A stretch of DNA of 64,000 nt, taken from Candidatus Latescibacterota bacterium (GTDB taxonomy: Bacteria > Latescibacterota > UBA2968 > GCA-2709665). The notes beneath the pieces were generated by a model. That model saw only the letters and a list, made by a program, of their open reading frames with translations, made no database searches and was not told the origin of the DNA. Both the position numbers and the translations under genes were made by a program. The DNA lies in contig CAXXXF010000016.1 of assembly GCA_963667175.2 (NCBI GenBank), positions 384,001 to 448,000 of the forward strand. The letters are read 5' to 3'. Below are positions 1 through 64,000 of this stretch, piece after piece (within the stretch, counting starts at the first letter, position 1; the number at the start of each line of letters is the position of its first letter).

Positions 1-950
<950 letters not shown>

Positions 951-1064
951 ACGCCGGACGCGCTCCAGCTGACGATCCACGTTTCCTCCAACCCGCGTTC
1001 GCGCATCAACCATCGCGTTGCGTCTCCGACACCCCCGATTTTCTAGCCGCTCGGGAAACCGGCG

Positions 1065-2873
1065 ATGGCTCGAATCCCTGAAGATACCGTCGAACAGGTC
1101 CGCGACTCGGTGGATATCGTCGACGTCATTTCCGAATCTGTCGCGCTCACCAGACGCGGCAAGAGCTATCTGGGCCTGTGTCCCTTTCACGACGACCGGA
1201 CGCCGTCCCTGAATGTTTCCCAGGAGAAGCAGATCTACAAGTGTTTCTCCTGCGGCGCGGGCGGAAACGCGTTCAGATTCCTGATGGACCTCGAACGCAT
1301 CAGTTTTGTGGAATCCGTGCGCAAGCTCGCGGACCGGGTCGGCATCGTCCTGCCGGAATTCGAGTCCCGGAGTCCGGCGGAAAAGGACCACAACGACGAG
1401 CTCTACCGGACGGTCGAATTCGCGAAGAAATACTTCCGCCATATGCTGATGCGCCATGCGTCCGGCCAAGGCGCGCGCGATTACCTCCTCGGCCGGGGCG
1501 TTACGGAATCGATGATGGACGCCTACGCTCTTGGCTACGCCGCGAAAGCCTGGGACGGTCTGCTCAGCGTGGCCGGCAGGCGAGGATTCAGCGCGCAGAT
1601 GCTTGAACGGGCGGGCCTGGTTGTGCCCCGAGAGAACGGAGGTCATTACGACCGTTTCCGCGACCGGGTCATCTTTCCCATCGAGTCACACACGGGCCGG
1701 ACCGTGGCTTTCGGCGCCCGCGCCCTCGATCCGGAACAACAGCCCAAATACCTGAACTCTCCCGAGACCGCCATCTACAACAAGAGCGCCACGCTCTACG
1801 GCCTCTGGAAGAACCGCGAACCCATCCGTTCAACCCGGTCGGCGGTGATCGTCGAAGGGTATATGGACCTCGTTGCCCTGGCGCAATTCGATTTCCACAA
1901 CGCCGTCGCCTCATCGGGGACCGCGCTTACGCCTGAACATGCCCGAATGCTCAAACGGTACGCCGACGTGGCCGTGCTTGTCTTCGACGGCGATGCCGCG
2001 GGTACCGCCGCCACCGTGCGCGGCATCGGCGCGATGATGGCGTCCGAACTGGAAATCCGTGTGGTCACGTTGGAAGGCGGCCACGACCCGGACAGCCTCA
2101 TCCGGCAGCGGGGCTCGGACGGCTTTAGCGAACTGATCGAAAACGCCGCACCCGTCATGGAATTTCTATTCAGCTGGGTACGGTCGCACGAAGACCTGTC
2201 CACGTCCGACGGCAAGACCCGCGCCGTCAAGACCCTATCGGAAATCGTCTCGCACGCGAAAGACAGCGCGCGCAGGCGTTTTCTCACGCAGGAAACCGCG
2301 CAGAAGCTGGGCATTGACGAGACCATCGTGATCGACGCGGTGCAGCGGGCCGCGCGATACCGGCGGAGCGGACGGTCGAAGACCGAATCGGAGTCAGGCG
2401 CGGCATCGTTCGAGCCGGGCCCGCGCATGGAACGGGAACTGATCACGATGATGATGGCGGACGACAACACGGCCGATACCGTATTGAAGCAGGTTGACGC
2501 CGATCACTTTACCAACAGTGTATACAGGCGGATTTCGGGCATGATTGCCGCGGCCCGCAAGGAGGGCCGGACCGCGGCGGCCGCATCGCTGCTGAATCGT
2601 TGCGAGGACGCCGGTCTGGCCGGTGTCGTCTCCGCGCTGTCCATGGAGACGGGCATCCTCAACCCCGACGCAAAGATTCCGCTGCATGACTATCTCAGCA
2701 GAATGCGGCTCAAGGCGCTGGACGCCCGCATCGATGCCCTGGAGGCGAAACTACGCACGGACGGCGGCGGAACGGATCCGATGGCGCTGATGACGGAACA
2801 CAAGAATCTGACCCGGAAGCGCAAGGCGCTGTTCGCCGGCCGGCACGGTTCGCCCGAAACGGCGACGCCTTGA
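1065..2873 (+). CDS. dnaG: DNA primase
   Basis: CPFH...CFSC zinc finger, YDRFRDR, KYLNSPET, TOPRIM EGYMD and DGDAAG. Confidence 0.98.
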   Translation: MARIPEDTVEQVRDSVDIVDVISESVALTRRGKSYLGLCPFHDDRTPSLNVSQEKQIYKCFSCGAGGNAFRFLMDLERISFVESVRKLADRVGIVLPEFESRSPAEKDHNDELYRTVEFAKKYFRHMLMRHASGQGARDYLLGRGVTESMMDAYALGYAAKAWDGLLSVAGRRGFSAQMLERAGLVVPRENGGHYDRFRDRVIFPIESHTGRTVAFGARALDPEQQPKYLNSPETAIYNKSATLYGLWKNREPIRSTRSAVIVEGYMDLVALAQFDFHNAVASSGTALTPEHARMLKRYADVAVLVFDGDAAGTAATVRGIGAMMASELEIRVVTLEGGHDPDSLIRQRGSDGFSELIENAAPVMEFLFSWVRSHEDLSTSDGKTRAVKTLSEIVSHAKDSARRRFLTQETAQKLGIDETIVIDAVQRAARYRRSGRSKTESESGAASFEPGPRMERELITMMMADDNTADTVLKQVDADHFTNSVYRRISGMIAAARKEGRTAAAASLLNRCEDAGLAGVVSALSMETGILNPDAKIPLHDYLSRMRLKALDARIDALEAKLRTDGGGTDPMALMTEHKNLTRKRKALFAGRHGSPETATP

Positions 2874-2884
2874 TCATAAAAAGC

Positions 2885-2912
2885 TTGTCCTTTCCGCCGT
2901 AACGCGTACATT
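2885..2912 (+). promoter_or_regulatory. putative sigma70 promoter of the tRNA
   Basis: TTGTCC-16 nt-TACATT ending 10 nt before the tRNA 5' end. Confidence 0.4.
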
Positions 2913-2922
2913 TTACCATTGC

Positions 2923-2999
2923 GGGCCCTTAGCTCAGCTGGTTAGAGCGGCGGACTCATAATCCGTTGGTCGCAGGTTCGAGTCCTGCAGGGCCCACCA
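2923..2999 (+). tRNA. tRNA-Ile2 (CAU anticodon, lysidine type)
   Basis: GGGCCCTTAGCTCAG...CTCATAA...GGTTCGAGTCC...GGGCCCACCA cloverleaf with encoded CCA; resembles ileX-type rather than Met tRNAs. Confidence 0.9.
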
Positions 3000-3006
3000 G
3001 AACAGC

Positions 3007-3042
3007 AACAGGGAGCCGCTAACTACATCGGCTCCCTGTTTG
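3007..3042. terminator. bidirectional intrinsic terminator-like hairpin
   Basis: 12-bp stem AACAGGGAGCCG/CGGCTCCCTGTT between the tRNA and a convergent nuclease gene. Confidence 0.7.
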
Positions 3043-3085
3043 ATTATTGGCTCGAAGATTCCTGACTCGACGGCATTTTCCCCGG

Positions 3086-3742
3086 TCAAAAGTCATCAAC
3101 GGCTGCAGAAGATGAGTCTTTGTCCACGCGATCCGGACATTCGCTCTCGGGAATCTTACAAAACGTACATTCCCCGTAACTCGGCACTCTTCTGGACGGT
3201 TCATTCGATGCCAGTTTGCGTATCAACTCCGCAAATCGCTCGACGAATTTACCGTCAATGGCCGATGAAGGGACCGGGACCTCCCTCTCTCCGTAAACAA
3301 CCCGTCCTTCGAAAACAACGTCTTTGTATTTCTCGGGAAAGGCTTTGGGAACGGCATACATGTAAAGCATGACCTGAACGTGATCAGATGACCTTGGTTG
3401 ACCCGTCTTGATATCTACGATGATGCCGCGATTTTCCTTCCTTGCGATCAAATCGGGCTTTCCCCCAACCGTCGCCGTCCTTCCCTTGAGGTGGAAGTAA
3501 TTCTGAGTCTCGGTCGACACCTCAAAGCCTCTATCTTCCAGTATTTCCTGATATTTATTTCTCGCTGCCGTATGTTCGATCTGCCAGGTGGTCGAATCGA
3601 AATCACCCGGCAAAGCCGTCCAGCTCTTCCTGTCGTGTTGGGCTTGAAACCAGCCGGCCCACTCACATGACGCTTCTCCGGTCAGCAACTTCGTCAACCA
3701 CGTCACCCAGAAATACGGTAGACCAGGTCTTCTCTCTGCCAT
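3086..3742 (-). CDS. PD-(D/E)XK nuclease, Cas4/AddB-like, with probable Fe-S cysteines
   Basis: GKPDLI...IVDIKTG...QVMLY motifs; N-terminal Cys plus C-terminal CTFC...C; start chosen at MAERRPG. Confidence 0.8.
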   Translation of the reverse strand: MAERRPGLPYFWVTWLTKLLTGEASCEWAGWFQAQHDRKSWTALPGDFDSTTWQIEHTAARNKYQEILEDRGFEVSTETQNYFHLKGRTATVGGKPDLIARKENRGIIVDIKTGQPRSSDHVQVMLYMYAVPKAFPEKYKDVVFEGRVVYGEREVPVPSSAIDGKFVERFAELIRKLASNEPSRRVPSYGECTFCKIPESECPDRVDKDSSSAAVDDF

Positions 3743-3887
3743 CTTCCTCTCACTTTCGAGGCCAGTTATCAAACTGCACATTGCATCCGGATTATTGAGA
3801 CAATTCCCTCTTCCACCGTGTCTACGCACCGAGGTCATCCAGGAATTCGGAACCCGGCAGGCGCCAGACAGTGTGGAACTATGAGAT

Positions 3888-5591
3888 TCAATCAAGGGCT
3901 GACTCTCGCCAGATGCCTGTAGCCTGTTTCGCCATCCAAGCCTGGCGCGTCCGGGTCTTTTCCACTGACCATGAGTCGTAGTCTTCCGCCAACTTGCGGG
4001 TGATGGCGAAGTTACTCAGCTGGTAGACTGGACGTTTTTCTGCGAATCCCGCGTTTCCCAAGTTGCGGTTGTCCGTGGTCGCCAACAACGTCATGTTTCC
4101 GAGACGGTAGGTGGACGCCTCTTGCTGCTGGTCGTCAAACTCCTCCCAGCCCTCGCCGGGATTCTCCGGTAACACATGCTCGATGCTGTATCTCGCGCTC
4201 TCGTATTCGAAACTCTGTCCTGATAACTGAGCTTCCAGTCGAAACAGCATAAAGCGCACGACCTTATTGTTGCGACTACTGGTTGTTCTTAACACCTTGT
4301 CCGCAAACGCCGCCCTGAATTCGGGATCATCGGGATAGACGGGCCGAAGCTCGGAAATTGCCGCGGCGATGGTGTGTATACGGCCTACCGAAATTCCCCG
4401 GGCGATCTGGTTGTAAACAACCTCTTGCTCATTGCTCTGGCGACTGCAAATCACGTTGTATCGAAATGATAAAACCGCCACTGCGCGCAAAAAACGCCCG
4501 AAGCCGACTCGGTCTTCTTCGCCGAATTGCTCAAATGCTGCCAAGAGTAATGCCAGGGGCTGACGCACGTTAAACATCTGCAGCTGACCGAGACTGGCAC
4601 GTTCTTCTGCTGTCCAGGCGTCGTCCTCAGGGCTCCGAAGGGCTGCATACACCCGGGCGCTCCTGTCCAGGTCGCGGACCAGTTCGAACGCTTTGGACCG
4701 ATCGCAAATCGCGTTCCGAATAACTTTAAACAAGTCTGCCTTGCGCACCAGCTGGTTTCGGCTGTTCCAGAACACACGCAAAAACTCGGGAAGACTCTCA
4801 CTGCCCAGCAAACCTACGATACCCTCCCAACGTTCTTCCAGATTGGCAATCTCGGATTTATGCGGATTTCCGCGTGAGACAACCGAAAACAGGTAATTCT
4901 TGAGCAAATCAGTAGCGGACAAGCGCACGCCTCGAGCATTTAGTGTCTCGAACACCTTAAAGGCATTCAATTCGTCAGTCACGGTTATGATTGTAAAGAA
5001 CAGCTTATCCACCGCGACGTCAACGAAGCGAGCAACTGACTCACCGTCATTGCCGCATCTTCCCTTGATGCGCTCCTTGAACCAGATGAACGCGCGACGC
5101 ATAAGATGTTCCGAGGCATTCAGGCCCCTTTGCGGCAGGCGCTCCAGCGGCACCAGGTAATTCTGGTAAAATCGATCGTTATGCCGATTCAGCGTGAGCT
5201 TGGAGCGCGATATCAGACTGACAGGATCCAGGTAGCCGATGTAGTTGCTGCGCAATTGCTCAGCGCGTCGCCGTTGTGGATGGTCCGAATCGCCCGACGG
5301 CGCCAGGTCCACCAGATGCGCTACCGCCGCGAGCATCAACAAGCTCAGCGTAGTCATGCGCTGTTGTCCGTCGATAATGTCAAATGACCGGTTGTCCCCC
5401 GACTGCAGAACCAAATAGCCCATGTAATGAGCAGGCTCCGGATCGTCACCGAATAATGCAACAATGTCCTGCCACAGGTCGTCCCATTCGTCAAGACCCC
5501 ATGAGTAATCACGCTGAAATTTTGGGACACGATAACTCAGCCCATTTGCCATTAGCTGACGGAAAGTGTTGTTGGTCGTGTTAAAATTCAT
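3888..5591 (-). CDS. DUF262-DUF1524 (GmrSD-like type IV restriction) protein
   Basis: VPKFQRDYSW, IIDGQQR, FETLNARG (DUF262); SIEHVLPE...LGNMTLL...N (HNH-like DUF1524). Confidence 0.9.
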   Translation of the reverse strand: MNFNTTNNTFRQLMANGLSYRVPKFQRDYSWGLDEWDDLWQDIVALFGDDPEPAHYMGYLVLQSGDNRSFDIIDGQQRMTTLSLLMLAAVAHLVDLAPSGDSDHPQRRRAEQLRSNYIGYLDPVSLISRSKLTLNRHNDRFYQNYLVPLERLPQRGLNASEHLMRRAFIWFKERIKGRCGNDGESVARFVDVAVDKLFFTIITVTDELNAFKVFETLNARGVRLSATDLLKNYLFSVVSRGNPHKSEIANLEERWEGIVGLLGSESLPEFLRVFWNSRNQLVRKADLFKVIRNAICDRSKAFELVRDLDRSARVYAALRSPEDDAWTAEERASLGQLQMFNVRQPLALLLAAFEQFGEEDRVGFGRFLRAVAVLSFRYNVICSRQSNEQEVVYNQIARGISVGRIHTIAAAISELRPVYPDDPEFRAAFADKVLRTTSSRNNKVVRFMLFRLEAQLSGQSFEYESARYSIEHVLPENPGEGWEEFDDQQQEASTYRLGNMTLLATTDNRNLGNAGFAEKRPVYQLSNFAITRKLAEDYDSWSVEKTRTRQAWMAKQATGIWRESALD

Positions 5592-5727
5592 TATCGAATC
5601 ACCTCCGGGACGGGTATCGTCTGATCCCCAGGCTAACCCTTCGAAATGTCACTTCACGTTCCACTCTCATCATTACAAAATACACCATACTCGAAGCGGA
5701 TGCGGCTTTGTATGTTGACGTATACAA

Positions 5728-6012
5728 TCACACCCGAGACATTGTCAAATGTTGTGGATAGCGTGGAATCGCGGAACGCCGTCCCCCTCGGTCGCTGCGC
5801 CACCTTGAGTGCCGTCTACCTTCACGGATCATTTCGCACCCGTGCCGCCGAAGGTTTTTCAGCAGTTCAACCCGCTTCAAGTTATCACGACCTTCTCCTC
5901 GATGATAGTCCTCGCCCGCCGCCTCCAAAGCTTCACGCCGGTTATATTCCAATGCTTCGGAGAGGGTTTCCGTGAGGCTGACAGTGAATGCGTCGGCCAT
6001 TCGGAAGTTCAT
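5728..6012 (-). pseudogene. chimeric relic: uvrD-like 5' end + hicB 3' half + degenerate hicA
   Basis: MNFRMADAFTVSL matches the start of 13576-15645; 5880-5975 is nearly identical to the 3' half of hicB at 30103-30204; KRVELLKNLRRHGC...REGRRHS is HicA-like; frameshifted. Confidence 0.8.
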
Positions 6013-6049
6013 CTATGTGCTCACCGAAGGTCTATATCCCTGTACAGTT

Positions 6050-6712
6050 TCAGGTTGCAAGCAGGTTTCTGGAGGATTGACGTTCGAAAGACCCCCACGA
6101 ACAATAACAGCGCAAAGATACCTTGCGGAATTTTGGTGCAACCTTGGAGACGATGAGTTTCTCACGGGCCTGCCACATAGTATCGTGCAGGTTCTTGCTG
6201 TCATATCCGCCAAAAGTTGGAATCATCTTTAAATCCAGAAATCCTCGCGAAATTTGACTGCGTCCTCTCAGCTTGTTTTCTATCCAATAACCCTCCTCGG
6301 TAGGATGCCTAGGTAATATATGTCCGTTTCTAAAGTCCGAGTTCCAGCGAAAAAAGTCACTGGATATGCACTGAAACAGGCCTTCTGATACAGCAAAGAG
6401 ATCCAGGTCAGAACTTCGACCAAATGGAGCACCGAGTTTATACGGCGCCAATGACGATCCTAGGCGTGCGCTACCGACCAAGCTAATGTCTTTGGCGACA
6501 ACGCCAAGTTTCCAACCGAGCCACGTCCGCATCGACTCATATATTGCCGGACATTCTTGAAACGCATAGGGGATACCCTCGGAGAGCCATTGACGTGCTA
6601 TAGCGACTCGGTCGCGAAACTCACTCTGGCGCGAAACCGATTTCAATCGTTCCGCGGGCGGATAGCGATCAGATATTCCTGCCAATGATGAAGAGACCTC
6701 AAACGGCTTCAT
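6050..6712 (-). CDS. Pol-beta-superfamily nucleotidyltransferase-like protein
   Basis: LVGSARLG...SDLDLFAVS (hG[GS]x9-13DxD-like, with longer spacer); start overlaps stop of upstream gene. Confidence 0.7.
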   Translation of the reverse strand: MKPFEVSSSLAGISDRYPPAERLKSVSRQSEFRDRVAIARQWLSEGIPYAFQECPAIYESMRTWLGWKLGVVAKDISLVGSARLGSSLAPYKLGAPFGRSSDLDLFAVSEGLFQCISSDFFRWNSDFRNGHILPRHPTEEGYWIENKLRGRSQISRGFLDLKMIPTFGGYDSKNLHDTMWQAREKLIVSKVAPKFRKVSLRCYCSWGSFERQSSRNLLAT

Positions 6713-7304
6713 TGCACACTTCGGGAGTCAAGTAGCGCTTTCCCTCTGATCGATAATATCGCGCCAAAAGGTAGGCACTTCTTTGTTCTATTATGGTTAG
6801 CCGTTCGGCAGAGGCTTGCCTCGGCTCCGGATATTTTAGACGTGCGACTAAGTGTGCTGCACTGTACAAATCTGTCGATGAGGGGTTGATTTCCAGCAGG
6901 TTGCACGCCTGACGGAGGTTGTTCATTCTCCATCCGTAGTAAGCCACCCACAGATATAGGCCCGGAAGATCTTCTCGTGGGACGTAACGAGTTACCCGGA
7001 AAGCGAGTGCTATCTCGCGAGTTTTTCTCATGATGGTCGCGTCGTATCTCTTTGTAAGGACCCTGACAAGCTGCATTGCAATGGTGGAGCCCCCTTCCCG
7101 ACGCCCGCAGACGAAGGTCCGCCAAGCCGCGCGACCAAGCGCGATCGGATCGAACCCCGGATGGAAACGAAATCGGTGGTCTTCTCCCAGAATAAGCAAT
7201 GTGCACATCTGTCGGTTTGGCTGACCGACAGGATGGCTGTAGTATTCGCTCCGAACGAGGTCGATTTCCTTCTTCAGTTTCTTCCAATCACCATTGAAAT
7301 TCAT
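6699..7304 (-). CDS. soluble GT51 (peptidoglycan transglycosylase-domain) protein
   Basis: EDHRFRFHPG, GGSTIAMQL, RKTRE, YYG motifs; no TM anchor; likely start MNFNGDW just after the mod relic stop. Confidence 0.8.
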   Translation of the reverse strand: MNFNGDWKKLKKEIDLVRSEYYSHPVGQPNRQMCTLLILGEDHRFRFHPGFDPIALGRAAWRTFVCGRREGGSTIAMQLVRVLTKRYDATIMRKTREIALAFRVTRYVPREDLPGLYLWVAYYGWRMNNLRQACNLLEINPSSTDLYSAAHLVARLKYPEPRQASAERLTIIEQRSAYLLARYYRSEGKRYLTPEVCNEAV

Positions 7305-7309
7305 TCCAA

Positions 7310-7519
7310 TCACATCCTGGACACCTTCATTACCTCGTCCCCAAGGTAAATCTACAGCCTTTACGGCAATCCGTCCTGATGACGGTTTGGGGAATTGTCG
7401 TGAGGTGTCGCTGTGACACGTATCCAACGTTTACCTGTTGATCTCGGCTTCGAGGGCGGTCTTGAGAGATTTATACGGTTCGATTGCGCCGAAGAAGTAT
7501 GCCTGGAGAACGAAGAAGC
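7310..7519 (-). pseudogene. degenerate copy of mod 3' end (relic 1)
   Basis: aligns by eye with 25581-25790; encodes HSDTSRQFPKPSSGRIAVK...GDEVMKVSRM* with a frameshift. Confidence 0.9.
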
Positions 7520-7549
7520 AGGTTGGGTGACTATTGGATGCAACCCGTT

Positions 7550-8737
7550 CTATGCTTCGGTCGAGCGCATATCAAACGTCAACCTGACGTACCCACCCTT
7601 GTCGTCCTGAAAGAGATCAGGCTCGGTTCCATTAATGTCGAACATTGATTCTCGCATCACGGGCCACCCCCTACCCCGTTTCTCCATCAATCCTTTGACG
7701 ACCATGTTGTTCGCCATAGATTCGTTCCGGGATCGGGGATGGGCGCCAGCGCGAACACGCTCAACCGTCATGTGGTTTGGAAGCGTACCGGTACTCGTAA
7801 CGTCGACATGATCATCGTAAACCTCTAACAGGACATTCGAGCCGGTGATGGCATAGTCCCTGTGCACGACCGCGTTGACCAGCGCCTCCCTCAGTGCCGC
7901 TTCCGGTAAAGGGCCTCGGTCTTCTCGAAACAGATTTCTATAGGTCTCAAATCGCCCAAGCCCTTGGAACCATCCGACGGCACGTTGAACCTGCTCGTCC
8001 AAACGACCTTTGACATCAGCCACTTGTAACGTATTAGAAGCCCGGTCGTCACCTTCGTATGCGACGCATTGTATCCGAAAGCCGTGCGTTTGTGGGTAGC
8101 GCTGCGGTTCCTTGCCGAATGCCAGCACACCGTAGAGAGTGGGGTGCAAACCGTCTCCCAATTGTGCCACCACCCCGCGATTGCGGAGATCGTCAAAATT
8201 GTCAGGCTGAGGTTCTCCGAGAATATCGAGCCCGATCGCTTGCAAATACTCGCGAAAGCACTGGATATCGATATCCTCTGGTGTCGCAGCCTGAATCGGG
8301 CGTTCCTCGGTCATAATGTAACCGAAAGCGTTGTAGAGTTCCTGTAATTCGCTGGGTGATGGCTCGACGTTGCTGCGTTCCCGTCGGACCCAAACCCGGC
8401 CATCGTAGCACATCGGTTCGAAACTTCGCTGCCGAGGAATCTCAATCCAGTGTACCCAACCTTTCGGATGCTCATGCCACCCGCGACGTGCGGTTACCGG
8501 CGAGCTGCAACCCATTTTCAGGAAAGATGTCAACCTCTCCTGAACTCTTTCCACATCCTCTTTGACCCCCACAACTCCATGAGAAGGGTCGACGCCCAGC
8601 ATAATAACGCCGCCATCGGTGTTTGCAAATGCGCATATCGCTTTGCCGATCGCAGAAAGGTCGCCAGGGCCGCGTTTGAACTCGCTGTGCCGGTCCTCGC
8701 CAAGTTCGACCCGCTCAAGGGTGTTTAGCCAAACCAT
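7550..8737 (-). CDS. AlbA_2/Schlafen-like + HATPase_c_4 (RecG C-terminal-like) protein, copy 2
   Basis: EFKR...AFANTDGG (AlbA_2); ALREALVNAVVHRDY, SRN, GRG; paralogue of 21553-22731. Confidence 0.88.
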   Translation of the reverse strand: MVWLNTLERVELGEDRHSEFKRGPGDLSAIGKAICAFANTDGGVIMLGVDPSHGVVGVKEDVERVQERLTSFLKMGCSSPVTARRGWHEHPKGWVHWIEIPRQRSFEPMCYDGRVWVRRERSNVEPSPSELQELYNAFGYIMTEERPIQAATPEDIDIQCFREYLQAIGLDILGEPQPDNFDDLRNRGVVAQLGDGLHPTLYGVLAFGKEPQRYPQTHGFRIQCVAYEGDDRASNTLQVADVKGRLDEQVQRAVGWFQGLGRFETYRNLFREDRGPLPEAALREALVNAVVHRDYAITGSNVLLEVYDDHVDVTSTGTLPNHMTVERVRAGAHPRSRNESMANNMVVKGLMEKRGRGWPVMRESMFDINGTEPDLFQDDKGGYVRLTFDMRSTEA

Positions 8738-8825
8738 CAAACTTCCAATTCCTGATAACTCTTCAATGTGCTCATATTTCGCCACCATCCTGCCTCTACT
8801 GGTCACCAGCTACTGACGACTGTAA

Positions 8826-9024
8826 CATCCGGCTCCCCGAAGATGCCAAAGAGTTTTCCCGTGCCGTGTTTTTATTGGCTTCGGCCATATGGAGGTCTAC
8901 GTTCATACGAGTCTTTAGAACCGTGACGCGACCGAAATCTCTGTAATCCAAAGCGTGGGCATCCCAACTAGAGCGCGGGAGATCAACAGGTCGATTTCAG
9001 CGCATGTTTGTTCCTGACCTTGGC
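8826..9024 (-). pseudogene. degenerate internal fragment of mod (relic 4)
   Basis: TCCGGCTCCCCGAAGATG...TCGGCCATATGGAGGTC...GATCAACAGGTCGATTTCAGC aligns with mod ~25935-26135. Confidence 0.75.
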
Positions 9025-9732
9025 CTATTGATTAACTTGGGATGGGATGCCTTCCAGTAGTCTTAGCCAGTGTTGAAAATGCGGGCAAGTGGAACAAATC
9101 GTGTTGATGCCGATCTCACTCGCCACAAACGTACCCATCAATGGCTTCTGATACCCAGGTACGAGCGCTTCGATACGCTTGGAAGGTGCTGTGTCTGGCG
9201 AGTCATCAATCTCTTCCGGACCGGCAAATTGGTGTCTGATTTCCTCAAATGCCGTTGTCAGTTCAGGAAACCCTATTCCACGAGCGAACGTGTCACAATC
9301 ACTGAAGAGCATTGCTTCGAACTCGTGCATTGCAACGTAAGGGATAAAACGCCTCCGATCGAAATTTGGGCCCATTCCGATGGCGATGTCATCCAGCAGG
9401 GCATCTTCGACTGTCTTTGCTTTTTCCGACGAAGACTCCTGACCCGTAGCTTGCAGGCGACCCGGCCACGCTTTCGAACGGGTATTGGGCATTGCGTAGT
9501 AGTCCACCATTGTAGTCGCAAAGCTTCCCGGATCTTCTTTCAAGTGTCTTGAAATGTCTCTACGCACACTGTTCCACGGCCTGATTCCACCGCGCCTGTG
9601 CCGTTGGCGGGCGTTTCCAACCAGACGTGCGCTGACTCCGACAAACCCGAAATCGTACAAATGGGGCGCCAGGAGTTCATTGACGAATTGCTCTTCTGAC
9701 TGGCCTTCAACATGGACTAGCAACCGTGTCAT
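9025..9732 (-). CDS. DUF4276-family (TOPRIM-like) protein
   Basis: LLVHVEGQSEE, TTMVDYY, HEFEAMLFSD, PEEIDD...PSKR, CPHF; ATGA overlap with upstream ATPase. Confidence 0.85.
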   Translation of the reverse strand: MTRLLVHVEGQSEEQFVNELLAPHLYDFGFVGVSARLVGNARQRHRRGGIRPWNSVRRDISRHLKEDPGSFATTMVDYYAMPNTRSKAWPGRLQATGQESSSEKAKTVEDALLDDIAIGMGPNFDRRRFIPYVAMHEFEAMLFSDCDTFARGIGFPELTTAFEEIRHQFAGPEEIDDSPDTAPSKRIEALVPGYQKPLMGTFVASEIGINTICSTCPHFQHWLRLLEGIPSQVNQ

Positions 9733-10826
9733 GACGAAGATCCGCGACCCGTGTCCTCCTTTACAGGACGCCCACCGAGTTCGTTCTTTTCCCATAGCTG
9801 ACCGAGGCTGTATTCTTCAAGCCACGCCGCGAGGCTCCTGTTGTCCAATCTCTGGAACGTTGTCGCACGGTTTACGCGATCCGCGACAATTACGTCCCTT
9901 GGATCGAAATGATCCAACAGCACCGGCGACTGTGTTGCAACGATGATTTGGGATTCCACGGATGCCTGCTTCAGCATGGAAGCGAGAAGTGTCGTGGCGT
10001 AAGGATGGAGTCCAAGCTCCGGTTCGTCCAGAAGAACCACGGGCGGCCGCAGCGAAGTCGGCTGAAGAAGAAGCGTGGCAAGGGCCATAAACCGCAGTGT
10101 TCCGTCGGACAGTGAGGACGCGTCGAAGTACGCGTCCGATCCCGAGTGGCGCCACTCAAGACGAATCTTGTCTTCGTTCAATGCCATCGGTTCGAGTGCG
10201 AAGTCTTCGAAAAATGGCGCCGCCAGCTGGATGGCACGTTGAATCTGAGTGTATGAATCGTCGTGTTTGTTTTTCAGTAAGAACAGAAACGCCGAGAGGT
10301 TCGACCCGTCCGTACGAAGACTGCGATTGTCGTTGACATCGGAGGTCGTCTTCAATGGCGACGTGGAGCCTGCATCGTGAAAATGGTAGGTTTGCCAACT
10401 CTCAATTTGCCGGCCAACCTGGTGCGGAAAGGGAAAGTTGGGTGAGTTAGCCCAATTCACATCCTCCGAATTGCCTCTGACTGGGGCTGACGGATGGAAC
10501 ATCAGATTATTTATGTAGAGTCCATCAGAATCGTCACTGCTCAGTTCCATTGCAAATCCGGATCGGTCTCGGTCGAAAGAGACTTGCACATCGAGTGTTG
10601 GGGTGACTTTTGCGCCGAAATGCAGAATCCGGTTTGCTCCGCCCGCCTCTCTGACATAGCGCTCCAACCGTCCTTGGATGCAGGCGCGCAGAAACGAGAA
10701 CACTTCAATAAGGTTTGACTTTCCTGATCCGTTGGCCCCAATCAACACATTTAGAGGACGCAACTGAAGCATGGCATCGGCAATACTCTTAAAGCCTATA
10801 ACGAAGATTCCGTCGAGTTTGGTCAT
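9729..10826 (-). CDS. AAA_21/ABC-type ATPase
   Basis: GFKSI, GANGSGKSN Walker A, LSDGT signature, LLDEPELGLHP Walker B, ATQS. Confidence 0.9.
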   Translation of the reverse strand: MTKLDGIFVIGFKSIADAMLQLRPLNVLIGANGSGKSNLIEVFSFLRACIQGRLERYVREAGGANRILHFGAKVTPTLDVQVSFDRDRSGFAMELSSDDSDGLYINNLMFHPSAPVRGNSEDVNWANSPNFPFPHQVGRQIESWQTYHFHDAGSTSPLKTTSDVNDNRSLRTDGSNLSAFLFLLKNKHDDSYTQIQRAIQLAAPFFEDFALEPMALNEDKIRLEWRHSGSDAYFDASSLSDGTLRFMALATLLLQPTSLRPPVVLLDEPELGLHPYATTLLASMLKQASVESQIIVATQSPVLLDHFDPRDVIVADRVNRATTFQRLDNRSLAAWLEEYSLGQLWEKNELGGRPVKEDTGRGSSS

Positions 10827-10834
10827 GGCTCGCC

Positions 10835-10977
10835 TTATACCCGAAACACCTTCATCACCTCGTCGCCAAGGTGATTTATTACCTTCACAGCAATCCTACC
10901 GGACGTTGGTTTGGCGAAGGGCCGGGATGTGTCGCTATGGAGCGTTTCCCAGGCTTCCTGATTGATTTCGGCCTTAA
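10835..10977 (-). pseudogene. copy of mod 3' end (relic 2), bounded by IS1380
   Basis: reads ...AEINQEAWETLHSDTSRPFAKPTSGRIAVKVINHLGDEVMKVFRV*; stop lies 8 nt before the ATPase ATG. Confidence 0.92.
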
Positions 10978-12122
10978 CCTCAATGTGAAATTAATCAGGC
11001 GGCTTTCTGTAGGGCATTGCAATTTCGCGGTATTGTTTTTCGGTCTGCTTGTTGCGTTGGAGTCGCAGGGTGAGTCGTCCTTTTGGTCGGATGAAGTAGC
11101 CTGCGCGGTTGATGAGTTCGAACCGGAGTTTGCGTATGGATTTGAGGGCCCACCTGCCTGCTGCAGGCAGGTCGGTTGGTACTTTTCAAGGTGCGATTGC
11201 GTTGTGTCAGTCCGGTATCGATTTCGAAGTTGACCAGTCGGAGGGTGTAGGCATCCCCCAAGGTTTCTTCGACCTGGGTAAACACGTCCTTTAGAAACGG
11301 GATGGAGGCGCTGCCGTCATTGACGTTGTCGGGACGGTTGTGCACGCCCAGAAAGTGACCACTGTCGGCCAGGTAGGCGGTAATCGGATAGTAACTGGGC
11401 ACTTTGCGATGGTGCGGATTATAGCCACGACGGGCGCCATCGACGTGCTTTCCCGCGCACAAGACCGTGCCGTCCACGTCGATGGTCAACGTGCGGGAGC
11501 GCAACGCCTTGATCCTATCAGCCCGTTGATAAAGTCCATCCGGTCTACGTCCGGCCCTTGTGACCGAATGACGGCGTTGCGCTCCCTCCCCGAATCCAGG
11601 GATTCGCGTCGGTCGCGCGCCTTGTCTTCGGCCACAATGACTCGGCCTCGCCTGCGGAGCGACTTTTTCAACGGACTGCTATGGGCAACAACGTCGGCGT
11701 TGAGGGCTTTCAGGGCATTGAGACCCTCGTCGGGAAACCGTCTCAGAAACGTGCTCATGCTGCGGGGGGTCGGTAAATCCGTCAGACCGCAAAACCGCGC
11801 CAACGCCCACACTGCCTAGGTGACGGCGCAATTGCCTGTTCCAATCCACGTTTCGCAAATATCGCGTCAACGGTTCCAGACCCGCATACGAGGTGAGGCC
11901 TTCACCGGTGAATTCCATCGTCAAATCGTCATTGACACGCGCGTGCAAATCTGCTTTCTTTCTCACTGTACGTGGCCTTTCGTTTTGGGTTAATTGGGTG
12001 TTTCGTCGCTTCCCAATATACCAAAATGGAAGGCCTTTTCCTATTGAAAAATATAGACTTATTCGCCACTTCGCTTCGTCTTCAATAACCCGAAATCCAT
12101 CAACATTATTTTCGCATTGAGG
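10978..12122 (-). mobile_element. decayed IS1380-family insertion sequence
   Basis: TIRs CCTCAATGTGAAATTAAT / CCTCAATGCGAAAATAAT, TTAA target duplication; fragmented transposase (LTSYAGL, TIDVDGT, GYNPH, YYPI). Confidence 0.85.
11519..11678. mobile_element. 160-bp MITE nested in the IS1380 transposase
   Basis: TIRs CAGCCCGTTGATAAAGTC / CAGTCCGTTGAAAAAGTC, CTAT duplication; removal restores frame ADVVAHRIKALRSRTLT. Confidence 0.85.
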
Positions 12123-12303
12123 TTAAACGGCCCTAATTGTCAGAGAAATAATCATCGCACCCATTAGAATATTACCCTATTCCAGAGGCCAAAAATACCT
12201 ACACGGGATTTATGATCCCCTAATCGGCCGGATTTAGACCGCACTTGGATGAGATCCAGGGGTATTCCAAGCCTCTGGGTCTTATTTTTCAGGATCATTA
12301 CTT

Positions 12304-12797
12304 GAGTCCACTCCGAAAAGTCAAAATCGGCTCCGACAAGGTCGTAAATCACACCTGTCCAAAATCGGTTTCAGTCTTGGACAGCATCTGGTTCACTTCC
12401 GCGAAGCAATCCCTCGACCAAGATTGCCTGAGATTCACAAAGTGCTTATTTCACGGGCTTATTGAGACGGAAACAGCACAATTATGGCCGCTGGAAACGT
12501 CACCTTGTTCTTGGACAGCATTGCGCAGACGATGGCAAACCTGGTTTTCATTATCCGGGTCAAACTCGTCCAAAATCGCCTATTGTAGCCATTTTTCGAA
12601 CCTTATCTCTGGGAATCCGACGGTTCTTGGACAGCAGTGGTCGTAAATGGTGTTTTAGCCAGAAGCAAATCGAAACAAGAATTAATATAAAACTATGATA
12701 ATTAAATATTTATGTGGATATGGATAATTTCGAAAAATGGTCGTACCTGACCTAAATTGGTGGAAATTGCGGAAATCTCACTTTTCGGAGTGGACTC
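12304..12797. mobile_element. 494-bp non-autonomous element (MITE)
   Basis: perfect 18-bp TIR GAGTCCACTCCGAAAAGT, flanked by TTACTT direct repeats; no transposase. Confidence 0.85.
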
Positions 12798-13138
12798 TTA
12801 CTTGCTTTAATAAGGCCCACCACATTTTCAAGTAATTGCGTAATGGAAGCGGTACAGTTCTGCCATGCTATTGAATAGCTAACTTCATGAAATTCTCCTT
12901 CAGGTAACTTAACCTTGTATGAGAATCTGTAGCGTGCCTCACGTCCTTTTATCTCTTCTAACTTGAGACTGACCTCGTGTATCATATCGCGACTCCTTAT
13001 TTTTGGATTTATGTTTCCTGTCCTATTGGCATAAAGCGTCCTTTCCATTATTTCAATCGCAAGGATGATTTGCTTAAACCGTCCCTCTTTTAATGTCCCA
13101 CCTGCACAAAAACGGATTTGATAAAATACGAAATTCAC
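12752..13138 (-). pseudogene. AT-rich hypothetical gene with 3' end disrupted by the MITE
   Basis: removing 12304-12803 gives ending IKASNDPEK*; no recognisable motif. Confidence 0.4.
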
Positions 13139-13208
13139 GAAATAAATGGCTGGAAAAATCGTCCACAGCCATTGACGAAACGAGTCGGTCCTTCCTTGGC
13201 GAAGACTT

Positions 13209-13362
13209 TCATCCTGAGGAGGCCCTCAGGCCGACGAATGATCTACTGCAGCATCGGATCATCCCAGTGAGATTTGCACGTGTCGATACTTGAGAGGCAG
13301 CACGCCCGCCTGCAGCGCGGGACGGCAGCGGCGAAAGATTCTTAGACTCCGCTCAGAATGAC
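13209..13362. repeat. REP-like inverted doublet
   Basis: TCATCCTGAGGAGGCC...GATCT paired with AGATTCT...CTCAGAATGAC. Confidence 0.45.
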
Positions 13363-13575
13363 TTGCGTTGCAACAAACACGAACCGATGGCAACCTGGTT
13401 TTCGTTATCCGAGTCAATCCCGTACAAGATCGCGAATTGAAGTCACTTTTCGAACCTCATCTCTGAAAATCCCACGGTTCTTGAACAGCAGTGAAATTAC
13501 CTTTTATTTATTGAAATTCTAACCCGCGAGGTTGGGCGATGCATTTACCAATTATGGATGTTCCCAATGATGAGT

Positions 13576-15645
13576 TTATATTCCAAGATCATCCAGGAAT
13601 TCGGAAGCCGGCTTGACCCCAGAAACCATCAGATAGTCACGTGCGCGTGTACAGGCAACATACAGCAGGTGTCTCTCTGTGTCATATACCTCTTCAAGGT
13701 CCGACTCATCCGCGGCAGTCTCAATGCGTTCCTGCCGCGGGATGGCTTCGTCGTCACACGCCATGACGACAGCGGCACGAAACTCCAGCCCCTTGGCCAG
13801 ATGCATCGTGGCTATCGAGACTCGCCCCGCAGCCGGCTCTCCTCCTTCGTCCAGTACCCCGAAACGATACCCTGCTCCATCGGCAGCCTTGCGCGCTCTG
13901 TCCAGTTGGGATTCTGAACGTACGAAAATCGCCATTTCGCCGGTGTCGACACCCTTCTCACTGCACCCCCGAAGCCATGCGCCGACGGCCTCGGTCTCTT
14001 GCCGCGCCGTATCGTACCGTTGGATTTCAGGCGGCTCTCCGTTAAACGCCGATACCGTTCCTCTTCGATCCTCCGTGTAACCATCCACGTCTGCGACTTC
14101 GGAGCCGAGCAGCCTGTCCGCATGCCTCCTGATCTGGTGGGAGGTCCGATAGTTGAGGGTGAGTGTCTCGGATCGGCCCGTTATATCGATGCCCACCGCC
14201 TTCCAGGAAAACGGCGCCTGGAAAATCCGTTGACCGAGATCGCCGGCGAAAAACAGGCTGTTTGCCCGCTGGCCGCCCATGGCTGCAAGAAATCGCAATT
14301 GAGGGACGCTGATTTCCTGCGCTTCATCCACGACAGCAAAGTCGTAAGGCGGATGCCGACGTTCTTTAAGGCCCCCGCCCAGCAAACGATAAATCTCTGC
14401 ACGCGTGACCAGGCCACGTTCACTCAGTTGTCCTCTGACCCTGTCAAATATAGCCCACAACGCCGAACGCTGCTCGAGGGGAAGCCGCGGCTTGCGTCCG
14501 AGTCGTCTGACGTCGCGATAGGCTTCCCATGTGTCCAACTGCCAGGCGTCGACGACGTTCTCCCACTCGTCCATCAGAAACGGGACGGAATAGCGATGTG
14601 GTCCATCCTGTTTGGCGTATTCGGAAAGTAGGCCCCGGACCGTCTCCTTTGGCGCAAATTTCGGGACACCGAATTGCGCCCGATAGAGCCGCTCGCAGAC
14701 CTGATGAATCGCGGTGACTTCCAGGCGCTCCATTAACCGGGGTTCATTTCGAATCAGCCGCCCGACCCTCGTGCGGAGAAAATCTGCCAGGGTGTCCGAA
14801 AACGTCGTAAGGAGGACCCGAGCTTCCGGATTCGTCCGTGCGAGAAACACAGCCCTGTGAATGGCCACGACGGTCTTACCCGTACCGGCCGTCCCGGATA
14901 CACGAAACGGACCGTTATAGTCACCCTCCACGATTTTCCGCTGCGACGGATGCAGAAAAATCGACCATTTATCCCATGGAAAGTCAAGCGCAAGCGCAAG
15001 TTCGTCCTCGTTCGAAATCGCCTGGAAACGACGCTTCGCATCGGGGTGTTCGAACGGGTCTTCGACGACAACAGGCGCTACCGGTTTCGGCATCTCCCCG
15101 ACGGCAATCTGCAGCAACGCCTCCGCTGCTTCATCGGGTAGATGCTCCGACAAATCCAACAGACTGTCTTCGTCGGCATTCCGAACGTCATCGATCCATT
15201 CAGCCGGAACGCCGTAGCTCAGGAGATCCTCTTCGGAGGTCTCGGCGAACAGAAGGGGCTTGACAGGTACTTTCTGTTCTGCTTCCACGTAAACCGGTAC
15301 GACAACTTCCTCAACCGTCTCCTTCACTTCAACCAATTGAGCCGCTCCGGTTGTCGGATGGACTTCCAACTTGCGCTTTTCCGCCCATTTGTAGGCGTCG
15401 TCGTGGTGATCCACGTAGCACATCATCAGACTCTTGGGAGTCCGATGAACGATGACACGTAAATCCCGATTGACGCGAACCGACCAGAAATTCGGGTCCT
15501 TCGCTCTATCAACCCTGTGGAATTTAAATCCGGGCTGAGCGGGGTTCACCTGCAAATCAAAGGCCGTGGTTTTCACGGCCTTTTGTTCGTTTCCCGTCAG
15601 CCTCGCAAGACTGTCTGTGAATGTGTCTGCTATTCGGAAGTTCAT
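13576..15645 (-). CDS. UvrD/SF1 helicase with N-terminal RelE-like domain
   Basis: GTAGTGKT, VVDEAQE, GDLGQRI, NYRT, HLAKGLEF, LYVACTRA; N-terminus FWSVRVNRDLRVIV is RelE-like. Confidence 0.88.
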   Translation of the reverse strand: MNFRIADTFTDSLARLTGNEQKAVKTTAFDLQVNPAQPGFKFHRVDRAKDPNFWSVRVNRDLRVIVHRTPKSLMMCYVDHHDDAYKWAEKRKLEVHPTTGAAQLVEVKETVEEVVVPVYVEAEQKVPVKPLLFAETSEEDLLSYGVPAEWIDDVRNADEDSLLDLSEHLPDEAAEALLQIAVGEMPKPVAPVVVEDPFEHPDAKRRFQAISNEDELALALDFPWDKWSIFLHPSQRKIVEGDYNGPFRVSGTAGTGKTVVAIHRAVFLARTNPEARVLLTTFSDTLADFLRTRVGRLIRNEPRLMERLEVTAIHQVCERLYRAQFGVPKFAPKETVRGLLSEYAKQDGPHRYSVPFLMDEWENVVDAWQLDTWEAYRDVRRLGRKPRLPLEQRSALWAIFDRVRGQLSERGLVTRAEIYRLLGGGLKERRHPPYDFAVVDEAQEISVPQLRFLAAMGGQRANSLFFAGDLGQRIFQAPFSWKAVGIDITGRSETLTLNYRTSHQIRRHADRLLGSEVADVDGYTEDRRGTVSAFNGEPPEIQRYDTARQETEAVGAWLRGCSEKGVDTGEMAIFVRSESQLDRARKAADGAGYRFGVLDEGGEPAAGRVSIATMHLAKGLEFRAAVVMACDDEAIPRQERIETAADESDLEEVYDTERHLLYVACTRARDYLMVSGVKPASEFLDDLGI

Positions 15646-15913
15646 TTCAGATTGCGTTGGGTTCGATCCTTTGCGTGTATGTGATTGCCGTGAAATACAT
15701 CAGCAAGAGCGCGAGACCCCTGGCGATATGAAACCAGGCAATGTGAATGGTAGCTTGGCGACCAGCGACGACGAATTCCAAGAAGTGATCGGTATGGGAA
15801 AATTCCGGGCTGCAGGTACCCGGAATTTGTACACATCTATCCGTTCCACGCAAAGAGTCCACCCTTGCAAAAATCCTATCGATCCTGTTAGCGCCTAACG
15901 GCCATCTACACTA

Positions 15914-16363
15914 TCAGACTACGGCTGGATGCGTGTGAATAATGCAAGCCGCTATCATGTCACCAATGAGAGCGGCTTGATCGGAATCGCCCGGCGGAAG
16001 CCCTACAATTTCACTGTGAGACGGATCGGCATCGTATTCCCCTTCGGCATCCAAGGGCTTATTGACGAAGCGAAGGCTTTCGAGTTCACTCGAGATGTAC
16101 TGTTTTGTTGCGCCGACATTCAATTCTGCAAGGCGACCACGTTTCTTCATATCCAACCGAGAGAGTCGCCTTACCTCTGCAAGTTGGCCGTCCTTAGTGC
16201 AATCGCGAATACACTCAAGCCAGTTAACGGACACGCCGGTATCATCGGGCCGATGTGAGCGCAGCCGGAATTCAGATCCATCCACCTTTCCATCCTCGCG
16301 TATGCTTGTAGGCTTAGCATATCGGACCACGTGATGCCCATCCGGCAGATTGTCGTCAGTCAT
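15914..16363 (-). CDS. hypothetical protein, possible ART/RES-like toxin fold
   Basis: VVRY...FRLR...GVSVNW...DPSHSEI pattern; ATGA overlap with upstream gene. Confidence 0.6.
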   Translation of the reverse strand: MTDDNLPDGHHVVRYAKPTSIREDGKVDGSEFRLRSHRPDDTGVSVNWLECIRDCTKDGQLAEVRRLSRLDMKKRGRLAELNVGATKQYISSELESLRFVNKPLDAEGEYDADPSHSEIVGLPPGDSDQAALIGDMIAACIIHTHPAVV

Positions 16364-17136
16364 ATTTTCAGGAGTACCTCAAGGTCGAAGTTCCGTACCT
16401 GTTGCTTCACACCTTCGAGTGTATCGCGTCCTGCCACACGCGATACATGTCCGCTTCCCTGACGTCGACGAAAAATGACATACTGCACCATGTGGTCGCC
16501 AAGGAACTGAAAGCCCAAATGGCTGCCATCTCCTCCATCCCAGACAGCGCGTAGATTCCCGTTGTCAACGAGCACCAATTCCGCCTTAGCCGCAAAAGGC
16601 GTCGATTCGACGAACGACCAGAAATCCTGCAATGACTCCGTGTTCACTGTGATACCGTCGAGTTTGCCATCTCTGCGCAGTATTTCAATTCGTTTTCCAT
16701 AGGCAAAGAAGACTTCCCAACTGATCCAACGTCTGTCGGCGTTTGCGGGATTACGCATGCTGAGCAGGTCGATCCAACCTGCCCGGTAATAAGATTCCGT
16801 AAGTGTAGTTGAAGGCTCGTTGGCTATATATCTACGAATGTTGGATGCGACAGAATCGATGACTGCTGCGCTCGGAGACGGACGAGATTCGCCTGCCAAC
16901 AACGTTTGATATACGCCAAATCGGTTCACAGGAGAATGACCTTGCGATATTTCTCTTTTTAATCGATTCAAATTGGGGTACTGCGAATGGCCATGAGGGT
17001 GGTGCCAAGAGAAATGTACACGTGGTTGATTTGTCTCACTAACCAACTCCGGGTCGAACGCATTTGCATTAATCCTCGGGTCCGACTGCGGCAAGTCCAA
17101 TGCGAATACAACAGAAGACGAAGACAAGCTCCTCAT
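16360..17136 (-). CDS. hypothetical protein (middle gene of coupled trio)
   Basis: AAGGAGG RBS and ATG overlapping the upstream stop; low-complexity N-half, globular C-half. Confidence 0.7.
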   Translation of the reverse strand: MRSLSSSSVVFALDLPQSDPRINANAFDPELVSETNQPRVHFSWHHPHGHSQYPNLNRLKREISQGHSPVNRFGVYQTLLAGESRPSPSAAVIDSVASNIRRYIANEPSTTLTESYYRAGWIDLLSMRNPANADRRWISWEVFFAYGKRIEILRRDGKLDGITVNTESLQDFWSFVESTPFAAKAELVLVDNGNLRAVWDGGDGSHLGFQFLGDHMVQYVIFRRRQGSGHVSRVAGRDTLEGVKQQVRNFDLEVLLKI

Positions 17137-17924
17137 ACAACGTCCTCCTTGAGATGCCAGAGTCGATCTTGAATTTCCTGGCTGGTCATTCCCACAAAAC
17201 AACTGATGATTGCATCATGGGCACGCTCGAACCATTCATCCGTTCCCGGTTTTGCCAACTGCCCCACTCGGCCGACGGCCTTGATTTCAAAAATTAGCAC
17301 CGGCACGTCCTCCTGCGCTGCCCTAACCCCACTGCGGATGTTGACGTTTACTTGCAGATCGGCCGCGACTATGTATGCGAAATTGCAATTGAAAACTGGT
17401 GAGCCCAAAGAACTTATGCCCGGGTTCACAATGGAGAATGACGGGATTACTTTTTTCGTTTCTTGTGGCCCCGCCCAGAACTCATTATGTTCCAGGACAT
17501 TGATGTAGTTCAACTCACAGAGTTCAATAGACGGTTCGGCAATGTTAATTTCCGTTCTGACAAATTTGCTGAATAGGCTATAGATTCGATCAAACGTCGG
17601 CTTTATATTCTCGTGAAAGCGTGGGTATTCACGGTCTCTACGGCGCCAATTAAACATAAAGGCGCTTTTCTGTATTTGAATGAGGTTGATTTCATCAACT
17701 GCAATGAACCAAAATCTGGGCATTGGAAACGGTTCACTTTCGTTTAGCTCCGGTGCGATTCCCACTGGTGGTTGTTGACGAACCTCAGGAAACTCGTCCT
17801 TGATTCGTTTCCAAAACAGGCCGATGTGCTCGCTGCGCATTTCGGACAATTGCGGGTTGAAATATGTGGATAACACAACTTCGTTTATTGGCGGATTCTC
17901 GAAAGTGATGTCTCGTGGTTTCAT
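17133..17924 (-). CDS. TIGR04255-family protein
   Basis: F.NPPINEVV, PRFWF, LIQIQ...FNWRR...YPRF, L.YIN pattern typical of the family. Confidence 0.75.
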   Translation of the reverse strand: MKPRDITFENPPINEVVLSTYFNPQLSEMRSEHIGLFWKRIKDEFPEVRQQPPVGIAPELNESEPFPMPRFWFIAVDEINLIQIQKSAFMFNWRRRDREYPRFHENIKPTFDRIYSLFSKFVRTEINIAEPSIELCELNYINVLEHNEFWAGPQETKKVIPSFSIVNPGISSLGSPVFNCNFAYIVAADLQVNVNIRSGVRAAQEDVPVLIFEIKAVGRVGQLAKPGTDEWFERAHDAIISCFVGMTSQEIQDRLWHLKEDVV

Positions 17925-18180
17925 GAAAGTCTATTGCTCCTTAAGTACTCAAATATGTGCAAAGGGCGATGGCTTGAAAAGACCAACCCGACATGCCCGT
18001 ACAAAACTTCGTCTTCCTGATGCTCGACGCAGTGTGATATCATGACGGACTAAGACACAAACAACCTGGCTCGACGCTTTCTCGCGTTCTACGTCATTTC
18101 CGTTACACACCCGCCAAATGTTAGACGGAGATTTGGGTGGTCGTCGTTGTGCAGTCACTGACTCGCGGCTATTTCAAGGA

Positions 18181-21156
18181 TCACCAATCTGGGGGGAGCG
18201 GTCGCCACTCCGACTCGTCCGAACATCCGCCAAAGTGGCCACAATAACGCCATTCACGAAGCGATTCCAAAGGCAAAGTGACAGCAATTACTGCGTTAGT
18301 ATCCCGCTCAACAAGCCGACACAAATCTCTCTCCCAGCGAGTTCTTTTTGGTGCCCAAGCTCTGCAATCGGAATAGTGTCCGTTATTGGCGACACCAACG
18401 ATTGCATTAAGTTGCAAACCTGCCGTTTGTATCAGATGGTCGTAGGATGACGTGTCTTTGTTCCACGCAGGCACAGCGACGAATTCGACCCGCCCTGCAA
18501 GATCAGAGATTCGGTACGCCTCAATCAATTCACTGCAAATCAACACTGAAATGCTGCCGTACTGGCTTTCGACGACCGTACGGGGTCGTGACTCGCGTTT
18601 ATCCCTTTTTTCGAACGAGACGTTTAGTTCATTGAGTTTCGTAAATTCCTCTCTCGCAGGGAATTCCTTTGTCCACGGCCAAGTAGCCGTCGAGTTAAAT
18701 GGACCAGGTATAACCGCGTATACCTGATTGAATACAATTCGATCACTTGGACGATGTAGATATTCGAGTCCGACGATTAGACCAAAGCTACCAAACCTGG
18801 AGACATGGGTAGCAACTTCGCGGAACCAAGCACGGGGAAGCGATAACTCTGGCAGGACAAGCAGGCTTGGAGAGGGATGGTGCCGTTGTGCAAATTCGTT
18901 ACTCTTGGCTAGAATCTCAGTTAAGTCCCGGAGTCGCTCCACAGTCAGTACTGGATCACCAGTGTTCGACGCGGACTTTCGAGTCGCCGCTCGCGTGAAG
19001 AATTCTTCCGACAATACCAGATTACCCAAAATGAGTTGTGGGTTGGCGAAATCATCATCGCCTAATTCGACCCTTCCGGGTATATAGACCGTGTGCTCAT
19101 CGATTACCTCGCCAACGGGATCGGAGTATTGAGTGCCACGAATCGCATTGACCATTTCCAGTAATTCGGTGAATACTTCAGAACGCAGACCAGCCTCGGT
19201 CCGGTACAATACACGACGTGCCACATCAAAGTACGAAGGCGGACGAGTACACAAAAACAAACGAACTGGTGACATTATCCATGGCCTATCGTCAAGCCTT
19301 CGACATATCTCAACGAATTCGTTAACACGACTAAAGCGCTGTATGAGTTCCGCATCATAGCTGCTAAAACCATCGTTCTGTAAGCGTACATTGTTCGAGG
19401 CGTCGTCAAAGGCGTCGTCCTCCCGATCAAACGCCCTGAGGTCTGCGGCCGCAAGTAACCTCGCCCGCGCGAGTAGCGTACTCCACTGAATGGTTCGAGT
19501 CCGATTCAAGACGCCACTGCGAAGCCATCTCGGCGGGGAATCAGGATAATGTGGCGATATCACGCTGCATATCGCCTCGATTCTCATTGTATGTAGATAA
19601 TTTCGAAGCCATACCCAACTGTTGGACAACGTAATTTCTCTGTCTCGATGGAAGAGTTTTACTGCTGCAGCTCGGAGTTTCTCCACATCAATCCAAATAT
19701 CGTCCATGTAGCTATACAGAACATCTGTGTGTTCCCAGTCGCGTGCACGAATCCCTAACTTTAACATCCGAAGAGCCACGTCTAAATTCTCCACCCAATC
19801 GACTTCGCTACTTAAGAAGCGAATGGTCTCATCCAAGGCCCGCTTTACCAATCCACTCGCACTATCTCTCTCAGCAAGAATGGTAGCCCGCTCTAGCGAA
19901 CGTAACCTTGTAGCAAGCTCGAAATGTTCAAGGCGGGTCCGGTCCGCTTCGCGTAAGACTGTCAGAGGACGCCCGGGCGGTCCAACGTGAAGTAGACTTT
20001 GTTGTCCGTTTTCGTGAAAAATCGTCGGATCCAAGAACGCACGGCTGCCACTTACCAGGCGTCCAAAATCCCTGCGGACACTTGCAAGGAAATCACTACC
20101 TGAAACATCAGAAAGGTAGTACGCCTTACACTTTGACCTTTGAATTCGAAATTCAGAACCCGGTCTCTTAATCGCACTCTCGTCGATACGAAACGCTGAA
20201 TTCTCGATATGTAGATGGGGTATATGATCGAGAATGACCTGATCCACATCACGAGACTGATCCCCTTCTACGCGGGCGAGAATCGCGAAGTCATCGACGT
20301 ATCGCTTGTAACATCGCGTGTTCGGCCGCTTTTCAATGGACTGGTCTAAATTGGATAATGCCAGGTTCGCCACTAGGCGACTCGTAAGCGCACCAATCGG
20401 AATACCTGTAGTCCAACTAAGACCTGTCCGGCGTGCGGCGCGATGTTGAAACCTGCGATAGAATCGAAGAAGCGAGGCTGCGGCTGAGCGATACCGTGAG
20501 ATTTGGAGGCTAGAATTCTCCATTGACGAAGACACGGACTCTTCAAGTTCGTCAACAAAGTCATCGTCGAGTAGAAATGATGGGTCCACGGTATCGTAGA
20601 AGCTCGTAAGGTCCGCACAGAGAAGGACAACCGAATGACCCTCCGATATCTCTTTTGTGGCAACGTCGATCGGGTTTGTTCGGAACTCTTCATAGCGCTT
20701 TGGCCAGTATTCGAACAGCCATCTACGGGTCTTACTCATGCGTCCGCTTTGAAGTTCTAGCCGGTAGCCGAGCGCACTTTTGGATAGAAGTGATTCAAGA
20801 ATCGGTCCAAATTGCCACAAAAACAGTACCTCTACAATCGCACACTCAGGGCTCGGCGTGTAGCGAATCTGAACGTCCAATCCTCCAATTGCATCATTTG
20901 ACGGCTTACCACCAATGTAGACAACGTTTTCATCATCATTCAACCTAAGTTTCTTCGGCACGACCCAGACTTCCCCCTCAGGCAGCCCATCGAACCAGCC
21001 GCCGTTGTCCGCCAATCGCGACGCCAACTCGTCAAGCCTTCGTCCCAAATTTCGCTCAAAGCGCGCTAATTCAACTAGCCCAACCCCACGGCGCTCAAAA
21101 AACAGCGCCACTTTCGCTTGTCTGTAGGCTAGGAAGAGTTCATCCGTTGTCGGCAT
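18181..21156 (-). CDS. reverse transcriptase fused to nitrilase domain (DRT1/UG1-like defence RT)
   Basis: AYRQAK, ADLTSFYDTV, GIPIG..S...AN, RYVDD; C-terminal nitrilase triad LPELS / TKEFP / LICSE, PAWN. Confidence 0.9.
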   Translation of the reverse strand: MPTTDELFLAYRQAKVALFFERRGVGLVELARFERNLGRRLDELASRLADNGGWFDGLPEGEVWVVPKKLRLNDDENVVYIGGKPSNDAIGGLDVQIRYTPSPECAIVEVLFLWQFGPILESLLSKSALGYRLELQSGRMSKTRRWLFEYWPKRYEEFRTNPIDVATKEISEGHSVVLLCADLTSFYDTVDPSFLLDDDFVDELEESVSSSMENSSLQISRYRSAAASLLRFYRRFQHRAARRTGLSWTTGIPIGALTSRLVANLALSNLDQSIEKRPNTRCYKRYVDDFAILARVEGDQSRDVDQVILDHIPHLHIENSAFRIDESAIKRPGSEFRIQRSKCKAYYLSDVSGSDFLASVRRDFGRLVSGSRAFLDPTIFHENGQQSLLHVGPPGRPLTVLREADRTRLEHFELATRLRSLERATILAERDSASGLVKRALDETIRFLSSEVDWVENLDVALRMLKLGIRARDWEHTDVLYSYMDDIWIDVEKLRAAAVKLFHRDREITLSNSWVWLRNYLHTMRIEAICSVISPHYPDSPPRWLRSGVLNRTRTIQWSTLLARARLLAAADLRAFDREDDAFDDASNNVRLQNDGFSSYDAELIQRFSRVNEFVEICRRLDDRPWIMSPVRLFLCTRPPSYFDVARRVLYRTEAGLRSEVFTELLEMVNAIRGTQYSDPVGEVIDEHTVYIPGRVELGDDDFANPQLILGNLVLSEEFFTRAATRKSASNTGDPVLTVERLRDLTEILAKSNEFAQRHHPSPSLLVLPELSLPRAWFREVATHVSRFGSFGLIVGLEYLHRPSDRIVFNQVYAVIPGPFNSTATWPWTKEFPAREEFTKLNELNVSFEKRDKRESRPRTVVESQYGSISVLICSELIEAYRISDLAGRVEFVAVPAWNKDTSSYDHLIQTAGLQLNAIVGVANNGHYSDCRAWAPKRTRWERDLCRLVERDTNAVIAVTLPLESLREWRYCGHFGGCSDESEWRPLPPDW

Positions 21157-21173
21157 GGGTCGCGCTATTTTAG

Positions 21174-21249
21174 TGACAAATGAACCGCTTGCGGCTAGTG
21201 CACCACGTAGCTCGGAAATCCCGATGCATGTGTTCGCCGGTTCCTGTCA
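21174..21249 (-). ncRNA. putative structured RNA hairpin immediately upstream of the RT
   Basis: nested stems TGACA/TGTCA, GAACCG/CGGTTC, TGCA/TGCA, TCGG/CCGA. Confidence 0.35.
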
Positions 21250-21258
21250 GTTATTGGT

Positions 21259-21467
21259 CTATACCCGAAACACCTTCATCACCTCGTCCCCGAGGTGGTC
21301 GATTACCTTTGCCTCAATCTGGCCGGACATTGGTTTGGCGAAAGGCCGGCATGTGTCGCTACGGAGCGGTTACCAGGCTTCTTGGTTTATTTCGGCTTTA
21401 AGGGTGTTCTTGAGCAACTTAAAGGGGTCGTCTGCGTCGAGAGAGTAGGCCTGGCGAACGAAGAAGC
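21259..21467 (-). pseudogene. degenerate copy of mod 3' end (relic 3)
   Basis: aligns with 25581-25790; ends IDHLGDEVMKVFRV*. Confidence 0.9.
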
Positions 21468-21552
21468 AACGCTTGTCTTCGGCGGCATTAACAGAATAGG
21501 GGCCTAAGAAGCAGGTAGGGTGACTGTTGGATGCAATTCTCTTATTCTTCGG

Positions 21553-22731
21553 TCAGGTGCAGAGATCAAACGTCACCCTGACGTACCCACCTTTGTCGTC
21601 TTGCATTAAATCGGGCTCGGTTCCGTTGAAGTCGAGCATAGACTTGCGCATCACGGGCCATCCCCGACCCCGCTGCTCCATGAATCCCTTGGCAACCATA
21701 ATGTTTGCCATCAGTTCGTTCCGCGATCGTGGATGGGCTCCCGCACGGACGCTCTCAACCGTCATATGATTTGGCAGCGTACCGGGACTACTCACGTCGA
21801 TGTGCTCAGAGAAGACTTCAAGAAGCACTCGTGAACCGGTGATCGCGTAATCCCTATGCACAACGGCGTTGACTAACGCTTCCCTGAGCGCTGCTTCAGG
21901 CAAAAGCCAACGGTCTCTCCTGGTCAGTCCTCGATACGACTCGAATCGACCAAGACCGTGGAACCAACCGACGGCACGTCTGACCTGTTCATCCAATCGA
22001 CCAGTCGCGTCTGCTACCTGAAGCGTATTCGAAGCCCGGTCCTTGCCTTCATAAGCGACGCATTCTATCCGAAAACTGTGCGTTTGTGGGTAGCGCTGCG
22101 GTTCCTTGCCGAATGCCAGCACACCGTAGAGGGTGGGGTGCAAACCGTCTCCCAACTGTGCCACCACCCCCCGATTACGGAGGTCGTCCACGTCGTCCGG
22201 CTGAGGCTCTCCCAGAACGTCGAGTCCAATTGCCTGCAAATATTCGCGAAAGCACTGGAGATCAATTTGCTCCGGTGTTGCAGCCTGAATCGGGCGTTCC
22301 TCGGTCATAATGTAGCCGAAAGCGTTGTAGAGTTCCTGTAATTCGCTGGCCGACGGCTCGACGTTGCTGCGTTCGCGTCGGACCCAAACACGGCCATCGT
22401 AGCGCATCGGCTCGAAACTTCGCTGACGGGGCACTTCGATCCAGTGAATCCATCCGTTAGGGTCTTCATGACGTCCACCTTGGGCAGAAACCGGCGTACT
22501 GCATCCGGTTTGGAGAAACGCCGTCAATCGCTCTTGTACCCTTTCCGCATCCTCTTTGACCCCGACGATTTCCTGGGATTTATTTACACCAATGACGATA
22601 AGTCCTCCCTCGGTGTTTGCGAATGCGCACATCGCCCTGCCGATTGGAGACAGGTCGCCAGGGCCGCGTTTGAACTCGGTGTGCCGATCCTCGCCCAATT
22701 CGACTCGCCTAAGGATGTTTAGCCAATCCAT
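21553..22731 (-). CDS. AlbA_2/Schlafen-like + HATPase_c_4 protein, copy 1
   Basis: EFKR...AFANTEGG, ALREALVNAVVHRDY; long near-identical DNA stretches shared with 7550-8737. Confidence 0.88.
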   Translation of the reverse strand: MDWLNILRRVELGEDRHTEFKRGPGDLSPIGRAMCAFANTEGGLIVIGVNKSQEIVGVKEDAERVQERLTAFLQTGCSTPVSAQGGRHEDPNGWIHWIEVPRQRSFEPMRYDGRVWVRRERSNVEPSASELQELYNAFGYIMTEERPIQAATPEQIDLQCFREYLQAIGLDVLGEPQPDDVDDLRNRGVVAQLGDGLHPTLYGVLAFGKEPQRYPQTHSFRIECVAYEGKDRASNTLQVADATGRLDEQVRRAVGWFHGLGRFESYRGLTRRDRWLLPEAALREALVNAVVHRDYAITGSRVLLEVFSEHIDVSSPGTLPNHMTVESVRAGAHPRSRNELMANIMVAKGFMEQRGRGWPVMRKSMLDFNGTEPDLMQDDKGGYVRVTFDLCT

Positions 22732-22742
22732 ATTGAACGACC

Positions 22743-25520
22743 TCAAAAACCGTACTTCAATCGGCGTAGACGAAACGCATCATCGCCTCCATCAACGGTC
22801 CTGACAATAGAGTCCCGGACGGACGGTTCCTCAATGGCCCCCGAATGCACGACACGGCCACGATTTGCAGTAGCGTCAAGTTGAATTACCTGATCCGCGT
22901 CACCATTAACGACAATATCGGCATTGTGCGTTGCGACGATGATTTGTCTTCGACCCTTTAGCCGTTTAAGTGCGGGGAGAACCGTATCAGATAGAAACCG
23001 GTTGTCAAGTTCATCCTCGGGCTGGTCGATAACCAATGGACGTTCATCGCTAGTCTCAAGCAGCAGCGATAGCAGCAAGCTAACTCGCTGCCCTCCTGAG
23101 AGGTCGTCCAAACGCCGATGGCGTCCATCATCCATCCTTAGTTCCAATAAGTAATGGTCGCTGCAGCGAATGGCCGCAAGGTACCTCTGCTTTGTACGCG
23201 TCAACTGTTCTCGGAATGTAGATTGAACAGCGGCACTCATGCCGACTTCATTCAACGTGTCGTCGCTCAAATGACTAAGCAATTCGATCGGAGACGGTCT
23301 GCTCTGATTCTCCAATTCGTTCCACCACCTTGTGATCCCTCTCTTGCTCAAATCTCTTAGAAAGCGGTCCAGTGGCCCGCGACTGCCGTCGTCCACGCGA
23401 CGGGCCGAAATCCGCCCATCGAATTCTGCGAAGATCGTCTCGGTCACCCGGTCAAATGCAGCCCTCTGTTCCCCAACGAGCCCTTCTCTTTCATCGAGTA
23501 GCCCCTGGAAAGTTCGTTCAGCCTCAGAAAGCTCTTTACGTACCTTATTCAGATTCGCCTCGTAACTCTCTCTGAGCGAAGACTGGACGTTTAATGCCTG
23601 CAACTCCTTAATCTGTGACCCGTCAAGTCCACGCTTCGCCAGAGCTCGATCAACCTCGGTGTGAATGCCCTGCTCCTGAAGCTTCAGTGTCTCCAATATC
23701 GACAATGTTTTTGCATCCCAATCTCTCAGTTCAACTTTCGCAGATCTGATGTGTTCTCGGATTCGATTCCATGCTTCCTGCAACTCCTCACTCCTCACTC
23801 CTACGCCCGCGTTATCCACTGATCCTACAAAATAGTCGCCGGATTTGGGCAAACTGAAACCGTCCGTAACTCCTATTGCACGATCGAGATGGGTTCCCAG
23901 ATCTTCAGACACCTCACAGCATTCCTGCCATTGACGAATCGCACGTGCGACTTCGTGCAGCTTCTCTACACCTGCCTCTGAGAATGCTTCAAGTTTATTG
24001 GCGGCGATAACTGTCCGCTCATATGCCTGCTCAGCCTCGGAGAGAACATCATCGAGTTCCGCCAAGTGTTTCGCCTGGCGGTCAAGTTCCTTGTCGATCG
24101 CGCTTAATCGAGTCTGACGCTCCACGATTCTTGACATCTGTGACGGAACAAGCCTCGTGAGAATCTCTTCCACGGCACTTGGTTCTTGTGCGAGCCGATG
24201 CAGTTCATTCTGTGCGTAAAATACCGCGGGCCACCTCTCACGATCCGGTGCGGTAGGATCCTGGCCCGGACAATCGAGTGAGACCTCAGCCGAACCAGCG
24301 AGAAACCTTTCCTTGCCACGTGCTTCTACCTGCTTTCTGATGCCGTCGTCTTGTGGCAATGCCGCATCGGTGTATAGTCGCAGTCCATCCAAAAACGTGC
24401 TCTTGCCCGTCATGCTGCCGCCGATAATGCATGTTAGATCAGGGCTGAGGTGGAAACTCGTGGCTGGCTCATTTTCTGCAGTTGTACCAAAAAACGACGC
24501 CCGCCCGTCGATTGTGACCGTCTTGAGCCAAGGCCGTTGGTTAATGGTGACATCGGGCGGGTTTGCAATCTCAACTAGACCGCCACTTGCGTCGCGTTCG
24601 TAACCGATGCGCACCCGCGAGTCGCTAGCGATAAAGGCCTGTCGAAGAGCCTCGACTCTTGGGCTCGCAAGCTTCAGCCACGTGTGACGCTTACCGATTT
24701 CGTCCACCGAATAGGCGTCGCTTCCGTGAAAAAACGCCAAGTGATTCGCAGCCATCCCTTCGGGCAACCACTCACGGTTTTTCATTGCGTCGTCGGCAAG
24801 TTTTCCGTCGCCAAGTTCAAGCCCAGTCACTTCACTATGGGGGAAGTTCTTTAGAACCTGCGCGTTGAGTGCTCCGAGAAGACCCTTATTGTTATCGATA
24901 TGGGGCGCAAGCGTAATGTAGTTCCATTCAGGCTGCCCACATTCGTCCAAGGGGCACTCTTGACGATGGAATTCACGCAGATCTCGGAAAACCTCGTCGG
25001 CGTTTTTGCTGGAGATTTGTAGGTCCTTGCCCCGCCATGGCGACACGCCACCCATGGCCAAATAAAACGCTTTCATATAACCATCACGACCGACCTCAGG
25101 ATCAAAGAGAAAAATGAGATGCAATCCTCGCTTTCCCTGTTTGAGTGACGGCTCGAAGCCGGGAAAGACAGCATATATCTTCTCCCTGAAGGGTTTTCCG
25201 TCATCGTCAACGCCAACGTTCCACTCATCTACGATTTGCCAGACTGCGCTCGTATCGACTCCTGTTTCAACACACGATGAATGCGGTGTAATGCCCAATA
25301 CTCGTACATCCCGAGCGGCCGCATTCTGTAGAAATATCCTAGCATATGCCTTAAGTGTCTCCTTGGATACGGGTCGACGAAATTTCACGCCGTTAGGAAC
25401 CTTCGCCCTGTCACCATCAATGTCATCTATTGTATGGATATGTAAGTCCGCCTTGAACCACCGTGCGCCCGGGACGTCCCGGTGCCAGTTGTCGGCCTCC
25501 TGCCGTTTAAAGAAATCCAT
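22743..25520 (-). CDS. PHP phosphoesterase-coiled coil-ABC ATPase fusion (Ppl/TrlF-like)
   Basis: KADLHIHT, GSDA (PHP); GGSMTGKST, LSGGQR, LVIDQPEDELD, ATH; start may be 25547. Confidence 0.85.
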   Translation of the reverse strand: MDFFKRQEADNWHRDVPGARWFKADLHIHTIDDIDGDRAKVPNGVKFRRPVSKETLKAYARIFLQNAAARDVRVLGITPHSSCVETGVDTSAVWQIVDEWNVGVDDDGKPFREKIYAVFPGFEPSLKQGKRGLHLIFLFDPEVGRDGYMKAFYLAMGGVSPWRGKDLQISSKNADEVFRDLREFHRQECPLDECGQPEWNYITLAPHIDNNKGLLGALNAQVLKNFPHSEVTGLELGDGKLADDAMKNREWLPEGMAANHLAFFHGSDAYSVDEIGKRHTWLKLASPRVEALRQAFIASDSRVRIGYERDASGGLVEIANPPDVTINQRPWLKTVTIDGRASFFGTTAENEPATSFHLSPDLTCIIGGSMTGKSTFLDGLRLYTDAALPQDDGIRKQVEARGKERFLAGSAEVSLDCPGQDPTAPDRERWPAVFYAQNELHRLAQEPSAVEEILTRLVPSQMSRIVERQTRLSAIDKELDRQAKHLAELDDVLSEAEQAYERTVIAANKLEAFSEAGVEKLHEVARAIRQWQECCEVSEDLGTHLDRAIGVTDGFSLPKSGDYFVGSVDNAGVGVRSEELQEAWNRIREHIRSAKVELRDWDAKTLSILETLKLQEQGIHTEVDRALAKRGLDGSQIKELQALNVQSSLRESYEANLNKVRKELSEAERTFQGLLDEREGLVGEQRAAFDRVTETIFAEFDGRISARRVDDGSRGPLDRFLRDLSKRGITRWWNELENQSRPSPIELLSHLSDDTLNEVGMSAAVQSTFREQLTRTKQRYLAAIRCSDHYLLELRMDDGRHRRLDDLSGGQRVSLLLSLLLETSDERPLVIDQPEDELDNRFLSDTVLPALKRLKGRRQIIVATHNADIVVNGDADQVIQLDATANRGRVVHSGAIEEPSVRDSIVRTVDGGDDAFRLRRLKYGF

Positions 25521-25580
25521 TGTGCATTCTCCGAGCGGAATTGGCACTCGTGGTTAAGTCGCTTAGCTTGCTGAGAGACA

Positions 25581-28379
25581 TCACACCCGAAACACCTTCA
25601 TCACCTCGTCGCCAAGGTGATTGATTACCTTTACCGCGATTCTGCCTGATTTCGGTTTTGCGAATGGCCGGGATGTGTCGCTGTGAAGGGTTTCCCAAGC
25701 TTCCTGGTTGATTTCGGCCTTGAGGGTTGTCTTGAGAGACTTGTACGGATCGTTCGCACCGAGGAAGTAGGCCTGGCGAACGAAGAAGCTCTCCTCGTTG
25801 TAGTCAGTGTCCACAAACCAGCAGGCGATTCCGTCGGCGTTATCGCTTCGGACCTCGCCGGTGTTGGGGTGGAAAACATCAACTCCATTGACTTTGACCT
25901 TGATTTGACCGTCTTCCGCGTCGAGGATGTCGATGTCCGGCTCCCCGAAGATGACAAATAGATTTCCTTTTCCCGTGTTCTTAAGGTCTTCGGCCATGTG
26001 GAGGTCGGCATTCATGCGCGCTTTGAGAACGGGGATTCGGCCAGCTTTGTTGAAGTCCGATGCGTGAGCATCGTAGTTGAAGGCACAGGCGATCAACACG
26101 TCGAAATCAGCATCGGCGGCCTCCCGGGCGGCCTGTACCAGATCGGGGCGGGAGACCGTACCGAATTCGGGCCCAACAAAGATACCAGCGCGTTTCTCCG
26201 AGCCGTATGACGCGTTGCCTTCAGCATACGTCCCCTCGGCGCAGACGAGGTCACCGGGCCAGGGTCTCATCCCAGAGAAATAAATCCGGTCTTCTTTGTG
26301 CGCCTGCTGGACGCCCGCGTTTTTGAGATTATCCAGGATCACCTCAGCGAAGTCCGGCTTTTCTCCGTAGCCGAGTTTCCCCTCGGCGACATTGTCTATC
26401 AATGCATCGTCTTCGTCGACACCGAGTAGTCGGTGCGGCGAGAGACTCTCGACCGTAAACGGTCCCGCTACCCTCACTTTCTTCTTGTCCTCGTACGGCT
26501 TGTCGTAAAGATACTCGGAATCGGCCTTTGCAGTGATCGAAGCGTCAATTTCCTTCTGCCGTGCGATGCGCTGTTCCCAGAAAGCAGTGAGAATCGGCTT
26601 AGTGGCCGGTGGCCAGTCGGGTGGCAGCTCTCGCGGGACCTCCCATTCTTCGAGCGTCCTCGCCTGGCCACCCGTTGCTGACAGCCGTCCGCGGAGTTTC
26701 GCGAGGTTCTCCTCATGTTTCTCCCAGATTACATCGATTTCGGCGTTGTTGGCGATGGACCTGAGCGTGATGTGAGGAACGCGTTCGTACACGAATCCCT
26801 GGCGAACGTCGTTATAAGTGGGCCGCTCCGGGGGAGCTTTGCGGGAGAGCGCGGCTTCCTTCAATTGCCCTTCTCTACTATCTGCAAGCAAATAATACGG
26901 ATAGCGTGCGCCCATGATGCGGGCGCGGGCCAGTGCCAGGGAGACTCGCGAGGTATCGATGGTGATCCAGCGGCGACCCCACTGCTCGGCGACGTAGGCC
27001 GTGGTGCCGGAGCCACAGGTGGGATCGAGGACTAAATCACCCGGGTCGCTCGTCATAAGTATACAGCGTTGGACTACCTTTCGTAGAGTTTGTACAACAT
27101 ACAGCTTTTCGTCACCGAATCCACTAATCCGTGTATCAAGCCACGTGGCATCAAGGCGAAAATAGGGGGCATCATTGAAATAGCGAATATATTCAGGCGT
27201 GTTGCCAAAACGCATAATTCGATTAGCGTTTTGGAGCCGGCACATGCCAGTGTAGTTTGTCTTCCATCCTCCCTTTCGTGGTGCATTTATCTTATAGCCC
27301 TCCATCTCAAACGGAAATATCGTGGATTCGCTCCCAGTCTGAGATTTCAGGTTGAAATGACCAAAAAGCCGATCTCCATTCAAATCATCAGGGTTAGTGA
27401 TCCTTCTGACCTCGCCCTTATTCGACATAGCGAACTTGTACTGTAGTGCGCCCGCCTCGCCTTGCACCCTTTCGCGAAATAAACGACGAAATTTCAGTCG
27501 TGACTTATCTTTTGCGAACCACAAAATATAATCAAAGGTATCGTCAACATACCTTCCACCAAGTCCAGTTGTCTTGGCGAACTTCAAAACGACAATACAG
27601 TTCTCTTCACCGAAGATCTCGTCCATCAATGCTCGCATCCGATGCACGTTATCGTCACCAATCTGCATAAATAGCGACCCACTGTCTATCAGCAAATCCC
27701 GCGCAACTGTCAGCCGATCCCGCAGATACGTCAAATACGAATGAATCCCATCCCGCCATGTATCCCGAAACGCCTTCACCTGTTCCGGTTCGCGAGTGAT
27801 GTGATCGGCCTTGCCGTCCTTGACGTCGCGGCTGGTCGTTGACCACTGGAAGTTGGAGTTGAACTTGATGCCGTAGGGCGGGTCGATGTAGATGCACTGC
27901 ACCTTGCCGCGCAGCCCCTCCCGCTCCGCCAGCGACGCCATTACCTGCAAGCTGTCGCCGAGAATCATTCGATTCGACCAATTGGCGTCGTGTTGGTAGA
28001 ACTCCGTCTGGGCGTCAGCGCTCGGCAAACCATTGAAATCCGCGAAAAGGTCGGCTTGTGCGCCGTCGCCGTTCTCCTGCTCCGCTTCCGTCTGCCTAGT
28101 GCGCTGCCGCAGGTCGTCGATCAATACCTTCGGTTGTACCTTCTCTTGGATAAAAAGCGGTGGCGCTTGCACGACAAGATCAGACCAATTCTGTTCATCC
28201 TTCCCCCGCCAGACAAGCTGGGGGTCAAGATCCCGGTTGCGACGCGCGTACGCGACCTGGATCGGATTGCGGTCGTCTTCCGCCATCACCGCCTGATACT
28301 CAGCCGTGGGAATATTCTTCCGCGATGCGTCCTGGTGCCGCAGGGTTTCGACAGTCTTGGTCGATTTTCGTTTCGCCAT
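25581..28379 (-). CDS. mod: type III-like R-M N6-adenine DNA methyltransferase (Mod)
   Basis: IYIDPPY, LDPTCGSGTT (beta-class order); downstream of res. Confidence 0.93.
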   Translation of the reverse strand: MAKRKSTKTVETLRHQDASRKNIPTAEYQAVMAEDDRNPIQVAYARRNRDLDPQLVWRGKDEQNWSDLVVQAPPLFIQEKVQPKVLIDDLRQRTRQTEAEQENGDGAQADLFADFNGLPSADAQTEFYQHDANWSNRMILGDSLQVMASLAEREGLRGKVQCIYIDPPYGIKFNSNFQWSTTSRDVKDGKADHITREPEQVKAFRDTWRDGIHSYLTYLRDRLTVARDLLIDSGSLFMQIGDDNVHRMRALMDEIFGEENCIVVLKFAKTTGLGGRYVDDTFDYILWFAKDKSRLKFRRLFRERVQGEAGALQYKFAMSNKGEVRRITNPDDLNGDRLFGHFNLKSQTGSESTIFPFEMEGYKINAPRKGGWKTNYTGMCRLQNANRIMRFGNTPEYIRYFNDAPYFRLDATWLDTRISGFGDEKLYVVQTLRKVVQRCILMTSDPGDLVLDPTCGSGTTAYVAEQWGRRWITIDTSRVSLALARARIMGARYPYYLLADSREGQLKEAALSRKAPPERPTYNDVRQGFVYERVPHITLRSIANNAEIDVIWEKHEENLAKLRGRLSATGGQARTLEEWEVPRELPPDWPPATKPILTAFWEQRIARQKEIDASITAKADSEYLYDKPYEDKKKVRVAGPFTVESLSPHRLLGVDEDDALIDNVAEGKLGYGEKPDFAEVILDNLKNAGVQQAHKEDRIYFSGMRPWPGDLVCAEGTYAEGNASYGSEKRAGIFVGPEFGTVSRPDLVQAAREAADADFDVLIACAFNYDAHASDFNKAGRIPVLKARMNADLHMAEDLKNTGKGNLFVIFGEPDIDILDAEDGQIKVKVNGVDVFHPNTGEVRSDNADGIACWFVDTDYNEESFFVRQAYFLGANDPYKSLKTTLKAEINQEAWETLHSDTSRPFAKPKSGRIAVKVINHLGDEVMKVFRV

Positions 28380-28475
28380 TTATACGGAATCCTCGTTGGT
28401 CGTGTTCAACAGGTTTCGCAACGTCGGCAGGAGGAACGGGATGGCATCTTGGATCATAGCCCAGATCAGATTGTC
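28380..28475 (-). pseudogene. HepT/DUF86 toxin C-terminal relic
   Basis: DNLIWAMIQDAIPFLLPTLRNLL* abutting the mod ATG. Confidence 0.6.
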
Positions 28476-28533
28476 CCTTCCACTCAGGTCGGCATCTGAA
28501 CGCGCCGGAGACTCAGGCAAGCACCACCAGTGT

Positions 28534-29307
28534 CTAAATATCCTTTATCATCTTCTCAATAATATCGTAGTCTCGATTGGGTGCAACGAAAGAATAGCCG
28601 GAAAAAATCACTAAAATTAAACGCGATAGGACTTTTTGATCCTCGTCATTCTTGCCCGTCGTTTCGAAGCGTGTAAGATAAGATTCCAATGCCTTGAAGA
28701 AATCGAATACCTCTTGATCTGCGATTGGATAATTCTGAAGGATAAATTTGATTTGGTCCTTTAGTATCTGCAAATTCAAAACAATCTCGCGAAACTCTGG
28801 GACATCTTCATTGATATAGTTGAGAAATGCGTAATATCCTTCATCGGCATTTTCACAGCCATTTAGGAAAACGTCTCGGAAGCCGTCAATTGTCAAGAGT
28901 TTCTGTATAGTTGGGTCATCGTTATGAAGATCTTTCATTCCACCATTGCTGCTAGCAGAAATTATCTCGGATAGAATATCGCGCTTGATCCTTTCGTAAT
29001 GTTTTACAGAGTTAGACCTGATTATATTTCGTTTCCTTCTTTCCGGAATGAAAACCACCATAAAATAGAAAATACATGACACAATGAATCCAACCAGAAA
29101 TTGGGGAAATATCGCATAGAATCCTTCCCACCCAGCTCGATCACTTAACTGTCCTTTGATCCATTTATACTCAATTGAAATAATCAAAACGTACACAATG
29201 AGAATGAAAGAAAACCAGAGCCAAACTCTTGAAAAAGCGCGCGATAAGTAAGTCAATACACGTAGAAGCGTCACACCCATCCTTCGTAACCTTCCTTTAT
29301 CAGACAT
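28534..29307 (-). CDS. AT-rich hypothetical protein with two N-terminal TM segments
   Basis: hydrophobic VWLWFSFILIVYVLII and FLVGFIVSCIFYFMVVFI; 257-aa ORF. Confidence 0.7.
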   Translation of the reverse strand: MSDKGRLRRMGVTLLRVLTYLSRAFSRVWLWFSFILIVYVLIISIEYKWIKGQLSDRAGWEGFYAIFPQFLVGFIVSCIFYFMVVFIPERRKRNIIRSNSVKHYERIKRDILSEIISASSNGGMKDLHNDDPTIQKLLTIDGFRDVFLNGCENADEGYYAFLNYINEDVPEFREIVLNLQILKDQIKFILQNYPIADQEVFDFFKALESYLTRFETTGKNDEDQKVLSRLILVIFSGYSFVAPNRDYDIIEKMIKDI

Positions 29308-29589
29308 TGATCACCTCCCGTTCCACGTAGGGGCGTATCTCCATCCGTAGATCCTGGCGGGTTGCCAAATCCACCGGTCGCCCCAACTGATCTTCCAGGT
29401 ATGCCTGAGCGCCGAAATAAGTTCCCAATCTGGCGGCACGCCAAACCGCACCAGGACATCTACGTCGCTGTCCCCTGCGGCCTGGTCTCGGGCAAAGGAG
29501 CCGAAGAGGGCCAGCTCGGTGACGCCAAAACGCTGCCCAAGGGTCGCCTTGTGCGCTCGGAGCACGCCCAGGACTTCATCTCTCGTCAT
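29300..29589 (-). pseudogene. MntA-type minimal nucleotidyltransferase antitoxin, frameshifted
   Basis: LALFGSFARD...SDVDVLV; the other frame ends VEREVINV*. Confidence 0.75.
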
Positions 29590-29721
29590 CGGATCTCTCT
29601 GGGGTCCGGAGGTTCGTATGCCAACAGCGCCGACTTTCGCTGTCGCTATTCCGTGGCATTGCCTCTCCCTCCGGGTACGTCTCAATTGGCCAGCTTCTTC
29701 GCATGTATCCGCTCTCGGATC

Positions 29722-30088
29722 CTATTTTACGGTTCCCTCACCTGGCTGAAACCGACCGATCATCTCACAAAAGGCCGCTTCCACTTTGGACTCGAAGTCC
29801 GCCTGCATTTCATAGACGTCGGTGAACTCTGCGAACGCCCACCGCCCGTAGTTCTCGTGGTTGTTCACGCCAGGCACCCAGTAGGTGTCCATAGTGGACT
29901 TCTTCTGTTTGGCGTCCTCACCACGATAGCCCTTGATTTCCACGATGAGGTGCAGAGGATCATCTTCACCCCGTCCGTCGTCAACCATGACGATAAAGTC
30001 GGGGATGTACGTCCGTGTTGTCGAACCATGTCTGTAGGGTGCTTCGAGCCCAAGATTGTGGTACTTAACGTAGGCTCGGACGCGAGGA
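29722..30088 (-). pseudogene. duplicated 3' end of res (nuclease domain)
   Basis: PRVRAYVK...YIPDF...VEIKGYRGEDAKQKK...WAFAEF nearly identical to res 31436-31810. Confidence 0.92.
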
Positions 30089-30102
30089 CAGGTCAACCCT
30101 CT

Positions 30103-30312
30103 TCATGTTATCACGACCTTCTCCTCATGATAGTCCTCGCCCGCCGCATCCAAAGCTTCGCGCCGGTTGAATTCCAATGCCTCGGAGAGGGTTTCCACGA
30201 GGCTCTGCCTTAATTCTTCATGGGTACGTTCCTGGCAATTCACGCCAGGCACTTCCTCAATCCAGCCAATCCACCACTCACCTCTGCGTTTCACGACGGC
30301 TGTGTATTCCAT
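30103..30312 (-). CDS. hicB: HicB-family antitoxin, followed by a 6-codon hicA stub (MKRVDL)
   Basis: WWIGWIEEVPGVNCQERT.EEL..SL.E.L; ATGA overlap into a truncated hicA. Confidence 0.8.
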   Translation of the reverse strand: MEYTAVVKRRGEWWIGWIEEVPGVNCQERTHEELRQSLVETLSEALEFNRREALDAAGEDYHEEKVVIT

Positions 30313-30329
30313 GTTCACCTCGTTGTCTT

Positions 30330-30454
30330 GAAGGAAAGGCAACCTTCGACGGCGTCATAGAGGTTTGTCAGAAACTCCCCAAAGGACTCACCTTGCGTCG
30401 CACACCCAGGGCCGGGGGGTACTTGCACCGATGGATCACAAATTTCAATTTCAT
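30330..30454 (-). pseudogene. second HicB-like relic with internal deletion
   Basis: MKLKFVIH...GCATQGESFGEFLTNLYDAVEGCLS. Confidence 0.6.
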
Positions 30455-30531
30455 CGTTACCTCATCGACCAGTTGGAGGTCGCTGGTCGCCTCAATCATC
30501 ACGCTACCCCTTCCGCCGAAGGTGCAGCAGT

Positions 30532-31311
30532 TCACGCCGCAACACGTTGCAGGACCTTCCGATTGAAGTCTTCTCGGGAAGCCAGAGATGATATCATATC
30601 GCCGCCGACGTCGGAGAGTCTCGCCAGATCCCTCCTGGGGATCTCCGCCTGATCTTCGAACACGAGAATGGACTCGAAGTGGAGGTCGTGCCGGTGGAAA
30701 TGTGAGAGCATGATCGTCGTTAGACGTGCCTTGTCACGGTTTGGTACACCGTAGAGGAACAAAGGAACGTCCCCCTTGCCCTCGATGCGGTAGTCCACGG
30801 GGTAGACCTCGGCGTTTGGTACCCGCGGTTGGAAGTCCCGTTCGATCTTGGCTTCGTCCACCATGCTGAATAGGAGATCGGTCAAGTCGTCGTAGAACGT
30901 GGAACCGACGTTCGAGCGGGACAGCATCGTCAGGTCGTAGACCCTGGTCAGCGCCTGTCCAAAGGAAAAGATGGCTTCCGGCAGCCGTTCAGGTGACGTC
31001 TCCAGCGAAAAGGCCCCGCCGTCCCATTGAAGTCCGGTTTCACCCATGATGCGCTCAAGGAGCATCCCCCGCGTTCCATCCAGAAATGCGTCCACGTCAT
31101 GCTCGTAGCTGATGTGCATGAGTGTGTGTCCGCGATCCGACAGCCGGAACCCGCCCGACCCCACTTCGGCAAGGTGAATCGGATAGCGGTCTCCATCGGG
31201 AAACTCGAAACGCGTGCGAAGCATTAACGCTCCGTCAGAGCGTTGTTCGACTCCTACGTCTTCGCAGAGACGTTTGCATAATAGCTCTCGAAGCGCGTCG
31301 AGGTCGATCAT
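30532..31311 (-). CDS. DUF1828-family protein
   Basis: T.F.FPDGD...LSD.G.T pattern, F.QAL.RV; C-terminal restriction-endonuclease-like YPVDY. Confidence 0.7.
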   Translation of the reverse strand: MIDLDALRELLCKRLCEDVGVEQRSDGALMLRTRFEFPDGDRYPIHLAEVGSGGFRLSDRGHTLMHISYEHDVDAFLDGTRGMLLERIMGETGLQWDGGAFSLETSPERLPEAIFSFGQALTRVYDLTMLSRSNVGSTFYDDLTDLLFSMVDEAKIERDFQPRVPNAEVYPVDYRIEGKGDVPLFLYGVPNRDKARLTTIMLSHFHRHDLHFESILVFEDQAEIPRRDLARLSDVGGDMISSLASREDFNRKVLQRVAA

Positions 31312-31435
31312 TAGAGCATCCGCTTCGGCATTGACCGGAGTCCTGCAAGCTCCTCGTCGGTATATAGCTTGGTATTCACGTGCAATCGCCGGCAGGCTCA
31401 TTCGAGTGATGACCCTACCTCGCCTCCCTTTTTGC

Positions 31436-34400
31436 TCAGGCTTCGACCGCCTGCTGGCCGAATCTCAGTATTTCGTTCCGGATCATTTCATCAAACGTCG
31501 CTTCCACTTTGGACTCGAAGTCCGCCTGTATTTCATACACGTCGGTGAACTCCGCGAACGCCCATCGCCCGTAGTTCTCGTGGTTGTTCACGCCAGGGAC
31601 CCAGTAGGTGTCCATAGTGGTCTTCTTCTGCTTGGCGTCCTCGCCTCGGTAGCCTTTGATTTCCACGATGAGGCGCAGGGGATCATCTTCACCCCGTCCG
31701 TCGTCAACGACGACGATAAAGTCTGGGATGTACGTCCGGGTTATCGAACCATGCCTGTAGGGTACTTCGAGTCCCAGATTGTGATTCTTAACGTAGGCTC
31801 GGACGCGCGGATGGGATTCGGCAACGCGGCAGAACTCCGCCTCCCAGTCGCTGTCCAGTACCACCCAATTGATATGGCAACGACGGGGGTCCGTTTGATA
31901 TCGCCTCGTTTTGGTCGTATTGAAATTCACCTGGGCGGTCGAACCGAACGGGTTGTAGGGATCGAGCACGGCCTTTACCGGACGACTGCCGATTTGCGCC
32001 TGTGTGATGGCCGCCGTGATTCGGTTGCACGCGTCGTCGGCAAGTGCCTGGTACATCAATTGGGCGGGATAGGTACCTCCCTTGCAGACAAGGCAGTTAT
32101 CCAACCATTTCCTTGTGATGCTCTTCAGTTGTCCGAAGAGATGGAGTTTCGGTTCGTCTCCAGGGTCCCGCCATTTTGTATACAATAGCCTCTGGGTAAG
32201 GTGGAATAAGAGTGTCGATTGCCGAAGATCGTTTGTATGGATCAGGTTGAGATCCACGCCTTCGCCAATGATCCCCTGATTGGTGGTGATGGACGGCCCG
32301 ATCAGATCCGGCGTCAGTTCCAGAACGGAGTCTTCGTTGAACTCGGCCGTAAGCCTCTCTTCAGGCAATTCCACGCGATATCCGGCCACCCGGGGGAATC
32401 GTATCTCGAGTGCGTCCCTCTCCGGTCGCATCGCCCGTACCTGTACAGTTTCTCGCGGGGCAGGTGGAGCAACCACGACAGGTTTGGCGGTAAAGTCGAA
32501 TGGTATGCCCAATACGTCAGCATACTCCACGTCGAACAAACCGATGTCATTGAGATCGTAGGACTGCCGGCGCAAGGCGCGGCCGACAACCTGCTCACAG
32601 AGCAACTGGGTGCCGAATGCGCGGACTCCCAGAACGTGGCTGACGTTGTTCGCGTCCCAGCCTTCGGTGAGCATGGACACCGAAACCACACAGCGAATGG
32701 AATCCCCGAGCCGGCCGGCCTTGCCGACCGTGTTCATGACCTCACGGAGAAGCTCCTGGTCGGTGATCTTCTCAGCCTGTTGTCGATCACCGGTACGCTC
32801 AATGATCTCTCGCCTGAATCGGTCGATTTCATCGGCGGCCATCTTCCGGAAACTCGTGTCCAATGCGTCGCCGGACTCCAACTGCTCGCTGTCTATAAGT
32901 AAAGTACGTGGCCGAGCGAACTTTTCTCCGTATTCGTCGAAGTTGCGAAACAGATCGAGGCGTCCCTGAACAAAGTTCTCCGAGCCGTCTTCTGTTTCGC
33001 GATGGAATCCGGAGATGTAGTCGTAAACCAGCTTGGAGGTCGACGTATTGTTGCAGACGACGATAAAACACGGCGGAACGCTTATGCCCGCCTTCTGCAT
33101 CACTTCATAGGTCTTCTTGTAATGCCCGTAAAGCGCCTCCAGCGCTGTCTGTAGTTCAACGGGAAGGCTCAGCGGATCGAGATGCTTGCTCTTGCCGCGT
33201 CCCTTCTTTGGCATGGCAGGACGAATGTGTTCCCAGAGGTTCCTGAACTTGGGCATGTCCCCGCCGGGGATGTTGTCCGCTACGGGCACGCGGGGAAGCT
33301 TGACAATACCGCTTTCAATAGCGTCCATCAGCGAAAAGTCGCACATTGTCCATGGGAACAGTGTCCCTTCCGCATATCCGGAACCGCGCAAGAAGAACGG
33401 CGTTGCGGATAGATCCATAACGCGGCTGATGCCAAGCTTTGTGTCGACCGTCTCCAGTCCAGAAATCCACAGACGCGCGGCTTCCGTGTTCTTCTCGGCT
33501 TCCTTCCGATCGTCACCCTTGAGCGTGCCTTCCTCCCCATCCCCCGGCATTTCGCGGTAGCAGTGATGGGCTTCGTCATTCAGAACGATGACATTCTTGA
33601 TCCCCATCAGTTCGGGCATCACCCGCTGGAGCATCTGACCTTCTGACTCCAGCGTCGCCAATGAGTCGCCACGGCCTTGAAGCAATCGACGACCACCCCT
33701 GGATAGGTCAAGGCGCTCCCGCAACTTGAACGCGTGGTAATTCGTGATGACGATCTTCGCCTGTTGAAGATCCGGCAGCATGTCGCCAGGGGCCAATTCA
33801 CGTTGTTTATAGTAGCTGTCCGGATCGTTGGGTTGCAACACACGCAGCCGATCCTTGATCGTGATGCCGGGGGTGACGACGAGGAATCCACGCGTAAATC
33901 GCCTGCTCTGTGGTCGGCGTACGGCGTTGATGGTCTGCCAGGCGATCAACATTGCCATGACCGTGGTCTTCCCGGCGCCGGTCGCCAGTTTTAACGCCAG
34001 TCGCTGTAATCCAGTATTCGCTTCTTTGTTGGCGCCGGCCAAATGGTCGAGGAATCTCCTGCCGGTCGCACCGGCTTGCGGGGCAACTTCCGTCAGCCAG
34101 ATGACCGTCTCCACAGCTTCGATCTGACAAAAGAATGGCTTAATATCGATGAACTGATGATGCCGCCAGTGCTCGAGTAGACGGGCGGTCTCAGGGGACA
34201 CCTGCCATTGTCTTGGATTCGGCAGTTTTCGCCATCGGTCGACCTGAAGACGAACGCCGTTGATAATTTCGGTTAAATCGTATTGCTGGCCTTCTGTCCC
34301 AAGTTTCCTGGCGGCCTCGTCGAAGACCATCGCCGTTTGATCCGTTGAAGATCCCTTTTGTTTTTTCGGCAATGGGATGGGCGAAATAAACTCGGCCCGC

Positions 34401-34516
34401 CTTCGACTTTCGACGACGTTCTGCGTGGGCTGGCCGGTCTCATCCAGTTCCCAGTGTCTGCTCGGGTACTCGTACGGCGAGTTGAGTATCGGTCGTTCGA
34501 AGAATGGGTCGCTCAA
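31436..34516 (-). CDS. res: type III-like restriction subunit (SF2 helicase + PD-(D/E)XK nuclease)
   Basis: ATGAGKT, DEAHH, SATP, MLTEGWD, QVVGRALR, YIPDF...VEIKG; TTG start. Confidence 0.92.
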   Translation of the reverse strand: MSDPFFERPILNSPYEYPSRHWELDETGQPTQNVVESRRRAEFISPIPLPKKQKGSSTDQTAMVFDEAARKLGTEGQQYDLTEIINGVRLQVDRWRKLPNPRQWQVSPETARLLEHWRHHQFIDIKPFFCQIEAVETVIWLTEVAPQAGATGRRFLDHLAGANKEANTGLQRLALKLATGAGKTTVMAMLIAWQTINAVRRPQSRRFTRGFLVVTPGITIKDRLRVLQPNDPDSYYKQRELAPGDMLPDLQQAKIVITNYHAFKLRERLDLSRGGRRLLQGRGDSLATLESEGQMLQRVMPELMGIKNVIVLNDEAHHCYREMPGDGEEGTLKGDDRKEAEKNTEAARLWISGLETVDTKLGISRVMDLSATPFFLRGSGYAEGTLFPWTMCDFSLMDAIESGIVKLPRVPVADNIPGGDMPKFRNLWEHIRPAMPKKGRGKSKHLDPLSLPVELQTALEALYGHYKKTYEVMQKAGISVPPCFIVVCNNTSTSKLVYDYISGFHRETEDGSENFVQGRLDLFRNFDEYGEKFARPRTLLIDSEQLESGDALDTSFRKMAADEIDRFRREIIERTGDRQQAEKITDQELLREVMNTVGKAGRLGDSIRCVVSVSMLTEGWDANNVSHVLGVRAFGTQLLCEQVVGRALRRQSYDLNDIGLFDVEYADVLGIPFDFTAKPVVVAPPAPRETVQVRAMRPERDALEIRFPRVAGYRVELPEERLTAEFNEDSVLELTPDLIGPSITTNQGIIGEGVDLNLIHTNDLRQSTLLFHLTQRLLYTKWRDPGDEPKLHLFGQLKSITRKWLDNCLVCKGGTYPAQLMYQALADDACNRITAAITQAQIGSRPVKAVLDPYNPFGSTAQVNFNTTKTRRYQTDPRRCHINWVVLDSDWEAEFCRVAESHPRVRAYVKNHNLGLEVPYRHGSITRTYIPDFIVVVDDGRGEDDPLRLIVEIKGYRGEDAKQKKTTMDTYWVPGVNNHENYGRWAFAEFTDVYEIQADFESKVEATFDEMIRNEILRFGQQAVEA

Positions 34517-34664
34517 ATCAATGCACTCCTATCGTAACCAAATCCCGTTGTTCCATGTTGATCGTATTACGGGGAGCACCGTATTGTTTACATCCTCCCA
34601 TTCTTCTGTGGTGGGGCCTGGATGTCGACGATTTGCTGCTTCTGAAAATAAATGGAAGCTGACA

Positions 34665-35425
<761 letters not shown>

Positions 35426-35816
35426 ACTGTTCTTCCTGACCACTGGCCACTGTCCACTATTTACTGCTCCTGGTAATCAGTGGTACAGGCGCCGAATTCC
35501 TGGAAGGCCGTTTCTGTGTTGCACCAAATCTCCAACTGCGACGAAAGTAGAAATGACACCAATAATTGCGTCTCGTGTCAAGGAAAACCTGCATCTTCCC
35601 GCCATTCGCAGACACCGCCACGGACGGGAGACGAATCTGACGAATCTCGGATTTTTTTTGCCTGCCCGCCGATTGCTGACAGGCAACTTCCCACCGTATC
35701 AGGCGTTATAAGCCCATGTGGGACGTTCGCTCTTGAGAGACGGAAAACGTATTGCAAATATAGGCACAGACGATTGACCCGTGCACATCTTTCCACGCGC
35801 GGCCACCGAGGTTTTC

Positions 35817-37175
35817 ATGCGCCAAACAGACCGAAGATCAGCTCAAACGACGTTTCGCTTCCCAATCGGACGGTGGATACCCATCGCGATGTCCGCGGTC
35901 CTTATCGCGGCACACCCGGGATGCGGGGGAAAATCACCGGTTGACGAGGCGCCGGATGAAACGGAGGAGGATCAGGCCGAAGTGGTGCGGTCCGAAATGG
36001 CGCGAAAAACCTCGCTTTCCCCTTCGGACGTGAAGCTGGACGATCTGGTGCGCGGAAACAGCGCGTTCGCGTTCGACCTTTTCGGTGCGTTGCGAGAAAA
36101 GGATGGAAATCTATTCTATTCGCCGCACAGCATCTCCATAGCGCTGGCTATGATATATGCGGGCGCCAATGAAGAGACGGCACGGCAGATGGAGGAGGTC
36201 CTGCGTTTCCAGCTTGCTTCGGATCAGCTGCACCCGGCATTCAACGTCCTTGACCTCGAGCTTTCGTCTCGCGGCGAGACGAGCAGCGGTCAGGATGGTG
36301 ACGGATTCCGCTTGAACGTCGCGAATGCCATCTGGGGACAGAAGGAGTACGCGTTTCTGCCGCGCTTCCTCGACACGCTGGCCGAGAACTACGGCGCCGG
36401 TCTGCGCGTTGTCGATTTCATCCAGGATCCGGAAGCGTCGCGTCAGTCAATCAACGACTGGGTCGCTGAACGGACCGAAGACAGGATCCAGGACCTGATT
36501 CCGGAGGGTCTCATCGATCATCTGACGCGGCTGGTGCTGTCAAACGCAATCTACTTCAAAGCGGCCTGGCGCCTCCCGTTCGAGGAAAGCCTGACGTCGA
36601 CGGAGACGTTCCACCTGCTGAGCGGCGACCGCGTCGACGTACCGATGATGCGCCAGACGGAGACCTTCGGGTTCGCCCGGGACGAGACTGCCCGGGCTCA
36701 GGCGGTGGAATTGCCGTACGCGGGCGACGAGGCGTCGATGTTGCTCTTTCTTCCCGACGCCGGAACGTACGATCAGTTCGAACGCTCGTTGAGCGTGGAA
36801 CTCGTCAGTGAGTTCTCCAGGCAACTGAGCCCCGACCGACTCCGGCTTTCCGTTCCGTCCTTCGAGATCGAATCCGAATTCAGGTTGGCCGACACCCTGA
36901 AGGGCATGGGTATGGCGGACGCATTCAACCCTGCTTTGGCGGACTTCTCAGGGATCGACGGAACGAAGGACCTTTACCTCTCGGCGGTTGTTCACAAAGC
37001 GTTCGTCAAGGTGGACGAACGGGGCACGGAGGCCGGCGCGGCCACCGGAGGGACGATTGGCGTCACCTCGCTGCCGCCCGCGTTCACGGTCGACCGGCCG
37101 TTCATCTTCCTCATCCGCGACAACGCAACGGATGCCATCCTGTTTGTCGGGCGCGTCATGGATCCGACGAAATGA
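35817..37175 (+). CDS. serpin (serine protease inhibitor), probably exported/lipoprotein
   Basis: NLFYSPHSI, NAIYFKA.W, hinge ERGTEAGAAT, DRPFIFLIRD. Confidence 0.93.
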   Translation: MRQTDRRSAQTTFRFPIGRWIPIAMSAVLIAAHPGCGGKSPVDEAPDETEEDQAEVVRSEMARKTSLSPSDVKLDDLVRGNSAFAFDLFGALREKDGNLFYSPHSISIALAMIYAGANEETARQMEEVLRFQLASDQLHPAFNVLDLELSSRGETSSGQDGDGFRLNVANAIWGQKEYAFLPRFLDTLAENYGAGLRVVDFIQDPEASRQSINDWVAERTEDRIQDLIPEGLIDHLTRLVLSNAIYFKAAWRLPFEESLTSTETFHLLSGDRVDVPMMRQTETFGFARDETARAQAVELPYAGDEASMLLFLPDAGTYDQFERSLSVELVSEFSRQLSPDRLRLSVPSFEIESEFRLADTLKGMGMADAFNPALADFSGIDGTKDLYLSAVVHKAFVKVDERGTEAGAATGGTIGVTSLPPAFTVDRPFIFLIRDNATDAILFVGRVMDPTK

Positions 37176-37207
37176 TCCCGGTAACGTCAGCCGTCCCCAG
37201 ACCGGGA

Positions 37208-37257
37208 CACGAAGCGCAAGACCCGTACGTCATCAGGCGTACGGGTCTTGCTTCGTG
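37208..37257. terminator. hairpin between convergent genes
   Basis: CACGAAGC..AAGACCCGTACG / CGTACGGGTCTTGCTTCGTG stem. Confidence 0.65.
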
Positions 37258-37287
37258 CGGGAAGTTCGCAATATTCCAACGGTAATC

Positions 37288-37665
37288 TCAGGCGGGATCC
37301 GATTCGCGTTGAAAGAGCTGAAGGAGGACGTCGTTCGGACCGTTGAAGAAGCTGAGCCGGATATCCGTTCCCTCCGCGTCGAACGGCTCGACGGCAACGT
37401 TCACGCCGGCAGCCTTGAGATCGCCCGCGCTGTCGTCCACGTCGCCAACTTTGAACGAGATATGATGAAAGCCCACGTCCGCCTGCATGGTTTTCTGGGG
37501 CATCAGCTCCAGGATGACATTCCCTGCCTTCAGAAAGACGAAGTCCTCATCGTCGTCATTCGGGAAACGCTCGAGTTCGGTCAGGCCGAGTGTCTCTGTA
37601 TAGAAGCGTACGGCGCCTTCGATGTCGTCGCTCACGATCGCGATTTTGTGAATATTGTCGATCAT
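37288..37665 (-). CDS. VOC/glyoxalase-family protein
   Basis: IAIVSDDIE.AVRFY...LG, ILELM, HHISFKV.DVD. Confidence 0.88.
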   Translation of the reverse strand: MIDNIHKIAIVSDDIEGAVRFYTETLGLTELERFPNDDDEDFVFLKAGNVILELMPQKTMQADVGFHHISFKVGDVDDSAGDLKAAGVNVAVEPFDAEGTDIRLSFFNGPNDVLLQLFQRESDPA

Positions 37666-37745
37666 TTCGTTCTCCTGTGGTTGCGAGGATCAGGATCCCA
37701 CTCGTATTGCGATATCAGAATGCGCATTCGCACGGGCAGCCAAAC

Positions 37746-38867
37746 TCAATACAACAGCTCCCGCAGCCTCGGGGGAAGCGATCCCCGCTGCGCAGAATGC
37801 CGGTGCGTCAGGTCGAGAAGATCCACGCCGTAGAACGTCTGAAATGCTGAATGGATCTCTTTTTCATGGTCGGTCATCGCCGGCAGAGGCAGGTTCAACC
37901 TTAGCCCGTCCTTGCCGGCCGATTCGCGGACGGCCATCAGGACTTCGATGTCTTTTCGCGCGTTGTGCGCGCCATACTCCGGAGCCTCGCCGCGCACCGC
38001 GGCATCGTAGAGGCTGCACCACGCCTCGGCGATGGCAATTCCGTCCTCACCGGGAAGATTGTAGGCCGCGAGGGGCCGTTCCCGAACGACCTCGGGCAGA
38101 ATTCCCGCGACGGACCGATGTGTCGCTCCCATCAGCGCGGCGCCCCGGTCCCCAGTGACGATTCCCAGTTTCCTGTCGTCGCCGTAGAGGTGCAGTTGCA
38201 TTCCCCGTATGGCCCCTTCCGTCCCCAGAATCTCCCAGTAACCCTTCTTCTGCAGATTGTGTTCGTACGTCCCGCGAACGTTGTCCGACCAGCGTATGAT
38301 ACCCCGTTCTCTCACGTCCCTTGAGGCGGGGCGAGCGCCCGAAACGGCCCGAGGCTCCGATCCCAGAATCGACCGGATTGCGCTGATGCCGTGGTACGAA
38401 CCCGAGGTGTAGGAGAGGTAGAATTCCTTGACTTCGCCGATAAGACCCTGCTTTACAATCTTCTGCTTTAGCCGTTCGCGAGGCCATCTGCGGACGTTCT
38501 CGGAGACTTCCAGAAAAACGCCGTTATCCTCCGCGGCCCGGATCATCATGTCGGCGCAGGGCAGCGTGTGGGCGATCGGCGTCTCGGTGAGGATATGGAT
38601 TTTTCGTTCCGCCAGCACGCGGGCGACCGGGTGATGAATCTCCGGCTGGACCGCGATCAGTGCGGTATCCAGCGCCTCGGTGTCCAGCATTTCATCCAGA
38701 TTCGTGTACGCGTTCGCACCCAGCTTGCCCGCGACAGATCGAGCCTTCTCCCCGTCGATATCGCACACGCCGACCAATCTGTACCTGTCGGAAAGGATCG
38801 GCAGAACGGCCAGATGCGCGCTGGATCGCCCGCCGAGACCAATGACACCGGCATTCAAGATTGACAT
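37746..38867 (-). CDS. Gfo/Idh/MocA-family oxidoreductase
   Basis: GVIGLG, VCD, HILTETP, G.IGEV. Confidence 0.85.
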   Translation of the reverse strand: MSILNAGVIGLGGRSSAHLAVLPILSDRYRLVGVCDIDGEKARSVAGKLGANAYTNLDEMLDTEALDTALIAVQPEIHHPVARVLAERKIHILTETPIAHTLPCADMMIRAAEDNGVFLEVSENVRRWPRERLKQKIVKQGLIGEVKEFYLSYTSGSYHGISAIRSILGSEPRAVSGARPASRDVRERGIIRWSDNVRGTYEHNLQKKGYWEILGTEGAIRGMQLHLYGDDRKLGIVTGDRGAALMGATHRSVAGILPEVVRERPLAAYNLPGEDGIAIAEAWCSLYDAAVRGEAPEYGAHNARKDIEVLMAVRESAGKDGLRLNLPLPAMTDHEKEIHSAFQTFYGVDLLDLTHRHSAQRGSLPPRLRELLY

Positions 38868-39111
38868 GCAACCGGATCCTCCCGTTACGTGGTCGCAAGG
38901 TTGTTGACATGATCGCCCGCCACCGCGGAACCATTCGGCGATCGGCACAGCCGTTCGGAAGGGCCCTGACTGACAACGTCAGGAAGCTTCGGATCTCCCT
39001 ACCGGTGCGATTGCGAGCACTGCCGGATCCGTCGTGAATCCGTCCGCGATAGAGAAAGAGGCACTCGAAGAGCGCCTCGCGTCACGTCACCGTATCCAGC
39101 CTGCATGCGGG

Positions 39112-39759
39112 TTACCGATCCTTTGCGGCCGCCTCCTTCAGCATCTCGACAACCTCGGTCTTGTCGCGATATTCCGCCAGCCAGAGCGCGGTCTTCCCGT
39201 TTCTGGTGACGGCGTCGGCGTCGGCGCCCTCATCCAGCAGGCGGCCCACCACGTCCTTGTGGCCCCCGTAGGCTGCGTAGATCAGCGGTGTCCAGCCCGA
39301 ACGCGCGGAGGCATTCACGTCCGCCCCCGCGGTCAGCAGGACGTGGACCACGCCCGTCAAGCCCGCGTCGGCGGCGAGCATCAGAGGCGTCCGTTGGTTC
39401 AGATCTCTGGCATCCACGACGGCGCCAGCCTCCAGCAGGATCTCGGTGAGCGTGGAATCCTTCTTGATCGCGGCCTCCATCAGCGCCGTCCGGCTATATA
39501 GATCGTCGTTGACGTCGGCGCCTGCGTCGAGCAGAAGCCGCACCACCTCGGGAACCGCCTTCTTCGCGGCCTCGATCAATGGGGTCGTCCCCGCCTTGCC
39601 CTCTTCGTTCGCGTCGGCGCCTTCGTCCAGGAGCTCCTTTACCCCCTTTTCATCTCCCTTTTTGACCATGGCGATCAGATCCGTGTCCTCGGCGGATTTG
39701 CACGCCGAAACCACAAGAAGCGGGACCAGTACCACGAGATTCAACGTACGACTCGCCAT
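39112..39759 (-). CDS. ankyrin-repeat lipoprotein
   Basis: repeated TPL..AA..G....V..LL..GAD.N; lipobox VSAC. Confidence 0.9.
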   Translation of the reverse strand: MASRTLNLVVLVPLLVVSACKSAEDTDLIAMVKKGDEKGVKELLDEGADANEEGKAGTTPLIEAAKKAVPEVVRLLLDAGADVNDDLYSRTALMEAAIKKDSTLTEILLEAGAVVDARDLNQRTPLMLAADAGLTGVVHVLLTAGADVNASARSGWTPLIYAAYGGHKDVVGRLLDEGADADAVTRNGKTALWLAEYRDKTEVVEMLKEAAAKDR

Positions 39760-39983
39760 ACGAACACCGGTTTTCGAACCATGTTTTGCGCTACAAATCC
39801 GCCTTGTGGATAACAACTGAAACAACACGCCCCTCGCCGATCCGCTCTTCAAATGCAATTGTCATTGTACGTCCGGCATCGGGAAGTCTCCAGAATCGCG
39901 AACCCGCCGACCGCCTCTTCGTCCGGAACGACCATTGGACATTCCTGCCGGATCCCGGGTTCCGCCCGGAGTCCGTTCGGCGT

Positions 39984-40406
39984 TTATTCGCCGGATTTGG
40001 AGAAGACCAGGGTCAACGTCCGGGCCTGTCCGTCCACCTGCGCGGAAATCAATATGGTTATCGTATTTCCCCCATCTGAAACCTGGCCGGATTGGGTACC
40101 GCCGCCGTCGGGCGTGAGCGTCAGGTTCGAACCCGATGCGACGTACCCTCCCGTCTGTGCGACCCGTATCACGTCGTCTGAACCCGCAGTAACAAAAGAT
40201 GCCACAACTGAATACCGGTTTTCGGTCAAGGTCATGATCCCGGAAGCGTTTGGAGGAGATATCGCGGAACCCCCGGAAGGCGTCAACCTCAAAAGATCGT
40301 AGGACCCGGCCAGCGTCTCGGAAGCCGCGGGGTTATCGTCGTTGTCGTCTCCGCCGCACGCGACACAGACACAAATCGTCAGCAGACCCAACAGGATGGG
40401 CTTCAT
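39984..40406 (-). CDS. small lipoprotein, lipocalin-like beta barrel
   Basis: signal MKPILLGLL...VAC, acidic linker, LAGSY.L. Confidence 0.65.
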   Translation of the reverse strand: MKPILLGLLTICVCVACGGDDNDDNPAASETLAGSYDLLRLTPSGGSAISPPNASGIMTLTENRYSVVASFVTAGSDDVIRVAQTGGYVASGSNLTLTPDGGGTQSGQVSDGGNTITILISAQVDGQARTLTLVFSKSGE

Positions 40407-40618
40407 CAATGCGTTCTCCTTTTGGATTTCCAACGCGATACCCCCGCGCAGGTGGTCGAAACACGCGGGAACAGCGTTCAATTTCAATATAAATCGCGTA
40501 CGAATCTCCGGCAAGCGTTCTTTTGGGAGGCTGGACGTTTCGGACCTCGTCTCAGCCCCCGGCAGAGTGGACGTGCAGACGAATGAATTCTCATTTTAAA
40601 ATTCTGTTTTTTTTGGTG

Positions 40619-40647
40619 TTGACATTGGAAAATATCTGAGTTATCGT
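40619..40647 (+). promoter_or_regulatory. sigma70 promoter upstream of HU/IHF gene
   Basis: TTGACA-17 nt-TATCGT with AT-rich UP region. Confidence 0.55.
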
Positions 40648-40692
40648 TGACCCTTCCATAGCTGTCGGAATCGGATTTATCGGGGGAAACGT

Positions 40693-41004
40693 ATGGCAAC
40701 GATCACGAAGGCTTCTCTGGCGCGTTATCTTTCGGACAACATCGGCCACCCCAAAACCAAAGCCTTAGAAGCCGTCGACGTCCTGTTCGAAGCCATGACT
40801 TCTTCCATCTGCAATGGAAAGCGAATTGAGATCCGTGGTTTTGGTTCCTGGGAAGTCAAGGAAACGAAGGAAAAGACCCAGGCGCGCAATCCCAGCACCG
40901 GGGAAACGGTTTACGTGCCCGCGCGCCGCAAAGTCATGTTCAAACCCGGAAAGATTTTGAAAAAGGTGCTGTCCCAGTCCCTGGAATCCGGAACCCCGAA
41001 GTAG
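40693..41004 (+). CDS. HU/IHF-family DNA-binding protein
   Basis: IEIRGFGSW, ARNPSTGE, FKPGK. Confidence 0.93.
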   Translation: MATITKASLARYLSDNIGHPKTKALEAVDVLFEAMTSSICNGKRIEIRGFGSWEVKETKEKTQARNPSTGETVYVPARRKVMFKPGKILKKVLSQSLESGTPK

Positions 41005-41033
41005 ACCTGCGTCCCGAAACGCCGAAACAGCGC

Positions 41034-41840
41034 ATGCGATGGCGTGAAAAGCTGAAGCAGTTTCAGGCCGACGGTCCGAACAGGCTCCTGGTGGTCAGCG
41101 ACTGGGACCGAACCCTGACGCGGGCCACGGCGGAGGACGGCAGAGACCAGTCAACGTGCTCGGTCATTGCCAACAGCGGGCATCTCGGACCGGCCTTCGC
41201 CCGTCGTTACCGGGAGCTGTTTGACCGCTATCGCGGAATCGAACGCGCGTCGGATATTCCAGGGCGCGAGAAGTTGCCCCACCTGCGTCAGTGGTGGACC
41301 CGCCAGTTCGATCTGCTGCTTGAATACAAATTCAACATTCGGATCATTCATCGGATTGTGGGTGAAAACCGGCCGCACCTTCGAGAAGGCGCGCGCCGTT
41401 TTTTTTGTTGCCTCCACGACCGAGGCATACCCCTGATCATTCTGTCGGCGGGCATCAGGCAAATCATCGAAGCCAGGCTCGCGGCTGTTGGCGTACCCAC
41501 CGCAAATGTCGTCATCATCGCCAACGTCCTCGCCTTTGACACGAAAGGCGATGCGGTGGCGTACAATACGCCGCTCATCCACAGCCTGAACAAAAGCGGG
41601 GCCGGCGCCAAAGCGTTCCCCGGACGCCGGAACCTGCTTCTCCTCGGCGACACGCTTGAAGATATCAACATGGCGGCGGGCATCAGCCACGAAAGCCTGC
41701 TCAGCTTCGCCTTCCCCGTCGATTGCGACCACATTGAAGACTTTCGGTTCATATACGACGTCGTACTCGCTCCGGAAGCCTCTCTGGCGCCCGTGAATGC
41801 GGTCTTGAACGACGTCTGTGCGCCTTCTCGTCGGCATTGA
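41034..41840 (+). CDS. HAD hydrolase, pyrimidine 5'-nucleotidase (cN-III/UMPH-1)-like
   Basis: VSDWDRTLT, EK...L.QWW, ILSAG, IHSLNK, LGD...D..MA. Confidence 0.75.
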   Translation: MRWREKLKQFQADGPNRLLVVSDWDRTLTRATAEDGRDQSTCSVIANSGHLGPAFARRYRELFDRYRGIERASDIPGREKLPHLRQWWTRQFDLLLEYKFNIRIIHRIVGENRPHLREGARRFFCCLHDRGIPLIILSAGIRQIIEARLAAVGVPTANVVIIANVLAFDTKGDAVAYNTPLIHSLNKSGAGAKAFPGRRNLLLLGDTLEDINMAAGISHESLLSFAFPVDCDHIEDFRFIYDVVLAPEASLAPVNAVLNDVCAPSRRH

Positions 41841-42081
41841 CCGGGCGCGACAGGCGTCACGGCTGACGGCCGGTCTCCCGGACAGGACCATGCGCGTGCA
41901 TCCGCCCGCGTGTAGACATGCGGACCGTTCAACGCGCGTCCTGTTGATGCGTCAACGGAACCCGAACGGGCCATGGCGCGTGGCCTGTCCCGCGAAGGAA
42001 AGGAGGCGAATCATGAAGGAGATTACCACGCGGAGGGTGTCCGGTCGATAAGGACGGCCGACATTCCTTCAGAAAGTCGAA

Positions 42082-42113
42082 CCGGGCGCCCCCCAAAAGG
42101 GGCGCCCGGCTTT
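42082..42113. terminator. GC-rich bidirectional terminator
   Basis: CCGGGCGCCCC/GGGGCGCCCGG stem between convergent transcripts. Confidence 0.75.
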
Positions 42114-42144
42114 GTGTCGTAGATTTGGAATCTGGAGCCTGCGC

Positions 42145-43512
42145 CTACTCCATCCGTAATGGCATCACCAGTGCCTTTCGGTCCGGATGGTCTGCCGGTA
42201 CAAAAAGGATGGCCTTCAGCGGGTCCGTAACGAAAACGTCCAGTTCCCCTTCTGCCTCGAGCCCGGAGACCACGTCTCTCAGGAAGGCGTGGTTTACATG
42301 GATCCTGAAGGGGTCAGGACTGTCCTCGATGGAAACATCGCCCTCCACGGTGGTCGAAAACCACCAGTATGGAACTCCAGTCCAGGCCTCATCATCTGTT
42401 GAGACCATGCCGCCGGCCTTTTCCTGCCGGACCTTATAACCCATATCCCGCGACGTGGAAAGAGAGAGCCCGCCGGGCGCTGACGCAATCTGAATCTCGA
42501 CTCGTGGCTGATATTCCCATGTCTCCGACGCCGGGTGTCTGGGTTCCAGGTGCTCGGCGATCAAATCAATTGCTCGCATCAATTCGCCTGCGTCCAGCCT
42601 GACGCGAAGGCCCGCCGCGTCGGGAATAACCGCTTCATAGTTCACGTAGGGCTCGTCGATGATCGAAATAGCCCTTTGAGCTTCTCCTTCCAGGCAGAGA
42701 ATCGCCTCGTCCTCCCCGATCGACAACCTGGCGGGTCCCGTATGTGCCGCGTGCAATTCAAAATCGGGTTCCAGTAGCACTTGTGACTTCAGGTCCTCAG
42801 TCCCCTGGAGCGTGCGCAGCAGCAACCTCACCCCATCGCACGCAACAACGCGCCCGCCAGTGTCCAGACAGACCCCCCGAAGCCGGTTACGGGACTCGTC
42901 GTTACTAACCAGCCGGGTCGCCCAGTGGAGGGCACTGAGATCCTGTGCGGTAAGATCGTAGGTTTCTGCAATTCCTGTCATCTCGCTCATCTCCTTTCGG
43001 ATCCGCTGCCTCGCCTTCTGCAGGCGGCTGCGGACCGTGTTGACTTCCAGTCCCAGCTGATATGCGGTTTCCGCGTAGGAACGCCCTTCGAAATAGTGCT
43101 TTTCGATCACGTCCCGATGCGCTTTCGAAAGCCGGCGAATCGCCTGCCTGATCATCATCCGCGCTTCCCGTTCCGCCCCCGAATCGTCGACCGCAAGTTC
43201 CTCCCATTCCCCGGTCAACAGACGTTCGAAACGAACCTGGACCATTCGCCGGCGGTACCACTTTCGGGCCGTGTTTTCCGCGATTTTCGAAAGCCACGGG
43301 GAAAACCGGCTTTCATCCCGCAGTTGACCCAGACGCCGAAACGCCTGCAGGAATACCTCCTGCGCCAGGTCTTCGGCATCGTCCGGTTGCCTGACGATAC
43401 GGCGGATTCTCGCGAAAACCAGGCCTCCGTGGCGCTCCACGAGGCAGCCGAACGCCCATGTCTGTCCTGAACCTGCAAGCCGGACCAGGTCCCGGTCCTC
43501 AAGTGGTTCCAA
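42145..43512 (-). CDS. ECF sigma-70 factor with C-terminal DNA pol III beta-clamp-like domains
   Basis: sigma2 DAEDLAQEVF...WL..IA.N; sigma4 SYAE.A..LG....TVRSRL..AR; then DESR..L.GV, ACDG.RL, Y.NY..VIP, N..FL.D, MPLR. Confidence 0.8.
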   Translation of the reverse strand: MEPLEDRDLVRLAGSGQTWAFGCLVERHGGLVFARIRRIVRQPDDAEDLAQEVFLQAFRRLGQLRDESRFSPWLSKIAENTARKWYRRRMVQVRFERLLTGEWEELAVDDSGAEREARMMIRQAIRRLSKAHRDVIEKHYFEGRSYAETAYQLGLEVNTVRSRLQKARQRIRKEMSEMTGIAETYDLTAQDLSALHWATRLVSNDESRNRLRGVCLDTGGRVVACDGVRLLLRTLQGTEDLKSQVLLEPDFELHAAHTGPARLSIGEDEAILCLEGEAQRAISIIDEPYVNYEAVIPDAAGLRVRLDAGELMRAIDLIAEHLEPRHPASETWEYQPRVEIQIASAPGGLSLSTSRDMGYKVRQEKAGGMVSTDDEAWTGVPYWWFSTTVEGDVSIEDSPDPFRIHVNHAFLRDVVSGLEAEGELDVFVTDPLKAILFVPADHPDRKALVMPLRME

Positions 43513-43633
43513 ATGACGCCTCCCGGAGGCGGCGGATCGTCACGCACGCGACATGAATACAGATACCCGTTGCGTCGGAAAGTATCCCGCGGAAGGGAAA
43601 AATACCTCCTCGCGTCCGGCCCCCTTTCTTCAC

Positions 43634-43659
43634 AAAAAAAGCCACCCGATACGGGCGGC
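43634..43659 (-). terminator. intrinsic terminator
   Basis: GCCGCCCG-TAT-CGGGTGGC followed by T7 on the minus strand. Confidence 0.75.
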
Positions 43660-43697
43660 AGCTTGCCAGGTGCGCAATGAAGACGAGGCGACGTCCG

Positions 43698-45776
43698 CTA
43701 TAACGTGACCGCGAGGCTGCTGACGGGACCCTTCACGCCGGCGCTGTTGACGGAACGCACCCGCAGGGTGTTCAGTCCGCTGTGCAGTCGCCAGTCGAAG
43801 GCCTCCGGGCTCGGTTTCCATTCATCCCGGTCCACGCTGGACAGAAAACCCGAGAAACAGGGTGTCTGCGTCTCCAGGCTGACCCTCAGCAAGGCCGCGT
43901 TCCGCGTCGTCTCCACCGTGTACCGGGTCTGGTTCATCGTCGGATAGAAGTCCGACCGCCGGTTCGTATGACGCGAGAAGTGCGGCAACGGCGGCACGTT
44001 GTCATCGGCCCAGTTGAGATACCCGTCCCACGCCCAGATCTCCGTGCCCTGACTCACCGGAAGCGGCCGCGGCTGGCTGAACACGTTGCTGCGCGGAATC
44101 ATCCGGAAGTGGCAGAAGGACCGGAACAGAAAGTGCGCGCCGTCGGTGGTGGAAAACTCGTGGCGGCCTTCCCGAATTGCAATCGGCAGGTCGCGGACGA
44201 GGGTTTCCAGGTCCTGCCGGAACAGATACGGACGATCCCAGCGCTCGACGTCCTCGAGCCTGTCCACCAGGACCCGGCGCACCTCGAGCGTATCCAGCGG
44301 CACACGCGTCCCGGGATCGTACCAGTAGAAATCCCGCGTGGCGTCAAGATGGACCCACTTGCCGTAATCGTTCGACCAGACCTCCGCAATCTCGTGCCCG
44401 GTCATGCCTTCGCTGTGAAAGTTCACGTGACGCGCGGGAAAGCCGAAGCTCAGACACGCGGCCACGAGCGCCACGTTCGGATAAAGACACATCTTGTCGC
44501 GCCGGCGTTCCCTGTATCGATTCATCACAATCGACCCCGACTCGTCCCGCTCGAGCACCAGCCAATCCAGGACGTTCCAGGGAAAGTGCCGGCACGCGCC
44601 CAGCGGAACGGCATACGCCCACGCCATCAGGCGCTCGATGGCTTCGAATTCCGTCTGAGCCCCGGCGACAACGGCATCCAGTTCGAACCGTTCGCGCAGT
44701 TCGCGCAAGGTGGCGTGACTGTAGTCTTCGTCCGCGGTCCAGTAAGAAGACCGCCTGATGGCCGGGTTCTCCGCATTGACGATCCGCGGACGCGGGGCGC
44801 CGTCAGGGCGCACCTCCGCCTGAACGCGCATCGTTCTCAGAACAGGAGTGCGCGCCGGGTGGGACGTCTGTAACCGCATCCGCCACTGAAGGTACCGTCC
44901 CAGCAGGCGCGTTACCGGCGACCCGCGTTCACACGACTGCCATTCGCTCCAGCACGCCCCTTTCACAACCGGCCCGGCCCCCGTGCGCACCTCACAGCTC
45001 ACAGCAGTTCCGCCGGGGACGTCCGCGTCCCAGTCCAAACGCAATTCACGAATGGATTTGCGCCGCTTCACGCCTTCGCGTTCGCCCGCGGCATCGATGA
45101 CCGGCGACGTGACAACCCCTTCTTCGCGGTACCCGTCCACGATCAGCCGGATCACGTATTCGCCGCGTTCGGGCGCCCAATCGCCATTTCGGCGCACAAA
45201 ACTCGACGCGGGCAGCACGACCGGGTCCGCCGTCCCCTTTTCAAAGTCCCGGTAATCCGCCACCATCAGGCTCCATCCCACCCTCCCGCCGGCCACGTCG
45301 ACGACCAGATGGTTTTCTCCCTGCCGCAGACATCCCGGCGGAAGTTCCACGTAATACCACCGGCTCCAGCTCCACGCGCCTTCATCGGGCGCCAACTCCC
45401 AGTACTGCCGGGCATCGGGAGTCGCCAGCGGGGACGGCGGCCGCAGCACCTCCCGTCCGTTGACGTTGAATCGCAACGTGGCCGAATGCCCTCTCCGCTC
45501 CCTTGCGACAAAAGCCACCTGTGCCTTCCCGGGAGGACGCTGCGCCAACGTCAGTGTCTTCTTCAGCGCCACCCGGCCGGACAACGCCAGGAACGGATCC
45601 TCGTCCATGTCGTCCGACCTTCCGGCCCCGGGGCTGTCGTTCTCCGCTACCGAACCCTTGAAAAGGCGGATCCCGTCTTCTTCTTCCCCCATCCAGAGAT
45701 CCGTAACGTCCGAGGCGTCGTAGGTCTCTCGCGCGGGAAAGCGGGACTTGACCCGCCTGTATCCGTCTCCAGCCAT
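43698..45776 (-). CDS. large protein with transglutaminase-like domain
   Basis: Cys (KMCLY), His (GHEIAEVW), Asp (WVHLD) triad pattern. Confidence 0.7.
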   Translation of the reverse strand: MAGDGYRRVKSRFPARETYDASDVTDLWMGEEEDGIRLFKGSVAENDSPGAGRSDDMDEDPFLALSGRVALKKTLTLAQRPPGKAQVAFVARERRGHSATLRFNVNGREVLRPPSPLATPDARQYWELAPDEGAWSWSRWYYVELPPGCLRQGENHLVVDVAGGRVGWSLMVADYRDFEKGTADPVVLPASSFVRRNGDWAPERGEYVIRLIVDGYREEGVVTSPVIDAAGEREGVKRRKSIRELRLDWDADVPGGTAVSCEVRTGAGPVVKGACWSEWQSCERGSPVTRLLGRYLQWRMRLQTSHPARTPVLRTMRVQAEVRPDGAPRPRIVNAENPAIRRSSYWTADEDYSHATLRELRERFELDAVVAGAQTEFEAIERLMAWAYAVPLGACRHFPWNVLDWLVLERDESGSIVMNRYRERRRDKMCLYPNVALVAACLSFGFPARHVNFHSEGMTGHEIAEVWSNDYGKWVHLDATRDFYWYDPGTRVPLDTLEVRRVLVDRLEDVERWDRPYLFRQDLETLVRDLPIAIREGRHEFSTTDGAHFLFRSFCHFRMIPRSNVFSQPRPLPVSQGTEIWAWDGYLNWADDNVPPLPHFSRHTNRRSDFYPTMNQTRYTVETTRNAALLRVSLETQTPCFSGFLSSVDRDEWKPSPEAFDWRLHSGLNTLRVRSVNSAGVKGPVSSLAVTL

Positions 45777-45846
45777 CTTCCGGCCTCTGCCGATTCGCAA
45801 GTGCGCCGCGGACGGCGTACCGTATGCGGGGTGGACAGAACACCGC

Positions 45847-47085
45847 CTATTTCAGGTAGGCGGCTTCCACTTTCTCTAAAGCGGCCACAATGTCGGACAC
45901 TTCCCGCTCCCCGTAGTTCTCGTGGACGGGCATCGTAAAATGGCTTTCAGCGGCCTCGACCGCGTTGGGACACGGGAAGGTGGCATTGCGGTCGCCCTTG
46001 TAGTCCGGAAGCCCCCAGGGATAGTCGGTGTTTCCGAAAACCCTGCGTTCCCTGAACCAGGACGCCTCGGACGGGATATGCCTGTAGGACACCGACCCGG
46101 GAATGCCCTCCGCGGCCAGCGCGCGAACGAAACCCGCCTTGTCCACGTTCAGTTTCTCCGTATCCAGGTGGAACCGGAGGAACCAGTACACGCATTCCGT
46201 CCCCGGTGCCTGCCTGCCCATGGAGACGGCCTCCAGATGTTCGATGCCGTCGCGTATCGCATCTCCCGCCTGTCGCCGGTTGTCCGCAATCTCCCCCAGG
46301 CGGCGCAACTGGACACGGCCGATGGCCGCCGCCAGGTCGCTCCCGTTCATATTCAGGCTCGCCCTCACGTTGGAAAGCCCGCTGCCCTCCAGATTGTACG
46401 GTTTGCCCCGATCCGAGAAGCGCTTCACCCGCCAATAGAGATCGTGGTCCTTCGCGAAGATGACCCCGCCCTGGGAACCGGTGGCGTGATGTTTGCCGCT
46501 CATCGTCGAAAACGTCCCCATCGTCCCCATGCTGCCTACCATTCGTCCCCTGTATCTGGCGCCGTGGGCCTGCGCGCAATCTTCGATCACGGGCAGGCCG
46601 CGCGAATCGGCCAGCTCCAGAATCGGGTCCATGTCGGCCGGTTCGCCGGCGATATGCGCCACGATGATCGCCCGCGAATGCTCCGTCAGCACGGCTTCGA
46701 TCTGTTCCGCTCCGGCGTTGAACGTGCCCGGTGCGGCGTCCGCCACCACCGGAACCAGGTTCAGCAACGCCACGGGCATCACGCCTCCGGGATCGGTGAT
46801 TGGTGGCGCCACGACCTCGCCCGGGACCTCCGGTTCGAGGCCTCCCAGCGCCGCGTAGAGAGAGTTGGTACCCGAATTCACGAGGTCGGCGTATCCGCCG
46901 CCCATGAAATCCGCGAAGTCCCGTTCGTACGCCCGCTCCTCCGGGCCATCGTACCCGAACGCGTTGCCCGACCGGATACTTTCGTCGAAGAGCGCCATCA
47001 CGGCCTGTTTCTCTTCCTCCCCGAAAAGGCGCCGCGCGGGCATCGGCACGTTACGGACCTTCTCACCGCCATCGATCGCCAGCAT
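45847..47085 (-). CDS. DegT/DnrJ/EryC1/StrS PLP-dependent aminotransferase
   Basis: NSGT, IEDCAQAHGA, FS....KH...GG. Confidence 0.9.
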   Translation of the reverse strand: MLAIDGGEKVRNVPMPARRLFGEEEKQAVMALFDESIRSGNAFGYDGPEERAYERDFADFMGGGYADLVNSGTNSLYAALGGLEPEVPGEVVAPPITDPGGVMPVALLNLVPVVADAAPGTFNAGAEQIEAVLTEHSRAIIVAHIAGEPADMDPILELADSRGLPVIEDCAQAHGARYRGRMVGSMGTMGTFSTMSGKHHATGSQGGVIFAKDHDLYWRVKRFSDRGKPYNLEGSGLSNVRASLNMNGSDLAAAIGRVQLRRLGEIADNRRQAGDAIRDGIEHLEAVSMGRQAPGTECVYWFLRFHLDTEKLNVDKAGFVRALAAEGIPGSVSYRHIPSEASWFRERRVFGNTDYPWGLPDYKGDRNATFPCPNAVEAAESHFTMPVHENYGEREVSDIVAALEKVEAAYLK

Positions 47086-48007
47086 ACCAGTTGCCTCCTG
47101 AAGGTTGTTGTGTTACAGCTCCGGCAAAGGCACGCCACAGGGCATCGATGCCCTTGCCCATTGTCCGCTCATCCGAGAAACACCGGTAGACCAATCGTGT
47201 ATGCGCCGCCATCTCGTCGCCGGCCGCCAGGTCCCTGCCGTAGCACCAGTCGTGCGCGGTATCCCATCCGTGGTACTGCCCCGTCAGGTAGGTCGTGTGG
47301 ACGGGGTCGCAAAGAAACACCAGCGTGAATCCGTTGGACGAGTTCCGGGCGGCCAGTACGGGCAGGCTGAAGTCCCTGTCTTCCAGGTCCCGATGCAAAC
47401 CTCTGACCGGGTCACCGTATCGACCATCCCGAAGCATTTCCCGCGACCGGCGGTCTCTGACGATGCCGAACGTCCGGTTGATTTCCACGCGGTTATCGAG
47501 CCTTGTCCAGGTTCGAGTCCCGTCGGCATTGCCCAAAGACACCCAGGTCTCATCGAAATCTTCGGCAACGTAAGAGGCAAAGAAAACCTCGAAACGCCGT
47601 ATATTCACCGAAGGCCGGATGATCATCTTCAGGTCCACCGCGTCGCCATGCGGCCGGTAAACGAGATCCATCGCAAAGCGGAATTCCGGCTCCTCCGGGA
47701 AATGTATGGCCACCCCGTCCTCGGACAATTCGTGCGCCACCTTCCTCGCCAGAGAGAGCCGCCTGGGGTACATGACCATGCCCGAACCGGGCTTCAGGTA
47801 ATATTCCGCGTTCAGGAATGCCTTATTGTGCCGCACCACCCCGACCCTGTAGTCCCGGTGCATCAACCCGCAGATGCCGTGGTAGTTCATGTACGGTTGT
47901 ATACCGCCCATAATCTCGCCGGTATCGAACTCGTAGCACTGAGACAGGGTGCTCCAGGCAATCTGCACGACCGTCCTCCGAGAAAACCGCGTTTCGTCCC
48001 GGCACAC
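47063..48007 (-). CDS. hypothetical protein (start uncertain)
   Basis: long ORF overlapping the aminotransferase start; no recognised motif. Confidence 0.6.
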   Translation of the reverse strand: MCRDETRFSRRTVVQIAWSTLSQCYEFDTGEIMGGIQPYMNYHGICGLMHRDYRVGVVRHNKAFLNAEYYLKPGSGMVMYPRRLSLARKVAHELSEDGVAIHFPEEPEFRFAMDLVYRPHGDAVDLKMIIRPSVNIRRFEVFFASYVAEDFDETWVSLGNADGTRTWTRLDNRVEINRTFGIVRDRRSREMLRDGRYGDPVRGLHRDLEDRDFSLPVLAARNSSNGFTLVFLCDPVHTTYLTGQYHGWDTAHDWCYGRDLAAGDEMAAHTRLVYRCFSDERTMGKGIDALWRAFAGAVTQQPSGGNWYAGDRWR

Positions 48008-48186
48008 GCAGGAAAACCGGCGTCCCCGATCGGGTACTGCCCCCGGGCGCCCTTCGCCCGCAAGATAATATTCCAGGGGGTCAACGCAACCGGATTCTGG
48101 ACGCGAAAAAAGCGCGAGAATCGAGTTCCCGCGCCAGTTCCAGGTTGAAATTCGCCGATGGCGTCACCGGCCGTTTGCCGGCAGAC

Positions 48187-48891
48187 TCAGTTTCCGCCGG
48201 CTTGCTCTTTCGTTGCCGCCGTATCCGCCGCGGCGTCCAACTCCAGCATAAGCGGGCTCGACGTATCCCTCCTGGCATCGATCAGCACCGGAGAAGCCGG
48301 TGACGCTGCCGCGGGAGGCGCCGCCGCGTCCACGTCGATATCCGGACCCGTCGTGTCCGCTCCAGCCGGCTCGGGCTTTCGGCCCCAGAAGTCGGGCGTC
48401 GCATTCAGATAATAGGTAATATTGTTGTTGGTCAGATAGACCGCTTTCCCGGACCCGAGACGCACGTAATTCTTGCTCCAGTCTCTCTTCGACTGGCCAA
48501 ACACAAAAGCGGCCAGTTCCGCGCCCCCGGCGTCCCTGACGGACAGCCGGATGCCGGCTGAGTCGTCCACGGAATACACGGTCCACCGGTCCGCGCTCCG
48601 GGTCATCAGGGTCGTGCGCTCGACGTTCAGTACCCGGTCGAACAGATTGTCAATCGGCGCTTCGCGCACCTCCAGGGAATCGTGGCCCACGAGCCGCCAG
48701 ACGTCTCCGTCCAGGCGCAGCTCAACGCGCTCGCCTCCGCGTTCGATCACGACCTGCTGAACGTCGTCACGGCTCCCCGCAAAAATCCGGCTTCCCGAAG
48801 CCGTATGTCTGGTCTTGGAAAACTGGACGTAGGCGACACCCGCGGCCAGCGCCAGAATCACGATCAGCCAACCCCTCGCCCGCTTAGCCAT
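48187..48891 (-). CDS. DUF4340-domain protein
   Basis: N-terminal anchor; usual position downstream of GldG-like gene. Confidence 0.7.
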   Translation of the reverse strand: MAKRARGWLIVILALAAGVAYVQFSKTRHTASGSRIFAGSRDDVQQVVIERGGERVELRLDGDVWRLVGHDSLEVREAPIDNLFDRVLNVERTTLMTRSADRWTVYSVDDSAGIRLSVRDAGGAELAAFVFGQSKRDWSKNYVRLGSGKAVYLTNNNITYYLNATPDFWGRKPEPAGADTTGPDIDVDAAAPPAAASPASPVLIDARRDTSSPLMLELDAAADTAATKEQAGGN

Positions 48892-50386
48892 ATTGCTCCT
48901 CCAACGTTCTTGCGCGCCCGGCCTCCCGACGCCACCGCAGCAGACCGTACGCGACGATCAGAACCGGCGGCAGCAGTACGTTCAACCACTTCCAGCGCGC
49001 CTTTTCGGCGTCGTCGAGTTCCGCCAGAGGACGGGTCGTTATCTCCCGGGAGCGGAGCGCCACCAGATCGCTGTCGCCCATCAGGAAATCGACGACATTG
49101 GCGATAAAGATGAAATTCTCCTGAAAAGTGCCTCCCGATTCGTCTTCAAACAGACCGGAATCCCCCACCAGAACCACCTGGCTCATACCCTGCGGTCCTT
49201 CCTGTCGTGCCAGCGCGCCCACCACTTTCCCCGGCTGATTGAGCGTGTTGAAGAACGGGTTCTCCATAGGGCGCAGATTGAAGAATCCGGTCATCACGCC
49301 GGACCGGTCGGACGTAACCATCAACGGCGTGGTCTGCGCGCCGCCGGCAGCCGAATCGGCCAGCGCGATCTCGCTGCTGAACAGCAGGCGCACCTGTTCG
49401 AGCCCATCCACCGTCAGGTGCTCGCCGAAGCGGTGTACCACCGGGAAAAACGGGTACTGTATCTGTGAACTCATCTGCAGGAATCCGTGGCGCTGGCTGA
49501 TCGTGATCGCGCTGCATCGCTGGTCCAGCACCAGGTTTTCCTTTACCTGCAGGCCCAGTGACTCCAGAAAACCGAACAGGTTCGACTGTACAGGCGTGCC
49601 GCGCTGCCCGTTCAGGTCGCCCGTGACCCGCCCCTGACCGATAAACAGATTGCCGCCCCTGTGCGTGAATGCCTCAAGGTTCTCGAGCTCGGCCTCGCTC
49701 AACGAGTCCGTCACCCCGCTGATCATCAACAGGCCGACGTCGTCGGGCACAGGCGAGGCCAGCCTGACGTTTCGGACGAGGTACGACTGCTGGAGCACGG
49801 CGGAGACGTTCCGGACCGCGGGCGGCTGGGCGCCTATGATCGCGAATGCGACTGCCTGTTTTTCCGTATCGATGAGCTTTTTGATCTGCGTGGTGATTTC
49901 GTACTCCAGACCGGTTGTGCTCTCGATCACCGGGATCACCTCGCGTCCGTCTCCGTAGAGGAAGACCATCCCCATGTAGACCCGCTTGACCTCCAGCTTG
50001 TCGTTTTCAACCACCTGCAGCTGTACGGGCTGAATCCCGTATTTCCGCGCTTCCTCCGCGAGCGCCTGGTCGTCTTCGGGCCGGAAAAACTCGAACCTTA
50101 CGCCGCCGCCGCCGAACGCTTCGTACTCTTCGAGTATATCCTGCAGGTAGCGCCGGTTGTTGCCGTACTGGCCGGGAAGATTGTCCGTAAAGTAGACCTT
50201 CATCGTCAGCAGATCTTCCACCTGGTCCACCACCCGTTTGCTGGAATCGGAAAGCGAATAGATCCCGTTCGCGGTCAGATCCAGCCGAAAAAACAGGTCT
50301 CTCGACACGAAGTTCAACGCCGCGACGATTACGACCGCCAGGAGCAGATAGATGGTGAACGAACGTCTATTGTGAACCGCAAACAT
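48884..50386 (-). CDS. GldG-like ABC transporter auxiliary protein
   Basis: RLDLT...YSLS, EYEIT..I, C-terminal TM. Confidence 0.85.
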   Translation of the reverse strand: MFAVHNRRSFTIYLLLAVVIVAALNFVSRDLFFRLDLTANGIYSLSDSSKRVVDQVEDLLTMKVYFTDNLPGQYGNNRRYLQDILEEYEAFGGGGVRFEFFRPEDDQALAEEARKYGIQPVQLQVVENDKLEVKRVYMGMVFLYGDGREVIPVIESTTGLEYEITTQIKKLIDTEKQAVAFAIIGAQPPAVRNVSAVLQQSYLVRNVRLASPVPDDVGLLMISGVTDSLSEAELENLEAFTHRGGNLFIGQGRVTGDLNGQRGTPVQSNLFGFLESLGLQVKENLVLDQRCSAITISQRHGFLQMSSQIQYPFFPVVHRFGEHLTVDGLEQVRLLFSSEIALADSAAGGAQTTPLMVTSDRSGVMTGFFNLRPMENPFFNTLNQPGKVVGALARQEGPQGMSQVVLVGDSGLFEDESGGTFQENFIFIANVVDFLMGDSDLVALRSREITTRPLAELDDAEKARWKWLNVLLPPVLIVAYGLLRWRREAGRARTLEEQYG

Positions 50387-50389
50387 CGA

Positions 50390-51103
50390 CTACCTCCACT
50401 TCCTCATCTCGAGAACCCGCAGGGTGAGCGCCAGAAACAACCAGATCATCCCCGCGAAATAGACAAGATTCCTCGAATCGATAACGCCGCGCGCAATATT
50501 CGACAGGTGGAAGTCCACACTGACGTATTGGGCGATCGTCGCCAGCCCGGCCGGTATGAAAAGCAGCAGTTTGTCCAGCAGGAAAAACACCATCACGATC
50601 GCGATCGAGATAATCAACGAAACCACCTGGTTCTCCGTCAGGCTGCTTGCAAACGTGCCAACCGCGGCATAAAACGCGCCGACGAGAACGAGTCCGATGT
50701 ATCCGGTAATGACCGCGCCGACGTCGACGTGGGTCCCCACGACAAGGAGCGTGAGAAAATGCACCAGCGTAAACAGCAGCCCCACCACGATCAGGCTCAC
50801 CGCCGCCAGGTATTTGCCCGCGACGAATTCAACGTCCTGGATGGGCATGGTGGTCAATACTTCCATGGTGCCCAGGTTCTTCTCTTTCGCGACCAGTCCC
50901 ATCGAAATGGCCGGCACGAAGAACAGGAAGACCAGCGGGACGATGTTGAAAAGGGCGCGCATATCCGACTGTCCGATAAGGAAGAACGTGCTCGTGAAAA
51001 AGTAACCGCTCAAAACCGCGAAGATCACGAGAAATATATAGGCCATGGGGCTGTTGAAATAGGAACGAAGTTCCTTGAGATAGATCGCCTTCGTATTACG
51101 CAT
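50390..51103 (-). CDS. GldF-like ABC-2 permease
   Basis: KELRSYFNSP.AY, EK..GT.E.L.T.P, TENQVV. Confidence 0.88.
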   Translation of the reverse strand: MRNTKAIYLKELRSYFNSPMAYIFLVIFAVLSGYFFTSTFFLIGQSDMRALFNIVPLVFLFFVPAISMGLVAKEKNLGTMEVLTTMPIQDVEFVAGKYLAAVSLIVVGLLFTLVHFLTLLVVGTHVDVGAVITGYIGLVLVGAFYAAVGTFASSLTENQVVSLIISIAIVMVFFLLDKLLLFIPAGLATIAQYVSVDFHLSNIARGVIDSRNLVYFAGMIWLFLALTLRVLEMRKWR

Positions 51104-52040
51104 CGGACGGCCCCTCCGCGGTGAGGTTTCTGAATACGTCCTCCAGTTGAACCCGGGCCTGGCTCATCTCCAGGATCACCCATCCATGGTCTCTGGCATA
51201 GTGAAAAATGCGCTCCCTGGGATCCGTGTCGCGGTCGTATTCCAGAACGAGCGTTCGAGACCCGTTGCTTTCCGCCGTGCCGGAAAGCACGACGCCCTCC
51301 AGCCGTTCCGGCAGCCGCCGCACGCTATCGTCTTCCGCCTGTCTGACCTCCAGCGTCAACTGCGTCTGTCCCCGGAAGCTGGACATCAACTCCTCCCGCA
51401 GACCGTCCGCGACGATTTCACCATTGTGAATGATGATGATGCGGTCCACCGTCGCTTCGATTTCCTGCAGGATGTGGCTGGACATGATCAGCGTCTTCTC
51501 GCGGCCGAGAGACCGGATCAGTTCCCGGATTTCCACAATCTGGTTGGGATCCAGCCCGGTCACGGGTTCGTCCAGAATCAGGATATCCGGATCGTGCAGC
51601 ATGGCCGTTGCCAAGCCGATCCGCTGTTTATACCCCTTGGAACACTCCTGCACCGCCCGGTGAACCACGCCGGCGAGACCGCACTGCTCAACAACGCGTT
51701 CCAATGCCTGCCGGAACACCCGTCCCTCCATGCGTCGGATCGTCGCAATAAAGGAAAGCAGGTCGTAGACGATCATTTCACCGTAGAGCGGATTCAGTTC
51801 CGGCAGGTACCCCACCCTCCTGCGGATCTCCAGGGAATCGTCCATGATGTTCATATCGTCCACGAATACGTCGCCGCCAGTTGCCGACAGGTAGCCGGTC
51901 ATCACCTTCAGCGTGGTTGACTTGCCGGCCCCGTTCTCGCCCAGAAATCCCAGAATTTCGCCATCGTTAACCTGGAAACTGATATCCCGAACGGCCCGGA
52001 CGTCACCGTAGTTCTTGACCAAGTTTTCCACCCGGATCAT
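51096..52040 (-). CDS. GldA-like ABC transporter ATP-binding protein
   Basis: GENGAGKST, SKGYKQR, ILDEP..GLDPNQ, SSH. Confidence 0.92.
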   Translation of the reverse strand: MIRVENLVKNYGDVRAVRDISFQVNDGEILGFLGENGAGKSTTLKVMTGYLSATGGDVFVDDMNIMDDSLEIRRRVGYLPELNPLYGEMIVYDLLSFIATIRRMEGRVFRQALERVVEQCGLAGVVHRAVQECSKGYKQRIGLATAMLHDPDILILDEPVTGLDPNQIVEIRELIRSLGREKTLIMSSHILQEIEATVDRIIIIHNGEIVADGLREELMSSFRGQTQLTLEVRQAEDDSVRRLPERLEGVVLSGTAESNGSRTLVLEYDRDTDPRERIFHYARDHGWVILEMSQARVQLEDVFRNLTAEGPSDA

Positions 52041-52248
52041 GCACGGTCCTCCTTCAACCCATGGTGTGACGCACTAAAATTCAACCGGGAAATTTTAAAG
52101 AAAAAGACAAATCCTGTCAAGCCCCCGGCACGAAAAAAAGAAATCACACGCATCCGCGACCCGCAACGTTCGGATGCCCGGCGCGCGCACGCCGAGACGG
52201 GCTGAGCCGAACGCGCGGAAACGAAATGGCGCATACGCCTGATTTTTC

Positions 52249-52277
52249 TTGACACGCCATTACAAATCCAGTATTAT
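52249..52277 (+). promoter_or_regulatory. sigma70 promoter of ilvN-leu operon
   Basis: TTGACA-17 nt-TATTAT. Confidence 0.75.
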
Positions 52278-52321
52278 TCGGATTTTAAGATCCGGATGGA
52301 TCCCTATCGGAGAGTGCGACG

Positions 52322-52471
52322 ATGAATTCTCACCCTTTGCGTAGCGCACCGGCAACCTCCGGCGCCTTCCCCGTACCGGCTTCGCGCGCGGCTTTCGTCG
52401 CAAGCACGGATTTTCTTTTTCTCCCCGCGTCCTCCAGCCTCTTGTTGTCCGCCATCCTTCCGGACAATTGA
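52322..52471 (+). promoter_or_regulatory. putative leader peptide (49 aa) with Leu cluster
   Basis: GGAGAG RBS; ...[19 protein letters not shown] in the operon 5' leader. Confidence 0.4.
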
Positions 52472-52598
52472 ACGCACACAAGAGGCTCTCTTCCACGTCG
52501 AATCACCTGAAAACTCAAAATACGCCGATCCCGGAACGAGCCTCTCGGGCGATCGCCAGGCCCTTGCCCTGTCATGTCTTTGCCATGAGGAACGAACA

Positions 52599-53126
52599 AT
52601 GCCGACAAGACATACCATTTCCGCGCTGGTCGAGAACCACTTCGGCGTTCTGTGCCGCATTTCCGGCCTCTTTTCCAGCCGCGGGTTCAACATCGACAGC
52701 CTCTCGGTCGGAGAAACCGAAGATCCCACCATTTCCCGCATGACCATTGTCGTGAGGGGCGACGACCGTGTACTGGAGCAGGTGGTCAAACAACTCAATC
52801 GGCTCGTGGACGTCATCCGGGTCATTGACATCACCCAGGGTGAATTCGTCGAGCGCGAACTGGCGCTCATCAACGTGAAGACACGAGTCGACACGCGATC
52901 CGAAATCATTCAGATCGCGGAAATCTTCAGGGCAGGCGTTGTGGACGTCAGCACCAACTCGATGACCATCGAAGTCACCGGGAAAGAGGACAAAATCGCG
53001 GCAATGATCAACATGCTGCGCGACTACGGGATCAATGAAATCGCCAGGACCGGCACAGTCGCGCTTCTGCGGGACTCCCAGATGAAGAAAGACGCCGAAG
53101 CCGTGAAACAGCAGAGCGTACCGTGA
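52599..53126 (+). CDS. ilvN: acetolactate synthase small subunit
   Basis: ACT domain [24 protein letters not shown]. Confidence 0.95.
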
Positions 53127-53284
53127 AACGGGCAGAACCCGACAAAGCACACGACGGACCGAATTCACCTCTCATCTCGATTCGGAAACGTGAAGCCCCT
53201 GCCGGGATTTGCGGCTTGCCCGCAATCGGGCGGGTTTCTGAACCGCCGGTTGCCTGATCCGGTCGAAGGAGGCGAAAACACCCC

Positions 53285-54829
53285 ATGGACAGTCGAGACC
53301 GTGTCATCATCTTCGACACCACGTTGCGCGACGCCGAACAAACGCCCGGCGCCAAACTCTCGGTACGGGAGAAGGTGGAAATCGCTCAGCAACTCGGCAG
53401 ACTGAAGGTGGACGTCATCGAAGCCGGCTTTCCGATCTCGTCGGCAGAAGACTTCGAAGCGGTACGGCGAATCGGACAGGAAGTCGAAGGTTCGGCCGTA
53501 TGCGGCCTTTCCAGGGCCGTCATAAAGGATATCGATCGTGCCGGCGAAGCGCTCAGAGACGCCGCCAATCCCAGGATCCACACGTTCATCGGCACCTCGC
53601 CGAACCATATCGCGATGGTCGGCAAATCCACCGACGAGGTTTTCGGCATGGCCGTCGATGCCGTCAAGAGGGCGAGGGCGTACGTCGATGACGTCGAATT
53701 CTCGCCTATGGACGCCGCCCGTACAGAACCCGGGTACCTCTATGCGATCATAGAGGCCACCATTGAAGCCGGCGCATCCACGGTGAACATTCCCGATACC
53801 GTGGGCTATGCCGTCCCCGAACAGTTCGGCGGCCTCATCCGAAATATACGCGAGAATGTCCCCAATATAGACCGGGCCGTCATCAGCGTGCACTGTCACG
53901 ACGACCTCGGGATGGCGGTCATCAACAGTCTCACAGCCATCCTGAACGGCGCGCGGCAGGCGGAATGCACCGTCAACGGCCTGGGCGAGCGCGCGGGCAA
54001 CGCCTCGCTCGAGGAAATCGTGATGGCAATTCGCACACGGGGAGATTATTTCCGGCTGTATACGAATATAGACACAAAGGAAATCTGTCCGACAAGCCGG
54101 CTCGTAAGCCGGTTGATGGGCATCCCCGTTGCGCCCAACAAGGCAATTGTGGGCGCCAACGCCTTCGCGCACAGTTCCGGTATACACCAGGACGGCGTCC
54201 TGAAAAACCGTACAAACTTCGAAATCATCGACCCGAAAGACGTAGGCCTCGAAGCCACGAGCATCGTGCTCACGGCAAGATCGGGACGACACGCCCTCCG
54301 GCACCGCCTCGAAGAACTGGGATACCACCTTGAACAGAACGACCTGAACAAGGCGTACGAGCGATTCCTTATCGTTGCCGACAAGAAAAAGGAAGTGTAC
54401 GACGAAGACCTTATGGCCATTGTCGAGGACGAGATCCGGGATATCCCCGAAAAATACAAGCTTCAGTATATGCACACCACCAGCGGCACCGGCACCATCC
54501 CCTCCGCCACCGTGCGGATTTGCATTGACGGCGAAAGTGAAATCCAGGAGTCCGCCTGGGGCGATGGCCCGGTCGACGCCACCTACAAGGCCATCGCCAA
54601 CGCCACTTCGACGGACGCCCGGGTCGACGAATACCATATCCGTTCCGTCACCCACGGCGCGGAAGCGATGGGTGAAGTGACCGTTAAAGTAACCGGGCAG
54701 GAAGACGGCGCCACGGGCAGGGGCGCATCGACGGACATCATCCAGGCCAGCGCAAAGGCCTACATCGACGCCCTGAATCACCTTGCCTTGCGCGCGGGCG
54801 TAAGGCGGCACCGGACGGAAGCGGTATAG
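53285..54829 (+). CDS. leuA: 2-isopropylmalate synthase
   Basis: DTTLRD.EQ, HCHDDLG, GERAGN, HSSGIHQDG, G.GPVDA. Confidence 0.95.
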   Translation: MDSRDRVIIFDTTLRDAEQTPGAKLSVREKVEIAQQLGRLKVDVIEAGFPISSAEDFEAVRRIGQEVEGSAVCGLSRAVIKDIDRAGEALRDAANPRIHTFIGTSPNHIAMVGKSTDEVFGMAVDAVKRARAYVDDVEFSPMDAARTEPGYLYAIIEATIEAGASTVNIPDTVGYAVPEQFGGLIRNIRENVPNIDRAVISVHCHDDLGMAVINSLTAILNGARQAECTVNGLGERAGNASLEEIVMAIRTRGDYFRLYTNIDTKEICPTSRLVSRLMGIPVAPNKAIVGANAFAHSSGIHQDGVLKNRTNFEIIDPKDVGLEATSIVLTARSGRHALRHRLEELGYHLEQNDLNKAYERFLIVADKKKEVYDEDLMAIVEDEIRDIPEKYKLQYMHTTSGTGTIPSATVRICIDGESEIQESAWGDGPVDATYKAIANATSTDARVDEYHIRSVTHGAEAMGEVTVKVTGQEDGATGRGASTDIIQASAKAYIDALNHLALRAGVRRHRTEAV

Positions 54830-54895
54830 TAACGGAAGGACCATTCAGCGCGAATTTCCGGCTGCGAACCGTAATATCCGGAGGTTGCACCACCC

Positions 54896-56299
54896 ATGGG
54901 CAAGAGTCTGTTTTACAAAGTGTGGGACGCCCACGCCGTTCGCGAACTACCATCGGGCCAGACCCAGCTCTTCATTGGTCTGCATCTGATTCACGAAGTA
55001 ACGAGCCCCCAGGCGTTTCAGATGATGCGCGAACGCAGTCTCAAAGTCGCCTATCCGGAGCGCACCTTTGCCACGGTGGACCATATCGTGCCCACCGATA
55101 TCCGTACCCGCCCGCTGATGGATCCCATGGCGGAAGAGATGCTCGGCGCGATCGAGGAAAACTCGCGGGAATTCGATATTCCCCTCTTCAATCTCCACGA
55201 CGACCGTCAGGGCATCGTCCATATCATCGGTCCCGAACTCGGGCTCACGCAACCGGGCATGACCATCGCCTGCGGCGACAGCCACACGTCCACCCACGGG
55301 GCGTTCGGCGCCATCGCCTTCGGTATCGGGACCTCGCAGGTGCGCGACGTCCTCGCCACGCAGTGCCTCGCCATGCACCCGCTCAAGGTCCGCCGCATCG
55401 AAGTGACCGGCAGCCTCACGAACGGCGTGTACGCGAAAGACGTTATCCTCAACGTCATCCGCCGGCTCGGCGTCAAGGGCGGCGTCGGCTACGCTTATGA
55501 ATACGCCGGACCGGTAATCGACGGGTTGAGCATGGAAGAACGCATGTCCATCTGCAACATGTCCATCGAAGGCGGCGCCCGCGCGGGATACATCAATCCG
55601 GACCAGACCACGTTCGACTATCTCGCGGACCGGGCTTACTCGCCCTCCAACGGCGGGTTCGACCGGGCGGTGGACTGGTGGAAGACCATGGCCTCGGACG
55701 CCGACGCCCATTACGACGACGTCTTCGAGCTGGACGGGGCGGCGCTCGAGCCCACCGTGACATGGGGCATCACTCCCGGCCAGGGCGTTTACGTGACCGA
55801 AAGAGTCCCCGCCCTGCGGGATCTTCGTGACGACGAACGGGACGTCGCCGCCGAAGCCTACGAATATATGGATTTCGACGCAGGCAGCCCGATCGCGGGT
55901 ACGCCAATCGACGTTGCGTTCATCGGCTCCTGCACCAACGGCCGGATTTCCGATCTTCGAGAGGCCGCCAGCGTTGTGAAGGGGCACAGCGTGTCGGCCA
56001 ACGTCAAGGCCCTCGTGGTACCCGGCTCGGCGGCCGTGCGCAGGAACGCGGAATCGGAAGGTTTGCATGAGATTTTCCGTGAAGCCGGGTTTGAATGGAG
56101 AGAAGCAGGTTGTTCCATGTGTCTGGCCATGAACCCGGACAAGCTCCAGCACCGCCAGATCTGCGCTTCCTCGAGCAACCGGAATTTCAAGGGCCGCCAG
56201 GGCAGCCCCACGGGCCGCACCCTGCTGATGAGCCCGGCCATGGTCGCCGCCGCGGCCGTTTGCGGCGAAGTGACAGACGTACGTGCCATGCTCACGTGA
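54896..56299 (+). CDS. leuC: 3-isopropylmalate dehydratase large subunit
   Basis: [34 protein letters not shown]. Confidence 0.97.
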
Positions 56300-56311
56300 A
56301 AGGGCATCCTG

Positions 56312-56908
56312 ATGAACGGCGCATCCTCCACAGTCACCCGCGTGTCCGGTCGAGGCATCCCGGTACGGGGCAACGACGTCGATACCGACCGGATCATTCC
56401 CGCCAGGTACCTGCGCAAGATCACGTTCGAGGGTCTGGGGGAGTTCGCCTTTGAAGACGAACGTAAATCCACGGACCATCCTTTCGACGACGCCCGGTAC
56501 CGGGGTGCGTCCATTCTGGTGGTCAATGCCAACTTCGGATGCGGATCCTCCCGTGAACACGCGCCGCAGGCGATCATGCGCCGGGGTATCAGGGCCATCG
56601 TGGGCGAGTCGTTTGCCGAGATCTTCCAGGGCAACTGCACCGCGATGGGTTTGCCCTGCGTAACGGCGTCCGCTGCGAGCATTCAGACGCTGATGGAGGC
56701 CATCGAATCCGATCCGACACGGGAGATCAGCGTCGACCTGGAAGCAAAAACCCTGGCTTGCGTCGACCTGGGCGTCGAGGTCCGGATCCCGGACGGCGAC
56801 CGAATTCAGCTCCTGGAAGGGACGTGGGACGCCACCGGGATGCTTCTGGCCGGCCGTGAGGCCGTTCGCTGCGTTGCGCGAAATCTCCCCTACATCTCAG
56901 GTTTCTAA
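56312..56908 (+). CDS. leuD: 3-isopropylmalate dehydratase small subunit
   Basis: DTDRIIPA, NFGCGSSREHA. Confidence 0.96.
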   Translation: MNGASSTVTRVSGRGIPVRGNDVDTDRIIPARYLRKITFEGLGEFAFEDERKSTDHPFDDARYRGASILVVNANFGCGSSREHAPQAIMRRGIRAIVGESFAEIFQGNCTAMGLPCVTASAASIQTLMEAIESDPTREISVDLEAKTLACVDLGVEVRIPDGDRIQLLEGTWDATGMLLAGREAVRCVARNLPYISGF

Positions 56909-56925
56909 CCCTTTGGAGGAACCCA

Positions 56926-57990
56926 TTGTCCTATAAGATCGCAGTCATCCCCGGCGACGGCACCGGCCCGGAGGTTGTCGTCGAAGGCCTGAAATGCGTC
57001 ACAGCCATCGCGCAAAAGTGCGGTTTCGACTTTGAACCGGTTACCTTCGATTTCGGCGGCGATCGGTACCTGAGAACCGGCGAAACCCTGCCGGACTCGG
57101 CGATCGAGGAACTCCGGGGGTTCGACGCCATCTATCTGGGCGCGATCGGCCATCCGGACGTCCGGCCCGGGATCCTTGAGAAGGGCATTCTCCTGAGAAC
57201 CCGCTTTGAACTCGACCAGTACATCAATCTGCGTCCGGTCAAGCTGTATCCCAGCGTGGACTGCCCTCTTAAGGACAAGGGCCCCGAGGACGTCGATTTT
57301 GTCGTCGTGCGCGAAAATACCGAGGGCCTCTATTCCGGCGCGGGCGGATTCCTGAAGAAGGGCACCCCCGACGAGGTCGCCGTCCAGGAGTCCGTCAATA
57401 CCCGCAAGGGCGTCGAGCGCTGCCTGAGGTATGCCTTCGAATACACGCGCAGGCGCAAGCGGGAGAATACCCTTACCCTTTGCGGCAAGACCAACGTGCT
57501 GACCTTTGCCTTCGATCTCTGGGAGCGCGTGTTCAACGAAGTCGGAAGTGCCGAGTACCCCGATGTCAAGCGGGACTATGCTCACGTTGACGCGATTACG
57601 ATGTGGATGGTAAAAAACCCGGAGTGGTTCGACGTCATTGTCACCGACAACATGTTCGGCGACGTCATCACCGACCTGGGGGCGATGATTCAGGGCGGCA
57701 TGGGCGTCGCGGCCGGTGGAAACATCAACCCCAAGGGCGTCTCCATGTTCGAGCCCATCGGTGGCTCGGCGCCCAAATACACCGGTATGGGGGTCATCAA
57801 TCCCGTGGCCGGCATCGCCGCCGCGCAGATGATGCTCGACGTTCTGGGCGAAACCGACGGCGCCGCCATTCTGGAAAGCGCGATCATCCACGTCGTAGGC
57901 GCCAGACTCAAGGGGATGGGCGCCGGAGAGATGGGCTGCAACACCTCCGAAGTCGGCGACCTCATCGCTGACGCAGTCGCACGCGCATAG
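56926..57990 (+). CDS. leuB: 3-isopropylmalate dehydrogenase
   Basis: [27 protein letters not shown]. Confidence 0.93.
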
Positions 57991-58175
57991 CTGGGGAATC
58001 CCGGAGATAGCGCACGTGAGATCACGGGAAGGGAAGTGGAATCAGCCGGGCGGCCGCCGCCGCCCGGACCGCATTGGATCGGCGGACGATTGATTTCGAG
58101 GACGCGACCCCCGGCCGACCGGGCGCGCCTGTTCGAGACCCGCCAATCTCCAATCCAATGCATAGGGAGCTATTC

Positions 58176-59783
58176 ATGTCCAACCACGTACAGATATACG
58201 ATTCCACCCTGAGGGACGGCGCACAGGCCGAAGGCATCGCGTTTTCGCTGGATGACAAGCTGATGATCGCGCAGCGCCTCGACGAACTCGGTGTTCACTA
58301 CATCGAGGGCGGGTGGCCGAATCCCACCAATCCCAAAGACCTTGAATTCTTCGATCGCATCAGCGAACTCCCGCTCGAGAACGCGAAGGTTGCCGCCTTC
58401 GGCAGCACCCGCCGGGCGAACAAGCACCCGGAGGACGACGCCATTCTCAACACCCTGCTCCAGGCGGGCACGAACGTGGTCACCCTCTTCGGCAAGTCCT
58501 GGGAACTGCACGTCACCCACGTCCTCCGCACCACTCGCGACGAAAACCTGAAACTCATCCGGGACTCCGTCGCGTACATCGGATCGAACGGGCGTGAGGT
58601 CGTCTACGACGCGGAACACTTCTTCGACGGGTACAAGGCCGACCCGCACTACGCCGTCGCCACGCTGCTGGCCGCGCAGGACGGCGGCGCCCGCATTCTC
58701 GTCCTTTGCGACACCAACGGCGGCACCCTGCCCACGGAACTGCAGGAAATCATCGAAGACGTAAAGCGAAAGATCAGCCTGCCGTTCGGGATCCACTCCC
58801 ACAACGACGCCGGCGTGGGGGTCGCCAACGCGCTTGTGGCCGTAGAAATGGGCGCGGCACAGGTACAGGGTACATTCAACGGATACGGTGAGCGCTGCGG
58901 CAACGCCAATCTCTGTTCCATCATTCCGAGTCTCGAACTGAAACTCGATAAAACCAGCATCGGCCCCGGAAAACTGGCGAAATTGATGGACTTCTCCCGT
59001 TTCCTGAGCGAAATCGCAAACGTCCATCACGACCACCGGCAGCCCTACGTGGGCGAGAGCGCGTTCGCGCACAAGGGCGGGGTTCACATCGACGCCATGG
59101 TCAAACAGCCGGCCACCTACGAACACTGCGATCCCGAGGAGGTCGGGAACGAGCGGCGCTTTCTCCTGTCCGAGCAGTCCGGAAGCGCCACCATCGCCGC
59201 CAAGTTGAATCACCTCATCCCCGGACTCGACAAAAAACATCCGGCGCTTCAGCGCATTCTTCGACAGATCAAGCAACTCGAAAACGAGGGCTACGTGTTC
59301 GAGGCCGCGGAGGCATCCTTCGAGATTCTGGCGCGCAAGGCGCTGGGCGCCATTTCCGACCCGTTCCGGTTAATCGGATTCCGCACCATCAACCGCAAAT
59401 CCGCGGAAGCGACGGAAGTCGAAGCGATCGTCAAAGTCGAGGTGGAGGGTCGGACCTATCATACGGTTGCCGATGGAGACGGTCCGGTAAACGCGCTGGA
59501 CGCGGCGCTGCGGCAGGGCCTGGAGCAGGAGTACCCCATCCTCAAGGACGTCCACCTGGAAGACTACAAGGTCCGCGTCCTCTCCGCCCACGACGGCACC
59601 GCCGCAAAGGTACGGGTACTCATCGAGTCCTCGGACAGCCGGAGAATCTGGAATACGATCGGCGTGTCCGAAAATATCATAGAAGCCAGCTGGATCGCTC
59701 TGGTCGACAGCCTCACGTACAAGCTGCTGATGGAGGGCGTGCTTGCAAACAGCGAACCGATCCTGCATGAAGCGCTGGCGTGA
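58176..59783 (+). CDS. cimA: citramalate synthase
   Basis: DSTLRDGAQ.EG, YIEGGWP, DAEHFFDG, GERCGN, AHKGG.H. Confidence 0.92.
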   Translation: MSNHVQIYDSTLRDGAQAEGIAFSLDDKLMIAQRLDELGVHYIEGGWPNPTNPKDLEFFDRISELPLENAKVAAFGSTRRANKHPEDDAILNTLLQAGTNVVTLFGKSWELHVTHVLRTTRDENLKLIRDSVAYIGSNGREVVYDAEHFFDGYKADPHYAVATLLAAQDGGARILVLCDTNGGTLPTELQEIIEDVKRKISLPFGIHSHNDAGVGVANALVAVEMGAAQVQGTFNGYGERCGNANLCSIIPSLELKLDKTSIGPGKLAKLMDFSRFLSEIANVHHDHRQPYVGESAFAHKGGVHIDAMVKQPATYEHCDPEEVGNERRFLLSEQSGSATIAAKLNHLIPGLDKKHPALQRILRQIKQLENEGYVFEAAEASFEILARKALGAISDPFRLIGFRTINRKSAEATEVEAIVKVEVEGRTYHTVADGDGPVNALDAALRQGLEQEYPILKDVHLEDYKVRVLSAHDGTAAKVRVLIESSDSRRIWNTIGVSENIIEASWIALVDSLTYKLLMEGVLANSEPILHEALA

Positions 59784-59835
59784 GTCCCGCACCCGCCGGG
59801 CCTGACGGACGCGGTTCTTTTTTCCGATTGCGAAA

Positions 59836-61008
59836 ATGAAAATCACCTCCCGTAGAATCGAACGCCTTCCGCCATATGTGTTTGCCGAGGTCAACGCGCA
59901 CAAGATGCGCCTGCGCCGGCAGGGTGTGGATATCATCGACCTCGGGATGGGAAATCCGGACCAGCCCACGCCGGCGCACATTGTGGACAAACTCATCGAA
60001 GTCGCCGGTGATCCGAAAACCCACCGCTATGCCCCGTCACAGGGCATCGCCGCATTGCGCGCGGCCGTCTGCCGGCATTACAGACGGCGTTTCGGCGTCG
60101 AACTGGACCCCGACACGGAGGCCCTCGCGACCATCGGCTCCAAGGAGGGCCTCGCCCACATCTGCCTGGCGCTTCTGGATCCCGGCGATCTCGCGATTGT
60201 ACCCAACCCGGCGTACCCGCTGCATCTCTACGGCGTGGCCATTGCAAACGGCAATGTCCTGAGCCTTCCTCTCCGCCCGGAGAAAGAGTTCATCCCCGAA
60301 ATCCGGATGGTGGCGAGGGAGCTGTGGCCAAAACCGAAAATGATGATTTTCAACTTCCCGAACAACCCCACGACAGCGACGGTTGACGCTGCTTTTTTCG
60401 AAGAGATCGTGGATTTCGCCCGGCGTCAGGAAATCGTCATCATCCACGATATGGCGTATTCCGACATCGTCTTCGACGGCTACCGGGCGCCCAGCCTGCT
60501 CCAGATGAAAGGGGCAAAGGAGGTGGGCGTGGAATTCTACACCATGTCCAAGACGTACAACATGGCCGGCTGGCGGGTCGGTTTCTGTCTGGGCAATCCG
60601 GAAGTCATCGAAGCGCTGAAGACGATAAAACACTACTACGACTATGGTATCTTCACGCCCATCCAGGTCGCCGCAATCGCCGCCCTGGACGGTCCCCAGG
60701 ACTGCGTCGTTCAGGCCGCTGAGATCTACCGATCCAGGCGTGACGTACTGGTCGAGGGACTCAACCGGATCGGCTGGCCCGTTTTCAAACCCAAGGCGTC
60801 GATGTTCATCTGGACGCCGATTCCCGACAAATACCGCTACCTGGGCTCCATGAGGTTTGCCCTCAAGATGATGGAAGAAGCGGAGGTCGCCGTTTCTCCC
60901 GGGATCGGTTTCGGCGACATGGGCGAAGGTTACGTGCGGATTTCTCTCATTGAAAACGAGCACCGGATCCGTCAGGCCATCAGAAATATCAAGCGGGCAT
61001 TCTTCTGA
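59836..61008 (+). CDS. class I/II aminotransferase (AlaC / LL-DAP-type)
   Basis: LPPYVF, DLGMGNPD, NFPNNPT, SK.YNMAGWR. Confidence 0.88.
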   Translation: MKITSRRIERLPPYVFAEVNAHKMRLRRQGVDIIDLGMGNPDQPTPAHIVDKLIEVAGDPKTHRYAPSQGIAALRAAVCRHYRRRFGVELDPDTEALATIGSKEGLAHICLALLDPGDLAIVPNPAYPLHLYGVAIANGNVLSLPLRPEKEFIPEIRMVARELWPKPKMMIFNFPNNPTTATVDAAFFEEIVDFARRQEIVIIHDMAYSDIVFDGYRAPSLLQMKGAKEVGVEFYTMSKTYNMAGWRVGFCLGNPEVIEALKTIKHYYDYGIFTPIQVAAIAALDGPQDCVVQAAEIYRSRRDVLVEGLNRIGWPVFKPKASMFIWTPIPDKYRYLGSMRFALKMMEEAEVAVSPGIGFGDMGEGYVRISLIENEHRIRQAIRNIKRAFF

Positions 61009-61019
61009 GAGGATCGGCT

Positions 61020-62213
61020 GTGAACGTCACCGAAGGGAGTTGCATCTGCCCCGAAGGGTTCCGCGCCTCGGGTATCGCGTGCGGCCTGAAGCCGGAAGGC
61101 AGGGATATGGCCCTCATCGCGTCAGACAGACCGGCGGCGGCGGCGGGCGTGTTCACGACAAACCGGGTTCAGGCGGCCCCGATCCAGGTCAACCGGGAAC
61201 ACCTGACCGACAAAACGGCGCAGGCCATCGTCGTCAACAGCAAGAACGCCAATGCCTGCACGGGCGAGCGGGGGTTGGCCGATGCCCGGCTGACGGCGCG
61301 CGAGGTGGCGCGTGAGCTCGCCGTCGCGCCCGAAGACGTGCTGGTCAATTCGACGGGGGTGATCGGCGTGCCGCTTCCCATGGAGAACATCCGGGCGGGC
61401 ATCCCTGCGGCCGTCCGCGGCCTTCGCGAGAATGGTTGGGCGGACGCCGCTCTCGCGATCATGACCACCGATACGGCGCCGAAGCAGGCGTCCGCGGAAA
61501 TCCGGCTCGACGGGCGCGCCGTTGCCATCTCCGGAATCGCGAAGGGCGCCGGAATGATCGCGCCCGATATGGCCACAATGCTTGGCTTCGTCGTCACGGA
61601 CGCCGCTGTGCCTCCGGGACGCCTGGAGACGTGTCTCCGCGTGGCTGCAGACCGGTCTTTCAACTGCATAACGGTGGACGGCGACACAAGCACGAACGAC
61701 ACGGTGATCCTGATGGCCAACGGCGCCGCATGCGGACGCCCGATATCCGGCGGCGACGTCGAGACCTTTCAGGCCGGACTGAACGCCGTCTGCGGCAGCC
61801 TGGCCAGGCAGATCGCACGCGACGGCGAGGGCGCCACCAAGCTCATCACCATCCGGGTCGCCGGCGCCCCAACGAGTCAGGATGCCCGAAAAATCGGCCT
61901 GGCCGTCGGCAATTCCAACCTGGTCAAGACCGCCGTCTTCGGCAGAGACCCGAACTGGGGCCGGATCCTGTGCGCGGTCGGGTACGCCGGCGTTCCGGTC
62001 GAACCCGGCAGGATCTCCGTGTCGATGGCCGGCATCCCCATCTACGGCGAAGGAGGCGGGCTTCCTTTCGATGCCGGGGAGGCCATTCGCGCATTGTCGG
62101 CGGCTGACGTGGAAATCGAAATCGACCTCGGCCAGGGTGACGAAACCGCCACCGTCTACACCTGCGACCTTACATACGACTACGTCAGGATCAACGCCGA
62201 ATACACGACCTGA
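61020..62213 (+). CDS. argJ: bifunctional ornithine acetyltransferase
   Basis: STGVIG, MTTDT, KGAGMI.P.MATML, DGEGATK, DPNWGR. Confidence 0.96.
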   Translation: MNVTEGSCICPEGFRASGIACGLKPEGRDMALIASDRPAAAAGVFTTNRVQAAPIQVNREHLTDKTAQAIVVNSKNANACTGERGLADARLTAREVARELAVAPEDVLVNSTGVIGVPLPMENIRAGIPAAVRGLRENGWADAALAIMTTDTAPKQASAEIRLDGRAVAISGIAKGAGMIAPDMATMLGFVVTDAAVPPGRLETCLRVAADRSFNCITVDGDTSTNDTVILMANGAACGRPISGGDVETFQAGLNAVCGSLARQIARDGEGATKLITIRVAGAPTSQDARKIGLAVGNSNLVKTAVFGRDPNWGRILCAVGYAGVPVEPGRISVSMAGIPIYGEGGGLPFDAGEAIRALSAADVEIEIDLGQGDETATVYTCDLTYDYVRINAEYTT

Positions 62214-62314
62214 CGGGGCGCGGGTCTGGTGATTGAACTGGACCGCGGATCGGCTCCAACGCACGTGGAATGCGGTTCCCTCAATCCCACACGCCCCGTA
62301 GTCGATTCAAACCT

Positions 62315-63508
62315 ATGGATAAGACGGACTCACCGTTCGCCAGACGCGTTCTCGATATCGATGAATCGCTTACCGTCGCCACGTTTGCCCGAATGGGTGA
62401 ATTGAAGCGCAGGGACATGGATGTCATCGCCCTGGTCGCGGGCGAGCCCGACTTCGACACACCTCGGAACATCAAGGACGCGGGTATTCGGGCCATCGTC
62501 GACGGGCGTACCAAATATACGGCCCCCGCATCGGGTCTTCCCGAACTCAAACGAGCAATCGCGAGTAAACTCGAGAGAGAAAACAATCTGGACTACGACC
62601 CGTCGGAGATTGTTGTCACCTGCGGGGCCAAGCAGGTTATCTTCGACGCGGTTGTGGCGATGATCAACCCCGGCGACGAGGCCATCATTCCCGCTCCTTT
62701 CTGGGTCAGCTACGCTGACCAGGTCAGACTGATGGGCGGGCGGCCGGTCATTCTGAAGACAACCGAGGCCACGGGTTTCAGGCTTACCCCCGGGATGCTT
62801 GCGGACGCCATCACGGCGCGGTCCAAGTTCGTGCTCCTGAACAGTCCGTGCAATCCAACCGGCGAAGTGTACACGCCCGATGAACTGGGCGCCCTCGCCG
62901 ACGTCATCGTGAATGCCGGCATCTACGCGATCTCGGACGAGATCTATGAAAAAATCGTCTATAACGGCGCCGAGCACGTCTCGATCGCCGCCATTCATCC
63001 TGAGATCAAGCGAAGAACGCTGCTTGTCAATGGTTTCTCCAAAGCCTACGCGATGACCGGCTGGCGGGTGGGCTACGGCGCCGGTCCGCCCGACCTGATG
63101 AAACTGATCGCCAAAGTACAGAGCCAGGAAACCACCAACACGTGCACGATTTCCCAGTACGCGGCCATCGAGGCGCTTAACGGGCCTCAGGATAGTGTGG
63201 ACGCCATGCGAGCCGCATACCAGGAGCGCCGGAATCTGATCGTCGGCCTTTTGAACGGCCTGCCGGGGGTCTCGTGCCTCCTTCCGGGCGGCGCCTTCTA
63301 CGCCTTTCCGAACGTGTCCGCCCTGTACGGCGAACGGATCAGGAACGACGTCCAACTCGCCGATTACCTCCTTGAAACAGCCGGGACGGGCTGCGTACCG
63401 GGCAGTGGCTTCGGTTCCGGCGACCACCTGCGCTTTTCCTATGCCGCGTCTTTAGCGGATATTCGGGAGGCCATGGACCGAATCGAAACCGCCATCAGGC
63501 GGATCTAG
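62315..63508 (+). CDS. aspC: aspartate aminotransferase family protein
   Basis: GEPDFDTP, NSPCNPTG, SDEIY, SKAYAMTGWR. Confidence 0.85.
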   Translation: MDKTDSPFARRVLDIDESLTVATFARMGELKRRDMDVIALVAGEPDFDTPRNIKDAGIRAIVDGRTKYTAPASGLPELKRAIASKLERENNLDYDPSEIVVTCGAKQVIFDAVVAMINPGDEAIIPAPFWVSYADQVRLMGGRPVILKTTEATGFRLTPGMLADAITARSKFVLLNSPCNPTGEVYTPDELGALADVIVNAGIYAISDEIYEKIVYNGAEHVSIAAIHPEIKRRTLLVNGFSKAYAMTGWRVGYGAGPPDLMKLIAKVQSQETTNTCTISQYAAIEALNGPQDSVDAMRAAYQERRNLIVGLLNGLPGVSCLLPGGAFYAFPNVSALYGERIRNDVQLADYLLETAGTGCVPGSGFGSGDHLRFSYAASLADIREAMDRIETAIRRI

Positions 63509-63536
63509 CAGTCCGTATCCCGTCGAAAAGGACATC

Positions 63537-64000
63537 ATGACCATGACGGACAAGAAGAGAATCTATCTGGATTTCGAGCGCCCCATTGCCGAACTGGATG
63601 AGAAGATCGAGGACCTGAAGAACCGCGCCGAGACCGAAGAGCTCGACATGACTGCCGAGTTGACCACTCTGGAAAAACGGCTGCAGAAACTGGAAAAGGA
63701 AGTCTACTCGGACATGAGCCGGTGGCAGATATACCAGGTGGCGGGGCACCCCCAGCGCCCCCATACGCTGGATTTCATACGATTGATGCTCACCGATTTT
63801 ACGGAGCTTCGCGGCGACCGGACCTTCAAAGACGATCCCGCTCTTGTGAGCGGCTTCGCCCGGCTGGAAGGACAACCCCTCCTGGTCCTTGGAACGCAGA
63901 AAGGACGCAATACAAAGGAAAATATCCTCAGGAACTTTGGCATGGCCCACCCCGAAGGATATCGAAAGGCGCTTCGCGTCATGAAACTCGCCGCCAAATT
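63537..64000 (+). CDS. accA: acetyl-CoA carboxylase carboxyltransferase alpha subunit (3' truncated by window)
   Basis: YLDFERPI, H.QRP.TLD.I, EL.GDR...DD.A, RNFGM.HPEGYRKA.R.M. Confidence 0.93.
   Translation, partial: MTMTDKKRIYLDFERPIAELDEKIEDLKNRAETEELDMTAELTTLEKRLQKLEKEVYSDMSRWQIYQVAGHPQRPHTLDFIRLMLTDFTELRGDRTFKDDPALVSGFARLEGQPLLVLGTQKGRNTKENILRNFGMAHPEGYRKALRVMKLAAK

Follow-up and report, generated by a model that had tools for sequence, protein, structure and literature searches.

A defence-gene array within a type III-like operon

The window analysed here (the whole stretch of DNA, 64,000 nt, from a Candidatus Latescibacterota bacterium) contains an island whose chromosomal site is fixed, between a serpin gene and a tRNA-Met gene, and whose GC content is 0.50–0.57 versus ∼0.62 outside it. 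Its backbone genes code for a type III-like restriction subunit (Res), Mod and a UvrD-like helicase; within the genus, a PD-(D/E)XK Cas4-like gene is the fourth, and is overlapped by that of UvrD in three related genomes (G009, G013 and G007). The region probably consists of one intact operon of this kind, with unrelated anti-phage genes lodged between the operon genes, alongside fragments that derive from two or more additional copies of this operon, which have diverged (Table 1).

All cargo genes of the array are co-oriented. Several were also found at other loci. The DUF1828 gene comes after Res in L010, L019, L038, G009 and G002 (L, cross-phylum loci; G, related genomes), and the small nucleotidyltransferase gene lies immediately behind Res in L007, L008, L049 and L065. 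The Ppl and SLFN genes follow an intact Mod as a pair in G002 and are neighbours in L013; the pair formed by the GT51-like gene and its 220-aa partner, o220, is present in G013, G010 and G025. The three-gene cargo recurs in G009 with 92–98% aa identity, where it lies behind a mod stub and without the RT gene. A reading of the window made from the sequence alone (hereafter the sequence-only reading) had labelled o220 a nucleotidyltransferase; Pfam and PADLOC searches gave no match for this gene and the Atlas a single weak NTP_transf_2 lead, so the label is kept as a lead. The cargo genes without a family name presumably serve in defence, and the genes of the array may well be co-transcribed.

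Table 1. Features of the island in the window. SLFN denotes Schlafen/AlbA_2 genes; slot 1 lies between res and mod, and slot 2 between mod and uvrD.
Feature	Position (nt)	Strand	Evidence
tRNA-Met, left border of the island	2923..2999	+	ARAGORN; Rfam
GmrSD (HEC-06), then PD-(D/E)XK Cas4-like gene	3086..5591	-	PADLOC HEC-06 1e-225
uvrD 5′ stub (12 codons) fused to HicA-like gene	5728..6012	-	Match to uvrD start; HicA_toxin under Pfam cut-off (19.8 vs 27 bits)
Cargo: GT51-like transglycosylase and 220-aa partner (o220)	6050..7304	-	Pfam Transgly 5.7e-23
mod 3′ stub R7	7310..7519	-	Frameshift and stop present
SLFN2, second SLFN/AlbA_2 gene copy	7550..8737	-	Shares 79.6% (nt) and 82.6% (aa) identity with SLFN1
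Internal fragment of a third mod allele, variant with insertion near residue 822	8738..9001	-	Match to mod
Cargo HEC-01: ABC ATPase and DUF4276	9025..10826	-	PADLOC HEC-01A 4e-129, HEC-01B 7e-73
mod 3′ stub R10	10835..10977	-	Reading frame open as far as stop codon
Junk between two locus copies: DDE transposase fragment (10995–11504) and two small-repeat families	10978..13575	.	Pfam DDE_Tnp_1 6e-6
UvrD-like helicase, intact, 689 aa, third backbone gene	13576..15645	-	Pfam UvrD-helicase and UvrD_C
Slot-2 cargo 3: three genes (263, 280 and 149 aa) without known family	15914..18027	-	No Pfam or PADLOC match
Slot-2 cargo 2: RT-nitrilase cassette (DRT, UG5-nitrilase class)	18101..21258	-	PADLOC RT_UG5-nitrilase 6.4e-113
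mod 3′ stub R21	21259..21467	-	Decayed, in-frame stop
Slot-2 cargo 1: PHP-ATPase (Ppl) and SLFN/AlbA_2-HATPase_c_4 protein (SLFN1)	21553..25547	-	PADLOC Ppl 1.4e-37; Pfam SLFN_AlbA_2, HATPase_c_4
Mod, intact, 932 aa	25581..28379	-	PADLOC MTase_III, 1366 bits; Pfam N6_N4_Mtase 1.3e-29
Slot-1 cargo: small nucleotidyltransferase (29311–29685) and 257-aa protein without known family	28534..29685	-	Pfam NTP_transf_2 2.2e-9; PADLOC PDC-S09 5.6e-15
res 3′ stub, from a second res allele	29722..30088	-	Match to res 3′ end
HicA-like gene, 5′ fragment	30089..30204	-	90.6% copy of 5863–5979; adjoins res stub
Slot-1 cargo: DUF1828 protein, 289 aa	30532..31401	-	Pfam DUF1828 1.7e-15
Res, intact, 1026 aa, type III-like restriction subunit	31436..34516	-	Pfam ResIII 3.8e-9, RE_endonuc 3.5e-5; PADLOC REase_III weak, 4.5e-6

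Stubs of the backbone genes

Self-BLASTN of positions 1–40000 of the window detected three diverged copies of the mod 3′-end, named R7 (mod 25580–25789 versus 7309–7519; 76.3% identity, E = 1.6e-37), R10 (25585–25721 versus 10839–10975; 87.6%, E = 6e-43) and R21 (25585–25789 versus 21263–21467; 79.5%, E = 3e-46). An internal mod fragment (25936–26111 versus 8828–9001; 72%, E = 6e-18), a copy of the res 3′-end (31481–31811 versus 29758–30088; 90.9%, E = 7e-131) and one of the uvrD 5′-end (15608–15645 versus 5975–6012; 84% across 38 nt, E = 2e-4) were also found, each where the sequence-only reading had placed it. Three features had escaped that reading: a 30 nt uvrD 3′ stub (3829–3858), the 5′ fragment of the HicA-like gene, and a 1227 nt duplication (21506–22731 versus 7513–8737; 79.6%) of the Schlafen/AlbA_2-HATPase_c_4 gene, the two copies of which differ at 55, 24 and 159 first, second and third codon positions, respectively. 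When the whole 5.5-Mb genome was searched with the mod 3′-end, all four matches lay within the island, with no copy elsewhere.

Inspection of the sequence bore out the claim that each mod stub ends directly before a different cargo gene. The stop codon of R7 (7312–7310) is separated by 5 nt from the ATG of the GT51-like gene (7304), that of R10 (10837–10835) by 8 nt from HEC-01A (10826), and that of R21 (21261–21259) by 102 nt from RT-nitrilase (21156). The intact mod (stop at 25581) likewise precedes the PHP-ATPase gene. R10 differs from the resident mod at 0, 2 and 17 first, second and third codon positions (17 synonymous changes and one non-synonymous), and the res stub from its counterpart at 5, 4 and 21 (third-position excess, P = 4e-5). 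Since the divergence of the stubs is mostly synonymous, they appear to derive from once-functional alleles; R10, in particular, would have belonged to a working gene during most of its divergence.

The stubs do not all have the same history. The left junction of R21 is that of R7 and of the stub in G009, and two substitutions common to R21 and the G009 stub occur in 0 of 82 intact mods. R21 and R7 thus have one ancestral junction and record one event. Within R21, sites agreeing with G007 are interleaved with sites agreeing with the G009 stub, and the crossover that brought the RT cassette is thus not placeable. The left edge of R10 coincides with the start of a high-copy repeat, and R10 appears to be a mod cut off by this repeat and IS debris. 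The small repeats are present genome-wide in at least 20 copies (292-nt element) and at least 17 copies (167-nt element), and contig depth over 10978–13575 is 75–250 versus ∼5 elsewhere. These elements and the DDE transposase fragment were the sole mobility genes seen. The description of the array as integrase-free agrees with a Pfam scan of 31 of the window's ORFs, which found no integrase or recombinase, and with six-frame searches of the genome, which gave three Phage_integrase matches, none on the array's contig, and no match to Resolvase.

Support for the gene order

Public contigs cover less than half of the RT and Ppl genes. The order of the whole 32 kb thus depends on one assembly, backed up junction by junction. 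Contigs of run X1 bridge GT51–R7–SLFN2 and RT–three-gene cargo, and contigs of run X13, from another study, bridge SLFN2–mod fragment–DUF4276 and HEC-01A–R10. In one X13 contig, position 18027 is joined to a mod-3′-end-like sequence, as in G009. The array could be imagined to be a chimeric assembly of strain variants, given that the source runs are metagenomes in which contigs of 93–96% identity coexist with contigs of >99%, and that the estimated contamination of the genome is 4.75%. Such a chimera is hardly credible: besides the junctions bridged by X1 and X13, others recur in independent assemblies, namely SLFN–stub (G009), HEC-01–stub–GT51–o220–UvrD stub–PD-(D/E)XK (G010, with the UvrD 5′ stub in the same place as in the window) and stub–HEC-01 (G012). 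Further, switching between collinear strains cannot yield a truncated stub adjoining unrelated sequence.

Related genomes contain donor-like loci

Among 20 loci from 19 related genomes, eight contained displaced backbone stubs, with breakpoints that differed between loci (mod residues 766, 798, 816, 823, 854, 895, 905 and 908). A PD-(D/E)XK–tRNA–dnaG flank was common to all five same-genus loci. Cassette number and order differ among related species at this same chromosomal site, and the species and strain variation falls at the predicted borders. The island next to the serpin-side flank in G012 and G010 is just 3–4 kb long and contains stubs and cargo alone. The lower half of the array appears to be what is left of an older copy of the locus that has decayed, as in these two sister species.

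The proposal that cargo would be found directly behind an intact mod elsewhere held for HEC-01 (see below), for Ppl–SLFN, for GT51–o220 (14 nt behind Mod in G013) and for RT-nitrilase (∼107 nt behind Mod in G007). Stub and cargo are, moreover, collinear with loci of other genomes. Positions 21467 to 18101 of the window match the intact Mod 3′-end and RT gene of G007 at 93.9% over 3368 nt, reaching 80 nt past the RT stop codon; 10972 to 9038 match the stub and HEC-01 of G012 at 93.3% over 1935 nt; and 7519 to 6323 match the Mod 3′-end and GT51–o220 of G013 at 70%. Positions 34192 to 30089 match G009 at 94.7% over 4104 nt, the match stopping inside the HicA-like gene, and 8963 to 8738 match the G009 mod at 81.9%, insertion included. 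G009 also has SLFN, the stub and the three-gene cargo, and lacks RT.

Some observations would fit an origin by tandem duplication, in which part of the operon was copied locally and the copies then underwent divergence and loss. When the stubs were set against 78 mod alleles, the nearest to each was the resident mod (by merely 1.5–2.4 identity points), so the alleles may be of local origin; R21 pairs with R10 in a short tree (support 0.84), and a similar structure is produced by insertion with long target duplication (Furuta et al. 2010, PMC2853133). Nonetheless, the nearly all synonymous differences of R10, the unrelatedness of the cargo behind each stub, and the collinearity of stub plus cargo with other species' loci at 93–94%, well over the 78–88% at which the stubs match the resident mod, make such a duplication very improbable.

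The backbone and its slots across phyla

From >557 mod relatives, 80 loci from many phyla were kept. The arrangement Res–[slot]–Mod–[slot]–UvrD-like helicase, already proposed in the sequence-only reading, recurs in them, with Res upstream of Mod (63–84% aa identity to the Res of the window) and, in 51 of the 80, UvrD downstream of Mod within 10 kb. Both slots vary from empty (≤120 nt) up to several kb: an empty slot 1 was seen in 30 of the 77 loci where it was measurable, and an empty slot 2 in 12 of 51, the medians when filled being 0.7 and 1.6 kb, respectively. HEC-01/AriA-like ABC ATPases accounted for nine of the 72 slot-2 ORFs, and HEC-01 lies 12–15 nt behind an intact Mod in four of the 80 loci (L007, L016, L019 and L071). 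Other slot-2 content included S8 peptidase with AAA, HerA with SIR2, HamA, ApeA, GmrSD and ThsB-TIR. Displaced stubs were present in only ∼6 of the 80 loci, so the stacking of cassettes may be peculiar to the lineage of this bacterium.

These data also bear on whether backbone gene ends and stubs form a selected cassette-capture device, the gene ends being portable homology arms between very distant hosts that need no recombinase, and the stubs being retained, in integron-like fashion, as landing pads and translation-start contexts. Cassette borders coincide with the mod stop codon, the cargo is co-oriented, and the RT cassette entered not at the intact mod but where an older stub has its 3′ edge. 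In addition, every locus listed has the 10 C-terminal Mod residues GDEVMKVFRV or near variants of them, and the first 70 codons of UvrD rank 26th of 620 windows for third-position conservation. However, the last 70 codons rank only 191st of 863 in Mod and 786th of 957 in Res, breakpoints vary, most filled slots lack a stub, and, of the stubs in the window, R21 and R7 record a single event and R10 an accident of repeat or IS insertion. Selection for capture is indistinguishable here from a by-product of ordinary recombination, and we consider such a device unlikely. The claim that the stubs are equivalent ‘att’ sites was abandoned. That of capture from related loci through gene ends was retained in part: donor-like loci and stubs from once-functional alleles speak for it, while the gene ends are not exceptionally conserved and the breakpoints vary.

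Origin of the array and comparison with known systems

The array is best explained, in our view, by ordinary homologous and illegitimate recombination between alleles, with no involvement of a dedicated recombinase or specific site, and not as a counterpart of integrons; the stubs between cargo sets would probably be the scars of the recombination that added cargo. Normal cargo turnover would be clean, DNA from a related locus recombining through the backbone coding sequence that flanks the slot on both sides. Sometimes homology would be used on one side alone, the other end being joined illegitimately; alternatively, a deletion or IS element would leave little of an old copy. In either case the new cassette would be added, not swapped, leaving a backbone-gene stub in front, and repetition of such events could build a stack. 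How the alleles recombined, how the DNA entered and in which order the events took place are inferred here.

Like integrons, the locus has a co-oriented array of promoter-less-looking cassettes building up at one site. Unlike in integrons, IntI was not found, breakpoints are variable, and neither self-BLASTN of positions 1–40000 nor an Rfam search gave attC-like repeats. R-M units inserted with long target duplication (Furuta et al. 2010) likewise lie between long direct repeats without a mobility gene, much as Ppl–SLFN is flanked by the mod 3′-end and its ∼205–250-nt copy. In the cases that paper describes, it is the R-M system that is inserted, between repeats (46–423 bp) of near identity; here the repeats are 76–88% identical and the R-M gene is the target. 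Collinearity with the loci of other species makes joint import of stub and cargo more likely than target duplication. Arrays in which old modules are kept alongside truncated gene remnants are described for Vibrio cholerae T6SS loci, which have truncated effectors and orphan immunity genes (Hussain et al. 2021, PMC8189183, citing Kirchberger et al. 2017). The cargo there consists of effector-immunity pairs of one system, whereas here whole, unrelated anti-phage systems are involved and the remnants are of restriction-modification and helicase genes.

The closest parallel is that of embedded defence systems, in which unrelated, co-oriented defence genes are nested between the genes of a multi-gene defence operon, those described being Hma, BREX, DISARM and type I R-M (Payne et al. 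2024 preprint, 10.1101/2024.01.29.577857). HEC-01 and the GmrSD-type HEC-06, both named in that preprint, are cargo in the present array. Its backbone is different, combining a type III-like Res–Mod with a UvrD-like helicase; no Hma model was among the PADLOC matches for Res, Mod or the helicase (best 25 listed for Mod and the helicase). The sequence-only reading knew of no description of this architecture, which stands for the Res–Mod–UvrD-like backbone as carrier, absent from the cases in the preprint, and not for embedding inside defence operons, which is already known. The preprint, with its ‘genomic sink’, leaves the origin of embedding open. The stubs and sister loci described here indicate that embedding may come about via recombination through the backbone genes.

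Layout of the island

The island runs from a tRNA-Met gene to just beyond Res (34516), and every gene in it is encoded on the minus strand, positioned between or downstream of Res, Mod and UvrD. Its GC content is 0.50–0.57, against ~0.62 in the flanks, which carry dnaG at one side and a serpin gene at the other; an ankyrin-repeat protein is also encoded in a flank. No copy of the tRNA 3′-end was found at the far border, and there is thus no sign of site-specific integration. Scanning of positions 3000–22900 revealed no excess of promoter-like sites (16, versus 14.7 in shuffled sequences) or terminator-like sites (16 versus 21.6) and was uninformative on operon structure. Two pieces of a group II intron, detected with Rfam just upstream of Res at the right island edge, are separated by ~450 nt in which there is no maturase ORF; they represent an ORF-less intron or a remnant.

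Features of the island in transcription order, followed by repeat elements and border features. Arrows delimit the window segments aligned with DNA of related genomes.
Order	Feature	Window position (strand)	Counterpart elsewhere
1	Res		34192→30089: G009 Res-DUF1828-HicA-like 5′ part, 94.7% DNA identity
2	DUF1828 protein		as for 1
3	HicA-like 5′ fragment		as for 1
4	res 3′ stub		
5	Small nucleotidyltransferase and 257-aa protein		
6	Mod		
7	PHP-ATPase (PADLOC Ppl) with SLFN1 (Schlafen/AlbA_2-HATPase_c_4)		
8	mod stub R21	21259–21467	21467→18101: G007 intact Mod 3′ end and RT, 93.9% DNA identity
9	RT-nitrilase (DRT, UG5 class)		as for 8
10	Three overlapping genes (263, 280 and 149 aa)	15914–17924 (−)	18027→13583: G009 three-gene set and UvrD, 91.6% DNA identity; L099 9607–11614
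11	UvrD-like helicase		as for 10 (G009)
12	2.6 kb repeat debris		
13	mod stub R10	10835–10977	10972→9038: G012 stub and HEC-01, 93.3% DNA identity
14	HEC-01 (ABC ATPase and DUF4276)		as for 13
15	Internal mod fragment		
16	SLFN2		
17	mod stub R7	7310–7519	7519→6323: G013 Mod 3′ end and GT51-like pair, 70% DNA identity
18	GT51-like transglycosylase, with 220-aa partner	6050–7304 (−)	as for 17; pair in L095 7774–9004, L102 9351–10599, L108 11150–12392
19	12-codon uvrD 5′ stub fused to HicA-like gene		
20	GmrSD (HEC-06)		
21	PD-(D/E)XK Cas4-like gene	3086–3895 (−)	
	292-nt repeat element	12347–12639	
	167-nt inverted-repeat element	11514–11682	
	tRNA-Met	2923–2999	
	Group II intron D1–D4 (95 bits)	34691–34829 (+)	
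	Group II intron V–VI (41 bits)	35278–35356 (+)	
	Serpin gene	35781–37175 (+)	
	Ankyrin-repeat protein gene	39112–39858 (−)	

A type III-like backbone with two slots

Type III restriction-modification systems are two-gene mod-res operons. In the island, Res precedes Mod and a UvrD-like helicase follows, hence the name 'type III-like' for this backbone. Mod was recognized as an N6/N4 DNA methyltransferase (Pfam N6_N4_Mtase, 1.3e-29; PADLOC MTase_III, 1366 bits). Res matched Pfam ResIII (3.8e-9) and RE_endonuc (3.5e-5), the PADLOC REase_III match being weak (best 4.5e-6). A scan with one genome per species identified more than 557 Mod relatives, and the best 80 of these, from many phyla and with 63–74% amino acid identity, made up a cross-phylum set. 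In these best 80 loci, Res preceded Mod wherever both were seen, and a UvrD-like helicase lay downstream of Mod, within 10 kb, in 51. The gap between Res and Mod was at most 120 nt in 30 of the 77 measurable loci, slot 1 being filled in the other 47; that between Mod and UvrD was at most 120 nt in 12 of 51, slot 2 being filled in 39. In several of the short Mod-UvrD gaps, the uvrD start was overlapped by the mod stop. HEC-01/AriA-like ABC ATPases accounted for nine of the 72 slot-2 ORFs; others coded for an S8 peptidase with AAA, HerA with SIR2, HamA, ApeA, GmrSD and ThsB-TIR. Among 78 mod alleles, pairwise identity over nt 751–1350 (window ~27030–27630) was 0.36–0.56, versus a gene mean of 0.67, as expected of a target-recognition region; judging by this hypervariability, the alleles probably differ in specificity.

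Within the genus, the uvrD end overlaps a PD-(D/E)XK Cas4-like gene that behaves as a fourth backbone gene with a slot of its own. With the window query, none of the 80 cross-phylum loci showed such a gene after UvrD. In the related genome G007, GmrSD lies between UvrD and a uvrD 3′ stub.

Displaced ends of the backbone genes

Self-BLASTN recovered every repeat of backbone gene ends claimed in the sequence-only reading, from the 38-nt uvrD start (E 2e-4) to the res 3′ end (E 7e-131). It also revealed three items missing from that reading, namely a 1.2-kb duplication comprising SLFN1 and SLFN2 (79.6% identity), a HicA-like fragment adjoining the res stub, and a 30-nt uvrD 3′ stub in front of the PD-(D/E)XK gene. 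The genome contained no copy of the mod 3′ end outside this island. The stop codons of R7, R10 and R21, the three diverged mod 3′ ends, lie directly before cargo, as had been proposed (5, 8 and 102 nt from the next start codon, respectively).

Of the 19 positions at which R10 and the resident mod differ, 17 fall at third codon positions; 17 changes are synonymous and one non-synonymous, and the frame is open to the stop. The differences in the res stub are distributed 5/4/21 by codon position (P=4e-5). Both sequences thus diverged within working genes. The frame of R21 is interrupted by an in-frame stop, that of R7 by both a stop and a frameshift. The homology between the SLFN copies passes the SLFN stop and 3′ flank into the stubs (R21/R7), interrupted solely by a 45-nt indel between TGCTTCTT repeats. 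Further, a mod stub in the related genome G009 has the same left junction as R21 and R7, and shares with R21 two substitutions that are absent from all 82 intact mods compared. These common features indicate that R21 and R7 are not independent. In a short tree and an identity ranking against 78 alleles, the resident mod was, marginally, the allele nearest to the stubs, so the stub alleles probably derive from close relatives; the resolution was too weak to name any donor. The MNF first codons of UvrD, the GT51-like gene and GmrSD were also considered as a trace of the uvrD start and set aside, 9 nt being too little.

A Mod variant with open frames of 1087–1093 aa, carrying an in-frame insertion of ~150 residues close to residue 822, was found at L099 (6811–7262) and in G024, G026 and G054. 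Such a variant is the source of both the internal mod fragment of the window and the SLFN2 N-terminal extension. The R10 end coincides exactly with the start of a high-copy contig. The 292-nt repeat element has at least 20 copies in the genome (91–100% identity) and the 167-nt inverted-repeat element at least 17. A stretch of 164 nt (11516–11679) is absent from contigs of two public sequencing runs (X1 and X2), so that insertion is polymorphic. The intact operon and the lower half of the array are separated by a transposase fragment and two small-repeat families.

Donor-like loci and states of the site

Every cargo was found behind an intact mod in some other genome, as the sequence-only reading had anticipated. 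HEC-01 starts 12–15 nt past an intact Mod in L007, L016, L019 and L071. Mod matches were present in 28 of 61 related genomes searched, and 20 loci from 19 of these were examined. The order in G013 is Res, Mod, GT51-like gene (beginning 14 nt past Mod), 220-aa partner, GmrSD, UvrD and PD-(D/E)XK. In G007, Mod is followed by RT-nitrilase (95% amino acid identity) and then UvrD, and in G002 by Ppl and SLFN. G009 carries, in this order, Res (95%), DUF1828 (99%), HicA-like gene, Mod, Ppl remnant, SLFN (86%), mod stub, the three-gene set, UvrD (90%) and PD-(D/E)XK, with no RT gene. Judging by the DNA alignments (see table), the window is a mosaic of loci such as those of G007, G009, G012 and G013.

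HEC-01, HEC-06, Ppl and DRT UG5-nitrilase are the known defence systems among the cargo of the window. The GT51-like transglycosylase has no obvious partner domain and is paired with the 220-aa protein, for which a weak nucleotidyltransferase lead was obtained and nothing further; the pair, also present in the slot of three other genomes, is a candidate two-gene defence system. The 263-, 280- and 149-aa genes had no Pfam or PADLOC match; as slot cargo they are conserved in G009 (92–98% amino acid identity), and part of the 280-aa protein matches slot-1 ORFs of L041 and L107.

The PD-(D/E)XK-tRNA-dnaG flank is common to all five same-genus loci. On the serpin side, the flank gives way at once to a mod stub, HEC-01, a uvrD 3′ stub and PD-(D/E)XK in G012. 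The order after this flank in G010 is HEC-01, mod stub, GT51-like pair, uvrD 5′ stub and PD-(D/E)XK. The array's lower half matches the G010 pattern, with extra pieces, and is therefore what remains of an older copy of the locus that has decayed; the intact operon is located upstream of it. The presence of cassettes differs among related species, G009 without the RT gene being an example. For the RT cassette, identity to the G007 sequence is 83% within the stub and rises to ~94% at the stop codon and beyond, the match ending 80 nt past the RT stop, after a hairpin. By this measure the cassette is much younger than stub R21, and it therefore joined the array at the 3′ edge of a stub already present. 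When R21 was scanned for a crossover at informative sites, the pattern proved interleaved, and no crossover was placed. At L097 (13576–18651), in a genome of another family of the same class (G057), an intact Mod precedes a series of three to four mod stubs, two 5′ fragments of GmrSD and HEC-01; this is an independent multi-stub stack.

Junctions in public sequencing runs

The fraction of sampled words of the window stretch present was 0.58 in X1, 0.38 in X2 and 0.49 in X13, all labelled sponge metagenome, X13 belonging to another study. X1 may be the source sample, so its support is not independent. Contigs of X1 bridged GT51-like gene, R7 and SLFN2, and RT and the three-gene set (3–4 differences each); those of X13 bridged SLFN2, the mod fragment and DUF4276, and HEC-01A and R10. 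One X13 contig joined position 18027, across ~129 letters, to mod-3′-end-like sequence, matching the G009 arrangement that lacks RT. Contigs of four runs left the RT gene (~18.4–21.0 kb) and most of Ppl uncovered, which at a depth of ~5 is not evidence of absence. An X13 joint from 9812 to 25581 was weak (27 letters on one side) and was discounted.

Proposed recombination without a dedicated device

The sequence-only reading likened the array to an integron with no integrase, in which restriction-modification coding sequence served as 'att' sites. No Phage_integrase match was found among 31 of the window ORFs, nor on the contig in a six-frame search (the genome has three); a six-frame search of the genome found no Resolvase match. 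Self-BLASTN detected no attC-type palindromes between cargo genes, the repeats there being coding-sequence stubs alone, and Rfam at gathering scores returned from the window only the tRNA and the group II intron pieces. Further, the gene ends flanking the slots lack special conservation at third positions in a windowed comparison (ranks of 191/863 for the last 70 codons of Mod, 26/620 for the first 70 of UvrD and 786/957 for the last 70 of Res), which argues against a dedicated integron-like device. The proposed origin and stacking of the cargo were right, but 'att' sites and independent events were overstated.

Alleles of a single locus exchanging DNA by general recombination is the simplest account. 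Crossovers in the backbone genes at both sides of a slot would cleanly replace the cargo, consistent with the many filled slots without stubs; displaced stubs were seen in ~6 of the 80 cross-phylum loci (the best of more than 557). One homologous and one illegitimate side, or later deletions or IS hits, would leave a stub, with cargo added rather than replaced. Events of this kind fit the abrupt joints between HicA-like fragment and res stub (30088/30089) and between SLFN flank and mod stub, the varied breakpoints in eight of the 20 related loci, and the absence of any recombinase. Older cargo is retained in the array, which would fit the pattern of module stacking by homology-facilitated illegitimate recombination, the putative pathway. 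Homologues of ComEC and DprA are present but lend no support to transformation, since non-competent control genomes also gave matches.

Insertion of restriction-modification units with long target duplication (Furuta et al. 2010, PMC2853133) overlaps with the proposed stacking. Its hallmark is a pair of nearly identical direct repeats, longer than 30 bp, that match a single-copy target in an empty site, and the empty Mod-UvrD junctions of 12 of the 51 loci are candidate empty target sites for it. The repeats around Ppl and SLFN are only 78–80% identical, against 88–100% in the published table. Stacking by recombination follows the same logic as that described for V. cholerae T6SS effector-immunity arrays (Hussain et al. 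2021, PMC8189183).

On a wider reading, which we consider unlikely, the backbone would be a cross-phylum carrier whose own coding sequence supplies universal homology arms, so that defence cassettes are exchanged and stacked with no need of a recombinase. Stubs would remain active as secondary landing sites, as suggested by the RT cassette having joined at an older stub's edge. If true, such a carrier would be a homologous-recombination counterpart of the integron.

Relation to embedded defence systems

The sequence-only reading knew of no description of this architecture. Embedding of defence genes has been published for other host systems, and that preprint leaves open how embedding arises (Payne et al. 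2024, 10.1101/2024.01.29.577857). As in those systems, the cargo of the window lies between genes of a multi-gene defence operon, co-oriented with them, and includes defence systems also found outside the host operon; elsewhere, HEC-01 lies upstream of Res in G002, and Ppl with SLFN occurs outside the slots in L013. Full-text searches of the open literature yielded no account of stub-punctuated stacking in a type III-like backbone, of this backbone itself, of its cross-phylum reach or of a stub record of cargo addition.

The locus and its sister species provide a readable record of how defence genes enter defence operons. In it, arrangements resembling donors can be seen, cassette borders fall at the mod stop codon, stubs come from foreign alleles, and cassettes are present in some close relatives and absent from others. 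With more than 557 mod relatives across phyla and mostly unnamed cargo, the backbone also offers another large reservoir in which to look for new defence genes, for which the GT51-like gene and its 220-aa partner, the 263/280/149-aa set and the DUF1828 protein are candidates.

Follow-up and report, generated by a model that had tools for sequence, protein, structure and literature searches.

ECF sigma factors that lack an anti-sigma factor use C-terminal extensions, some of which come from anti-sigma fusion, and in ECF41 the extension contacts a motif in the linker between sigma2 and sigma4 (PMC8999054, in part). This extended class is already known, and the extensions named in part of its literature are SnoaL-like, TPR, WD40-like, Cys-rich and a few others. 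No beta-clamp extension is named in PMC7826278 (main text and a part of the supplement) or in the main text of PMC8999054; PMC7671368 makes no mention of a clamp-type ECF extension, and literature searches that combined ECF or other sigma factors with the sliding clamp, with DnaN or with Latescibacteria turned up no such fusion. Phages provide the other relevant systems: in T4, gp55 and gp33 bind the clamp gp45 (PMC7892883, in part), and in Mu, MuC binds the host clamp via clamp-binding motifs (CBMs), which are carried by the Mor/MuC family (PMC12867686, in part).

The gene described here lies in the window (the whole 64,000-nt stretch of Candidatus Latescibacterota DNA that was analysed). As in the ECFs with a C-terminal extension, a sigma2-sigma4 core is followed by a folded extension with no anti-sigma gene nearby (PMC8999054 and PMC7826278, both in part), and the gene is a solitary one with an ECF-type promoter of its own. 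It differs from them in that the extension is a beta-clamp II-III module with a replication-derived peptide pocket, and in a conserved internal translation-start signal. What it has in common with T4 gp55/gp33/gp45 and Mu MuC is the physical link between a promoter-specificity factor and a motif-binding, clamp-fold protein (PMC7892883 and PMC12867686, both in part). In the phages, the transcription factor has the motif and a separate ring clamp has the pocket, whereas here the sigma factor carries the pocket covalently, a ring is unlikely, and the gene sits on the chromosome, is inherited vertically and shows no trace of a phage origin. With moderate confidence, we read this protein as an ECF sigma factor whose C-terminal regulatory extension is of a new type, built from beta sliding clamp domains II-III, and partly infer its mechanism. 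A clamp module with an intact partner-binding groove would be a different kind of sensor, suggesting new transcription control; it would show the clamp's peptide-docking surface reused outside DNA replication in a cellular genome, and synthetic biology would gain a compact sigma factor gated by a peptide. The system is small, consisting of one gene and one promoter, and is directly testable in a heterologous host.

Gene, surroundings and distribution

42145..43512, minus strand: whole gene, encoding the 455-aa ECF sigma factor plus clamp-like module; a single open frame in 65 genomes
43510-43512, minus strand: TTG start codon (stop codon at 42145-42147)
43519..43524, minus strand: Shine-Dalgarno sequence GGGAGG, 6 nt upstream of the TTG
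43641..43659, minus strand: terminator-like hairpin with T-run, ending the upstream 700-aa gene
42082..42109, unstranded: GC-rich hairpin, likely a bidirectional terminator, separating the sigma gene from the convergent nucleotidase gene
43246..43443, minus strand: Sigma-70 region 2 (Sigma70_r2, PF04542), aa 24-89; Pfam, 55.5 bits against a cut-off of 24, E 4.8e-15
43000..43158, minus strand: Sigma-70 region 4 (Sigma70_r4_2), aa 119-171; Pfam, 49.2 bits against a cut-off of 25.7

Residues 1-178 have the sigma2 plus sigma4 make-up of an ECF sigma factor, with the last sigma4 helix extending to about aa 178 in the structure model. NCBIfam TIGR02937 (sigma70-ECF) matched at 97.1 bits against a cut-off of 42.9, and Pfam returned no region 3 or region 1 match, so that only sigma2 and sigma4 are present, as in the ECF (group 4) sigma-70 family. 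All matches to NCBIfam equivalog and subfamily models stayed under the models' own cut-offs. The closest solved-structure relatives of the sigma part, which has a pI of 10, were ECF sigma factors. The family conserves the motif VQ[IV]RFE..L..EW in the sigma2-sigma4 linker, with Q92 at least 90% conserved; a conserved motif in this linker is shared with ECF41 (PMC8999054 and PMC7826278, both in part). After sigma4 follows a folded C-terminal extension of 277 aa, separated in the model by a linker of about 4 residues. The extended ECF class is marked by a folded extension that exceeds 50 aa beyond sigma4 and by the lack of a nearby anti-sigma gene, and this gene shows both.

The upstream neighbour is a 700-aa transglutaminase-like gene with the terminator-like hairpin at its end, and downstream the second hairpin is followed by a convergent UMPH-1 nucleotidase gene. 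The sigma-clamp gene is monocistronic, flanked by terminator-like hairpins on both sides, and since the hairpin and T-run terminate the 700-aa gene, it has a promoter of its own. Neither flanking gene at the locus encodes an anti-sigma factor, in agreement with the earlier note, and no neighbour gene families common to the sigma-gene loci were found across the genera of the family.

The earlier note had allowed for an assembly or frameshift artefact; the fusion is real. A search for the same architecture found it as a single match per genome in 65 of the 168 genomes of the phylum: 17/21, 15/31, 2/3 and 30/76 genomes in four families and 0/36 in ten others, counts which are not independent, as all family sequences come from related uncultured lineages. 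In 64 of the 65 genomes the match lies in an open frame of 422-510 aa, the remaining one being partial, in a 370-aa frame. Among the database relatives, 36 of 43 are 453-455 aa long, and the sigma domains are present in 29 of 30 long representatives. Moreover, contigs of two other sequencing studies span the junction and most of the gene, with no indel within it. A species-genome scan kept 80 loci, of which four carried the module, all labelled Candidatus Latescibacterota; the scan patterns were built from the sigma part, which makes this a poor test of the module's range.

Promoter and candidate targets

43582..43587, minus strand: -35-like box GGATAC (then TTT) of a putative autoregulated ECF-type promoter
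43561..43566, minus strand: -10-like box GTATCT, 15 nt past the -35 box (variants GCATCT, GCGTCA, TCGTCT, GCAACT)

The elements expected of an ECF-type promoter (a GGAAC-like -35 box, a spacer of about 16 nt and a CGT-like -10 box) stand before the gene itself. In 23 of 32 loci, the strict pattern GGATAC[CT][TC]-N13-15-[CGT][AG][TA]C[TA] stood at a constant distance from the gene. Within the window's genus, 14 of 15 genomes conserve the promoter, also written GGATAC-N15-G[CTG][AG][TA]C[TA], and both boxes are fixed while the spacer varies. Of the autoregulated promoter GGATAC...GTATCT suggested in the earlier note, the two boxes hold at their place and are conserved, whereas the palindrome is not. 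Judged from this sequence pattern, the sigma factor probably drives its own gene. A look for RNA sequencing runs that contain the sequence found none, an outcome that is neutral on autoregulation.

Searching the window's own genome for GGATAC-N16-17-ATCT gave 19 matches against about 21 estimated by chance and no other such promoter; among these loose matches, the TTT was present only at the sigma gene's own promoter. A relaxed scan of the same genome listed 22 sites, mostly 5' of spurious ORFs; one of them, at window position 46974 (plus strand), was rejected as antisense within a minus-strand operon. Across the 15 genomes of the genus, the promoter pattern matched 50 times against 4 for the reversed control. 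Besides the own promoter, two recurrent sites that were examined fall in open frames and were read as coding, as was a third, where variation is mainly at every third base, and no regulon was found in these 15 genomes. In another genus (g11), 16 of 21 genomes have exactly one promoter match, and in those that also have a sigma-clamp gene match this single site lies just upstream of the sigma gene. The sole candidate target, found in the distant genus g25, encodes a secreted DUF5916/CBM9 protein, has a duplicated copy of the promoter in front of it and is not a replication or repair gene.

Fold and partner-binding pocket of the clamp-like module

42637..42975, minus strand: clamp domain II-like part, aa 180 to about 292; hhalign, pocket alignment and structure match
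42148..42636, minus strand: clamp domain III-like part, aa about 293-455; hhalign, pocket alignment and structure match

Residues 180-455 fold like domains II-III of the bacterial beta sliding clamp. Profile-profile comparison of the C-terminal family with DnaN by hhalign placed aa 180-454 on E. coli DnaN 123-366 (Prob 100, E 4.9e-47), and Foldseek with the full-length model gave only beta clamps among the matches listed, the best being 4tsz_A (E 5.2e-14). These are the comparisons which the earlier note had proposed for aa 176-455, and they returned the clamp fold. The structure model of the C-domain only (pLDDT 92, pTM 0.90) was aligned best by VIA-align to 7evp_B 130-377 (Z 24.3, rmsd 2.5, 237 aligned); it matched beta clamps at Z 24.3-17.8 over chain residues of about 120-377, PCNA at Z 16-17 and gp45 at Z 13.9. 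Together with the Pfam and TIGR02937 matches of the sigma part, this bears out the proposed union of an ECF sigma factor with clamp domains II-III. All of the beta-clamp motifs that had been pointed out were recovered within aa 205-455, namely DESRNRLRGV (205-214), ACDGVRL (224-230), YVNYEAVIP (289-297), NHAFLRD (407-413) and the C-terminal MPLRME (450-455).

The module thus shares with DnaN the fold of domains II and III, the motif order, the pocket residues of subsites I and II and the C-terminal MP.R tail. It differs from DnaN in much of what makes a ring. Domain I is missing, the sigma part standing in its place, so that the three-domain organisation of DnaN is incomplete. The interface is replaced by the family-specific motifs EPRHP (323-327) and SRDMGY...PYW (354-383) in the domain III-like part, which has an insert of about 28 aa. 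With the E. coli pocket and interface residues taken from PMC11139829 (in part), the dimer-interface residues I272/L273 correspond to E/P and H in 52 family sequences, and the five positions of the acidic interface E298-E304 are for the most part W, Y, T and T at four and, at the E301 position, most often R, with E in 11/52. The interface positions read overall E/P, H, W, Y/D, R/E, T/S and T in the 52 sequences, which are not the ring-closing residues of DnaN. In the model and the alignment, an acidic loop (248-260) takes the place of the second inner helix of domain II, one of the four inner helices. The three remaining long inner helices carry one K/R each, which does not make the basic channel of DnaN, and the module as a whole has 25 K+R against 48 D+E (pI 4.6). 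It is fused to a sigma factor, and the genome has one ordinary dnaN elsewhere. The losses of domain I, of an inner helix and of the interface that closes the ring, together with the acidity of the module, make it unlikely that it forms a ring around DNA.

A true clamp might still be built if the two-domain module trimerised like PCNA or gp45, perhaps with fused and free isoforms mixed, encircled DNA and tethered RNA polymerase for a one-dimensional promoter search. The two-domain protomer has the PCNA/gp45 format, as its Z-scores reflect, the removal of domain I exposes an edge of domain II that needs cover, a free isoform would ease crowding in a mixed ring, and T4 offers a functional precedent (PMC7892883, in part). 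However, the module is nearer to DnaN II-III than to PCNA in sequence and structure, its inner-face features are not kept, and the absent ring-closing residues, the acidic loop in place of an inner helix, the single K/R on each of the others and the low pI leave this proposal scarcely credible.

The pocket, in comparison, has been retained. Pocket residues of clamps are conserved owing to partner binding (PMC11139829, in part). In the domain II-like part, R208, L211, C225, G227, R229, L230 and V290 correspond to E. coli R152, L155, T172, G174, R176, L177 and P242, and the domain III-like part contributes V295, N407, F410, L448, M450, P451, L452 and R453. Residue by residue over the 52 family sequences, the E. 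coli identity is kept at R152 in 46, L155 in 42, G174 in 46, R176 in 43, L177 in 44, V247 in 43, N320 in 47, M362 in 48, P363 in 50 and R365 in 37, which upholds the suggestion that the partner-binding pocket survives. Thirteen of 18 distinct pocket positions have the E. coli or a closely similar residue in at least 42 of the 52 sequences, and the conservation is similar to that in 19 control DnaN sequences; departures from DnaN include H175, replaced by A, R or V in 35/52, and P242, replaced by V in 34/52. By its sequence, the module keeps the hydrophobic CBM pocket that lies between domains II and III, with subsites I and II.

As the pocket is conserved as in DnaN, the cell's own natural CBMs are the simplest candidate ligands. 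The pocket could accordingly sense the cell's clamp-binding proteins (polymerases, Hda, MutS/L, clamp-loader delta) or clamp-targeting antibiotics and toxins, with the sigma factor reporting replication stress or clamp attack. The pocket positions conserved to the same degree as in true DnaN fit such a role, and with an ordinary dnaN present separately, the cell can do without the module as a clamp; 7evp_B, the best structural match, is a clamp bound by a phage inhibitor, which shows only that such inhibitors exist. On the other hand, the sigma gene has no replication or repair gene linked to it, the only candidate target (in g25) is the secreted DUF5916/CBM9 protein, and the H175 and P242 substitutions imply that specificity may differ from that of DnaN, so that we regard this sensing as improbable. 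For the ligands of the earlier note (replisome clamp-binding peptides, clamp-targeting antibiotics or toxins), neither a conserved neighbour nor a regulon in the own genus gives support, and the link to replication stress was not found. What that note observed is therefore confirmed, and what it made of the observation is supported in part, these ligands and replication stress excepted.

It is also quite unlikely that the module is a passive scaffold which only stabilises the sigma factor or RNA polymerase binding, with the pocket conserved for folding and having no ligand. Parts of the ECF41 and ECF42 extensions are indeed needed simply for the active conformation (PMC8999054, in part), and no ligand was found in this analysis. 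Yet the surface pocket residues R208, R229, N407, R453, M450 and P451 are conserved at 26-40% overall identity, and the former dimer interface changed completely while the pocket was kept, a pattern produced by selection on a binding site.

Possible contact with the sigma core and putative internal start

In the mechanism we prefer, the module would not encircle DNA and would serve as a built-in partner or sensor domain instead of a separate anti-sigma factor. It would touch the sigma core via the remodelled edge bearing EPRHP and SRDMGY..W; its pocket would bind a short linear peptide of some partner, a CBM-like ligand, and peptide binding would shift the sigma factor between inactive and active states. 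Such a mode would belong to the 'activated by protein interaction' class of ECF extensions, and the one-component ECF envisaged in the earlier note fits the class of ECFs with regulatory C-terminal extensions (PMC8999054, in part). A peptide acting in cis is not evident, as no canonical CBM is conserved in the sigma part, where only 4 of 46 sequences have a match, within the folded helix-turn-helix.

Complex prediction for the sigma core and the module scored 0.32 (runs 0.30, 0.45 and 0.32), whereas the best of 3 controls scored 0.00. Of 157 solved complexes, 116 attained the mark applied, as did 2 of 215 mismatched pairs; at 0.60 or under, only 18 of the 157 solved complexes attained it, plus both passing mismatches. 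At least 51% of the contacts agree between runs, with a partner pLDDT of at least 80. The models thus point weakly to a contact between the sigma core and the module. Since the full-length model has a pTM of 0.59, the placement of the module relative to the sigma core is not confidently predicted.

In the holoenzyme, the position after sigma4 is on the upstream side, where activators act. The pocket module comes directly after sigma4, with a modelled linker of about 4 residues, and might therefore bring a CBM-bearing enzyme or activator to the promoters of the sigma factor, as in T4 and Mu, where links between clamp and transcription exist (PMC7892883 and PMC12867686, both in part). Against such recruitment, no linked gene encodes a CBM-bearing partner, the lack of an anti-sigma factor would be left unexplained, and a free isoform would compete; we give it little credence.

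A free isoform is suggested by a feature of the domain junction which the earlier note had overlooked, a conserved internal ribosome-binding site followed by an ATG:

42991..42996, minus strand: internal Shine-Dalgarno-like AAGGAG, codons K173-E174
42979..42981, minus strand: putative internal start codon (ATG, Met178) of a free clamp-like protein of 278 aa

In each of the 32 family genes that were examined, the junction carries [AG]AGG[AG]G, 9-11 nt and an in-frame ATG, and in 28 of them the junction is the sole in-frame site of this Shine-Dalgarno plus ATG type. Codon usage in the 32 genes is GAG in only 55% and AAG in only 50%. Moreover, in one genus the junction AAGGAG stands in a different codon register (AAA GGA GAG), and at one locus (L104) the Glu is lost from the junction (K-G-A) with AAGGAG retained. 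Met is present at the junction in 46 of 46 proteins. The residues E-hydrophobic-x-x-M are conserved as amino acids too, and part of the nucleotide signal could for this reason be structural. The sequence signal suggests a second product from the same mRNA, the free 278-aa clamp-like module, and hence a sigma factor and its regulator readable from one reading frame.

In the preferred mechanism, the free module might titrate away the ligand or target the sigma core in trans, a feedback resembling that of a co-transcribed anti-sigma factor; a search of the literature on internal translation in ECF systems found nothing relevant. A more specific two-isoform switch, in which free CBM proteins hold or release the sigma factor, RNA polymerase reads the replisome or repair state, and the 278-aa isoform is a decoy or an anti-sigma factor in trans, seems to us a long shot; if true, sigma-factor control through a clamp fold would have its first cellular, non-phage case.

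Database entries of 270-290 aa starting at the junction Met were considered as separate clamp-like genes. Two of them, P0046 and P0055, were rejected: both come from contigs no longer than 1.3 kb and fall in the same 90% clusters as members of 466 and 449 aa, and are therefore taken as truncated gene calls. P0068 (a zinc ribbon plus the module) and P0085 (the module plus a SEC-C tail) may be real variants.

Domain composition and distribution of the fused protein

42145..43512, minus strand: fused sigma-clamp ORF of 455 aa, TTG start, GGGAGG 6 bases 5' of the start
43698-45800, minus strand: upstream neighbour, a 700-aa protein that resembles a transglutaminase core only weakly (E 5.4e-5) and is uncharacterised apart from that

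Residues 1-178 of the 455-aa protein make up its ECF sigma factor part, in which the Pfam domains Sigma70_r2 (aa 24-89) and Sigma70_r4_2 (aa 119-171) both scored well over cut-off. The NCBIfam superfamily model TIGR02937 scored 97.1 bits (cut-off 42.9), the narrower NCBIfam models all remained under theirs, and the best solved relatives by sequence in the PDB search were ECF sigmas. The linker motif VQ[IV]RFE..L..EW is conserved in the family, with Q92 at least 90% conserved (46 sequences). A terminator-like hairpin lies at the 3' end of the upstream transglutaminase-like gene and a GC-rich one between the sigma gene and the convergent UMPH-1 nucleotidase gene; with hairpins on both sides, the sigma gene is, from its layout, predicted to be monocistronic. 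As the earlier note had it, there is no adjacent anti-sigma gene: the neighbours are these two genes, and none was found nearby.

The five clamp motifs noted earlier were all found in the protein, in the same order and places. In a single-sequence PDB search, residues 191-319 matched the DnaN of Deinococcus (4trt_A, chain 132-265) at E 3.9e-5, with weaker matches to several clamps over their last 60 residues. Moreover, in a profile-profile comparison of 52 family C-terminal domains with 19 DnaN sequences, residues 180-454 aligned with domains II and III of E. coli DnaN (123-366; Prob 100, E 4.9e-47). The full-length AlphaFold model (pLDDT 85, pTM 0.59) retrieved only beta clamps among the Foldseek matches listed, the best being 4tsz_A at E 5.2e-14 over about 285 columns, so that profile and Foldseek both confirmed the DnaN-like fold proposed for aa 176-455. 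Modelled alone from Met178, the C-terminal domain was confidently predicted (pLDDT 92, pTM 0.90), and an independent structure search gave Z of 24.3 to 17.8 for beta clamps (7evp_B: rmsd 2.5 Å, 237 aligned, chain 130-377), 16-17 for PCNA and 13.9 for T4 gp45. The window's genome has one ordinary dnaN, on a different contig; its product is no more than a distant relative of the fused module (35% identity over 115 residues, E 0.0098).

The sigma-clamp fusion is real and old. Among 43 database relatives of the C-terminal domain, 36 have a length of 453-455 aa, and precomputed sigma domains are present in 38. An exhaustive profile-free search returned 111 proteins at E <= 0.001, 51 of them at <= 1e-10, including many of 400-494 aa at 26-40% identity and then ordinary DnaNs; of the 30 long proteins scanned, 29 had the domains of both sigma regions, 2 and 4. 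The module was detected in 65 of 168 whole genomes of the window's phylum (15/52 among high-quality genomes), always as exactly one copy (65/65), and its distribution by family was 17/21, 15/31, 2/3 and 30/76, with 0/36 across ten other families. The carriers are Candidatus Latescibacterota in named records, some under the NCBI labels Gemmatimonadota or Handelsmanbacteria. An assembly or frameshift artefact, which the earlier note had named as a possible refutation, is ruled out: the frame is open over 422-510 aa for 64 of the 65 genome matches (the remaining one is a partial match with a 370-aa frame), and contigs from other sequencing studies, spanning 42212-43565 and 42260-43799, have indels only at 43620-43634, which is intergenic. 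Two database proteins may be real variants with the same clamp-like module in another setting: P0068 (324 aa), where a zinc ribbon at the N-terminus replaces the sigma factor, and P0085 (348 aa) with a C-terminal SEC-C motif tail.

Pocket and ring edge of the clamp-like module

The pocket residues of the E. coli clamp, as listed in part of a review (PMC11139829), were transferred to 52 family sequences via the profile alignment.

Pocket residues of the E. coli clamp and their counterparts in the fused protein and in the family (52 sequences)
E. coli; fused protein; family
R152; R208; R in 46/52
L155; L211; L in 42/52
T172; C225; T 30, C 12, S 6 of 52
G174; G227; G in 46/52
R176; R229; R in 43/52
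L177; L230; L in 44/52
V247; V295; V in 43/52
N320; N407; N in 47/52
Y323; F410; Y 26, F 20 of 52
M362; M450; M in 48/52
P363; P451; P in 50/52
R365; R453; R in 37/52

By these counts the family pocket is as well kept as in the DnaN control set. Two pocket positions differ from DnaN, namely H175 (A, R, H or V) and P242 (V in 34/52). The ring-closing I272/L273 of DnaN are replaced by E/P and H. In the acidic interface E298-E304, W, Y, T and T prevail at four of the five positions, and R is the most frequent residue at the remaining one, E301 (E in 11/52). The former interface edge now bears the strongly conserved family motifs EPRHP (323-327) and SRDMGY...PYW (354-383), the latter lying in an insertion some 28 residues long. 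Domain I of the clamp is absent, domain II has an acidic loop (248-260) in place of its second inner helix, and the module is acidic as a whole (25 K+R vs 48 D+E, pI 4.6; sigma part pI 10), which together argue against a DNA channel. The module thus looks like a peptide-docking unit with a second, new interaction surface rather than a DNA-encircling ring. Its identity as a DnaN proper was rejected, since the three defining features tested were lacking.

Promoter and domain-junction signals of the sigma gene

The sequence GGATAC...GTATCT (43561-43587), proposed earlier as an autoregulated promoter, stood up as two conserved boxes with fixed spacing and a variable spacer; its palindromic look is not conserved. 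Of 15 genomes of the window's genus, 14 have the consensus GGATACTTT-N14-ATCT(G/T)TATT 5' of the sigma gene. In distant family members GGATAC(C/T)T is kept, the spacing is unchanged and the -10 box reads GCATCT, GCGTCA or GCAACT; one genus has CGACACTTT...TCGTCT instead. The strict pattern occurs at 23 of 32 loci, and its distance to the coding region does not vary. Judged by sequence, the boxes are laid out as in a typical ECF promoter; such a promoter 5' of the factor's own gene suggests positive autoregulation. The one genus genome lacking it (G058, locus L091) has a different, AT-richer upstream region, suggestive of rearrangement. In two g11 genomes (G077 and G085; loci L184 and L190), the g11-type promoter motif is present with no C-terminal domain match at E <= 1e-10; the sigma-clamp gene may be diverged or disrupted there.

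Where sigma region 4 joins the module, the window's sequence is AAGGAG ATGAGCGAG ATG, corresponding to K173 E174 ... M178. The arrangement [AG]AGG[AG]G, 9-11 bases and an in-frame ATG was found at the junction of all 32 family genes for which DNA was available (C-terminal domain identity 29-100%), being the sole such in-frame site of the gene in 28 of them, and the junction Met is present in 46/46 aligned family proteins. Usage of GAG is 55% and that of AAG 50% in the 32 genes, too low for codon bias to account for the constancy of the hexamer. In one genus the hexamer is shifted to another codon register (AAA GGA GAG, K-G-E), and at locus L104 Glu is replaced by Ala with AAGGAG still kept. 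A second translation start yielding a free 278-aa module is, on this pattern, rather probable. The signal might also be conserved for purely structural reasons, with which the conservation of E-hydrophobic-x-x-M as amino acids agrees. Gene calls on truncated contigs begin at the junction Met, which accounts for apparent stand-alone clamp-like proteins; separate genes for these were rejected, as both proteins checked share clusters with full-length fused members.

Proposed mode of action and candidate regulon

The protein is an ECF family member that probably works like ECF sigmas with regulatory extensions, and its type of extension appears to be new. In ECF sigmas lacking an anti-sigma factor, C-terminal extensions, some derived from fusion with an anti-sigma factor, commonly take over regulation by conformational change, protein interaction or proteolysis, and in ECF41 the extension touches a conserved linker motif (parts of PMC8999054 and PMC7826278). 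The fused protein fits this class and, like ECF41, has its own conserved linker motif. No clamp-type extension is mentioned in the literature and ECF classification papers covered, which include part of the PMC7826278 supplement. Transcription factors are linked to clamps in the phages T4 and Mu, but there the roles are reversed and the ring is a real one (parts of PMC7892883 and PMC12867686). The combination of sigma and clamp domains would surprise sigma-factor and replication specialists alike; the conserved pocket gives a sharp, bench-testable hypothesis, and the putative internal start is a second unusual feature.

Complex prediction of the sigma core (1-178) with the module (179-455) hints at a contact between the two parts, with a score of 0.32 (runs 0.30, 0.45 and 0.32; best of three controls 0.00). 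Among solved complexes 116 of 157 reached that mark, among mismatched pairs 2 of 215; at 0.60 or under it was reached by only 18 of the 157 plus both passing mismatches. At least 51% of contacts agreed between runs and the partner pLDDT was at least 80. From the observed anatomy of the protein, we infer its contacts, ligand and direction of effect as follows. The acidic module would rest on the basic sigma core via the remodelled edge, and its pocket would take a short peptide of a partner, whereby the sigma factor is switched on or off. A free isoform from the autoregulated transcript could provide feedback like a co-transcribed anti-sigma factor.

The canonical clamp-binding motif is not conserved in the sigma part (4/46 sequences match, inside the helix-turn-helix), no conserved neighbour gene was found across the family, and searches for a regulon identified none in the window's genus or in g11. 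In the genus g25, 6 of 21 genomes (G124, G125, G126, G139, G142 and G144) have seven further sites, GGATACCTTT..CTAAAAGCAACT, which repeat part of the sigma promoter (loci L153, L163, L167, L168, L169, L171 and L173). Two of the seven include the first sigma codons, a conserved long leader follows the site, and the duplicate lies 35-57 kb from the sigma gene in the three genomes with both sites on one contig. At four of the seven loci the same secreted protein, with the Pfam domains DUF5916 and CBM9_1, starts within 200 nt of the site; no homologue was found in the window's genome. This gene is a likely g25 regulon member arisen by promoter duplication, and it hints at the cell envelope rather than at replication, contrary to the link to replication stress suggested earlier. 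In the window's own genome, an identical 28-nt sequence, GGATACCTCCAGATACCCAGGTCCAACT, occurs twice (contigs C2:258239, plus strand, and C14:379720, minus strand), probably as part of a repeated, possibly mobile, element unrelated to the sigma promoter.

Elsewhere in the window, one further gene was recorded.

39112-39858, minus strand: 248-aa protein with ankyrin repeats (Ank_2, E 7e-41)

Its N-terminal hydrophobic stretch ends in Cys, possibly a lipoprotein signal. Metagenome runs of sponge, coral and marine origin, from at least five studies, contained between 20 and 42% of sampled words of this DNA. Contigs were 90-99% alike in three of four runs and at least 99% in the fourth (X1), whose contigs may derive from the same source as the window.
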